A stretch of DNA of 63,649 nt, filler included, from Reclinomonas americana ATCC 50394 (lineage: Eukaryota), in NCBI GenBank assembly GCA_048213135.1. It is 15 parts of 15 records of this genome, joined end to end, with 100 filler letters (N's around TTAATTAATTAA, not from the genome) between each part and the next. Parts side by side here need not be neighbours in the genome. Positions count along the whole stretch, not along the records: positions 1 to 12,639 come from AFZH01022465.1; positions 12,740 to 16,184 come from AFZH01022470.1; positions 16,285 to 18,517 come from AFZH01022471.1; positions 18,618 to 26,023 come from AFZH01022472.1; 11 more parts are not named here. The stretch is one strand, 5' to 3'. Under the pieces are notes generated by a model that was not told the DNA's origin, did not search any database, and was given only the letters and a program-made list of their open reading frames with translations. Shown piece by piece: positions 1-63,649 of the stretch (position 1 is the first letter of the stretch; the number at the start of each line of letters is the position of its first letter). Both the position numbers and the translations under genes were made by a program.

Positions 1-1217
1 TCCAGAAGCCGCTGCAACGTTGCATCCGAGTTTGCACGAGCCGCCATTAGTGCAAGCTTCTCCACGAACTTGGCCGACGGTCGAACGCGCTCGTCACGCA
101 ACAAGAGATCCACCACGGCCACATGGTTGCACTGGACCGCACAGCGCAGAGGGAGATTCTTTCGTGCAGCTGGGTCCACACGGGCGTCGCGGAGAAGCAG
201 CTGTACAACGTCTTCGTATCCGTGGAAGCACGCCACCACCAGCGGCATGTTGTCGTTGGTGGCGGCATTCACCGATGGCAGCGAGAGGAGACATTCCACA
301 GTCTCCGTGCGGCCGGCATCCACCGCCGCCTCAATCGCCCAGTTGTTGAGATCGCCGACATACACACGGCGATCGACCAGCAGCAGGCGAAGCATGGAGA
401 TGTTGCCGGCTGCGGCGGAGAAGCGCACGGCCGCATTGCGCTCCTGAGCCGGGTTCACTGGATCGTCGTGTTCCATGACCAGCAACCAGTTCACAATCGA
501 CTGCCGATCGTTCAGCACCGCCAGCTGGAAGACGTCGTCGAACAGCTTCTTCTCGGTCTCCACAGGGAATGCGGACTGCCCCGCCGGAGGACAAGTAATC
601 CGCATGGTCACCAGTTCCTGCAGCGTTGGCACCGGAGCGCCACACGCCGCTGCCAAGCGAATGACGTACAGCAGTGGATCCTCGTCGAATAGCGGAGCCT
701 GCCACCGGCGTACCTGCCGCGTAATACGGGTGGAGTAGTCATACTTGTTGTCTACGGGCGGAGGCAACCAACGAGCCGCCACGCCGTCACCCTGCTCGAG
801 TGCAAGTCGCACCGTGTCGTACCGCCACGACAACCGCGCGTGTTCCTGTGGCTGTTGCTGATCCTGGTAGTACCGATCCCGCTCCCGCTGTCGCTGCTGA
901 ACCTCGGTATCATCCCACGCAGGCGACGGACAAGGGGCAATGTAGGCAAGTGAGTCGCCATTTCCATCGTACTCGCGCAGGTCGGTACCATACGCCGGCC
1001 GGCGATTGTCATACCTACTATCGATGGCCTTGTACGATGGCTCTGGAGGCTCGCCAGAGCGCGGACGCCTGTGAGGCTGACTCGGCTTCTGATCGGCGGC
1101 ACTCGTCAACAGACGATGCAAGTCGGCAAACATGCAGTGAGCATCGCTCTCCACAACGTGCTTCTGGCGTTCAGCGTCCACCCACGTGGCGGCGGCATTG
1201 ATCGTCTCACGAAACAT
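1..1217 (-). CDS. Ankyrin-repeat protein, family A copy 1 (3' end runs off the window)
   Basis: ATG at 1217 (MFRETINAAATWVDAERQKHVVESDAHCMFADLHRLL...). Nucleotides 1-1200 are nearly identical to 1961-3170 of copy A2. It is absent from the ORF track because no stop codon falls inside the window. Confidence 0.85.
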   Translation of the reverse strand, partial: MFRETINAAATWVDAERQKHVVESDAHCMFADLHRLLTSAADQKPSQPHRRPRSGEPPEPSYKAIDSRYDNRRPAYGTDLREYDGNGDSLAYIAPCPSPAWDDTEVQQRQRERDRYYQDQQQPQEHARLSWRYDTVRLALEQGDGVAARWLPPPVDNKYDYSTRITRQVRRWQAPLFDEDPLLYVIRLAAACGAPVPTLQELVTMRITCPPAGQSAFPVETEKKLFDDVFQLAVLNDRQSIVNWLLVMEHDDPVNPAQERNAAVRFSAAAGNISMLRLLLVDRRVYVGDLNNWAIEAAVDAGRTETVECLLSLPSVNAATNDNMPLVVACFHGYEDVVQLLLRDARVDPAARKNLPLRCAVQCNHVAVVDLLLRDERVRPSAKFVEKLALMAARANSDATLQRLL

Positions 1218-1398
1218 GTGAGTGAATGTGTGTGTGCAGGACTCACATGAAAAACTCATCACAGCATTTGAGCTCCGACACAGCTGCAGCGCAGTGCACA
1301 TGCAAGAAGCCGAGGTTGGTTGAATATAGTTGGACGTGGGTCACCAAGCCAGCTGTTGCTTCATTAAACATCCATGATGAACAAGTGCTGCCCCCTCA

Positions 1399-3192
1399 TC
1401 AAGCTGCATCGGGAAACATCTGTTGCACCCGCGCCAGCAACTCCTTGGCCTTCGCATGCTTGAGGAAGCGCACGATATAGCCCAAACTGCGCGCGTCGAG
1501 CTTCTGCTGCTGCAGGACGCGAGCCGTTCGTGTGGTGAAGATTGCCTCCAACATGCCGGTGTACGTACTGTAGCTGCTCGCGCGCCCCAGCCGGGTGGGA
1601 TAGCGATCGTCGTAGTAGTCGTCGAGAGCGCCACCTACGTCCTCCAGAGGGTCATAGGGCGCGTTGCGATCCTTCTCATGAAGCTTAAGCACGTCGACGA
1701 GCTTGTAGAGGACATATGCGACGGCGTTGGCCTCAGTGGACTCCAGCAGTACTCGAACGACGTCGGCCATGGCGTTGTCCGTGGCGTAGAGGAGTGCCTT
1801 CTCAGCCACAGCCGTCGTCTGCGCTCCGCCCGGTCTGCCACGCACATCACCAAGCAGCACGGCAAGGGCCCTGGCACGGCCCTTGGCGACAGCAGTATAA
1901 AACACCGCCTTCCACAACTTCACCATGTCCATGGTACCCTCTGGCAATAGCTGCCGATCGTCCAGAAGCCGCTGCAACGTTGCATCCGAGTCAGCACGAG
2001 CCGCCATTAGCGCCAGCTTGCCCACGTACTCGGCCGATGGTCGAACGTGCTCGTCGCGCAACAAGAGATCCACCACGGCCACATGGTTGCACTGGACCGC
2101 ACAGCGCAGAGGGAGATTCTCTTGTGCTGCTGGGTCCACATGGGCGTCGCGGAGAAGCAGCTGCACAATGTCTTCGTACCCGTGGAAGCACGCCACCACC
2201 AGCGGCATGTTGTCGTTGGTGGCGGCGTTCACCGACGTCATCGAGAGGAGCAACTCCACAGTCTCCGTGCGGCCGGCATCCACTGCCGCCTCAATCGCCC
2301 AGTTGTTGAGGTCGCCGACATACACACGGCGATCGGCCAGCAGCAGGCGAAGCATGGAGATGTTGCCGGCTGCGGCGGCGAATCGCACGGCAGCGTTGCG
2401 CTCCTGAGCCGGGTTCACTGGCTCGTCGTGTTCCATGACCAGCAACCAGTTCACGATGGCCTGCCGATCGTTCAGCACCGCCAGCTGGAAGATGTCGTCG
2501 AACAGCGTCTTCTCGGTCTCCACAGGGAATGCGGACTGCCCCGCCGGAGGACAAGTAATCCGCATGGTCACCAGTTCCTGCAGCGTTGGCACCGGAGCGC
2601 CACACGCCGCTGCCAAGCGAATGACGTACAGCAGTGGATCCTCGGTGAAGAGCGGAGCCTGCCACTGGCGTACCTGCCGCGTAATACGGGTGGAGTAGTC
2701 ATACTTGTTGTCTACGGGCGGAGGCAACCAGCGAGCCGCCACGCCGTCACCCTGCTCGAGTGCAAGCCGCACCGTGTCGTACCGCCACGACAACCGCGCG
2801 CCGTACTGTTCCTGTGGCTGTTGCTGATCCTGGTAGTACCGGTCCCGCTCCCGCTCTTGTTGTCGCTGTCGCTGTTGAACCTCTTTACCATCCCACGCAG
2901 GCGGTGGATATGGAGCAATGTACGCGAGTGTGTCGCCTTGTCCATCGTACTCGCGCAGGTCGGTACCGTACTCTGGGCCACGACCATACATACGATCGAT
3001 GTCCTTGTATGATGGCTCGGGAGGCCTGCCAGAGCGCGGACGCCTGGGAGGCTGACTCGGCTTCTGCTCGCCAGCACTCGTCAACAGACGATGCAAGTCG
3101 GCAAACATGCAGTGAGCATCGCTCTCCACAACGTGCTTCTGGCGCTCAGCGTCAACCCAGGTGACGGCGGCCGAGCGCGTCGCACAGAACAT
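1399..3192 (-). CDS. Ankyrin-repeat protein, family A copy 2 (full length)
   Basis: ORF 1399..3393; the ATG at 3192 aligns with the starts of A1 and A3. Ankyrin repeats include NNWAIEAAVDAGRTETVELLL, NMPLVVACFHGYEDIVQLLL and NLPLRCAVQCNHVAVVDLLL. Ends in TGA. Confidence 0.88.
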   Translation of the reverse strand: MFCATRSAAVTWVDAERQKHVVESDAHCMFADLHRLLTSAGEQKPSQPPRRPRSGRPPEPSYKDIDRMYGRGPEYGTDLREYDGQGDTLAYIAPYPPPAWDGKEVQQRQRQQERERDRYYQDQQQPQEQYGARLSWRYDTVRLALEQGDGVAARWLPPPVDNKYDYSTRITRQVRQWQAPLFTEDPLLYVIRLAAACGAPVPTLQELVTMRITCPPAGQSAFPVETEKTLFDDIFQLAVLNDRQAIVNWLLVMEHDEPVNPAQERNAAVRFAAAAGNISMLRLLLADRRVYVGDLNNWAIEAAVDAGRTETVELLLSMTSVNAATNDNMPLVVACFHGYEDIVQLLLRDAHVDPAAQENLPLRCAVQCNHVAVVDLLLRDEHVRPSAEYVGKLALMAARADSDATLQRLLDDRQLLPEGTMDMVKLWKAVFYTAVAKGRARALAVLLGDVRGRPGGAQTTAVAEKALLYATDNAMADVVRVLLESTEANAVAYVLYKLVDVLKLHEKDRNAPYDPLEDVGGALDDYYDDRYPTRLGRASSYSTYTGMLEAIFTTRTARVLQQQKLDARSLGYIVRFLKHAKAKELLARVQQMFPDAA

Positions 3193-3330
3193 GTGACTTG
3201 GAGTGATGACGTAATGCGTGTGTGCATGCAGGACATCATCCTCCAGCTTGTTCGTGTGTCCGTTCCCCGCCCACGGGCAGTGAAGTCTCGCGTTGATCGC
3301 TGCGGTGCATCTGTCGACGCTGACGCTGAC

Positions 3331-6300
3331 ATGAGCAGGTCTGTGTGTGTGTGCGCGCGGACGCGACATGCCGTCACACTCTCTCTCGCTCACTCCCTCT
3401 CGTCCTTCTCATCGTGCACTTGTTGAACGTCGCAGTGCTGCTCCGTCCACGCCCCGCAGCCGCACACTGATCCAATCTGTGATTGCGTGGATCCAATGCG
3501 CTGACGACAGCATCGGCGGTGCACGCGCTCACGATGTGCTCCCCGCCGACACGTGTGCTGCGCTGGTGCACACGCTGCAAGCGCGAATCGGCGACCCTCC
3601 TCCATCGTTGTTGGCACACACACGTGCGGTGGATCGCCTCATTGCCCACTGGCGTGAAAGTGTGAATGTTCCGTGGGGCGCTGGCATCAAGGCAGCGCTG
3701 ATTCGTCGTGGACTCCAACCTCCTGCTGCTGCTGCTGCGGCCTCCTCGCAAGCGTCCACGCAGACCTGTTGTGACGACCACTGTCCTCCACCACCGCCGC
3801 CAGAACCGCGAATGGAGACGCTGAATGTCGACTGGAACTTTGCAGACTTGCTGGAGGCAGTCAGGTGTGTGTGTGTGTGCATCCACCCACCCTGCCACAC
3901 ACACACACTCCTCGCGACTGACATTGTGCGGTGATGAGCAGGAGTGGCTCACTGACTCGCGACGATGTGGCCGCGTTTCCGACATCGTGCAGGCCGTCGC
4001 CGATCAATCAGGCGAACTCGTCAGCATCACCGCCTGTCGTTGTGGCTCTCATGGTGGCGGCGGCGACTGGTTGCCCGAACGCGGTTGTGCAGTCGCTGCT
4101 TGAGGCAGTGGCGACTCCGGAAGAACGATCGCGCCTGTTGGAGAAGGTGTTCCATCTGGCGCTGATCAACGGGCACGTCACGCTGGTCAGTTGGTTGCTG
4201 GAGACGTATCCTGCGGTGAACCCCGGTTGTGCCAGCAACGCCCCGTTGCGGTTCGCTGCCAAGGTCGGCGACGCTGGCATGGTCGAGTGTCTGCTGCACG
4301 ATCGTCGCGTGTATGCTGGCGATGGCGACAACTTTGCCGTGCTTGCGGCGGCACAGTCGGGCCACGTGGAAGTGCTGCGAGTGCTGGTGCAGTCTCCTGC
4401 CGTTTTCGCGGCCGTCAACAGCAATCAGCCTTTGGTGTTGGCCTGTGTGAACGGCCACGTGGAGACCGTCGACTTCCTGCTGCAACTTGTCGTAGTGGAC
4501 CCAGCTGTCAACAACAACCAGCCGATGTACGAGGCCATCAAAGCGTCCCAGACAGCGGTAGTGGAGCGGTTGTTGGCGTGTCCGCGAGCTCGCATTACGA
4601 CCGCAGCGGCGCAACTCGCCGCCAGTCGTGAGGACCTAGTTCCATTGTTGCGCTTGCTGCTGAACGATTCACGAGTCGATGCACAAATCGCTTGTGTTCT
4701 GCTGCGTGAGTCGCTAGTCTCTGCCGTCAAATCTGATCGAGCTCTGCTGTTGGCTGAGTTGCTTGCCGACGAGAGACTGCGAGGCATGCGCGACGTGTGC
4801 ACTGCTGGTCTGCGCGTTGCTGTCGAGAAGGGATCAGTGGGCGCGTGTCGGGTACTGCTGGACCACGGTGTTGCTCAGCCCGAGGTCGGGTTCTTGGCGC
4901 TGTCCACGTTTCTGTATACGTTACCCGCACTGCCAACTTCACACGCGGCTGTAGGGAGATGGTCGTTACCGCGGCTACCGCCACCATCACCACCATCGCC
5001 ACGTGCATCGGTGCCTCTCGACGATGTGGCGACTGAACTTTTGGACCTGCTCACGCAGGAGGAGAGGCACCACGGGGCCGGTGATTACGTCTTTCGCCGA
5101 GTGTTTGACATGTTGCTTGAAAGGTCGGGCGTCGACCAGATTCATCTGTTGCTCGAGCGCTCCACCGGAATGGGCGCAGTGCTGTGCAGCAACAACAACC
5201 ACATTCTCCGAACCTGTGTCAGCAAGAACATGCTCCGCGAGGTCGCATTGCTGTTGGCCTCTGTCCCCGACTGTGATCCGTCAGCGGCCAACAATGAGGC
5301 CATCCGCATTGCAGCTGGCATGAGCCAGCCTGCCATGGCTGAGCTTTTGCTCCAGGATCCTCGAGTGGACCCTTCGGCCGCCGACAACGAGGCCATCCGT
5401 ATCGCCGCCCGCATGGGCCATACCGCCGTGGCCGAGCTTCTGCTCCAGGATCGTCGAGTGAACCCTGCGGCCGCCAACAGCGAGGCGCTGCGGTCAGCTG
5501 TTCCACACGGTCACGTTCCCTTGGTGGCGATGCTGCTCCGAGATCGTCGAGTGGATCCTTTGGCCGTCAATGGCGAGGCGCTGCGAATCACTGCACGTAT
5601 GGGCCTTACCGCCGTGGCCGAGCTTCTGCTCCAGGATCCTCGAGTGGACCCTTCGGCCGTCAATAACGAGGCGCTGCGGTTGGCTGTTCTGCGCGGTCAC
5701 GTTCCTTTTGTGGCGATGCTGCTCCGAGATCGTCGAGTGGACCCTGCGGCCGCCAACAACGAGGCCATCCGTATTGCCGCCCGAATGGGCCATACCGCCG
5801 TGGCTGAGCTTCTGCTCCAGGATCCTCGAGTGGACCCTGCGGCCGTCAACAGCGAGGCGCTGCGGTCAGCAGTTCAACACGGTCACGTTCCATTGGTGGC
5901 GATGCTGCTCCGAGATCGTCGAGTGCATCCTTCGGCCGTCAATGACGAGACGCTGCGATGGGCTGCTCGCATGGGCAATACCGCCATAGCCAAGCTTCTG
6001 CTCCAGGATCCTCGAGTGGACCCCTCGGCCGCTGACAATGAGGCGTTGCAGTCGGCTGTTCAGGGCGGTCACGTTCGGTTGGTGGCGATGCTGCTGCGAG
6101 ATCGACGCGTGCACGTGGATCTGAATGCAGTTCTGCAAGGGGATGCTCTCCGTAAGGCTGCAGATGGTGTTCAGGCAACCCTTGTCGAATTGCTGGTGGC
6201 GCAACCCGGTGTGGGCCTGTCGGTTGATTGCCTGACGAGAACCATCGGTCTCCTGCGCAGCTCGAATCAAGGGAGCCAACAACGTGCTGTTCGTGTCACT

Positions 6301-7117
6301 GGTCGGCACGCGGCTGTGGTCGCCCATTTGCTGTGCCGGCAGGAGATGGTGGTGTCAGCTGCCAGCGTCCCTGCAACGGCAGACAGCTGGAAGCCATCCA
6401 AGTATGCGTATGGACCGTCAACGACTTTGGAAACATATGCCAAGACGCTACGTTGGATTCTGGAGGAGGCCAGGCAGCAGGAATGGCCTTCGTATCAGTG
6501 CTATAGCTATATTAATCGGCAGCCGCAGCCGCAGCGGAGTCCGTCCGCGTGGCCTCTGCATAGTCAGCGATGGGCACCACTGCAAGCCGTCTTGATTGCC
6601 TTCCCGGGCCACAGCACTGACATTCGACGTGCGCTGGGGACTCCGAAGAAGATCCCAGCGTGGTTTGCAGAAGCGGTGAGATGATGCTGGCTAGTGGGCT
6701 CGCCGACACAACGCTCCACCTGACATATCTGCGCCTGCCGTGTACGTACTACAGCTCAAGCAGTGGCTGAAGGATGCTCGCAGCATCTTCGGCAACGCCG
6801 CCAGCAGGAGGTACGCGGCTGGCCGTTCCGTGGAATGGGCGCTGCCGGATGGCGACCCGCGACCTCTGGTGACACTCTACCACCAACTGCATGACCCGAA
6901 ACGGTTGCGCGACGTGTACCGCCTGTTCGTTCCCGAAGTGCAGGAGTGCCCTATCGTGTCGGCAATGCGCGGAGTGCTGCAGGGCTTGGCGCGCGATGTG
7001 CTGCATCGAGTCTGCTTGGTGAAGTTGTACGCACGGGTGTTGGCACCGCGCTTGGTTGCCGCTGGTTGCCCCGCGTTGCCAGAGGAGCTGTTGTTGCACA
7101 TAGCAAGCTATTGTTGA
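3331..7117 (+). CDS. Ankyrin-repeat protein with C-terminal F-box-like motif, family B copy 1 (4 exons: 3331-3338, 3436-3864, 3942-6675, 6755-7117)
   Basis: GT..AG introns (CTGAC branch sites in introns 2 and 3) join ORFs 3347..3934, 3931..6684 and 6740..7117 in frame (MS|SAAPST..., EAVR|SGSL..., WFAEA|LKQWLK...). It has nine 31-aa DPxAxxNEAxR...LLxDxRV repeats and ends PALPEELLLHIASYC*. Confidence 0.85.
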
Positions 7118-7247
7118 TTTTTTAAACTAGAAGAAACAAGAACACCGTCCTTTGCCAGAGGTACTGCGTTGTTAGGCAAGATCAAGATGCTTATCATCAT
7201 GCGGGACCCTGTTCGTTGGTGAATGAAGCAGTAGATTGTAATCATAT

Positions 7248-8702
7248 CTATAGTATGTTGCTGTTGGCCATCGTGCACTGCAGCAGCACTCGAACGACAT
7301 CGGCCATGGCAGTGTCCGTGGCGTAGGAGAGCACTTTCTCGGCCATCGCCGTCAACTGTGCACCCTCCGGTCTGCCGCGCGCTTCGCCAAGCACCACGGC
7401 AAGGGCCTTGGCACGGCCCTTGGCGACGGCAGTATAAAACACCGCCTTCCACAACTTCACCATGTCCACAGTACCCTCTGGCAACAGCTGCCTATCGCCA
7501 AGAAGCCGCTGCAACGTTGCATCCGAGTCAGCACGAGCCGCCATTAGCGCCAGCTTGCCCACGTACTCGGCCGATGGTCGAACGCGCTCGTCGAGCAACA
7601 AGAGATCCACCACGGCTACATGGTTGCACTGGACCGCACAGCGTAGAGGCAGATTATCCTGTGCTGCTGGGTCCACACGGGCGTCGCGGAGTAGCAGCTG
7701 TGCAACGTCTTCGTATCCGTGGAAGCACGCCACCACCAGCGGCATGTTGTCGTTGGTGGCGGCATTCACCGACGGCAGCGAGAGGAGCAACTCCACAATC
7801 TCCGTGTGGCCGGCATCCACCGCCGCCTCAATCGCCCAGTTGTTGAGATCGCCGGCATACACGCGGCGATCGGCCAGCAGCAGGCGAAGCATGGAGATGT
7901 TGCCGGCTGCGGCGGCGAATCGCACGGCAGCGTTGCGCTCCTGAGCCGGGTTCACTGGATCGTCGTGCTCCATGACCAGCAACCAGTTCACGATGGCCTG
8001 CCGATCGTTCAGCACGGCCAGCTGGAAGATGTCGTCGAACAGCGTCTTCTCGGTCTCCACAAAGAATACAGGCCGTCGGTGTGTCACACGCATGGTCACC
8101 AGTTCCTGCAGCGTTGGCACGGGAGCGCCACACGCCGCTGCCAAGCGAATGACGTAGAGCAGCGGATCCTCGTCGAATAGCGGAGCCACCCGCCGCATAT
8201 TGTATGTGTCGGGAGGCAGCCAGCGAGCCGCCACGCCACCGCCCTGCTCGAGCGCAAGTCGCACAGTGTCGTACCGCCACGACAAACGCGCGCCGTACTT
8301 CGGCTCTGGCGGCTGCTCTCTCAGGTAATACCAGTTCCACTGTCGGAGGTGTACCCGTTGCCGCTGTTGAACTTCGTTATCATCCCACGCAGGCGGCGGA
8401 TAAGGAGCAACGTAATCAAGTGGGTCGCCTTTTCCGGATCCATGGTCTTGGTGCAAATCGGTACCGTCCTCGAGCTCCGGGCAACTGCCTTTCAAACGAT
8501 CGATCACCTTGCACGGCGGCTCTGGAGGCCTGCCAGAGCGCGGACGCCTGGGAGGCTGACTCGGCTTCTGCTCGCCAGCACTCGTCAACAGACGATGCAA
8601 GTCGGCAAACATGCAGTGAGCATCGCTCTCCACAACGTGCTTCTGGCGTTCGATGTCCACCCAGGCGACGGCGGCCGTACGCGTGATCGTCTCACGATAC
8701 AT
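7248..8702 (-). CDS. Ankyrin-repeat protein, family A copy 3 (C-terminally truncated, possibly a pseudogene)
   Basis: 484-aa ORF collinear with A2 up to ...ADVVRVLL. It then diverges and stops at TAG after about 10 residues, whereas A2 continues for roughly 110 aa more. Confidence 0.8.
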   Translation of the reverse strand: MYRETITRTAAVAWVDIERQKHVVESDAHCMFADLHRLLTSAGEQKPSQPPRRPRSGRPPEPPCKVIDRLKGSCPELEDGTDLHQDHGSGKGDPLDYVAPYPPPAWDDNEVQQRQRVHLRQWNWYYLREQPPEPKYGARLSWRYDTVRLALEQGGGVAARWLPPDTYNMRRVAPLFDEDPLLYVIRLAAACGAPVPTLQELVTMRVTHRRPVFFVETEKTLFDDIFQLAVLNDRQAIVNWLLVMEHDDPVNPAQERNAAVRFAAAAGNISMLRLLLADRRVYAGDLNNWAIEAAVDAGHTEIVELLLSLPSVNAATNDNMPLVVACFHGYEDVAQLLLRDARVDPAAQDNLPLRCAVQCNHVAVVDLLLLDERVRPSAEYVGKLALMAARADSDATLQRLLGDRQLLPEGTVDMVKLWKAVFYTAVAKGRAKALAVVLGEARGRPEGAQLTAMAEKVLSYATDTAMADVVRVLLQCTMANSNIL

Positions 8703-8836
8703 GTGTGAGTGAGTGATGACGGACGTAATGTGTGCAGGACATCATCCTCCAGCTTGTTCGTGTGTCCGTTCCCCGCCCACGGGCAGTGAAGTCTCGCGTT
8801 GATCGCTGCGGTGCATCTGTCGACGCTGACGCTGAC

Positions 8837-8847
8837 ATGAGCAGGTC

Positions 8848-8879
<32 letters not shown>

Positions 8880-11800
8880 GACGCGACATGCCGCTCTCAC
8901 ACTCTCTCTCGCTCACTCTCGTCGTACACTTGTTGAACGTCGCAGTGGTGCTCCGTCCACGCCCCGCAGCCGCACACTGATCCAATCTGTGATTGCGTGG
9001 ATCCAATGCGCTGACGACAGCATCGGCGGTGCACGCGCTCACGATGTGCTCCCCGCCGACACGTGTGCTGCGCTGGTGCACACGCTGCAAGCGCGAATCG
9101 GCGACCCTCCTCCATCGTTGTTGGCGCACACACGTGCGGTGGATCGCCTCATTGCCCACTGGCGTGAAAGTGTGAATGTGCCGTGGGGCGCTGGCATCAA
9201 GGCAGCGATGATTCGTCGTGGACTCCAACCTCCTGCTGCTGCTGCTGCGGCCTCCTCGCAAGCGTCCACGCAGAACTATAGCTACGGCTTCGGCTACCGT
9301 CCTCCTCCACCGCCGCCAGAACCGGGAATGGAGACGCTGAAGGTCGACTGGAACTTTGCAGACTTGCTGGAGGCAGTCAGGTTTGTGTGTGTGTGCATCC
9401 ACCCACACTGCCACACACACCCACTCCTCGCGACTGACGTTGTGCGGTGACGAGCAGGAGTGGCTCACTGACTCGCGACGATGTGGCCGCGTTTCCGACA
9501 TCGTGCAGGCCGTCGCCGATCAATCAGGCGAACTCGTCAGCATCACCGCCTGTCGTTGTGACTCTCATGGTGGCGGCGGCGACTGGTTGCCCGAACGCGG
9601 TTGTGCAGTCGCTGCTTGAGGCAGTGGCGACTCCGGAAGAACGATCGCGCCTGTTGGAGAAGGTGTTCCATCTGGCGCTGATCAACGGGCACGTCACGCT
9701 GGTCAGTTGGTTGCTGGAGACGTACCCTGCGGTGAACCCCGGTTGTGCCAGTAACGCCCCGTTGCGGTTCGCTGCCAAGGTCGGCGACGCTGGCATGGTC
9801 GAGTGTCTGCTGCACGATCGTCGCGTGTATGCGGGCGATGACGACAACTTTGCTGTGCTGACGGCGGCGCAGTCGGGCCACGTGGAAGTGCTGCGCGTGC
9901 TGGTGCATTCTCCTGCCGTTTTCGTGGCCGTCGACAACAATCAGGCTTTCGTGCTGGCCTGTGCGAACGGCCACACGGAGACTGTTGACTTCCTGCTGCA
10001 ACTGGATGTGGTCGACCCCACCGTCAACAACAACCAGCCGCTGTACGAGGCCATCAAGATGTGTCGGACGGCGGTGGTGGAGCGGTTGCTGGCGTGCCCG
10101 CGAGTGCGTATTACAACTGCAGCGGCGCAACTCGCCGCCAGTCGTGAGAACCTGCTGCCGATGCTGCGCTTGGTGCTGCACGATTCACGAGTCGATGCGG
10201 AAATTGCTCGCAGTCTGCTGAGCGAGTCGCTGATCTCTGCCATCAAATCTAATCAAGCGCTGCTGTTGGCTGAGTTGCTTGCCGACGAGAGAGTGCGTGG
10301 CATGCGCGACGTGTGCACTGCTGGTCTGCGCGTTGCTGTCGAGCAAGGCTCGGTGGCCGCGTGTCGGGCACTGCTGGATCACGGTGTTGCGCAGCCCCAC
10401 GTCGGTTTCTCGGCGCTGACCAAGCTTCAGCCCCAGGCACCCGCAGCACCACCAACTACACAGGCGGCTGCGGGAAGATGGTCGTTACCGCGGCTACCGC
10501 CACCATCACCACCATCACCGCTTACATGGGCACCTCTTGTCGATGTGGCGACTGAACTGTTGGACATGCTTACGCGGGAGGAGAGGCACCGTGGGGCCAG
10601 CGAGGCCGACTTTCGACGAGTGTTTGACTGGTTGCTCGGAAAGTCGCGCGCCGATCGGATTCATCTGTTGCTCGAGCGCTCCATCGGAATGGGCGCAGTG
10701 CTGTGCAGCAACAACAACCACATTCTCCGAACCTGTGTCAGCAAGAACATGCTCCGCGAGGTCGCATTGCTGTTGGCCTCTGTCCCCGACTGTAATCCGG
10801 CAGCGGCCGACAATCAGGCCATCCGCATTGCAGCTGGCATGAGCCAGCCTGCCATGGCTGAGCTTCTGCTCCAGGATCCTCGAGTGGACCCTGCGGCCGC
10901 CAACAACGAGGCCATCCGTATCGCCGCCCGAATGGGCCATACCGCCGTGGCCGAGCTTCTGCTCCAGGATCGTCGAGTGAACCCTGCGGCCGTCAACAGC
11001 GAGGCGCTGCGGTTGGCTGTTCAGCAGAGTCACGTTCATGTTGTGACGATGTTGCTCCGAGATCGTCGAGTGGATCCTTCGGCTGTCGACAGCGAGGCGC
11101 TGCGGTGCGCTGCTCGCATGGGCCACATCGACATGGTGAAGCTTCTGCTCCAGGATCCTCGGGTGGACCCCTCGGCCGCAGACAACGAGGCGTTGCGATC
11201 GGCTGTTCAGGGCGGCCACGTTCGCTTGGTGGCGATGTTGCTGCGAGACCGGCGCGTGGATCCGAATGCCGCTCTGCAAGCGAATGCTCTCAGTGCGGCT
11301 CCGCAAAATGTTCAGGCCACCCTTGTCGAAATGCTGGTGGCGCGGCCCGGTTTGGACGCGTCGGTTGATAGCCTGAGGAGAACCATTGGTCTTTTGTGTG
11401 GTGCGAATGAGCGGAACCAAGTGAGTGCTATTGGTGTGACCGGTCGTCACGCGGCTGTGGTTGCTCGTTTGCTGTGCCGGCACGAGATGGTGGCGTCAGC
11501 TGCCAGCGCCCCCGCATCGGCAGACAGCTGGAAACCGCTCAAGTATCCGTATGCAGCGCCAACGACAGTGGCAACGTATGCCAAGACGCTGATTTGGATT
11601 CTGGAGGAGGCCAGCCGGGGTGCGCAGCCATCGAATCAATACTACCGGCCACCGCCGGCTCCTCCCGCGTGGCCTCTGCACAGTCAGCGATGGGCACCAC
11701 TGCAAGCCGTCCTGATTGCCTTCCCGGGCCACAACACTGACATTCGACGTGCCCTGGGGACTCCGAAGAAGATCCCAGCGTGGTTTGCAGAAGCGGTGAG

Positions 11801-12237
11801 ATGATGCTGACTGGTGGGTTCGCCGACGCAACGCTCCACCTGACATATCTACGCCTGCCGTGTACGTACTACAGCTCAAGCAGTGGCTGAAGGATGCTCG
11901 CAGCATCTTCGGCAACACCGCCAGCAGGAGGTACGCGGCTGGCCGTTCCGTGGAGTGGGCGCTGCCGGATGGCGACCCGCGACCTCTGGTGACACTCTAC
12001 CACCAACTGCACGACCCGAAACGGCTGCGCGATGTGTACCGCCTGTTTGTTCCCGAAGTGCAGGAGTGCCCGATCGTGTCGGCGATGCGCGGAGTGCTGC
12101 AGGGCTTGTCGCACGATGTGCTGCATCGAGTCTGCTTGGTGAAACTATACGCCCGGGTGCTGGCACCGCGCTTGGTTGCCGCTGGTTGTCCCGCGTTGCC
12201 AGAAGAGTTGTGGTTCTACATTGCCAACTTTGTTTGA
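8837..12237 (+). CDS. Ankyrin-repeat protein with C-terminal F-box-like motif, family B copy 2 (exons 8837-8844, 8946-9380, 9458-11795, 11875-12237)
   Basis: Same exon structure as B1. It has five 31-aa repeats in the second array and ends PALPEELWFYIANFV*. Confidence 0.85.
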
Positions 12238-12639
12238 GTGGCGTTTTTTTCAACAACAACAACAATTCATTCACCAACAAACAAATGAAGAATCGAAGTT
12301 TACGGTCTACAGAAGACTTTGTCCACTCAATCCAGGGGGGGTGTAGGTCGGTGTATTAATACTTGAAAAGAAATAATGCCCGGCATTCCGAAGCAAAAAA
12401 AAATAATGCTGGTCGAGAAAAACATAGAATGCCTCGCTGTAAAGTGCCTAGAAACGGCAGGAAACGTGGTTCAAATTCGAAGCGGCTGCCTTTTTGTGCC
12501 TAGTATGAACGTGTTGGGGGACCTGACGCAGCAGCTACGTAGGTGACCAGGTTCTACAAGCGCCCGCTGTCCGAGGACAGTCGACAAGTTGGCTTTGGGG
12601 AGAAACAAAGCGTCGAAGTTCACAAGTCAATCTGTCTGA

Positions 12640-12739
12640 NNNNNNNNNNNNNNNNNNNNNNNNNNNNNNNNNNNNNNNNNNNNTTAATTAATTAANNNNN
12701 NNNNNNNNNNNNNNNNNNNNNNNNNNNNNNNNNNNNNNN
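12640..12739. other. Artificial scaffold spacer N-TTAATTAATTAA-N (also at ~16185, 18518, 26024, 28661, 32670, 35322, 36998, 41702, 43199, 44994, 49373, 57234, 61776)
   Basis: An identical 12-mer giving stops in all six frames sits centred in N runs, about 100 nt in total, at every gap. Confidence 0.97.
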
Positions 12740-12761
12740 TCTCTGTCGTTTCTTCTCTTGT

Positions 12762-12813
<52 letters not shown>

Positions 12814-13069
12814 CTGTCTGTCTGCCTGCGCTGTCTTATTCTCGTCGCTCATCGATCGATCGCGATCAATGAATGGTGCAATTGTGAAACCCTCGACTGC
12901 CACGACGTCGACACGAATACGAAGCACGCTCGAAAGAAGGAGAAACACATCGGGATCAGAACAGCGACATAAAACAAGAGGAGACAGCGACGTCGACAAT
13001 CCCAGCAGACAATAGTCCTGCACAATTCTCACACGTTAACTCGCACGCAAGAGCAGGATGATCAGCAGG

Positions 13070-14191
13070 ATGGCAACCGTGATGGTATGTGTGTGTGCAC
13101 CTGTATGCTCCCCACTATGCGCCTCATTCTGCATCTTTAAGACATTGGAGGGACGCAGAAGTGGAGTGTGGTGTGTCGCCGTCACTCCCGACGGTCTTCA
13201 CGCTGTCAGCGGGAATCACGACAACACCGTGCGAGTGTGGTCACTCGCCACTGGAGAAGAGGTGCGGCGGATGGAGGAGGCGCACTCCGATCCAGTGCTC
13301 GCTGTAGCCGTCACTCCCGACAGTCAACACGTGATCAGTGGTGGCGTCGGTGAAACAGTGCGAGTGTGGTCACTGGCGAGCGGGGAGGAAGTGTGGCGCT
13401 TGGAGGGAGATGCTGGGGCGGTGAGGACAGTTGCTGTCACCCCTGATGGTCAGCATGTCGTGAGTGGGAGCTCTAAGGGCAACGTGTTTGTCTGGTCGCT
13501 GGTGAGCGGTAAGGAAGTGAGACGCTTGGAGGGACACACTGGGGAAATTTTCTCCATCACCGTCACTCCCGACGGCCAGCACATAGTGAGCGGGAGCACT
13601 GATAGCACAGTGAGAGTGTGGTCTCTGGCGAGTGGTGAAGAGGTGCGACGGTTGGAGGGGCACAAAGAGGCAGTGCTTTCCGTCGCTGTTACTCCCGACA
13701 GCCAGTATGCTATGAGTACTGATGACACGACAGTACGAGTGTGGTCCCTCGCGAGCGGCGAGGAGGTGCGACGGTTTGAAGGGCACACTGAGGCTGTTTC
13801 CGCTGTTGCTGTCACTCCCGATGGGCAGTACATTGTGAGTGCGAGCGGCAGAACTTTGCAGGTGTGGTCTGCGGTGACCGGGGAAGAGGTGCGACGGTTG
13901 GAGGGTCACGCTGCATCTGTGACGTCCGTCGCTGTCACTCCCGATGGTGAGCGAATCGTGAGCGGCGGCTGGGACCAGACCGTGCGTGTTTGGTTCTCGT
14001 CGAGTGGCCTCGCGCGGCAAGAGTTATCGGCAGCACGACTGGCCTTGCTGGCCGTGCAGGAGATGCAAGAGGAGGCGGGCGAAGAGGGGCAGGTCGATTC
14101 GCGATGCCTTCCGGAGATGGTGCTGCGCTGTTTCATTGTCGAGGATGCAGAGGTGGTGCTGCATCGACACCGAGCGGATCCGTTTTGGTGA
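13070..14191 (+). CDS. WD40-repeat protein copy 1 (7 repeats + conserved C-terminal tail)
   Basis: Micro-exon MATVM, intron 13085-13141, then seven LEGHxxxVxxVAVTPDGxxxxSGxxDxTVRVW-type repeats. Tail is VDSRCLPEMVLRCFIVEDAEVVL...DPFW*. Confidence 0.88.
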   Translation: MATVMVCVCAPVCSPLCASFCIFKTLEGRRSGVWCVAVTPDGLHAVSGNHDNTVRVWSLATGEEVRRMEEAHSDPVLAVAVTPDSQHVISGGVGETVRVWSLASGEEVWRLEGDAGAVRTVAVTPDGQHVVSGSSKGNVFVWSLVSGKEVRRLEGHTGEIFSITVTPDGQHIVSGSTDSTVRVWSLASGEEVRRLEGHKEAVLSVAVTPDSQYAMSTDDTTVRVWSLASGEEVRRFEGHTEAVSAVAVTPDGQYIVSASGRTLQVWSAVTGEEVRRLEGHAASVTSVAVTPDGERIVSGGWDQTVRVWFSSSGLARQELSAARLALLAVQEMQEEAGEEGQVDSRCLPEMVLRCFIVEDAEVVLHRHRADPFW

Positions 14192-14507
14192 GAGGAGAGT
14201 CCCCTCTCATCCGGGCAAGGGTGTGTGGAGAAAGGTCTCTGTCATCCTCTGCTGTTTCATGCTTCCTTTTCTTTTCTGTCTGTTCTGTCTGCCTGTCTGT
14301 CTCTCGCTCTCGATCGCTCTTGTCAGTGTGTTGTCTGACTCTTTCTTGTCTCTTCCTCGTCGCTCATCGATCAATAAACGCTGGCTGTCAACACGAGCAT
14401 AGACTGCACTCGATGGAGCGTCTTGGGTGGAGAACTTCACGGAAGTGTCGACAGAAAAGCGACGGCGATACAGTCCTGTGCATCCTCTCCAGCTCTCACA
14501 CTGACGA

Positions 14508-15688
14508 ATGACCACCGTGAGGGTTTGTCTGCGTTCCTCCATGTGCACCCCACCATGCGCCTCACTGTTTGCGTACAGGTGTTGGAGGGACACACTGGTG
14601 CGGTGAGTTGCATCGCCATCACTCCCGACGGTCGCCATTTTATCAGCGCAAGTCTCGACTCCATCATTCGAGTGTGGTGTGTGGCGAGTGGAGAGCAAGT
14701 GCGTCAGTTGGAGGGACACGCCAACTGGGTGTTCTCTGTCGTCGTCACACCCGACGGACGGCATGCTGTGAGTGCAAGCCAAGACGCATGTGTGCTAGTG
14801 TGGTCACTGGCAAGTGGCAGGGAAGTGCGACGGATGGAGGGGCACACTGCGAGAGTGTGGTCAGTGGCTGTCACTCCCGACGGTCAGCACGTCGTGAGTG
14901 GTAGTGGTGACGGAACAGTGCGTGTGTGGTCACTGGCGAGCGGGAAGGAGGTGCGACGCTTGGAGGGGCACCACGGGGAGGTTATCTCGGTCGCCATTAC
15001 ACCCGACGGGCGACACATCCTGAGTGGCGGTGGCTTTCGAGATTCTACCATTCGTGTGTGGTCGCTGGCGACTGGAGAGAAAGTGCGGTGGTTAGAGGGG
15101 CACCGTGAGGCGGTGCTTTCCGTCGCGGTTACTGCCGACGGGCAGCACGTTGTGAGCGGCGGTGGAGACATGACCGTGCGCGTGTGGTCACTGGAGATTG
15201 GCGAGGAGGTGCGACGAATGGTCGGCCACACGAATTTGGTGTGGTTTGTCGTCGTCACTCCCGACCAGCAGCATGTGGTGAGCGGCAGTCACGACAGGAC
15301 TGTGCGCGTGTGGTCGCTGGCAACGGGGGAGGAGGTGCGACGGTTGGAGGGGCACACTGATGAGGTGCAGTGCGTCGCCGTCACCCCGGACGGCGAGCAC
15401 ATCCTCAGTGGCAGCGCCGACACGACCGTGCGAGTGTGGTCGTCGCCGTGCGGCCTCGCCAGGAGCGAGTTGTCGGCAGCGCGACAGGCCATGCAAGTGG
15501 TGCGGGAGATGCAGCTGCAGGAGAAGGAGGAAGGAGAAGGAGAGCTCGAGGGGAAGGAGGAAGAAGGAGAAGAAGATCTAGAGGAGCAGGTCGACTCGCG
15601 GTGCCTTCCAGAGATGGTACTGCGCTGTTTTATCGTCGAGGATGCGGAGTTCGTGTTGTATCGACGTCTTGCGGGTCCGCTGTGGTGA
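14508..15688 (+). CDS. WD40-repeat protein copy 2
   Basis: Micro-exon MTTVR, GTTTGT..TACAG intron, seven WD40 repeats, and the same tail with a longer acidic linker. Confidence 0.88.
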
Positions 15689-16050
15689 CAGGAGGGAAAC
15701 TCCCTTCTCTGTTGCGTACACGATGAGCGTGCAGGTGCCTTGAGAGGACCATGTCACGAGGATGCGGAGGTCGTGTTGTATCGACGTCTTGCAGGTGAGA
15801 GGAGGGAGACTCCTTTCTCTTGCTGCGTGCACGATGACCGTGCAGTTGCCTGGAGAGGACCTGTCGCGAGGATGCGGAAGATGTTTTGCATCGATGCTGT
15901 GCGGGTCCGTGTGGGTTGGTGAGAGGAGGGAGACTCGCTCCCTCTTGTTGCGTGCACGATGAGCGTGCAGGTGCCTGGAGAGGTGTCACGAGGATGCGGA
16001 AGTCGAATTACATCGATGCTGTGCGGGTCCGTGTTGGTGAGAGGAGACTC
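15638..16050 (+). repeat. Degenerate ~110-120 bp tandem copies of the 3' end of WD40 copy 2
   Basis: The motif gaggatgcgga...atcga..t.tgcgggtccg recurs at about 15638, 15758, 15868 and 15990. Confidence 0.8.
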
Positions 16051-16342
16051 CTCTCTACACTTTGTGCAGACGTTTGGAAAGGACCCTGTTGCCCTTTTTG
16101 CATTCTGCAGTCTGCCTGTCTCTCTTTTTCTTCCTCCATCTTCTTCTTCTTCTTCTTCTTCTTCTTCTTCTCCTCCTCCTCCTCNNNNNNNNNNNNNNNN
16201 NNNNNNNNNNNNNNNNNNNNNNNNNNNNTTAATTAATTAANNNNNNNNNNNNNNNNNNNNNNNNNNNNNNNNNNNNNNNNNNNNCGTTCGTTCGTCGTAC
16301 GTACGTACGTACGTACGTTACCGTTCGTTCGTTCTTCTCTCG

Positions 16343-16373
<31 letters not shown>

Positions 16374-16758
16374 TCTCTTCTCTCTCTTCTTCTCTTCTTC
16401 TCCTCCTCCTCCTCCTCCTCCTCCTCCTCCTCCTCCTCCTCCTCCTCCTCCTCCTCCTCCTCCTCTTATTAGTATTCTGTCTGTCTCTGTTTTGTCTGCC
16501 TGCCTGCCTGTCTTGCGTCTGTTTGTCTGCTTATTTGTTTCTCTCTTCCTTTTCTCTTCCTCGTCGCCCATCGAGTGCAAGTAAACAGCACTTAGAATAA
16601 CGCTTCAGTTGGCTGAAGGAAGCCCTCGACGATCACGTCTTCGACGCGAGGAGAGAGTACGCACACTTAATGAAGGCAGAACTCCATACAAGAAACGTCA
16701 ACAGTCCTGCAGCCAATTACACTTACGTACGTATCACTGTCACGCACGCACGAGGAAG

Positions 16759-17905
16759 ATGGCTGCTGATAAGGTGTGTTTGTTAGCGTGTGCGTGTGCC
16801 TTCCTCACTCTACAACTCACATGCGCGTCACACACAGGTGCTGAAAGGACACCTCCGTGGTGTGTGGTCGGTCGCCATCACTCCCGACGGTCTGCACGCA
16901 ATCAGTGGCGGCGACGACACGTCTGTGCGAGTGTGGTCACTTGCCAGTCTAGCAGAAGTGCAGCGTTTCAAGGGACACACGAGTTCAGTGCACTCTGTTG
17001 CCGTCACACCCGACGGACGACACGTGATCAGTGGAAGTCAAGACTCCACTGTGCGTGTGTGGTCACTGGCGAGCGGGAAAGAGGTGCGGCGCATGGACAA
17101 CGATTTTTTCCCGGTGAGGGCAGTTGCTGTCACACCCGACGGTGTGCATGTTGTGAGCGGGGATGAAGATGATGGCATTGTGCGAGTGCGGTCGCTGGCC
17201 ACTGGTAAGCAAGTGCGACGGTTGGAGGGGCACGCTGGGACAGTGTGGAGCGTCGCCATTACTCCCGATGGCCAGCACATTGTCAGTGGAGGTGATGACG
17301 GCACGGTGAGAGTGTGGTCGCTGGCGAGTGGAGAGGAGGTGCGACGATTGGAAGGGCACACAGACAATGTGCGCTCGGTGGCGGTCTCTCTCAACGGTCA
17401 GTACATTGCGAGTGCGAGTCATGATGAGACAGTGAGGGTGTGGTCGCTGGCGAGTGGAGAAGAGATTCGGTGCTTTGAGACGCCCAATGTCTGGGCGTTG
17501 TGTGTCGCTTTCACGCCCGATGGGCAGCACATTGTGAGCGGGGGTGGAGACGACAGAGTGCGCGTGTGGTCGCTGGCGACTGGCGCAGAGGTACGACGGC
17601 TGGAGGGACACAAAGAGTGGGTGATGTCTGTCGTCGTCACACCCGATGGCGAGCACATCCTCAGTGGCAGCTGGGACACGGCTATCCGAGTGTGGTCCTC
17701 GCCGAGTGGCCTCGCCAGGCAGGAGCTCGACGGCGCGCAGATGGCCATGCGTGTGGTGCAGGAGATGCAGCTGCAGGAGAAGGGTGATGAGGGCGAAGAC
17801 GAGAAGGTGGATTCGCGTTGCCTGCCGGAGATGGTGCTGCGTTGTTTCATCGTCGAGGATGCGGAAGTGGTGCTGTATCGAAGCCGTGCAGATCCGCTGT
17901 GGTGA
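16759..17905 (+). CDS. WD40-repeat protein copy 3
   Basis: Micro-exon MAADK, GTGTGT..ACAG intron, seven repeats, conserved tail ending ADPLW*. Confidence 0.88.
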
Positions 17906-18198
17906 GAGGAATGCAGGGAAGGCGCATGTCTGCTGCCTGCAGTCTCATTCTGTTTGCCTGTCTGTATGTCTGTATCTCTGTCTGCTGCCTGCAAGTTTCT
18001 TTCTTTCTCTTCTGTCTGTCTGTTTGTTCTCTATTCCATGTCTTTTCTTCGTCGCTCGTCGAGTGCAAGTAAACCGCTGTCCTTGACGATCACAACATCG
18101 ACACATGCACGAGGAAGTTCATGCAGGGTGCAGAACTTGAAAACGTCGACAGTCCTGCACGTGCACGCAATCACTCCGTCACACAACGAAGCGAGAAG

Positions 18199-19508
18199 AT
18201 GATGCCACCTGTGAGTATGCGTGTTTGTGTGTGAGAGGAGGGACCAATGCAGAGGTTGCTTCTTCTCTCGCTTGCGTGCACACTATTCCTCCCTCTCTGT
18301 CTCTCTCTCTCTCACTCGTGAGCCTCACTCACTGCGAACCTCGCAGCCACTGGAGGGCCACACTAATGGAGTGTGGTCTGTCGCCGTCACTCCCGACGGT
18401 CTGCATGCGGTCAGCGGCAGTGTCGACAAGACTGTGCGAGTGTGGTCACTTGCAAGCGGGGAAGAGGTGCGCCGGTTGCAGAGACACTCGGGTCCTGTTC
18501 TCTCTGTCGCCGTCTCGNNNNNNNNNNNNNNNNNNNNNNNNNNNNNNNNNNNNNNNNNNNNTTAATTAATTAANNNNNNNNNNNNNNNNNNNNNNNNNNN
18601 NNNNNNNNNNNNNNNNNCCCAATGGCCAGCACATTGTGAGCGGCAGTGCTGACAAGACAGTACGCGTGTGGGATATGGCCAGTGGAGAACAGATGCGACG
18701 ATGGAAGCGACACACTGGGTGGGTGTGGTCTGTTGCGGTCACTCCGGATGGCCGGCATGTCGTGAGCGGGAGTGATGACGGGACGGTGCGAGTGTGGTCG
18801 ATGGAGAGCACGAAACAAGTGCGGCTGTTGGAGGACCACACTCAGACGGTGCGCTCTGTCGCCGTCTCCCCGGATGGGGAGCACATTGTGAGTGGCGGTG
18901 GCCTTCTCCATGATCACGAGATTCGTGTGTGGTCGTTGGCCACTGGAGAAACGTTGCGACGGTTGGTGGGGCACACAGCTACGGTTCTTTTCGTCACCGT
19001 CACTCCCGATGGTCACCATATCGTGAGCGGGGGTGGTGACAAAACGGTGCGTGTGTGGTCGCTGGCGAGTGGCGACGAGGTGCGGCGATTCGACTGGCAC
19101 ACTGAATGGGTGTTCTCTGTCGTTATCACTGCGGACGGTCGACACATAGTCACCGGCAGTCAAGACAAAACCGTGAGAGTGTGGTCGGTGGCGACGGGGG
19201 AGGAGGCACGACGTTTGGAAGGTCACACTCAAGCGGTAATGTCTGTCGCCGTCACCCCCGACGGCGAGCACATTCTCAGTGGCGGCGCAGACATGACCGT
19301 CCGAGTGTGGTTCACACCGTGCGGCCTCGCGCGGGAGGAGCTCGATGGCGCGCGAATGGCCATGCATGCCGTGCAGGAGATGATGGAGGAGGAAGAAGAA
19401 GAGGAAAAGGTGGATTCGCGATGCCTGCCGGAGATGGTGCTGCGTTGTTTCATTGTGGAGGAGGCCGAGGTCTTGCTAAATAGACGCGTTGTTGATCCTT
19501 TCCGATGA
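18199..19508 (+). CDS. WD40-repeat protein copy 4 (spans an artificial spacer)
   Basis: Micro-exon MMPP and a GTGAGT..GCAG intron. The coding sequence ...VAVS|PNGQHIVSG joins directly across the 18518-18617 spacer and matches copy 5 VAVSPDGQHIV. Seven repeats. Confidence 0.85.
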
Positions 19509-19749
19509 GAGGAATGCGCGCACGGGAAAAACGCTGCACAACTTTTGTTGTTTTCTGTCTGTATATAGGTCTCCTCTTGGTCTCTTCCTTCCGTGCAAAG
19601 TAAACAGCACAGATCATTCACGGTGCAGAGAGTGCAGACCTGAGTGAAGTCGAGCTCAAGGTGGAGCATAGAAACGCGAGAAGAATGCAACGTCGACAGT
19701 CCTGCCTAACTCACTCACACTCATTTGTCGACTCGCACGCGAAACAAGG

Positions 19750-19849
19750 ATGACAACTACGATGGTATGCGTGTGTGTATGTGTGTGAGAGAGAAAAATG
19801 AAGAATGATCCATGCAGAGGTTGCGTGCACAACGCACCAGCTCACTTCC

Positions 19850-19880
<31 letters not shown>

Positions 19881-20972
19881 TGCTAACACACTGTTACAAC
19901 TCGCTGCTTGCGTCACGCACAGGTGCTGGAGGGCCACACTTATGGAGTGTGGTCTGTCGCCATCACTGGCGACAGTCTGCATGCGGTCAGCGGCGGTGCC
20001 GACAAGACTGTGCGAGTGTGGTCACTCGTGAGTGGAGCACAAGTGCGACTGCTGGAGATACGCACAGGTCCGGTGCTCTGCGTTGCCGTCTCGCCCGATG
20101 GCCAACACATTGTGTGTGGCGGTGCGGACAAGACAGTGCGCGTGTGGGATATGGCCAGCGGAAGACTGATGCGACGATGGGGGCGACACGCTGCTTCGGT
20201 GCGGTCTGTCGCGGTCACTGCAGATGGCCGGCACGTCGTGAGCGCGAGTGATGACAGGACGGTGCGAGTGTGGTCGATGGAGAGCACGAAACAAGTGCGA
20301 CGCTTGGAAGGACACACGCAGGCAGTGCACTCTGTCGCCATCACTCCGGATGGGGAGCGCGTTGTGAGTGGCGGTAGCCTGTGTGATAACAAAATTCGAC
20401 TGTGGTCATTGGCCAGCGGAGAACAGGTGCGACGGTTGGTGGGGCACACACATTCGGTGCTCTCCGTCGCCATTTCTACCGATGGTCGCTATGTAGTGAG
20501 CGGGGGTGGTGATCGGACGGTGCGAATGTGGTCACTCGTGAGCGGCAAGGAAGTGCGGCGGTTCGAAGGGCACACTGAGTCGGTGCTATCGGTCGCTGTC
20601 ACTCCCGATGGTCGACACGTTGTGAGCGGCAGTCTGGACGAAACTGTGAGAGTGTGGTCGGTGGCGTCTGGGGAGGAGGTGCGACGTTTGGAGGGACATG
20701 CGAGTGCTGTGTCGTCAGTCGCTGTCACTCCCGATGGTGAGCGCATCGTGAGCGGCAGCTGGGACGCGACACTCCGAGTGTGGTCCACGCCGTGCGGCCT
20801 CGCGCGGGAGGAGCTTCGTGTGGCACGAGTGGCCATGTGCGCCGTGAGGGAGATGCTGGAGGAGAGCGAGGAGGAAGAGGTGGATTCGCGGTGCCTGCCG
20901 GAATTGGTGCTGCGTTGCTTCATTGTGAAGGATTCAGAGGTAGTGGTGTACAGGTGGCTCGCAGATGCGTGA
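19750..20972 (+). CDS. WD40-repeat protein copy 5
   Basis: Micro-exon MTTTM, GTATGC..ACAG intron, seven repeats, tail VDSRCLPELVLRCFIV. It is the closest paralog of copy 4 (shared DMASG and SMESTKQVR). Confidence 0.88.
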
Positions 20973-21383
20973 CCGCTTGATTATGGTCGTCGACGTCGCT
21001 TGTCGAATGCAAGTAAATGACTCGGATCATGGCATAGAGTACGCTTGAATGAAGGGCATGTATGCAGAATGCAGAACGTGAGAGTGGCAACAGCAAAAGT
21101 GGGGAGAATGCACAGACGTCGGTCCCCATCGTTTCGATATGCTGCGGAGTGTATGCCGTCTCGCTTCTACGCTGGTGTGTGTGTCGCACTGCCATTTGCC
21201 GTCGTCTTCAATACCCCGCGCCTCACTCTGTGTCTGTCCTCACAGACAACGCCCCGTGTGTTCCCGACGTCGCGCCGACCTTTTTCTGATGTTGGTGAGT
21301 CTCACTGCGTCATTCGCCTCTCTCACGTGCCATCTCACCTTGCATACAATAGCCACCTCGCCGACGCTCTTCTTTGCATCCAA

Positions 21384-23491
21384 GGAAGAGATTCAGCGTG
21401 TGGAGCAGCAGATTGATGACGTGGAGCAGAAGATCAATCGGGTCGAACTGGAGTTGGCGCAGTCGTCGTCGTCGTTGTCGCCCAGCGAAGTGCAGTACTT
21501 GCGCGAGAAAGAGCGGCAGCTGCGAGAGAAAGAGCGGCAGCTGCGCGAGGACAAGCGACAGCTGCGCGAGGAGCACATTATCAAAATCAACCTCGACATG
21601 CGGACCTCCGACAAGAGTTGCTTCCACTCTTGCCTCCTTTTCTCTCTCTCTCTCTTGTGTGTGCTATGTGTCTCACTCTCTCTCTCACTCTTCTGTCACT
21701 CCCCCTCTCTTATCTGTCTCTTTCACTCTCTCACTTCCTCTCTCTCACTCTCCTTCTCTCTCTCATTCTCTCTCCGTTCCCCTTCTCCCCTTGTCTCAAA
21801 CTCTCTCCCTCACGCTCTCTCTCTCTCTCTCAGTCTCTCTCTCTCTTCCTTTCTCTCTCACTCTTCTGTTCTCACTGGTCTCTCTCTCTCTCTCATGCTA
21901 AGGTTGCTCACTTCCCACCCCCGTCCTCTCCCTTTCTTTGCCAGGCGGAAACCTGATCCATCCAGCGTCAGACACATTTCCCACGTACGATGCCATTCGC
22001 CGCTCTCATTTGTTTAGTCTCGACCCCGCCACCAACACCCTCGTCGCCGTCGCCCGGGTGGAGGACGCCACGGCCATCACGCTTCCCGACGGTGCGAAAT
22101 GGCCGTCGCTCGAGTCCCCCACCATCTTTGTTCGCGACTTTTACCACCGCCTCTTCACCGAGTACTTTGGCGAGCTCGACCCGGCGCGCAGCCGCCATGG
22201 CTTGTATCGATGGGCTGTCACGGGTACACCTGGCATCTCCAAGTCGGCGTTTGGCTTGTATGTGTTGTATCGCGCCGTGTGCATGGGCAAGCGCATTATC
22301 TACGAGCCGGCCAGCCGCCGCGCTCGCCTGCTCACGCCGCACCAGGGTGAGCGTACTGGCCCTGACGGCGAACTGCTGCTGGAGCAATTTGGACCGGTGG
22401 ATTTGAACCTGGTGGACGGCCGCAAGCCCTTCCAGTTCTCGTCCACGGAAAGCAAGTTCACGCTGCTGGTGTCGTCGCCCAACCGCGCCATCTACAAGGA
22501 GTTCCTCAAATGGCCGGGCTCGATGCAGGTCTATTTGCCGGTGTACGAAGAGCAAGAGATGGACCAGCTGCGTCAGGTGGCCTTCCCAACGGTGCAGCGA
22601 CGCGACATGATGGAGCGCATGGCTAAGTGGGGTGGAGTGCCGCGACACGTGCTGTCGCTCGGCGATACGGAACAGCAGCAGCATCTGGTGCATTCGCTGA
22701 GTCAGGTGGTGGCGAGCGATTTGCTGGCGATTCCCTCCTTGATGGAGGCTGGCGATCGCGAGAACATCGTTCATCGCCTGGCGCACTTTGAGGTTGATCG
22801 GAAGGTCTTTAAGACCGCCGGGTACCGCTTTGCTTCGTTGTTTGTGATGCGCGCGCTGCTGGAGCGGTGGGAGCGACAAGCCGGCCGAGATGCGCGCCTC
22901 TTCCTGCGCATGGCACTGGACCATGAATTCGCCGGTGGTGCCTACGGCGACTTGTTCGAGGGTATGGCCCACTTGGAGCTGTAGCGCGGCGGCGAGTTTC
23001 GCTGCCGCCGACTGGTTCAAGGAGGAGGTGGCAGTGAGGAATTCACCCTCACCCTGCCACCCGCGGAGGAGCGCTTCTTCGACAAAGTCAGCGAGATTGA
23101 CGCCGCGGCTGTCGATATCCGGTGGCGGCCGTACTCCAAGACCTTTGCCGCCGTCGACACGATTGGACCAGACGGCTCGCTGGGCAACATGACCATCAAC
23201 ACGGACCACAATATCAAGATTGCGCCGAAGAAGGGGGCGAGCGGAGTGCTGGCTGTGGCCGAGCAATTGGGGTTCTTGCAGGAGGGCGACCGGAGGAGGA
23301 TCAAGTTCTTTTGGCTGGTGCCGGATGTGCGATTTGACAAGTTTGTGGTGCCGCACAAGTTTGAGTTCCCCGTCGACGAGGAGAACGTGCCGAAGGAGCT
23401 GTTGGAGGTGGCCGCGCGGTTGGATCAGTATGTGATGGAGATCAAGACCGATGTGTTTGTGAAGCCAGATGGCCCTGCTGCGGTGCGATAA
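21384..23491 (+). pseudogene. Crinkler/RHS-type (CR) protein: coiled coil + P-loop NTPase + PD-(D/E)xK-like REase, with an in-frame TAG at 22982-22984 (5' start not resolved)
   Basis: The coiled-coil exon EEIQRVEQQIDDVEQKI...YLREKERQLREKERQLRE is spliced (intron 21617-21944) to IFVRDFY...VTGTPGISKS...LVDG...LLVSSP...WGGVPRHVL...HRLAH...FAS...GDLFE. After the TAG the same frame continues RGGEFRCRRL...WRPYSKTFAAVD...NMTINTDHNIK...FFWLVP...QYVMEI to TAA. Confidence 0.8.
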
Positions 23492-24057
23492 ACACTCAAG
23501 GTTGAGTCGCTGTCCTTCCTCCGCTCGTGTGACGTGGTGCATTGAGTTTGTCAAACATTGTACAGGATGCTCACCGTGTATGAGTCTCACTCCTGCGACC
23601 GCTGGTGGATGTCGGCGCCATCTGTCGTGTGCACTGTTGTGCAATAAGTAGGCCGCTGACACTATTAGCGCCACGAAATCCTTTCGAGGCCAACACGCGT
23701 TTGATTGGCTTTGCCTCCTGAAAGGGAAGATGGCTGCTGGAGAAGTAATTATGTGTTTTTTTATGTTGTTGGTGTGCCAAGGTCATTGTCGGTAAGGGAT
23801 TTGTGGCGTTTGGAATGTGGTGAATGATCATGAAGTGTTTTGTTTGAAGGAAGTGTCATCATATCGAACACGAATGTACACTAGAGAGACAGAGAAAGTA
23901 CAAACGCCCTTTGCTGATGCCATTCATGTGTAGTAGCATTGCACACGCAGTTGTCTCCAGAAAACAATGGCATGATATTGTGGAACAATGGACAAATCCG
24001 CTCAAGACGGATATCGCGAGCCACCCTCTCAATCACACACACTTTCACACGGGAGCA

Positions 24058-27000
24058 ATGACAGCCACTGGCGACCTTCAACCACTTCTGCATTCAACTG
24101 CCACTATCCTCCCTCGATCCACGCGATATGCACGCGCTTTGGGTCTCTTTTCATCATCATCATCATCCGAGGAGGATGCAGATGTCAATGTCACGCGACG
24201 CAGGTTTCTGGGATACGGAGCGCCTGTCACACGCAATGACTACGATAATGGGAGGGAAAGTGGAGGAAATGGTGATGATATGGGCGAGTCTGATGATGGT
24301 GATGAGGAGGAGTCAGAGTCGCGCTCTGTGTCGCCGAGTGATGATGCGGGTGTGATGAGGCGGAGAAGGAGGAGGAGGAGGCGGTATTGTCGCGGGTTTT
24401 GGAGTACGCAGTTGCCAATGTGAGTGGAAGGATGAAGGGGAAGGATGATAAAGGGGAAGGATGAAGGGGAAGGATGAAGGGGAAGGATGAAGGGGAAGGA
24501 TGAAGGGGAAGGGAAGGAGGGAGGGAGGGAGAGAGAGAGAGAGAGGAAGGAGACATGAAGAAAAACTATGCGTGCCCGTGACTCTTTTCTTTACGTGTGT
24601 GTGAGAGAGAGAGAGAGCGAGCAAAGAGAGCAGAGAGTGAGAGAGAGAGAGAGAGCAGAGAGAGAGAGAGAGAGAGGAGATGAGGAAGGAAGGAGACAGA
24701 GAGAGAGAGGAGGGAGACATGAGAAGAACTATGCGAGACTCTTTTCTTTCTGTGTGTGTGAGAGAGAGAGAGAGCGAGCAAAGAGAGCAGAGAGAGAGAA
24801 AAAAAGGAGAGAGAGAGGACAGAGTAGAGGGGCAGAAAGCGAAGGAATGACTTTGCTCACTCTCTTTCTCTTTGTTCTGACAATCGCGCGTGAGAGGAAG
24901 AGTGAAGGAGGCGAAACACAGAGGAGAAGAATAGAGAGTTCGAGACTCTTGTCTCTCTGTGCTGTTCTCTCGTGTAGAGAAGAGACAGAAGAGAGGAGCC
25001 GAAAGCCAAGGTAATCTTCTGTTCTCATCCTTCGTGCTCTGTGTTCTTGCATTCTCGCGAGTCGGGCAGAATGAGAGGGAGGGGACTTTGAGAGCGCGAC
25101 TTTCTCCTTAATCTTTGTCTTCTGAGAGACAAGATGTGGAGGGAGGTGAAATAGGGACAGGGGTTGCAAGGTGGTGAGACAATCTCCTTGTCTTTCTCCT
25201 TTCCCCCTCTGTCCTGCGGTTTGGCAGGCACGAGAGAAGAAGTGGATGTGTGAGAAAGCTCAGTGAGACTCTTGTCAATCTGTTCACTATTCTCTGTCAT
25301 TTGTGCGTGAAAGAGAGAGAGAGTGAAGGGGAAACACACAGAGCGAGAAGAGAAACAAGTTGACTCTCATTGCGCTCGTTTGTCTGTCGTGTACAAGGAA
25401 GGGGAGAGGGTGTGGCGTGCCTTCTCTGTATTCTCTTCTGTGCCTTTCTGTGCAGAGGAGGGACAGAAGATAATGGAAGGGAATGGATGAAGGGAGAAGA
25501 GAGAAGAGGGGAAGTTAAAGAGGACAGCAACACTCAGTTCTCTCTTTCTCTCTCGCGCTTTGTTATCTGTTTGTGCGTGCGTAAGAGAAAGATAGAGGGT
25601 GAGAGAGAGAGAGGGCACAGAGAGAGGGTGAGAATATCGATGCAAGCCTCCGTTGTCTCTCTTCTCTCACCCTTCCCCTCCCCCTTACCCCCTTCTCCCC
25701 CTTCTCTCCCTTCCCCTCCCCGCAGCTACATCCTGGCCTTTTGCGAAATGCTCCCCATCTGGTTCCTGCTGGCCCTGCTCCCCGTCAACCCCACCCTCGA
25801 ATCCCTCACCATGTCCGACGTGGCCGTGGTCGTCGCCGGCCTCTTTGTCAGCCAGGTCGTCTTTCTGCCGCTCAGCCACCTCCTCTCCCAGTCGGTGATG
25901 GTGTGGCGCGCCATGATGCTCGGCGGCGCCTTCCTGGAGATCGCCGGCCTGGTGAGCATTGCGCTGCTCAACGAGTACGTGCGCACCAGTCACGAGCGGC
26001 GGTCGCCCAAGTTGCTGCTGATTNNNNNNNNNNNNNNNNNNNNNNNNNNNNNNNNNNNNNNNNNNNNTTAATTAATTAANNNNNNNNNNNNNNNNNNNNN
26101 NNNNNNNNNNNNNNNNNNNNNNNGCGTTGGCCGCCGGGCAGGTGGTGGGGCCAGTTGCGCGAGAGGGGGAAGGGCAGGGGGGGAGGGGGTTGAGGGGAAG
26201 GGGGTGGGAGGGGGAGGGGGGGGGGGGCGGAAGGAGAGTGATATACGCATTTATGTCTTCGATATGTTGTACTCTCTGTTTCGCTCTGATTTATGTGTTT
26301 ATTCATCCTTTTGTCCTCACTCCTCTTGTTTTCTCTATTGTACTGGTTACTTGTGTCCGCAATCATTTTGTGTGTCTGTCTTTGTTTTCTCTCGATGTAT
26401 TTCACTGTTAGTGGTTGTAATCTGCTTGTATTTCTGCCATTCAACTGTGTGTTTGTTTGTTTGTTTGCCTGTCTATTCGTCTCTCAGTTTTTCTCTCTCT
26501 GTCTTCCTCAGCTGCGAGGTGGGGAGGGAAGGGGGTAGGAGAAGGAGGTAGGGCGGGACTAAGCTACACCAGGAGAATGAGAAGAGTACAAAGAAGTACG
26601 GGTAACAATAACAGGTAGAGGCAGACAGACAGACACAAAGACAGACAGACAGACATAATTCTTTTCTGTTTCTTTTTCCATCTTTTTGTCTGTTTGCATG
26701 ATTGTGCATTCTCTCGCAAAGAGTGTCTCTCGCTTATTGTTACTCTCGTGTTCTATGCATTTCTGTCTTTCTCTCTCATAAAATCTATCTCTATCTGTCT
26801 CTCTCTCTCTCAGTTTGTCTGTCAGTCTTTCTTTCTGTCTTTCGATCTCGTTCTCTTTGTTCCTCTCCTTCTTTCTCGAACAGTCTTGTCAGCCGCAGAG
26901 TGTTTTTATCTGTTTTTCTCACATTCTCTCTCCTTGAGTTTTCTCCTCAGTCTGTCTACCTGTCAGCCACGACTTTGTGTTTCTCTCCGCTCCGTGTCCT

Positions 27001-28151
27001 TTCTCTCTCTCTCTCTCTCCCTCATTGCCTGTCTCTCTTTCCTGCTCTCTCACACCCACTCACGCAGGCCTTTGGCGGCCTCCTGTTCCTCCGCCGCGAC
27101 ATGCCGATGATCATCCCGCTCTCCTGCTTCTCGCTGCTCCTCACCACCGCCTACATTACGCTGGCACTGACGATTGGCTCGCGTACGAAACTGGACGGCA
27201 AGGACTACCGCGTGCGCCTGGCCAAGCATCAGGCCATTGTCGATCAGCTGAGCATGGAGGAGGAGACGATACCGGAAGACGCTGTGGCTGCGCGGGTGCG
27301 ACTGTGTCGTCGCTGGGGATGGAGCGTGGCGTCGGTGGTGCAGAGTTGCGTCGAGGGTTTGAAAAGAGACAGGAGTGCCTTCGGCATTCCTGTCTTGGTG
27401 AGCATGCTGATTGTCGGTGGCCTCCTTCCTCCGGCTTGCATGTGTGCAATCACAAGCACCGTGAGTTCTCGCACTCTATTTCTTTGCTTCTCTTTGTTAT
27501 CTTCGGGAATGCCGAAGGCATTCCTGTCTTGATGAACATGCTGATTGTTGGTGGCCTCCTTCTTCCGGCTTGCATGTGTGCAATAACAAGCACCAAGATT
27601 CTCGCACTCTATTTCTTTGCTTCTCTTTGTTATCTTCGGGAATGCCGAAGGCATTCCTGTCTTGATGAACGTTCTGATTGTCGGTGGCCTGCTTCCTTTG
27701 GCTTGCATGTGCGCAATAACAAGCACCGAGAGTTCTCGCGCTCTATTTCTTTGCTTCTCTTTGTTACCTTCAGGATGCCGAAGGCATTTCTGTCTTGATG
27801 AACGTGCTGGTTGTTGGTGGCCTCCTTCTTTGGCTTGCATTTGTGTAACAGCAAGCACCATGAGTTCTTGCACTCTATTTCTTTGCTTCTCTTTGTCGTC
27901 TTCAGGAATGCCGAAGGCATTTCTGTCTTCATGAACGTGCTGATTGTTGATGGCCTCCTTCCTTTGGCTTGCATGTGTGCAATACCAAGCACCGTGAGTT
28001 CTCGCACTCTATTTCTTTGCGTCTCTTTGTTGTCCTCAGGAACTGTCTTGATGTTTGAGTTTTTTTCACTGGTGGCTCTGAGTGCTTGCCTTTGTTCTCC
28101 TCTCACTCGCATACATGCACGCACCGCTCACTGCTGGTTTTCTTTGCTTCC

Positions 28152-28183
<32 letters not shown>

Positions 28184-30351
28184 TTGCCTGAGCAGCAGCC
28201 GACATTGAGTTTTCAACAAAACACTCTTCTTATGCTGTTCTTTTTGCATCTCTTTCATTCCTCTCACCCGCTGCACGCTTTCATTCTTTCCAAGACAACA
28301 CGCTGTGCCTCACTCTTACCCTCGCACCAGATACGACCGTGTCGGGCGTCTACTATGCCGTCGTCGGCATGCTGGGTGAGTCACATTCCGTCCACTTCTG
28401 CGACGTGCGCGTCACCCTCTCACTCGTCCATAACAGCGTGGTTCCTGCGCGACACTCGCGACATGGCGCTGGTGTGGACGGGTCTCATGGTGGCACTGGT
28501 GGCGTTTGGGTACTTTGTGGCGCAGCTCGGGTGGGTCGCCGCGACGCCGATTCTGTCCATGTTTTGCCCGCCGGGGTGGATTCGGAGGTTGCTGGCGGCC
28601 ATTGGTGAGGGGAAGGGGGAGAGGGATAGTGAGGGGAGGGGGAAGGGGGAAGGGGGAAGANNNNNNNNNNNNNNNNNNNNNNNNNNNNNNNNNNNNNNNN
28701 NNNNTTAATTAATTAANNNNNNNNNNNNNNNNNNNNNNNNNNNNNNNNNNNNNNNNNNNNGCGAGAGAGAGAGAGAGTCAGAGAGAGATACGGAGAAGGG
28801 AGATGGGGAAAGAGGGAGAGGGAAAGAGCAAAAAAAGAGAGACAACGAGAGAAGGGAGTGAATGTCATGAAAGATCGGGTGCACGAGATGAGGCGCAGAC
28901 AATTGAGCGATCGAGAGTGAAGAGAAGAAGAAATACGGGGAGAAAAGTGAGTGCGAAAGAGAACGAGAATGCAGACAGAGTAAAGAGAAACGAGGAAGGA
29001 ATACACCAAGAGAAGAGCGAGAGAAACGAGAGAAGGTGAGAAAAGCGAAAGGGGAGAGAGAGAGGGAACGAGCAGTGAGAGAGAAATAGGAGAGAAAGAG
29101 AGAAAAGCGAACGGAAAGAGAGGGAAAGATAATGAGGAAGAGAGGCAAGAAGAGAAAAAGCGATAGAAAGAGAAAGTGAGAAGGGTGAACTGAAAGAGAG
29201 GGAAAGAGAAAGAGAAGTAAGAGAGAGAGAGAAAGAGAAAGAGCAAGAGAGAGAGAGAGAGAGAGAGAGAGAAAGTGCGAGAAAGAGAGAATATAGAGAA
29301 GGGCAATCGAGAGAGTGAGGGAAAGAGAGGACATAGAAAACTGAGACCTGAAAAGTCCAAACGAATGGGAAGGTTGAGCGAGGAATGGCAAGGGATTCTT
29401 CTCCTTTTTCTCACTCTTCGTTGTGCAGGTGCCGCATTGGCTGGCTTCATGTTGTGGCTGCTGTATCCGGCGACATTTATGCCCAACATGTCACCTTCTC
29501 CCATGTTTGTGGCGGTGTTCGCGTTTGGCATTTTGGTGCAGGTGAGATGGAGGAGATGTGGCTATTTGTTTATTGAGCCTTCCATTCCTTGGTTCTGTTC
29601 TTGCCCTCCTCTTTCATGGCACTCTGCTTGTCATCCGTTCCGTGGCACTTTGCATTTCCCTTCGTTCCGTTGTACTTTGCATATCCTCCGTTGCTTGGTC
29701 CGCTGCTTGCCTTCACTCTGTTTTCCTTCTGTTTCTTGCATCCAGCTTGCCCACCGTTTCTTCGTATATATTCATATTCTTCTGCAATCCTGCATGCCTT
29801 GCACTCTTCTCCCATCTCATTGCTCTCTTCCCTCCCTTTCCCTTTCCTCATCCCTCCCTTCCCCTTCTCTCCCTCTCCCCCTTCCGCAGCTCTCCGACAT
29901 TGTCACCGTCGGCGACATATACCCACCCTCACTCCACAAACTGCACGTGGAGGGCGACTCGCTGGCCGACCGACTTGAGGCACTGGCGGATCGTGGCACC
30001 GGCGACGACGACGATGCCGTGCGCGTGCAAGAGGCGACGCTGAAGCTGCGCGCCCGCCTCCAGCTGCTGGTCATGGAGATGGATCGGCGGCGCGTCATGG
30101 CCGACGTCGTCTCCAACGGCGTGGCCACGGTGTGTCGGGCGATTGGCGCCTCGTTTGGGTTGCTGGCGGGCGCCTATCTGGTGGAGTCGCGCGGATTTTG
30201 GTGGAGCGGCACGGCGTTGGGGTTCACGTTGTATGGAGTGGCGGCAGTTGCCTTGTTATGTGGTGGTGCCGGGTATGTGGTGGCGTGGATGGTGCGGGCG
30301 TGTCGGGGGAGGGGTGTGAAGAAGGGGAAGGAGGTGGAGGAGGGGTGGTAA
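24058..30351 (+). CDS. MFS-type membrane transporter (multi-exon, spans two spacers)
   Basis: Hydrophobic exons at 25726-26023, 27068-27460, ~28331-28604, 29429-29541 and 29890-30351. Spliced junctions give QLPI|YILAF and the MFS-like motif ALAAGQVVGP|AFGGLLF; the C-terminal part has AIGASFGLLAGAYLV. Exon 1 is acidic and hydrophilic. Confidence 0.7.
27378..28050. repeat. 133-bp tandem repeat, 5 copies, starting at the 3' end of an MFS exon
   Basis: Units start at about 27378, 27511, 27644, 27777 and 27910 (gccgaaggcattcctgtcttgatgaac...ctatttctttgcttctctttg). Confidence 0.92.
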
Positions 30352-30759
30352 ATTTTGTGAAGGAGAATGGGAAAGGGTGGGGGAGGGAAAGTGTGGTGAT
30401 GGCATAGAGTGGATGTGAAAGGAGTGGATGTTGGAGGAGTGGTAATCGGAGGAATGGAGATTGCAAAGACTGGGGATGTAGTGGGTTGAGATTGTCAAGA
30501 GTTGAGATCGCACACCGTGGGATGCAAAGTGTGGAAACTGCATAGAGCGTCGATCGATAATGCAGAAAGTGGTGAGGAGATGCAGGGCTTCGACGATTGC
30601 TTCGTGGATTAAGGCAGTGAAGCCACAAAGCTGCAAGATCACAGAATAGCAATGACGCGGAATGAGTCCTCGAAATCCTCAATTATCAAGCTACAGTGCA
30701 CTTTGCGCTACTTTTGATGTACAGAACGAGCAGTAGCTCACACTCGTGTCGTTCGCTCA

Positions 30760-31921
30760 TCATCTGCGTCTCTAGCTCGAAAGCTGCAGCGTTCGAATAC
30801 AGAGACGTGAAGTCGATATCGAAATCTTCAATCTCAACCCCAGCTCAACGCACTTCGCGCTTATGCGGTTACAAAGTACAAAGCACGAAGCTTACACACG
30901 CGTAGCTCGTTCGGCATCTGACAAGTGAGCATATGAAAGACCACATTGCATTGATGTGTCCCGCCACATATTCTCGACGTCGTCACTCTCACGCGAGAAG
31001 ACAATACAGTCTCTCAGTGTCGTTCTTCTGATTCTCCCTCCCCCTGTCTGTGTGCGTTTGAGTCTCTTCTTTGCGCTCTCCTCTCCCGAGAGCTGCAATG
31101 TTCGAATACATGCAGCGCTGCGAAGTCAACATCCAAATCTCAACCCCAGCTCGACGCACTTCGCGCTTATGCGGTTACAAAGTACCAACCACGAAGCTCA
31201 CACACGTGTAGCTCGTTCGCCATCTGACAAGTGAGCACTTGAAAGACCAGCATTGCATTGACATGTCCTGCCACGCATTCTCATCACTCTCACGCGCGCG
31301 AAGACAACACAGCCTCTCAGTGTTGTGCTTCTGATTCTCCCTCCCCCTGTCTCTGTGTATTTGAGTCTCTCTGCGCTCTCCTCTCCCGAGAGCAGCAATG
31401 TTCGAATAAGGAGACGCGAAGTCAATATCGAAATCTCAACCCCAGCTCAACGCACTTCTCGCTTATGCGGTTACAAAATACAAAGCAGGAAGCTTACACA
31501 CGTGTAGCTCGTTCGGCATCTGACAAGTGAGCATATGAAAGACCACTTGCATTGACGAGTCCCGCCACGTATTCTCGTCTTCTCTCTGGCGCGCGAAGAC
31601 AACACAGTCTCAGTGCTGTGCTTCTGAGCCACTCCCTCTGTTTGTGTGTGGTTTCGTCTGTCTGCGCTCTCCTCTCCCGAGAGCAGCACTGTTCGAATAA
31701 GGAGACGCGAAGTCGATATCGAAATTAAATCTCAACCCCAGCTCAACGCCCTTCGCTCTTATGCGGTTACACAAGTACAAAGCACGAAGTTTACACACGT
31801 GTAGCTCGTTCGCCATCTGACAAGTGAGCATAAAGCATTGCATTGACGTGTCCTGCCACGTATTCTCGTCACTCTCACGCGCGAAGACAACACAGCCTCT
31901 CAGTGTTGTGCTTCTGAGTAT

Positions 31922-31952
<31 letters not shown>

Positions 31953-32060
31953 CCTGAGTCTCTCTCCCTCTCAGTGTTGTGCTTCTGTCTGTCTGTCTGT
32001 CTCAATCTCTCTCTCTCTTATGATCTCCTCTGCGCTCTCCTCTCTTGCGTTTCTCGTGCC
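30760..32060. repeat. ~300-bp tandem repeat, about 4 copies
   Basis: The anchor tctcaaccccagctcaacgcacttc...ttatgcggttaca recurs at about 30833, 31139, 31434 and 31730. Confidence 0.9.
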
Positions 32061-32069
32061 CGAGAGCAG

Positions 32070-37485
<5,416 letters not shown>

Positions 37486-37908
37486 TCAAATTGTTTGTGG
37501 TGTGTTGGGTGTGTTGTTGTTGTTTGTTGCCTACAATCATCTTGTGTTCTTTTCCCACAATGTACTTTGCGATCGAAATCATTGTAAGCGGTGGGGGAGA
37601 GAGGGAATGAGGATGGGGAAGCAAGGAAGAGAGGAGTATGTTTGCGAGGGAATGAGAAAATGGCGCATAAAAAAGATACAGTATTGCACTGCGGCGAATG
37701 AAGTGCATTGCTTCAATTGTTCGTGTCCACTCACGAAGATCAGCCAGGCCAGACGGATGATTGTCCGCCTGTAGTTACACGTGGCGTACATCGATGTGCA
37801 CGTCCACCACGTCCGTGTGCCAGCTGCATCGACAACGAACTGAACGATCGTGGCTTGATAAAAGATCATGATACACTTGAGACCTCCCCTCAGCCCCTCT
37901 GATCATGC

Positions 37909-38340
37909 TCACACGGCTGCCTGCGCAGGTGCAGGCGCTCCTGCTGTCGCATCTTGCTCGTCCTCGTACTGGCAACAGCAGGGCCAGCCGAAAAAGATTA
38001 AAGCCAACGCCCAAAACAAGATAATGATGACTGAGAGGACCAAGTACAGCGCCGTGATGAAGATCGCGTACGCAAACACCACGGGGGCGCAAAATTGGAG
38101 AGCGCAGTTGTTGCCCTCGCTGACGTTGTGCTTGCAGTCTTCAACGCTGGCCTTCCAAGCAGACCACTTCATGTTCGTCGCCCAGAGGTCCTTGAACCAG
38201 CGGTGGACCTTGGACGGCATGTGTCGTTGTCAGTGCGTTCGTGGATGTAGAGGAGAGTTGCGCCAGATGGTACGATCTAGACCACGCCTAGGTGCGCGCC
38301 CCTGGCAGATGACTTTTTTGGACACGCGGCCGAGAAAGTA
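37909..38340 (-). CDS. Hypothetical small membrane protein (last exon(s) only)
   Basis: ORF 37909..38220 has a long hydrophobic segment (VVFAYAIFITALYLVLSVIIILFWALALIFFG) followed by CCC, and an acceptor-like site with a CTGAC branch upstream. Confidence 0.5.
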
Positions 38341-38389
38341 GAAGGAGAACGACTGGAGCGAGCAACTCACCAATCTATCCTCTCTCGCA

Positions 38390-39140
38390 CGTCTACAAAT
38401 GGTGGACTGCGAGCAACACGCTATGAAAGGAGAAGCGGAGCACACATAGCAGGGCAGAGGAGGAGCAGAGCAAGGAAAGAAGGAGCATAGCAGAGCAGGG
38501 GAGAGCAGCCCTTGACTCGCCACTTCCAGTCGATTCTCTTCACCAATGAGGCACGCTGCATTCAGCGGCCAGCGCAACACAACTACAACGAGTACAGTTC
38601 CATCCATCATCTCGCACGTCTGCTGCAGTCCCTTGGAAAACATGGTGAAATATGAGCAACACGCTATGAAAGGAGAAGAGGAGCACACATAGCTGGGCAG
38701 AGGAGGAGCAGAGCAAGGAAAGAAGGAGCAGAGCAGAGCAGGGGAGAGCAGCCCTTGACTCGCCACTTCAAGTCAATTCTCTTCACCAACAAGGCACGCT
38801 GCATTCAGCGGCCAGCGCAACACAACTACAACGAGCACAGTTCCATCGATCTATCCCTTGGAAAACATGGTGAATTGTGCGAAGCACACCATTCTCTTGA
38901 CTCTCCACGCCCAGTCCCTTCTCTTCCCCAATGCGCGCTCCATTAAGCGGCCAGCGCAACACAACTACAACGAGTAAAGTCCCATCGATCCTCTCGTACG
39001 CCTCTGGTATCCCTTGGAAAACACAATGAGGCGTGAGAACAACGCCATTGTCTTGACTCTCCACGCCCAGTCAATTCTCTTCACCAATAAGGCACGCTAC
39101 ATTCAGCGGCCAGCGCAACACAACTATAACGAGTACAGTC
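38390..39140. repeat. Nested direct repeats (~243-bp duplication plus a shorter recurring unit)
   Basis: gagcaacacgctatgaaaggagaag occurs at 38411 and 38654. gcggccagcgcaacacaacta occurs four times (about 38565, 38808, 38947, 39105). Confidence 0.85.
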
Positions 39141-39217
39141 ACACAAAAACATTATCACAAACTACGGGGGCGAAATGCTATCTTGCACCACGACCTCGTC
39201 GACTGTGCGACAAGCAG

Positions 39218-42200
39218 TCAGTCTCCCAGCAAGGCACCACCCGCTCTCCACAACTTACGCAACTTGGCTGACGTCGCCGTCGGGCCCTTGGCATGCGCAC
39301 CGACCAGCGTCATGCGGTGGCCGGCAATCGGCGGCAGTAATGAGGAGGAGGTGGTCTCCGTGGGCGAGGTCACGGCCGACGCCTTGTCGCTGTGAAGCGG
39401 TGTCACGTCGAGGGAGTGCGCGTGCTTGTGGCGGACCAGGGTGCCGCTGCTGGCTCGTGAGGCGGCAATGCTGTCCATGCGGCGGGCGGAGGGGGAGATG
39501 GTTTCGGCGAGGGCGAGGCGCCGGATGCGCGAGAGGGCTGTGCAATAGGGACAAGGGGAAAGGGGGAAAGGGTGGTGAGCAAAGAGACAGGCAAAATGGA
39601 AACAAAAGTTACGACGAAGAAGGGAATGATTGAGCGAGAATCAGAAAAGAAACAAAAGAATAGAAGGCAATGAGAGACGATGAGAAGAGCAGCACAAACA
39701 AGAGACTTCGAAAGAGCGAGAGATATAACAAAAAAGAGAATCAAGAGTGCAAGGATCGTAACGACAATTAATAACAGCGAAGGACACTGCGATAGACAGA
39801 GACAGAAAGTCGAGTGAAATGAGATAGAGAGAAACAAGGACGCAGACCACACATGCGTATGCACACAAAGACTGAGACAGGAAGAGGAGGGGAGAGAGAG
39901 AAAGAATAGACACATCGAGAGCAGGAGAGTGAGAAGAAAAAAGAAATGCAACGATTGAGATTCAGAGAATGCCAAATGAATGGAAGACATCGAGACGCGA
40001 GGAGAAGAGCAACACGAACAAGAGACATCGAACGAAGGAGAGATAGAACAAAAGGAGAGTCAAGAGTGCAAATATTAAAACGACAACGAGTTACAGAGAA
40101 CGACATCGTGAGATATAGAGAGATAATCGCAGAGAAAGGGAGTGAAATGAGAGGCGAGCGTGGAAAAGAGAGAGAGAATAACCACACACTGAGTCAGGGA
40201 GCGAGAGAGAGAGAGAGAGAGAAGAATTCGTGCATGCGCGCGAGGGAATGGTGGGGTGGAAGAGAGATAGGCACTCAATCCTCTTTCCCACACAACTTCC
40301 AGTCCCACTGCGAGTGTGCACGAGGGTAGGGAACACAGAAACGCAGAGAGCACATTCTCTCAATCGACCTTTTTCTCTGCATCTAATTGCACTCTTTTCG
40401 CATCAACAACAACAAGCACAGAGAGAGAGGAAGACACAAAAGAGAGAGAATGAAAGAGAGTCGGAAAGGGACTGAAAGATGCAATTGGACACACGCTGAA
40501 GTTGGGCGGGGTCAATTGACATTGCCAAGTTGCAGACAACACGCATAAGCACGTAGAATAAAAGGCAGGCAGAAAGGTCACGTGGGAGAGCGAGAGAACT
40601 TGCAAGGAAGAGAGAGATGGCCAAAGCGCCCTCTCCCCCTTTCCCTCTCTATCCCTTCCCCCTTCCCACCTCTACCCCTTTCCCTCCATTCCCTTTCCCG
40701 ACGACGCACCTTCCTCCGCCGGCAACACCACCACCGGCTCGCCCACCGCCACCTGCGCCTGAATCACCTTGCGCGCCTTGCCCGCCGAAAACGCCTCGTC
40801 GCTCTTGCGCATGTACTGCTGCTGCTGCTGCTGCTGCTGATACAAGTGCTCACTCTCCATGCGCTTCCGCCGCCGAATCATGTCGGCCGACTGGCCGCCC
40901 GAGCGACGAATGATGGGGAGCGTGGAGGCGGGTGGCGGCGGCGGCGGTGCCTCTGCGGTCGTGGTGGTGGTGGTGGTCGTCGTAGTAGTCGTCGTGGTGG
41001 AGACCACGACCGACCGACTCGCGCTTCCCACCTCGCTACCGCTGCCACTGCCGGCTGGCGATCGCCGCATGGCCAGTGCGCGCTCCATGGTGGCGGCGGA
41101 AAAGGAGGCCGGGTAGGGGATGGCGGTGGTCGACTGCGAGCGAACCATGGGCGAGGCCTCGAGCACCTCGGCCACCACCGGAATGTCCTCGAGCGGCGTG
41201 TTGACCACGGGTGGCGAGGGCGGGTGGTGGCGCGGCTGCACCGAGGGGCGCACGCGGGCCCAGGGGGCGGAGGGTCGTGGGCCAATGGCGCCCACATCCG
41301 TGTCATCTGCCAGGGGTGGCGCTTCTGCTTCCGGTTGAGGTAGCAGTGGTGGTGGTGGTGGTATGGCGAGGTCGCCAGTGCCGTCGAACGTCTCGTCGGG
41401 GTCGAGGGTGAGCACGTCCATCGCCACTTCGTCGACGTCGGGGGGCAGGGAGGGGACGGTGCTGATGCCGTTCTAAAAGGGAGAAGAGGGAAAGGAAGGG
41501 AAGGGAAGGGTGAGGGGCAAGGGAGAAGGGGGACACGAGGGGAACACAAGGGGAACACAAGGGAAACACAACGGGAACACAAGGGGAACACAAGGGGGAA
41601 CACAAGGGGAACACAAGGGAAACACAACGGGAACACAAGGGGAACACAAGGGGGAACACAAGGGGAACACAACGGGAACACAACGGGAACACAACGGGAA
41701 CNNNNNNNNNNNNNNNNNNNNNNNNNNNNNNNNNNNNNNNNNNNNTTAATTAATTAANNNNNNNNNNNNNNNNNNNNNNNNNNNNNNNNNNNNNNNNNNN
41801 NGAGGAAGCGACAGCGAGGAAGCGACAGCGAGGAAGCGACAGCGAGGAAGCGACAGCGACGGAGAGCGACAGCGAGGAAGCGACAGCGACGGAGAGCGAC
41901 AGCGAGGAAGCGACAGCGACGGAGAGCGACAGCGAGGAAGCGACAGTGAGAAGCGATAGCGAGAAGCGATAGCGGAAAGCGAGAGCGGGAAGATAACGTC
42001 GCCATCTGTCTCCATCCCAGTCTCATTCTCCCTTGCCTCAAAAGACTCACCACCGCGAGACGCCATCAAAGCTTGAGGAGTCGAGCACCGAGGTCCCCAG
42101 GCTGGCCATCTTGAAGCCCGACAGCTTCACGGTGCCGTCGCGGTTGATGAGGATGTTTTCTGGTCGCAAGCCGCAGTGGATTACGTTGCGCTTGTGCATG

Positions 42201-43144
42201 TGCTCGAGGCCGAGAAGGATTTGTCGCCTGCGAGGGGAGGACGGGAGAGGTGAGTGGAGTGGAGAGAGATAACGGAGAGAAAAGGGAGAGAGAGAAGGGC
42301 GAGAGAAGGGTGAGAGAGTCGCTTTCCCGGTGCCCCTATTCGATCACCCATGAATGCCCTCTCCCTCTTTGCTCGCGCTTCCAGACCTCTCTCGCACGAT
42401 AGTGCCCACGGCACTCTTCCTCTCTCTCTCTCTCATCCCTGCTTCTGCTTCCTCGCTCACTCCTCCCCTCGAATTCGCTGTGTGGCATTCTTTGTCGGCG
42501 CTTTCTGCGCTCTCTAACGCGATAGTGTCCACGGCACTCACTCTGCCCCTCGTACCCGTCTGTGACTACCTCCGCACTCTGTGTTCGCGCTCCTAGTCCT
42601 CTCCTGCACGATAGTGCCCACGTCATTCTTATCATTCTCTCTCTCTCTCCCTTTCCTTCTTCTACTTTATTTTTCTCTCACTCTTCCCCTCGTATCCGTC
42701 TGTGATCGCCCCCGCACTCTGTGTTTGCGCATTCTGACCTCTTTTGCACGACAGTGCTCACGGCACACTTTTTCTTCTCACTCACTTCCCTTCTTCTTTT
42801 ATCTTCCCCTCGAATTCGTCTGTGATTGCCCCTCACTCTTTGTTCTCGTTTTCTGACCTCTCTGGCGAAAAAATAATGCCGACGGCACTTAGTCTTCCCC
42901 TCGTACCTCACTCTTTGCTTTAGCGCTCTCTGACCTCTCCTGTACTACTCATCCTTTCCCCTCCTCGCCCCACACGCAACATAATGTGCCGTATTTCGGG
43001 CTCGGGCAGCGGCACCGAGCGGTTGTTGACGGCGCGCTCGAGCAAGTCCTGCTCGACGAACTCAAACACGAGGTACACGACACCGTTTTGGCGGGCGACG
43101 CGGGAGAGTTTCTGGATGTTGGGGTGTTGGAGCCACTTGAGGAC
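39218..43144 (-). CDS. CMGC/CDKL-like protein kinase, probable pseudokinase, with a long low-complexity C-terminus (partial)
   Basis: Exon 43144-42981 VLKWLQHPNIQKL...YLVFEFVEQDLLE splices to exon ~42227-42051 RQILLGLEHMHKRNVIHCGLRPENILI...VKLSGFK...SRW. The downstream exons ~41470-40700 and ~39535-39218 are assigned by strand and position only. Confidence 0.7.
41537..41960. repeat. Intronic minisatellites flanking a spacer (11-bp ggggaacacaa; 14-bp gaggaagcgacagc)
   Basis: Seen directly in the sequence. Confidence 0.9.
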
Positions 43145-44272
43145 CTGACAAGGGAATAGGGAATAGAGAGGTGTGAGAGGGTGAGGGGGAAGAGGGGANN
43201 NNNNNNNNNNNNNNNNNNNNNNNNNNNNNNNNNNNNNNNNNNTTAATTAATTAANNNNNNNNNNNNNNNNNNNNNNNNNNNNNNNNNNNNNNNNNNNNGT
43301 GAGCATGAGGGAAGGGAGAAAGAGGAGAAGAGAAAGAGAGAGAGAGAGAGAGATTGCAATAGGCGATCATCAGTCCTGACTACTTGCACGGGAGTGTGAG
43401 AATGAGGGAAAGGACTCTGGAGCAAGAGCACGAGAAGGAGATACAGATGATATGATTCAGGGACGTGTTCCTCAACAGAGAAAGCAGGAGAGAGACAAGG
43501 AGAAAACATGCACAAAAGCACACAAAGATTCTGACACAAGAGAGGGAGAGGGAGAGAGAGAGAGAGAGAGAGAACTCATTCGAAAGTGGTGTTCTCTGAC
43601 GTCCATCCATTCTTACTACGCTCTACACTGCTTCGTTCTTGTCTGTCGCACACCCGTTGTCATGCTCTCTCTTCCTCACACACAGTCCCATCATTGTGTA
43701 TGCCTCTCGCACCGCAGCTCTCTTCTCTCACTGTCGACCAAACGAAATGAATGACTCATGCGCTCCTTCGCACTCTCGTCTTTCTGTTCCTCTTCACTCT
43801 CGACTCATTCCCTGTCACAAACAACTCGCCAAACGAAACTTATGCATCTTGTGCTCCTTCGCACTCTTTCTATCCTCTTCCATTCCCCCAAAACTGTCAC
43901 AAAGAACTCGTGATTCTTACAGTCCCTCCCACCAGCTGCAACTCGCAGATCTCAAACTCCCTTCTCTCTCTCTCTCTCCTATCATTCACGACTCTCACAG
44001 TCCCTCCCATCCTTTCCTACGAACTGGAACTCGCGAATCTCAAACTCTTATTCTCTCCTATCGTTTTCATCTCTCTCATCATCAGCATCCTCTCAGTCCA
44101 CCCTGTCAAAATGCAACCGCACCTCCTCACTCTCTCATCACTTTCCTGGCATCTTGCTCCACTGCAACCCCCTCACTGTCCTCCGTCTCTTTCCCTTTCC
44201 CTTCCCCTTCCCCTTCCCCCTCTCCCTCCCCCTTCCCCTCTCCCTTCCCCTTCTCCAGCCCCGCTCTACTCA

Positions 44273-47200
44273 CTTGCGACTCTGCCTCTCCTGCTCGCTC
44301 AACACGCGCCGCTGCTGGGCCTTCTCCGCCGACGCCGCCGGCACACCCTCCCAAGTTTCGACTGCAAAAAATAAAGTGAGCCATCCCACCACGAAACCCT
44401 CCTTCTTCTTTTTCCGACTCACCATTTCCCGCATACTGAGCCGAGGCGGGCAGAGAGCCCAAATTGGCCGGCTTCCGCACGGCGCCCCAGTGAGTCTTGA
44501 CAGTGTACGTCGCCCCACGACCCAATCGAATGTTCTCCTCAATCTCCTTTCGGCGCCTCTCCTCCTTCCTGGCTCGCAGCATTGCCATCTTGGCCTGCTT
44601 CTTCACCTTCTTCTCCTTCTTCCTCTCATGCTTCCTCCTGTTCTTCCGCGACACGGTCGAGCCCTCCGCTTGGCCAGCAGTGCCCTGCTCCTCCTCAGAC
44701 TCAGAATCAGACTCCGAGTCAGAGTCGGACTCGTCAGAGCTGCTGGTCGTGGCCAGCAGCAACGCCAGCGCCACTCTCTTCTTCTCGGCAGCCTCCTCAT
44801 CCTCATCCTCATCCTCCTCCTCCTCCGTCTCGTCAGCCTTCGCCTTCTTCTTCTTCTTGTCCTTCTTCTTCTCGGCCGGCTCCTCGTGCACCTCCTCCTC
44901 TGTCGCCTCCGCCTCGTCAGCACTGCTGTGCTTCGCCTTCTTCTTCTTCTTGTCCTTCTTCTTCTCGGCCGGCTCCTCGTGCACCTCCTCCTCNNNNNNN
45001 NNNNNNNNNNNNNNNNNNNNNNNNNNNNNNNNNNNNNTTAATTAATTAANNNNNNNNNNNNNNNNNNNNNNNNNNNNNNNNNNNNNNNNNNNNTGTCGCC
45101 GCCTCCTCGTCAGCACTGCTGTGCTTCGCCTTCTTCTTCTTGTCCTTCTTCTTCTTCTCGGCCGGCTCCTCCTCCGTCGCCTCCACCGCCTCATCTTCAA
45201 CACTGCTGTCCTTCGCCGCCTTCTTCTTCTTGTTCTTCCTCTTCTTCTTCTTCGTCTCGCCAGCCTCTTCCTCCTCGTCCTCGTCCTCCTCCCCGTCGAC
45301 CTTCATCTTGCTGTCGGCCAACTCCTCCACACGCCACTTGGAGGCCGCCGACTTGGACGATCGTGCGGGCGCATTGTGTCCCGCCGCCGTCTGGCCGTCA
45401 AACTCGAACCAGAGACCCATGGGACGCGCCACCTGGGCCACAGAGGCCAACGCACCCGCGTCCTCCTCCTCCTCCTCCTCGTCACTGGAGCCATCCACAC
45501 TCATCTTGCCAGCGGCCTTGCTCTTCTTGTTCTTTCTCTTCTTCTTCTTCTTCTTCTCCATCGCCTCGTCATCATCGTGGCTGTCGTCACCGTCGCCTTC
45601 GTCATCGCTGTCTTCATCGTCGTCCGACGACGAATCCGCCTACACGACACACAAGTCAGCATTCTCTCCCCACAACTGTAGCAACGCGAGCTCTCTCGTC
45701 ACTCACCACACGAGGAGCCGGCTTGCGGGAAACCACCGCCTGACGCCCATTCGAACCCGAAGAAGAGGAGGTCGTGGTGGTGGTGGTGGTAGTGCTGCTG
45801 CTGCTGCTCCCCTTGCTTGCCGCATTCCGTTCATGCGCATCCACCATCTCCTCCTTCGGCACATTGCGCACGTAAAAGAGAATGTAGGCCTTTTGGCTGA
45901 GAGCCGTGGACTGCTTGACTTGCGACACACTCGAGTCGTCCATGCAGTACCACAAGCCGTTGTTCTTGACGTACGAGATGTAGTGGCCGCCGTGCAGCGA
46001 GTGACCCAAGTGCACCAGGACGCCGTACAGCGTGTACGTCGGACCGCTCTGTCATGCACACAACAACAACGGTGAGCGCTCCTCCCTCACCCTCTCACTC
46101 TGGTGGTAGGTAATACACGCACCTCCTGCGGCTCACTGAGGTACGGACCCAGATTGAGCGTCTCCGAGTAGTCCACCTGCTTGCCGATCTTGGCGCCACC
46201 GCCGAGGAAGGAACCGAAGCCGAACCGCTTCAGGTGCACGCACAACACATTGGGGTACGTGTCGATTGACATGCGCTTGTCGGCGTCGCGCGGCTTCTTG
46301 CACCGCGGGCACCGGTACTTGTTGTCGCCCTGCAGATCCTCGGGCGTCGTGAACGCACGCAGAGCGCGCTCCACCGACGATGCCCGATCAATCTCCAACG
46401 ACACATCCATCGACGGATCAAAAGTGTCGCTGGTGTACTGACACGTGTGGCATTGCACGCGAGAGCGGAAGCGGAAACCAAAAAGGCGCTCCACCACCGT
46501 GGTGCGCGCCACCTCCGGGTCGACCTTGCCGCGGAATCCACGCAGACACGCGTCTTGCATCTTGTCAATGAGACTGCGCAGGAATTCGTGCGAGTCCTCC
46601 TGTCGGCCGGAGCGGAACGTGCGGCAAATGGCTCGCAAGTTGAAGGCGAACTGCGTCGGCTTCACCACCTGCGACTCGCCAATGCGCGTAAACAGCGTCT
46701 CCAGCGACAGCATCGGATCGAACACCGCCTGCGCCAGTGCCGAGGCCGACGGCGCCGACTTGTCCTTGCCAATGCGCGCCACCGACGTGGGCAGGATCGG
46801 CATGCCGCCCGGTCCCAGTGCACGCGAGTACTCGTGCGAACGCAGGTAGGCGACCAGTGGCGGCGTGTACAGCAAGCACTGCAGCGCCGAGTTCATGAAG
46901 CACGTGTTGCCGAGGTTGGAGAGGCCGCCGCCCACGCGGCGCACCGTCTTGTCGCCCATGAGCTCCACCAGGAAGCGCGCGTTAGGGAACAGGTCAATCA
47001 TCGGTCGGCGACCGCCAGTTCCAGCTCCAGCAGCAGCCACGACGGCGGCCGAGTTGGAGCGCGAGGCGACGGGTACTTGCGCGTCGAGGGAGGTCGAGGC
47101 GCCGGTGGAGATGACGCGGACGCGGGCGTTGGATTTCAGCGCGCGCTCCACGGCCTCCGAGCCGCTGATGATCCCGCCCTATGGAAGGGGAGCAAAGGGA

Positions 47201-48828
47201 AAGGGGGAAATAAAGGCAAAGGGGTGGTGAGGGAATAATAGGGGGAAGGGGGAAGGGGGAAAGGGGGAGAGTGAGAGAGGGTGAGAGTGAGAGAGGGGAG
47301 AGTGAGAAGGGGGAGAGTGAACGAGGGGAGAGCGAGAGGAGGAGAGTGAATGAGGGGAGAGTGAAAGAGGGGAGAGTGAACGAGGGGAGAGTGAGAGAGG
47401 GAGGGGAGAGAGGGGAGAGTGAGAAGGGTAGAGTTAGAGAGGGGGAGTGAGAGGGGGAGAGTGAGAGAGGGGAGAGTGAGAAGGGAGAGAGTGAAAGAGG
47501 AGGAGAGCGAGAGGGGGAGAGCGGAGCGAGAGAGGGGAGAATGAGAGAGGGGAGAGCGAGTGGGGGAGAGCGAGAGGGGAGCGAGAGGGAGTGCGAGAGG
47601 GAGAGCGAAAGGGGTAAGGGAAGAGGGAAGAGTGAACGCCAGGAGAGTGAACGAGGAGAGAGTGAACGACAGAAGAGTGAACGAGGGGAGTGCGAGAGGG
47701 GAGAGTGAGAGGGGAGAGCGAGAGGGGGAGAGCGAGAGGGGAGAGTGAACGACAGGAGAGCGAACGAGGAGAGAGTGAACGACAGAAGAGTGAACGAGGG
47801 GAGAGTGAGAAGGAGAGGAGAATATGCTGCATTGCTTCCACTCTGAGAGTGCGGCAGGGAATGCAGCACAACGCGACAACAAGATGGATGCGTGAGACGT
47901 GGTTGAGAGGAAGAATGCGCAACAGGGGGCTGTCGAGAGACGACAAGAGGAGTACACGAAGAACAGCGCAGAGCGACACGAAGAACAAGAGAGGAGCTGC
48001 AAATGGAAGCCAATCACCAAGAAAACTCAACTGATCGAAACTCAATCCTCCGCGGCAACACCGTGCTCGCCTGCCGCAACGCCTGATCAATCGCCGCACT
48101 CTGCTTCCTCGACTCACGCACTGCATTGCAAAGAAGCAAGTGAGCGCGCGTCTGTGTGCGCGTTGGTGCACATTCACATCACGCACCAACACAAACCAAA
48201 AAACACAAAGAAAGGAGAGGAAGACGCAGAACGCGCAGACACGCGCACACAACGCGTGAAGAGTGCGCGCGAGAGAGCGAGCACGCGGATGCAAAAGAGC
48301 AAGAAACAAAGGCGTATGAAAGTGTCTGCGGGCAGGCAACGCGGACATGCACTCACAGAGAGAGACAGAGGGGGGAAGGGAGCGAGAGCAATGAATGCGT
48401 GCAAGTGCGAGAGAGAGCACGAAAACACAAGAAATCATGCATGCATGAAAAAGTCGCTTCACAACGCGTCTGCAGCTCTCACACGAGCAAGACGCAGACA
48501 TGCATAGACACAGCAGCACGCGCGCCTCTTGTGTGCGTGACAGAGAAAGAAAGGGGAACACACACACGAGCGAGCGCACGCAACTCTGCTCATCCTCATC
48601 CACATCCTCCTCACTGCTATTGCCATCATCCACCAGCATGCCCGTCACCTGTACCGCAGCCTTCTTCTTCTTCTGTGTCTTCTGCGTCTTCTTCATGGCT
48701 TGCTCCTGGCGGGCGACTTTGACGGCGTTGAGCATCTCCAAATCCGACACGCGCCGCTGCTCGTCTTCTTCGGAGACGCTCGTGTGGCCTTCATGTTTTT
48801 GATGGTGGTGTTTCTTGTGCTTGTGCAT
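44273..48828 (-). CDS. USP36: USP36/USP42 (plant UBP23)-like ubiquitin-specific protease (multi-exon, 3' end unresolved)
   Basis: Cys box GLSNLGNTCFMNSALQCL, QEDSHEFL, His box GHSLHGGHYISYV...MDDSSV...AYILFY. It has an N-terminal RRIEF exon (~48020-48085), a long K/E-rich C-terminus and a spliced YAGN|VETWEG motif. Confidence 0.85.
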
Positions 48829-49262
48829 GTGCGTGGGTTGCGCGTGCGTGCGCATGGTGAGCGAAGTGAAACTAGGGATTTGGTTGGTTGGAATGGCGAG
48901 TTGAAGTGACGTGAAAGTGGGTTCGTGTCGTGCTTCGTGAGGCCTACTGCGTGCAGCTGATGTACGCGAACAACGAAGAGATGAGAAGAGAAGAGGAGAG
49001 AGCTTGCAAATACGCACAGTTTGTCGGATTTTCGAATTGAAGTGAGTCGAAAGTGCTCCTGAAGGAGGCGTGGTCTTGCTTCGTGTGACATGCTGTATGC
49101 AGCTCATGTGCGCGGACAATGTAGAGAAGAGAGAGAGAGAGCGCGCGCATGCACGCAACGTTGCTCTTGTCAGATTTCGAATTGAAGTGAGTCGAGAGTG
49201 CTCATGAGGTCGCGGTCTTGCTTCGTGGCCTGCTGTATGCAGCTCATGTGCGCGGACAATGT

Positions 49263-49307
<45 letters not shown>

Positions 49308-49599
49308 TGAGAGAGCATGAAAGCATACTCACAACTTGTCAGATTTGTCGAGTTGAAGTGACTCGAAAGTGGNNNNNNNNNNNNNNNNNNNNNNNNNNNN
49401 NNNNNNNNNNNNNNNNTTAATTAATTAANNNNNNNNNNNNNNNNNNNNNNNNNNNNNNNNNNNNNNNNNNNNGTCGCTTCTCGTCGCTTCTCGCCGTTTC
49501 CTCGTCACTCTCTGTGCCTGTGAGAAAGAGTGAGCTTACTTTGTTTCATTACTACACTTGTAACTCGTCCCGCAGTGTACGTCGCATGCTGCATCTGCT

Positions 49600-49638
<39 letters not shown>

Positions 49639-49939
49639 TCTTTCACTTAACCTCCACTCCCCCACCCTCACCCTTCCCCTCCCTCCACCTTCGCGCACGT
49701 CTCCCTTGCGCTTGAATCTGCCAACAATCAGTTCTCCTTACCTTGTCCTGCCTCCCTCTCTTTCCCTTCCCCTCCACTCCCCACCCTCACCCTTCCCCCT
49801 CCCTCCACCTTCGCGCACGTCTCCCTTGCGCTTGAATCTGCCAACACTCAGTTCTGCTTACCTTGTGCTCCGTCCCTCTCTTTCCTTCCCCTTCCCTCAC
49901 CCTTCCCCTCCCTCTCCACCTACCCGCAGGCCACACATC

Positions 49940-50918
49940 ATGTTCCTCGCACGCCTGTCTCAGCGCATCGGGATGACCCCCGCCACTCTCGTGGTCTCCA
50001 AGTGGGCACCACTGGCCGCCACCTCGTCGGCCTCGATGTCGGTGCGGACGTTTGCTTCGTCGGCGGAGCAGCAGCAGCCGGCCAAGGAGTGGGAGGATTT
50101 GGACTTTTTGGATCGCATTGCGTACCGTGTGGCGCGCTATTACCAGGGCGCTGCTGGATACCACAAGTATGGTGCGAGAAAGGGAGAAGGGAGGAAGGGG
50201 ACAGGGAAGAAGGGAGGTCCCTCTCGCGTTCTCTGCTGTGTCTCATGCTGTCTGTGTGCTCTGATCCACACTCACTCCCCTCTCTCCCGTTCTGAGTATC
50301 TTCACTCTTGTTCCCTCTCTTGCATATCTTGCGTTCAGTCTCACTCACTCTCTCCCTCTCTCTCCAGCGTTTGATGCTCACGGGTTCCGTCTCTGTTTCT
50401 CGCGCTCTCTGTTTGCTCCTCCTTTCTCTCTTCTCTCTCTCACGCACACTCTCCTCTGTCTCCGTCTCCGTCTCCTTTGTTCCTTCCCCCCTCCTCACCC
50501 CGTCCCCCTCCCTTTCCCTCTCTTCACAGGCCTGAAGAAGGAGGACATTCTCATCGAGTCACCGGAGGTCAACGAGGCACTCTCAAGGTCCGCCCCATCC
50601 ACCCTTTCTCATCACATCCACATCTCTCACTTCTCTCCCCCTCCCCTCGCGACACACACAGGCTGCCAAAGGAGGTGCAGGCGGAGCGCAAGTGGCGCTT
50701 CAAGCGCGCCATTGATGCCAGCTGCCACAACGACTACCTGCCGAAGGAGCTGTGGGATCTCAACGAGTCGAACAAGGTGAGATACGCGCGCGAGGAAGGG
50801 AGGATGTCGGCCGTCCAGCACGTCTCTCACACATCCGGTGGTCTCCGTGCAGACATACCTGAAGGACACCCTTGAGAAGGTCATCAAGGAGAAGAAGGAG
50901 CGCACTGATTTCGTTTGA
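49940..50918 (+). CDS. QCR7: Cytochrome bc1 complex subunit 7 (exons 49940-50171, 50530-50587, 50662-50776, 50853-50918)
   Basis: Spliced product YYQGAAGYHKYG|LKKEDILIESPEVNEALSR|LPKEVQAERKWRFKRAIDASCHNDYLPKELW...|TYLKDTLEKVIKEKKER matches the UQCRB/QCR7 family pattern. Confidence 0.9.
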
Positions 50919-51401
50919 GTCGTCTGCATCGCTCGTCTCGACTAATCCGCGGTCCCATCGCATCTGCACACTCGCCCCTCCGTGATCGGAGAGTACCATC
51001 ACACAATGGCGAGTGTGTAGGTGTGGCGGTGACTGTGGGGTTGGTTGGAGGAGCAGTGGTCGATCGGCTTTTGCGAGACTCAAGTGAATTCTGTGTCTTT
51101 GCGCGAACCGAAGTGGATGGTGGTGGACGGGCAAACAGTGTCAAGGGATCGCGAGCATGTGGTGCTCAGCATCATGTTCAGCAGGGAACACGCATTCTCT
51201 TGCTTCATCCTGTTGCAATGGGGCAGGTGTCCCTCTGCAGCCTGCATTGTTTGTCTGATGCAGCAGGTTTCAGTCGTTCCTGTTCGCTCCGTTTCAGATC
51301 CCTCGCGTCATCTCCGTTGTTGTAGAACACTGCATTCTTGTCGCTCTGCAGCGCTAGCGAGAACATCCATTTACCTTCCTTGTAAGATCTCTCTCTTCTT
51401 C

Positions 51402-51474
<73 letters not shown>

Positions 51475-51866
51475 GTCTCCGCTTCCAGTCGCTCTGCACC
51501 CTCCTCGTTTTTACAGATTGTTGTGATGCAGCAGCTGCACTGCTGCCGATGTGTAGCGATGTCGACATGAGCTGAAACAGCTTGTTTTGTTCTTTGCCCG
51601 TGTGCATCGGGTCAGTTCCTCGACACATTCTACTTTTTTCGGATCATGAACTGTCTGTTGCCGCCCTTCACCGAGAGCACGTTTCTCGTGCACATCCTAC
51701 CTACCGTGCTCGCCGCCATCACTTTATTGTTCACCAGGACTATGGGGCACTTGCAGTCGCACCCTACACACACCACTGCTTTCGATTGCCGTCTTCACTT
51801 CACTTATTCCTACCCTTCCCCCTTTTCTCCCCCTTTTCTCTTCCTTTGCACCTTTTGCCCCTTCCC

Positions 51867-54800
51867 CTATCCGCGCCCCTCCATCCCCCTCAACGCCCTC
51901 ACCAGACTCCTCGGCCTCCTCTCCTCATACGCCGGCTGCCGCGTGACCTGCCGCAGCGAGTCGACCTTGATCAGCGGCACAATCGACGGCCGCCCGTGTG
52001 CACACTGAAACGGCAGACGGCAGGCGGCCAGCTGGCGAATCATCTGCTGGCACGTCTCCAGCGACAGCGAGTCGCCAAACATGATCGCCCCGCGGCACGC
52101 CTTGTAGTTGATGATGCGCTGGTAGGCGAGTGGCGCGTAGAACTTGAGCGGCGTTCCCGCCTCCTGCAGCTGCTCGGCGTACTCGACCAGCTCGCGGCAG
52201 CCCAGTCGCTCGCCGCACACAAGAGGCACCTGTCGGAGGGTGACAGCGGTGCCGTCGGCGCTGTGCAAGAAGGTGTGAATGGAGAGGGAGGGGGCGGGGA
52301 AAGTGTGAGTGCGTCTGACGACGCAACGAGACCGAGAATAGCCAGCCCCAGCTCGTGCACTGCTTCTCGTACAGCTGCAGCAGGCGACCGATGTGGCTCT
52401 CGACAGTGACTCTAAACGAGACAGTGAGAGGGAGAGGACGATTGCATGGCGTCAACAAAGCACGCAACGTTTCGGGCGGCAACACAGCTTGCGTGGTGAT
52501 GTGCCTGTCGCCGAATCGCCGTCGCGAACTGCCGCCACCGACCTTGCCGAAGTACTCGACTTGCAGTTTCTCCACCCGGATCCTGGTGGAGGGGAAGGAG
52601 AGTGAGAAAAATAGATGAATCGCTAAGGCAAGCAAATCAATCTGCGAACCGCTCATCCGCCGCGTGCTGATCAATAACATACAGCACGCCGTCGGCCTCG
52701 GCCAGGATGAATTTGCGGTCGACTTGCGAGAGTACAGTCATGCGCTGCAACATGTTACGCTGGATCGACATGCTCGTCAGCAACACTTCGTCAAAGCCCG
52801 GTCGATTCACTTGTCTGCGAGTGGGAAGCATTGAGAAAAGTGATTAGTGTGTGCTTAGAAATGACGAAACTGTGGCCATCCATCACTGCCAAGCAGCGAC
52901 GCAATCGCCGGTGGCGGCACGGCAAACACTGGATTCTCCCATGTCTGCAGAAGAATGAGCAATTCGTGTGAAAGAAAAATGCAATGCAATGAGAAACCAA
53001 CACCTGCAACAGCCGCTCCACAAACTGCGCCGGCGTGTCCTCGGTCTCCTCCAAGCGACGAGCCATAAAGCGCGTCACCACTTGCAATGGAGATACTCCT
53101 TCCTTCTCCTTGCCCCCAGGCAATGTCTTGTCAACCTCATCCTTTTGTTCTTCCTCCTCCTCCCCCTCCCCCATGTCTTGTTCCACATGGTCATGCATGA
53201 CCACGTCATCACCACTCCGCACCTCCCGTGCCATTGCCGTCTCACATGCACAAGCATGACACCTGGCGGTCAGCAAGCCACCAACACCGTCGCCACCACA
53301 CTCTTGCGCTTGTGCATCTACCGCATCGTCATCCACTGTCACCTCCGACTCTGTCACCACTTCCTTCTCCCGCTGCTCGCTCGCACGTGACAGAGCTCCC
53401 AACAGTCGCACAGATCCGTCACCGCCTCGGCCAGCAGCCATTGCTGGTGGCGGTGGTGGTGGTGGCGACGGTGGCGACGGAGAAGAATAATCGTCGGGCA
53501 TGATCGCATCCAACTCCTCAGCGGAAAACTGTGGAACCACCGGCGACGACGACGACGCTTCACCACCTGCTCGTGTTCGCATCCACCGCGACAAAAAGCC
53601 AGTGCGTGATGCCGCGACGGCAGTCGGCTGCAGCAGGAGGGAGTGAGATGACTCGAAGAGAGCGAAAGCATGCGTCGGGAATGATGAACAAACTGTCGGT
53701 CGGTGTGACCACTGCGAGAGAACAGAGTCGACTGTCGGCCGCGGAGTGCGATGTCCAATTGCCGCTGCTGTCGGCGTGCGATGTGCCAAGCCAACACGGG
53801 GTGTGGCCAGCAACACATCGTTGACAGAGCGTGTGGCGGTCGGCGGGCGTACGGGTGTGATGGCCGGCGAATCAGCTGACGACAGTGGATTGTACAGGCC
53901 TTGATATGGAGAGGCAGGTTGAGATTAAGCAGCACTAAAAACATGGAAAAGTATCGTAACGCAACCGAATGATGGAGTTGGAACGGATGGTGGAATACTG
54001 AGCGAGGGAAAGAGTCAGTAGAAGAGGGCATTAACAGACGGGAGCAGCAAGGGCACCTCCTGTCATCATCCTCCGCTTCCGGCTCAGACTCGACGACCTC
54101 CACAACATCCTGCGCAGCATCTGGTGACTCACGCCCCACGGGCACTTCGACATCGACCACGGTAATGCCGTAGGCCGCCAGCACGGCACGCCGCACAACA
54201 TTGAGCACTCGCGACCAGTGCTGGAATTGCACCGTGTCCTTCTTGATGTCGTAGGTGATGTCGCAGGAGGTCGGCGGGCACTCGATGAATATCACGAAGG
54301 CGGGGACGTGCCTGCGGAGGGGAGGGGAGGTAGAAAGCAGAAGGGACAAGAAATGATGGGGTAGGGGGAGGAGGGCATCGAGCGGTAAGTGGAAGAAGGA
54401 TGCAAGGAGCAGCAACGACACAAGGAGCAGCGACACAAGGAGCAGCGACGACACGCACAATGAGCAGCGAAAACACAAGGAGCAGCGACGAAACAAGAAG
54501 CAGCGACGACACAAGAAGCAGCGACGACACAAGGTGCAGCGACGACACAAGGAGCAGCGACGACACAAGGAGCAGCAGCGACACAAGGAGCAGCGACAAC
54601 ACAAGGAGCAGCGACAAAACAAGGAGCAGCGACAATACAAGGAGCAGCGACGGTGCAAGGAGCAGCAGCGACGGTGCAAGGAGCAGCAGCGACACGAGGA
54701 GAGCAGCGACGCAAGGAGCAGCAGCGACACAAGGAGCACCGACACAAGGAGCACCGACACAAGGAGCACCGACACAAGGAGCACCGACACAAGGAGCACC

Positions 54801-56440
54801 GACACAAGGAGCACCGACACAAGGAGCACCGACACAAGGAGCAGCGACACAAGGAGCAGCAACGACACGAGGAGCAGCGACGACACAAGGAGCAGTGACG
54901 ACGCAAGGAGCAGCGACACCAGGAGCAGCGACACCAGGAGCAGCGACACCAGGAGCAGCGACACCAGGAGCAGCGACACCAGGAGCAGCGACACCAGGAG
55001 CAGCGACACCAGGAGCAGCGACACCAGGAGCAGCGACACCAGGAGAGCAGTGACACCAGGAGCAGCGACATGCAAAGCAGTGACACGCAAAGCAGCGACA
55101 AGGAGCAGAGACGACACAAGCAGCGACACATAAAGCAGTGCCACAAAGCAGCGACCACACAATACTCCACAATGTTGACGCACTTTGCAGAGTGGGTGGC
55201 AGTCAACGACGACGTCCACAACGTCGGCAGCTGCTTGCCGTGCACCACAGCCTCTCCTCCATCAGCATCCTCCTCATCTTCGCCCTCCAACTCTGCGTCG
55301 CCATCGTCGTCATCTTGGAGTGGCACAGGCCGCAAATGGCCCTTGGCTTCCATGTATCCACGAGTGACTGCCGAGTGCAATCGACTCTGGTGAATGGCAC
55401 GCCCGTTCACATCTGCCACAATGAATGTAAGCGACATGCACAGTGATGTGCGAGAAAGGCGCATCGATACGCACAAACAAACTGAAAGTTCTGCAATCAT
55501 CACGAAGGTGAGCAGCCAATCACACTCACACAGGACTCTCTCTCACACACAAAACGCACCTTTGATCGATACACCTGCGCAAACGGCGAAATGTGGCCGT
55601 GCACGCGAATGCTCTCCTCGCCATCGGCGTACTCACACGGCAGAAAGTCACGCGTCGCCATGCCGAAAATCTCCCGAAAGCGCGTCAGCGGCGACTGCAC
55701 TCGTCGCAACTCCAGCAGTCGCTGCTGTGTCGCTCCGTCGGTGAGCGTAAAGAGCACACCGGGCGCGGCGATCGCCAACTCCTCCACGGCACGTCGCACA
55801 GCGTGCATGTCGGCGGAGTGCGACACGGTGCGACAGCGCACCGGCAGGTTGTAGAACATGTCGCGACACACCATGGTGGTGCCGTGTGTGACACGCGTCG
55901 CTGCCTCCACCGCGGCCGTCGTGCACCCGAGTCGCTTCGTGAAGGCTTGCGACGACTGTTGGTGACGACTGACCACCTCCATGTGCGAGAGGAGGGCCAG
56001 TGAATTGAGTGCTTCGCCGCGGAAACCGTACGTCGACACCCGCGACAAGTCGTCCACGGTGGTGATCTTGGAGGTGGCTGTGATGGGGGTTGGCAAGAGC
56101 AGGGGATAGATAGATAGAGGGGACATGGGTCGTACCATATCGCTCGCCCAGCAACTGCATGTCGGCGTGTGCGATACCAATGCCGTTGTCGTGCACCTCG
56201 ATGCAGCCGTCGCCGCGACCGCTGTGAATCGTTACGGTAATGTCGATGCGGGTGCTGTTGGCGTCGAGGGCTGTGCGCAAGAGAGAGAGAGGGTGAAAGG
56301 GAGAAGGATGGAGGAGAATCGGAAAGCTTCTGCGCTTGCTCACCATTGAGCACCAACTCCACCACCGCCTGCGCGTACGACTGAATGCTGAAGCCGGATC
56401 GTAGTTGCAACACCAGCGGATCGCTCAGGCGCACAATCAT
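51867..56440 (-). CDS. MLH3: MutL homolog 3 (multi-exon)
   Basis: GHKL motifs [29 protein letters not shown] and DMFYNLPVR. Endonuclease motif QVDRKFI...[14 protein letters not shown]-terminal [10 protein letters not shown] and [11 protein letters not shown]. Confidence 0.92.
54405..55130. repeat. 15/18-bp minisatellite (acacaaggagcagcg variants) inside an MLH3 intron
   Basis: Seen directly. It generates the spurious low-complexity ORFs in this interval. Confidence 0.92.
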
Positions 56441-56554
56441 GGCCGCAGAGGAGAGTGGAGGGTGGATCAACAGAACTGCCACGGAGACAGCAAGTTAGAA
56501 ACGGCGGAAGATTGACGAGAGGTGCGTCGGAGAGATAATCTGCGAGCCTCTTTA

Positions 56555-56930
56555 ACCAGTGACAGGAAGGGTTTTTTTTGGTGATCAGTTCCTCGAGTTG
56601 AAGGGCGCAAGGCAGACAGCAGATGAACAGAAAAGTAACAGGAAGGGTTGCTTGGTGATCTCTCGAGTTGAAGTGAGCGATGCAGAGAGTGGGTGAAGAG
56701 AATAAGCAGGAGTCTCTGTGCTCTCAGGTCCCCGAGTTGAAGTGCACAATGCAGACGATGAATGGACAGAAAAGTAACAGGAAGGTTAGGTTTCTTGGTG
56801 ATCTCTCTCAGTTCGAGTTGAAGGGCGCAAGGCAGACGATGGATGAACAGAAAAGTAACAGGAAGGGTTTCTTGGTGATCTCTCAGTTCCTCGAGTTGAA
56901 GTGCTCAATGCAGACGATCAATGAATGAAC
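56555..56930. repeat. ~75-bp degenerate tandem repeat, about 5 copies, upstream of MLH3
   Basis: Recurring gagttgaag...gcagac...acagaaaagtaacaggaagg...ttggtgatc. Confidence 0.82.
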
Positions 56931-57789
56931 CAGCGGCACGACGATCTCCTCTCCGACTCTCTTCCTCTCTGAGCTCCACTTTCAGCACAAAGAATGCGCA
57001 CAATCACAACTCGACTTGAATTGCGATGCAGACTGCAGATGAACGAACTGGCGACAGCAGAGAAGACTCTTCTCTCCTCTCTCTCTTCTCTTTCTTCTCT
57101 CTCCACCCTCGCAGCGCACCTTCTCGCTCACGCCCGACTTGAACAATCTAACACAGATCACCGATGAACCAAAGTGTGCACTGCTTCTTTTCAGAATGGA
57201 GCGCGTCAAGGAGGGTTCCGCACACTTCTTCGTNNNNNNNNNNNNNNNNNNNNNNNNNNNNNNNNNNNNNNNNNNNNTTAATTAATTAANNNNNNNNNNN
57301 NNNNNNNNNNNNNNNNNNNNNNNNNNNNNNNNNAGAGAGAGAGAGAGAGAAAGAAAGAGGAAGGAGAGAGACAGAACAAGACAACTCGGAAAATTGAGAG
57401 AGAGAGAGAGGGAGGGGGAGGGGAAGGGAAGGTTGTGTGTGTGTGTGCGTGCGAGAGAGAGAGAGAGAGAGCTGTGTGCGAGAGTAAGAGAAAGACAAGA
57501 AAGACATTGAGAACAATGCATTTTTGTTTTTGTTTGTGTGTGAGAGAGAGAGAGAAGAGTGTGTGCGTGTGTGCGTGTTTGTGTGTGTGTGTGTGTGTGC
57601 GTGAGAGAGAGAGAGAGAACATGCATTCATCATGCCTCACCGTAGTGTGCAAACCTTCTTTACAGACTGTTTTCGCCGTTTCTCGGCTTCTCCACCGCCT
57701 GCCCAACACTCGCACAATACGGCAATGTTCCGCTCTCTGCTCGCCCTTTCATCTCTGCGAACACTCACTCACAGCCTTCTCCTCTCAAG

Positions 57790-59784
57790 GACTACCCGCA
57801 AGCCGAGCAACTGCTGCTTGTCAGCGGCATTGCCGGTCGCTCGGGTGCCTTTGGAGTGCGCTTGCCTGCGCGAGTGGTGCGTGCGTTGGAGACGCGTGGG
57901 ATTCGGCATGAGGCGCTCGCGGGCAATGTGCGCGTGTCGTGGCAGTGCTGTGATGTGACGGATTTGTTGCGGCCGCCAATGGCAGCGAGTGGCGGGGGAA
58001 GGCAGCAGCAGCCGCCGCAGAGGGCGAGTGTGGAGCATTTGGGGTGCTTCGAGGCGGTGTTTAATTTGGTGACGCATGTTGCGTGGCAATGTGGGAAGGG
58101 GGAAGTGGGGAGCTTAGTGTGGTGTCGGCACACTGTCTTCTGCATGGCTTGCGAGATGGTGAAGAGTAGCTCTCCTTCCATGTTCTCTCTTGTCTTCTGC
58201 TGTTGCGCGTGGACATGCAATGGCGTCTCGCAGCGTGAAGAATGCTGTAGCGGAACTCTTGATCTGAGTTCTCTCCTCCATAGTTTCCTTTGCCCTTGCG
58301 GCGCTTCGTTGTGTGCTAGTTAGTCTTGCATGATAGTGAAGTCGAGACTCGCCTTCCACTGTCTGCTGGACATGCATGGCGTCTCATGGCTCTTATGTCT
58401 GATTTGCGAGATCTAGTGGCTTGACTCGCGATCTCCGTTTGTACGGTGGACTTGAAACTGTTATCTCCAGCCGTGGCACTCATTCGAATGTCTTGCTCTC
58501 TTCTGCCTTCTTCTCTGCTCTGCAGTTGTGTCTGCATCGCATCTTCATCGTGTACTTGTCTCGTCATCTTGACTGTTGATTTCCAGGCTATGCTCTCTCT
58601 CTCTTTCTCCATCGCTCCCAGCTTCTCGCTCTCGCAACCGTTCCTGCACCCTGTTGCTTGTCTCCGTCCTGACGTCGTCGCTTTCTCGCTCGCGCTTTTC
58701 CTTTTTCGCTATTCTGCTTCTCTTTCTCCTCCTCTCTTCCCTTTTCCTCCCCCTTCTCCCTTCCTCAGTTCCCCCCTCCCCACCCTTCTCCTTTTGTCCC
58801 CCTCCCCGTGTGCAGGCCTTCCTGTACCCCTCCGTCATCCCGCAAGCCGGCAAGCGCGAGCAATCTTTCCCCAGCCTCGGCCTCATCATGACCCACCAGC
58901 AAGTGGCTCGCCCATCCGCCACCGAGGCGCAACCCGGAGGCGGAGGTCAGCGTGGACGTGGAAAGCGTGGGGGCCGCGGTGGCCGTGGCGGTGGCGGTCG
59001 TGGTGGTGGCGGTCGTCGTGGATATGATGATGAAGATGAGGACGAGGAGGACGAGGATGGAGAATGCGATCCACCGCCAACCGCTGGCGCCAGTGGCAGC
59101 TCTGCGACCGCCGCTGCACCTGCTGCTTTTGCCGGCGGTAAGCCCACTGTGGAGGAGGAGGAGCGAGCGATTCTCGCGCGTTTCGATGACCCGGAGCTTT
59201 CGAGCAGCGCCAAGCGGCGACTGCGACGACGGCTGAATGCACTGCGTCGGAAGGGCGATGGCGACGAGGCCGATCCAGACGAGGAAACTATTCCCACAGT
59301 CGTCTCTGCTGCCGCTCCTGTCGCTCCTCCTGCAGTAGAAGAGGCGGAGCCAGTGGCCGAGGAGGACGAGGTGGTGGACCAGCCAGCCGTCAATCTCATT
59401 CCGCAGCGCTTCGTGGCCAAGAGCGGTCTGCGCTTTGGCAGCCTCTCCAAGCTGCGCGTGTCGATCCACACCGACAAGCGCGGCTTCACGTGCCTGTCGC
59501 CCAACAATTGCCGCCTCAAGCTGCTGTACCGCGTCGACGAGAGTGGCGACGGCGTGTCGGTGCTGCCTGGATTCTGCGCGTTCTGGAGTGTGGTGGTGCG
59601 CGAGGATGGCGCGGCGGCGTCGGTGTGCTTGCACTGGGTGCTGTCGCAGGCGCGCTCAACGCCGCTCTTCCGCATCCTGCAAGAGTCGTTTACGTTGGCG
59701 CGATTGCTCGACTCGCTGCCGGAGGCGGTGGCGGCCGATCATCCCGAGGCGTTGGTAGAGGTGATGGAGCTGTGTGGTGTGTAA
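57790..59784 (+). CDS. Hypothetical protein (multi-exon; RGG-rich and acidic linker; 5' end unresolved)
   Basis: An exon at ~57790-58104 (DYPQAEQLLLVSGIAGRSG...WQCGKGE) and a terminal exon ~58816-59784 (AFLYPSVIPQAGKRE...RGGRGGRGG...EVMELCGV*) follow a polypyrimidine acceptor. I do not recognise the family. Confidence 0.6.
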
Positions 59785-60221
59785 TGCATCAAGCGATGAT
59801 AGATGTGACGGGGGGAAAGGGATGTGGTGAAGAGGAAGGGTTGTCAGAGAGCTATGTTGGGTTGCGACGCAGAAGCAGAAAGGAAGTCGTGGTGATGTTT
59901 CGCTGACCATATGCACACGGCATTCATCGATTGGAGAGGAGGAAGGTTGACATATTTATGACAGTTGCACACCTTGGCATCGCAATCTGACACCGCTTGC
60001 TGGACAGCATGCAACCGCACTGCTCTCCACCCGATTACCTAGCACCATCCCTTCTCCTTACAATGGTGACAGATTTCATTTCACATACTCCTCCCCTCTT
60101 CTCGCACACGCCAACAAAGGGTGCGTGCACTGGGGACTAAAGCACCCAGCAGCACGCAACTCCTCGTGACCACGATGTACAGCAACAACCCGCACCGGCG
60201 GGCGCAAACAGTTTCTCTTTT

Positions 60222-63081
60222 CTACAACAGCGAACCGTCCTGGAAGCACAGATTGCGGCGCGCCAAGACTTCGTATTCAAACAGCGCGCACTCGGTCGCT
60301 GCGAAAATGGACAAGAGTGAGAGACTGGCGAAGACCAGAGAAAAGGCAACGAGTGAACACACCGATAAATAGTGTCTCGCCATTCGGCGAAAACGTGAGG
60401 CCAGTAATCTGCGCATCCTCGAGGCCGAAAGGCTCCAAACGCAGCACCTGCGACAAGGGATAAGTAGGTGCACTCCATAAAGGACGCAGCACTCGTCACC
60501 AACCTGCTCATGCTCGAAGGACTGCGTGTCGACGACGTGGAGGAAGCTGGACGACTCGGCAAACACTGCGGGTCAATCGTGGTGAGATACAGACTGGTGA
60601 TCAGAAGCAAGAGAGTTGCACGAACCCAGCAGTGGCACAGTGACGTTCGGGTTGAACTTCAGAGCACGTGCAGAGCCCTGCATACACAACGTGAGACGCG
60701 CGACGAAGTGAACTCGCCTCACAAATTCTGCAAACCTTTTCCGTCTCAAACGTGGCCACCAGTAGGTCACTGGAGGCGTCGTACACGGCCACGTGGCCGT
60801 CCTTGCTGGCCACTGCAAAATGGGAGGTGGTCGGATCCCAGCTGGTGCTCATGCAGCCGGCACCGGTCGGGAACACTGCGACGAGTGAGTGAGCGATCGC
60901 AAAGACCTCTTTCTCATCACAGCAGACGCACCGTCAATGGTGTTGCTGGGCACTGGGTCGAACCCGCTGCAGCCGACCGCCGAGTGCACGCACACCTTGC
61001 CGCCGCGAGTGATCAGCAGGCGACCAGTGCGCGAGCACACAGAGACGTGACGCACGGCACTCGGCGCCGTCATCACCTCCAACACGGTCATGCTGGGCAG
61101 CTCACACACTGCGGCACGCAAAGAGTGAGCAAGCAGAACGCACACAGCACCCTGTGGAAGCCAAACAAACCTCGCACAGCGCCGTCGTCACCCGTCACCA
61201 CCAAGTACGCCAACTGGTGCTGCGAGGCGGCGACCTGGACCGACGTGTCGACCTCCATCCCCTGCTGCTGCTGCTGCGTGCCGACACGCGACCACGTTCG
61301 CACTGGTGGGCGGCGACGAATGGCGGCCTGCAGCACTTGGGAGGCGGTCATCGTCGCCGCTCCTGCAGCCGCCACCGCCTTTTGCTTCTTCAACACGGAA
61401 CGAGCCATGCCGCCGTTGGTGGGCAGCGTGGCGGTGAAAGCCAGGCCGCACACGTGCGCACGGCCGACGGCGCCGTTGAACACGCACTGCATGTCGGCGA
61501 GGCGGAACACGCACAGATTGCCGTCGGCGCCTCCCACGACGCAGTAGCCGGAGGTGGTGGAGGCGTTCATGGTGGTGGGTTGGAAGTCGAGGGTGGCGAG
61601 GTCGCGAACCTGCCAAGAGGGGAGATAAGGAGAAGGGGGAAAGGGGGGAAGTGGGCAACAATGGGAGCAGAGTGAGGGAGGAAGCGACGAGCAGAGCGGA
61701 GGGAGTGGGGCGAGAGGGGCAGACCGGAAAAGGTGGAGAGAGAAGAGTAGATCGGAGCAGAGCGGAGGGAGTGGANNNNNNNNNNNNNNNNNNNNNNNNN
61801 NNNNNNNNNNNNNNNNNNNTTAATTAATTAANNNNNNNNNNNNNNNNNNNNNNNNNNNNNNNNNNNNNNNNNNNNGGAAAGGGTGGAGCGAGAGGAGCAG
61901 AGCGAAGAAAGTGGAACGTGAGGAACAGAGAGGGAGTGCAACGTGAGGAACAGAGAGGGAGTGCAACGAGAGGAGCAGAGCGGAGGGAGTGGAACGAGAG
62001 GAGCAGAGCAGAGGGAGTGGAGCGACAGGAGCAGAGTGGAGAAGGAGTGCAACAGGAGCGGAGCAGAGGGAGTGGAGCGAGAGGGGCAGAGCGGACGGAG
62101 TGCAACGAGAGGAGCAAAGAGCGGAGGGAGTGCAACGAGAGGAGCAGAATGGAAAGCAGAGAGGAGAGGAGAGGAGGGAGTGCAACGAGAGGAGCAGAGC
62201 GGAGGGAGTGGAGCGGGAGGAGCAGAGCGAAGGGAGTGGAACGAGAGGAGCGACACAGAAGAGTCTGATCTCCAAACAAACCTGCCCAGTTCGAGTATGA
62301 AACTCTTGCAGCGTGCGACCGGCAAACATCACTCGCCCAGGCTCCACGCTCCACAGAAGATCACAGCCATGCCTGTTTCGAGAAAGGAATATTCGATTTG
62401 CATCTCATGAGAAAACAACTCACGCAGAGGAGGAGAGGAGACGTGAGAAGCAGAGGAGAGAAGGGGAAGACATACACGCGCAGAGAGAGGGAGTGAGAGA
62501 GCAGGAGAGACAACAAGACTGTGAGAAAGAGCGGGAGAGTGAGTGACGGTTACAAAGTGGAAGAGAGTGGGCAAGAGAATGGATGCAGAGAAGCCCGCAG
62601 AGTGCACAAGCAGCAGAGGCGGGAAGCGCGGCTTCCAAGTCGTGTTGGAACTCGGATCTCACGACATGACACACAACTGCCACTCATGACAATCACCAGG
62701 AGAACGCGCATACACAGAGAGAGACACAGACACGCAAACAGAGGAGCAGACGCACGTTCACACAAAGAGAGTGATAGAGAGAGAAGAGCAGGAAGAGGAG
62801 AGAGAACGACAACACGTGTTCGATTTCGCGCACTTTTCACTCTCCTCTTCCCCCTCCCTTCCACTCACACTCTCTGAGACACGCAACTGGCGATCAGCAT
62901 TGATCTGCACCGGATGCTGCCTCAACAGACGCACCATGGGCGCGCGATCAACGGCCATGCACTCAACGTCGCCACTCATCAACGTCGACGAAGCCAATGT
63001 CGCAGCAGACGCCAGCAACAACACGCCAGAAGAGGAAGCTGATGAGGAAGAAGACGAAGACCCGCTGCTGTCACTGCTCAT
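60222..63081 (-). CDS. WD40-repeat protein of the DUF2415-associated type (multi-exon)
   Basis: Exons encode LDFQPTTM...CVVGGADG, STSWDPTTSHFAVASKDGHVAVYD, GSARALKF, FAESSSFLHVVDTQSFEHEQ, QITGLTFSPNGETLFIG and LFEYEV...FQDGSLL*. Confidence 0.7.
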
Positions 63082-63140
63082 TTCTGCAAAGAAAATGATT
63101 GGTGTCCTCGCGGGACGCATTACATTGATCACAAATCGAA

Positions 63141-63422
63141 ATGCCGAGAGAACTGAGCGCGTTTGAGTGCTCCTCGTGGCTGCAGCGACACGGATTCATA
63201 GTGCCTCCTGTGTACGACTACAATGCGCATCAGCAATGGGTGTGGTGGCATCAGTGGAATCAGTGGCAACAACAACAACAACAACTTCCTGCTGTGTCCG
63301 CTTTTGTGCCTGAGGAGGAAGAAGTGGAGCAAGAGGAGGAAGTGGAAGAGGAGGAGTTCCGCATGGAGTTAAGCGATGAAATGATGGCGTTGCTGCGGAG
63401 TGGAGCGGAACGGAGGCGAAAG
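63141..63422 (+). CDS. First exon of a possible Gemin8-like protein (runs off the window)
   Basis: A W/H/Q-rich helix, then an acidic run and FRMELSDEMMALLRSGAERRRK, followed by a GTGAGT donor. It resembles the Gemin8 core from memory only. Confidence 0.35.
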
Positions 63423-63519
63423 AGTGAGTGATTGAGGGGCAAGGGAAAGGGCAAGGGAGAGAGAGACGCAATGAGAGAGAGAGAGAGAGAGAGGAGGAGG
63501 AAGGGAGGAGTGAGTGAGT

Positions 63520-63550
<31 letters not shown>

Positions 63551-63570
63551 GAGGGAGAGTAGAGATGAGT

Positions 63571-63601
<31 letters not shown>

Positions 63602-63649
63602 CGAAGACGACGACGAACAAAGAAGGAGGAGGACACATACAGAGAGGAG

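What the first reader, a model, noticed from the sequence alone, without database searches (positions are those of the whole stretch)
1..23491. Putative conflict/immunity island: ankyrin and WD40 paralog arrays with F-box-like C-termini next to a Crinkler-type nuclease gene
Seen: ten repeat-protein genes (5 ankyrin, 5 WD40) in tandem arrays with diverging repeat residues, followed by a CR-type NTPase+REase gene, then an abrupt switch to single-copy housekeeping genes. Seven of the ten end in a short conserved tail with an LPE-hydrophobic motif. Established: ankyrin and WD40 domains plus an F-box act as SCF substrate adaptors, and Crinkler/RHS proteins are eukaryotic conflict effectors. Inference: this may be a diversifying repertoire of ubiquitin-ligase adaptors used against intracellular parasites or viruses, or as effectors against prey or hosts. 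The link between the ankyrin and WD40 blocks crosses the 12640-12739 spacer.
Basis: partly seen in the sequence, partly recalled or inferred. Interest (0 to 1): 0.78.

Follow-up and report, generated by a model that had tools for sequence, protein, structure and literature searches.

The report
Huge variable WD40 family, false island
The supposed "immunity island" is an artefact of stitched assembly pieces, but its ring-shaped WD40 genes belong to a very large family in a probable jakobid flagellate whose binding face varies greatly while an unnamed helical tail stays fixed, like a built-in recognition library.

Summary
The genes are real; the island is not. The window is 15 contigs joined by identical 100-base spacers. 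The ankyrin contig (1-12639) belongs to another scaffold: the second haplotype continues the WD40 array with more WD40 genes and no ankyrin block. The Crinkler-type gene has an in-frame stop and is missing at that place in the other haplotype.

The two "LPE" tails are unrelated. The WD40 tail motif occurs 1,119 times in the assembly (control 2). Only 653 keep the proline, no F-box or SOCS profile matches, and it models as two long helices, so it is not an F-box. The propeller's top face is hypervariable (dN 4-6.5 times the rest between paralogues; dN/dS 1.2-1.6 on gene-wide dS, at most 1.0 on local dS, 0.5 between alleles). The tail is under purifying selection.

The tail of two ankyrin genes (63 matches genome-wide) may be a one-helix F-box: weak SKP1 support, 0.37 against control 0.12.

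Best reading: a recognition repertoire docking on a shared, unknown partner. The scan already found this WD40 family on other pieces of this genome.

The parts
1..1217 (-). Ankyrin gene type A, copy A1; 3' end cut by the contig edge
   Evidence: Pfam Ank_2 E=1.9e-13; 91% to A2
1399..3192 (-). Ankyrin gene type A, copy A2 (about 597 aa from first Met of the frame); no LP tail
3812..7117 (+). Ankyrin gene type B, copy B1; predicted exons 3812-3864, 3942-6675, 6755-7117; 1049 aa; 9 near-identical 31-aa repeats; C-terminal long helix, LP, short helix (possible one-helix F-box)
   Evidence: F-box-like PF12937 E=0.068, below cut-off; weak SKP1 pass
7248..8702 (-). Ankyrin gene type A, copy A3; ends about 110 aa earlier than A2
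9328..12237 (+). Ankyrin gene type B, copy B2; predicted exons 9328-9380, 9458-11795, 11875-12237; 917 aa; 5 near-identical repeats; same tail as B1
12335..12639 (.). Dispersed repeat at the end of contig C6998
   Evidence: 91-98% matches on 8 other contigs, 6 near full length
12640..12739 (.). Artificial spacer (N44-TTAATTAATTAA-N44) joining two contigs of different scaffolds; 13 more identical spacers in the window
13058..14191 (+). WD40 gene W1: tiny first exon, 7 repeats, helical-hairpin tail (13997-14188)
14508..15688 (+). WD40 gene W2 (374 aa), tail 15443-15685
16759..17905 (+). WD40 gene W3 (360 aa), tail 17699-17902; modelled as 7-blade propeller plus helices 288-316 and 327-350
18199..18517 (+). 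5' part of a WD40 gene at the end of contig C7004
18618..19508 (+). 3' part of a WD40 gene (6 repeats plus tail) at the start of C7005; may be a different gene from 18199-18517
19750..20972 (+). WD40 gene W5 (354 aa), tail 20787-20969
21353..21616 (+). Predicted coiled-coil N-terminal exon of the CR-type gene (boundaries approximate)
   Evidence: sequence; weak coiled-coil Pfam hits; assignment as header is inference
21945..23491 (+). CR/RHS-type P-loop NTPase plus nuclease-like frame, interrupted by an in-frame TAG at 22982-22984; probable pseudogene
   Evidence: RHSP E=0.071; four paralogous loci, three with frame changes or stops; absent at this place in C407

Best explanation
The region is three separate things that the window places side by side.

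(1) One tandem cluster of a genome-wide family of single-propeller WD40 proteins: at least 1,119 motif sites, roughly half that per haplotype (inferred). Shown: the residues on the propeller's top face vary strongly while the scaffold and a 55-60 residue two-helix tail are held constant, and arrays gain and lose copies between haplotypes. Inferred: each protein binds a different target with its top face, and the constant hairpin plugs it into one shared partner. The most likely purpose is cytosolic recognition of foreign or fast-changing proteins. Coupling to the ubiquitin system is the leading guess for the partner (about 0.35), but not through an F-box.

(2) An unlinked, recently duplicated head-to-head pair of ankyrin genes. 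Type B belongs to a family of about 60 and ends in a probable one-helix F-box that may bind SKP1 (about 0.5).

(3) A broken, haplotype-specific CR-type gene with no shown link to either.
For: Artefact: spacers, contig map, second haplotype C407/C408 and partner contigs C6521-C6524. Family size: 1,119 matches, control 2; 11 of 12 sampled sites outside the window are WD40 plus tail. Variability: positions 11, 12, 14, 30, 32 have 3.5-3.8 bits against at most 2.6 elsewhere, 62 genes; 311 different four-residue combinations in 364 repeats. Paralogue pairs: top-face dN 0.35, 0.67, 1.29 against 0.09, 0.14, 0.20 for other repeat sites; tail dN/dS 0.14-0.18. The same loops are under diversifying selection in fungal HNWD receptors (PMC1805685, passages). 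Model: pLDDT 91.8, two long tail helices. A transcribed relative exists: Reclinomonas americana EST, 80-81% identical to family members in hand. ankB tail: LP and I invariant in 16 of 16; score 0.37 with SKP1, best control 0.12, runs agree in at least 34% of contacts, partner pLDDT at least 50. That mark was reached by 51 of 78 solved and 2 of 108 mismatched pairs, but at 0.60 or under by only 5 of the 78 and by all 4 mismatches that passed (of 180); for eukaryotes 39 of 65 and 2 of 126. A one-helix F-box can bind Skp1 (cowpox CP77; PMC4353913, passages). SKP1 and Elongin C genes are present.
Against: Positive selection is not cleanly shown. Between 9 allele pairs top-face dN/dS is 0.53 (95% 0.36-0.72). 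Between paralogues it falls to 1.0, 0.80 and 0.86 when the top-face codons' own, inflated dS is used. Position 11 was kept and position 10 dropped after seeing the entropy, and the gene sample is not random. No target or partner of the WD40 tail is known; SKP1 and Elongin C binding of this tail was not tested. The SKP1 pass is weak, used a stand-in SKP1 from a metagenome contig (42 of 52 residues identical in the C-terminal half), did not use the alignments, and may reflect memory of solved SKP1-F-box complexes. No expression data for the window's own genes.
Confidence: 0.5

Rival explanations
1. One reading: one conflict island in which ankyrin and WD40 genes share an F-box-like tail and act as SCF adaptors beside a working Crinkler nuclease.
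For: LP-hydrophobic motif in 7 units; weak SKP1 pass for the ankB1 tail, 0.37 against control 0.12; WD40 array and CR gene are truly adjacent on C7005.
Against: Ankyrin contig on another scaffold; tails unrelated; proline missing in 466 of 1,119 WD40 tails; 0 of 32 WD40 tails match an F-box or SOCS profile at E<=10; CR gene has a stop and no allele.
Confidence: 0.05
2. The WD40 tail is a divergent cullin-ligase box after all (F-box, SOCS or VHL-like), so the family is a giant set of CRL1/2/5 substrate receptors like the nematode and plant F-box expansions.
For: Variable binding domain plus constant small module is the pattern of C. elegans F-box genes (PMC8120010, passages); hydrophobic spacing after the LP fits a cullin-box pattern (recalled); SKP1 and Elongin C exist.
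Against: Proline is dispensable and the invariant core is VLRCF; the helix after LP is modelled 24 residues long, not a short F-box helix; no L-x3-C/A/S-x3-hydrophobic BC-box pattern (recalled motif) by eye in the first helix.
Confidence: 0.15
3. The hairpin is an oligomerisation or signalling module. The propellers are sensors that assemble with each other or with NLR/kinase partners, as fungal HNWD sensors do, with no link to ubiquitin.
For: Two long amphipathic helices; hypervariable positions match the fungal HNWD loops; earlier unchecked notes report NACHT-WD40 and ankyrin-kinase families in this genome.
Against: No NACHT or effector domain in these genes; self-association not tested.
Confidence: 0.2
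4. The family expanded by unequal crossing-over and drift; the top face is merely unconstrained and most copies are redundant.
For: Allelic dN/dS below 1; local-dS ratios at or below 1; arrays differ in gene number between haplotypes.
Against: Scaffold and tail are under steady purifying selection (0.14-0.41) in every divergence bin; only 2 of 150 scored tails contain a stop; top-face dN exceeds gene-wide dS in the three deeper bins.
Confidence: 0.1

Closest known systems
Podospora anserina HNWD/NWD allorecognition receptors (het-d, het-e); PMC1805685, passages read
   Same: Near-identical WD40 repeats with two pairs of variable residues in the d-a loop and b-c turn on the propeller top face
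   Different: Here single 7-blade propellers without NACHT or HET domain, hundreds of genes instead of about ten, and a constant C-terminal hairpin
Highly repetitive WD40 propellers, PDB 5yzv (Thermomonospora) and 2ymu
   Same: Best fold matches, rmsd 1.1-1.3 A, 37-39% identity
   Different: Matches cover the propeller only, not the tail
Expanded F-box families of Caenorhabditis; PMC8120010, passages read
   Same: Clustered, copy-number-variable genes with a variable binding domain and a conserved small module
   Different: Module there is an N-terminal F-box; here it is C-terminal and fails F-box tests
Poxviral ANK/F-box (PRANC) proteins such as cowpox CP77; PMC4353913, passages read
   Same: Ankyrin repeats, linker, truncated C-terminal F-box; one helix can suffice (applies to ankB only)
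   Different: Spliced cellular genes of 900-1050 aa; no PRANC profile match; the review says ANK motifs were not seen in cellular F-box proteins
WSB and ASB SOCS-box proteins (recalled)
   Same: WD40 or ankyrin repeats with a C-terminal helical ligase-binding box
   Different: No SOCS_box profile match in 32 or 16 tails; BC-box cysteine present in only 2 of 16 ankB-type tails
Crinkler-RHS (CR) NTPase+REase proteins; PMC5289972, passages read (review of Zhang et al. 2016, original not seen)
   Same: Helical header, P-loop NTPase, nuclease-like C-terminus; dispersed paralogues
   Different: This copy carries an in-frame stop, a non-canonical P-loop residue and only a sub-threshold RHSP hit

Membership tests
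F-box (WD40 tail) | Conserved LP at the start of helix 1 | tested here: not met
   Present in 5 of 5 window copies but in 653 of 1,119 genome-wide
F-box (WD40 tail) | Match to an F-box profile | tested here: not met
   0 of 32 tails at E<=10
F-box (WD40 tail) | Short helices after LP | tested here: not met
   Model gives one 24-residue helix, pLDDT about 77-79; prediction only
F-box (WD40 tail) | Binds SKP1 | not tested
   The one complex job went to the ankB tail
Truncated C-terminal F-box (ankB tail) | LP followed by a short amphipathic helix | tested here: met
   L, P and I invariant in 16 of 16; helix 110-119 modelled
Truncated C-terminal F-box (ankB tail) | Match to an F-box or PRANC profile | tested here: inconclusive
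   1 of 16 at E=0.068, 13.4 bits against cut-off 24.3
Truncated C-terminal F-box (ankB tail) | Binds SKP1 | tested here: inconclusive
   Weak pass, 0.37 against best control 0.12, stand-in SKP1
SOCS/VHL box (both tails) | BC box L-x3-C/A/S-x3-hydrophobic (recalled) and SOCS_box profile | tested here: not met
   No SOCS_box hit in 32 or 16 tails; pattern fits only the 2 ankB tails of 16 aligned
SOCS/VHL box (both tails) | Binds Elongin BC | not tested
HNWD-type NLR | NACHT domain | tested here: not met
   No NACHT hit among the families shown; gene models of 354-374 aa are filled by propeller and tail
HNWD-type NLR | Top-face hypervariable positions | tested here: met
   against PMC1805685 (mapping by loop position is my inference)
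HNWD-type NLR | Positive selection on those positions | tested here: inconclusive
   1.2-1.6 on gene-wide dS, 0.8-1.0 on local dS, 0.53 between alleles
Crinkler-RHS NTPase+REase | P-loop NTPase domain | tested here: inconclusive
   Walker A-like motif visible; RHSP E=0.071; paralogue nSTAND E=0.018; all below cut-off
Crinkler-RHS NTPase+REase | REase-fold nuclease domain | tested here: inconclusive
   No Pfam hit; motif resemblance is recalled
Crinkler-RHS NTPase+REase | Intact reading frame | tested here: not met
   In-frame TAG; TAG is a stop here

The most novel reading that the evidence does not exclude
A jakobid flagellate carries an antibody-like library of several hundred single-propeller WD40 receptors that couple through a new kind of two-helix docking module (neither F-box nor SOCS box) to one shared degradation or signalling machine, beside a family of about 60 cellular ankyrin proteins with poxvirus-style truncated F-boxes: a large cell-autonomous immune system in a deep-branching eukaryote.
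Probability: 0.3. Interest if true: 0.8.

Novelty: new variant of a known kind. Interest (0 to 1): 0.55.

Why it matters
How free-living protists recognise viruses and intracellular bacteria is largely open. A family of over a thousand assembled copies with a variable face and one constant module offers a direct handle: a single pull-down with the 60-residue tail would name the shared partner. If the ankB tail binds SKP1, cellular ankyrin/C-terminal-F-box proteins exist in Discoba, a layout described mainly from poxviruses, intracellular bacteria and some insects (PMC4353913). The negative result matters too: gene neighbourhoods read across these spacers cannot be trusted.

Tried and rejected

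TAG reassignment: rejected, TAG ends 5 of 119 WD40 genes.

Zero-length gap at 18518-18617 (the join reads in frame): doubtful, since repeat periodicity explains it and the other haplotype has three more genes there; the 5' part has no clear allele (83-86%).

WD40 tail: no PDB sequence match, no usable Atlas hit. The library search gave 6 hits at E<=0.001; P0066 is a low-complexity repeat and was discounted.

ankB tail: no hit among 8,000 scored candidates, Atlas hits only 0.80-0.81, no Foldseek match at E<=0.001, VIA-align best Z 5.6 on generic helical hairpins with no F-box listed. These blanks do not exclude an F-box.

Search for a close SKP1 protein returned nothing, nor did viral contigs.

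USP36/42 gave no close relative (best 37-52% identity), so lineage rests on one EST.

Ankyrin genes: regional dN/dS 0.13-0.75, none above 1; no site-level test.

No fold or Atlas result was obtained for the CR protein, so its nuclease fold stays unverified.

Rows dropped: 2 of 11 haplotype-A genes (W1, W5) lacked a clear allele; 49 of 119 genes were not full length; acidic linkers were left out of tail counts.

Paper searches (listings only apart from four papers read in passages) showed no title or abstract start on a jakobid WD40 family; supplements were not opened and may bear on this.
Full report
Window structure. The window holds 14 identical 100-base spacers (44 N, TTAATTAATTAA, 44 N) between 15 pieces. 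In the held genome (G000, 108 Mb, 16,441 contigs) 1-12639 is all of C6998, while 12740, 16285 and 18618 begin C7003, C7004 and C7005; C7006-C7008 match the next three pieces exactly. C6999-C7002, 12.6 kb, are skipped and hold six more tailed WD40 genes. C6998 ends in a repeat found on 8 other contigs.

The ankyrin block is not next to the WD40 array. Scaffolds C407 and C408 are 84-98% identical to window 12761-42477 and to C6999-C7002, including single-copy genes, so I read them as a second haplotype. Beyond the C6999 counterpart, C408 runs on for 19 kb with no match to C6998. C6998 has its own partners, C6521 and C6522 (95-98%), flanked by C6523 and C6524, which pair with C6997 and C6996.

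Ankyrin genes. Two unrelated types lie head to head (A on minus, B on plus) and the pair is duplicated at 87-91%. A1 is cut by the contig edge, A3 ends early, and no A copy has an LP tail. B1 and B2 splice cleanly to 1049 and 917 aa and differ in repeat number, 9 against 5. Regional dN/dS is 0.13-0.75. The A/B promoter-side region occurs only on C6998 and its partners, but the B tail has 63 matches in the genome, all 63 candidates scored, many weak; one examined member is another ankyrin protein. In 16 aligned tails L, P and a downstream I are invariant. One of 16 touches F-box-like at E=0.068. The model shows a long helix, a loop, LP and a 10-residue helix (overall pLDDT 57, last 40 residues 71-86). 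With a stand-in SKP1 the tail scored 0.37, best control 0.12, runs agreeing in at least 34% of contacts, partner pLDDT at least 50. The mark was reached by 51 of 78 solved and 2 of 108 mismatched pairs, but at 0.60 or under by only 5 of the 78 and by all 4 passing mismatches of 180; SKP1-F-box complexes are solved, so the pass may be from memory. A one-helix F-box is known to bind Skp1 in cowpox CP77 (PMC4353913, passages). I put SKP1 binding at about even odds.

WD40 family. W1, W2, W3 and W5 have a 5-9 codon first exon and one long exon. The fourth unit spans a spacer and may be two genes. A tail search had 1,552 candidates; all 150 scored matched at E<1e-14. The strict motif occurs 359 times (control 0), the relaxed core 1,119 times (control 2), and 11 of 12 sampled sites, mostly non-proline, are WD40 plus tail. 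Both haplotypes are assembled at least here, so about half that number per haplotype is my estimate. Against 1.84 billion representatives the tail profile found 6 proteins: a Reclinomonas americana EST (E=6e-28), two diverged WD40-plus-tail proteins from unnamed assemblies, two short fragments and one repeat artefact. The EST is 80-81% identical to family members in hand and 60-69% to the window's genes. So the organism is probably a jakobid and the family is transcribed in at least one; the window's own genes have no expression data.

The WD40 tail is not an F-box. The proline is present in 653 of 1,119 sites; the fixed core is VLRCF. None of 32 tails matches F-box or SOCS profiles. The tail does not align with the ankB tail (probability 0.3%). 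The model (pLDDT 91.8) shows helices 288-316 and 327-350 after a 7-blade propeller, whose closest folds are repetitive bacterial and designed propellers. Binding partners were not tested.

Selection. In 62 genes five repeat positions have 3.5-3.8 bits of entropy and all others at most 2.6. Four of them flank the conserved residues of the d-a loop and b-c turn, where Podospora HNWD repeats are under diversifying selection (PMC1805685, passages). In 70 full-length genes 364 repeats give 311 different combinations. Between 9 allele pairs dN is 0.054 on the top face and 0.026 elsewhere and in the tail, against dS 0.10; dN/dS 0.53. In disjoint paralogue pairs (5, 15 and 26 pairs in the three deeper bins) top-face dN/dS on gene-wide dS is 1.24, 1.32 and 1.57, other repeat sites 0.24-0.31, tail 0.14-0.18; on the top codons' own dS it is 1.0, 0.80 and 0.86; the two shallow bins give 0.40 and 0.64. 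This is counting with partly post-hoc sites on a non-random sample: strong evidence of focused variability, moderate evidence of positive selection.

CR-type gene. It follows W5 on the same contig. It has a predicted coiled-coil exon, a P-loop motif and a nuclease-like end, with an in-frame TAG at 22982-22984; TAG is an ordinary stop here. Profile support is sub-threshold; the CR assignment rests on layout as reviewed in PMC5289972 (passages) and on recall. Four paralogous loci exist, one open over 475 residues. C407 has no match to the gene and carries a different exon upstream of the shared anchor at window 23956, although gaps in C407 leave some doubt. It looks like a dispersed, dying copy, not a partner of the array.

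Mechanism. Shown: family size, variable top face, constant two-helix tail, copy-number change. Inferred: each propeller binds a different target and the tail docks on one shared partner; ubiquitin-linked degradation is the leading guess, oligomeric signalling the main rival. Earlier notes of this scan describe the same family on other pieces and the same spacer artefact; they are unchecked leads, and the hairpin wording follows one of them, confirmed here. One note reports the tail on an E2-like protein, which would favour the ubiquitin reading; I did not test it.

Verdict. Island: artefact. WD40 repertoire: real, a new variant of known variable-repeat recognition families, partner unknown. 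ankB tail: possible truncated F-box. Interest 0.55.

Noticed in passing
L021 (G000:C7000) 3215-4474, minus strand: A T4 Rnl2-type RNA ligase gene (PF09414 E=3e-20, PF18043 E=1e-6) sits at the end of the WD40 cluster that the window skips.
   Followed up: partly
window 12761-42477 against G000:C407: The two apparent haplotypes differ by 3-15%, and synonymous divergence between WD40 alleles is 0.10: very high heterozygosity, a hybrid, or two strains in one assembly.
   Followed up: partly
window 15689-16060: Three or four decayed tandem copies of the W2 3' end follow the gene, a trace of local slippage or unequal crossing-over.
   Followed up: no
window 1402-1560, minus strand: The end of ankyrin gene A2 has hydrophobic spacing in the same register as the ankB LP helix but without the proline; no Pfam hit.
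   Followed up: partly
L247 (G000:C66:11001-12500): A diverged copy of the WD40 tail sits in a 71-codon frame without WD40 repeats; it may be a separate exon or the tail on another kind of protein.
   Followed up: no
window 27370-28042 and 30763-31938: Tandem repeats of about 133 and 290 bases, 84-90% identical, inside and after a membrane-protein gene.
   Followed up: no
window 33237-37485, 46053-47180, 49930-50918, 51905-56440: Housekeeping genes: a fatty-acid-hydroxylase/AGMO-like gene and a MutL-like gene (both recalled from sequence), USP36/42 and cytochrome bc1 14 kDa subunit. Several introns begin GTTGCG.
   Followed up: partly
L101, L103, L129-L135: One Elongin C-like gene and at least three SKP1-like loci are present.
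   Followed up: partly
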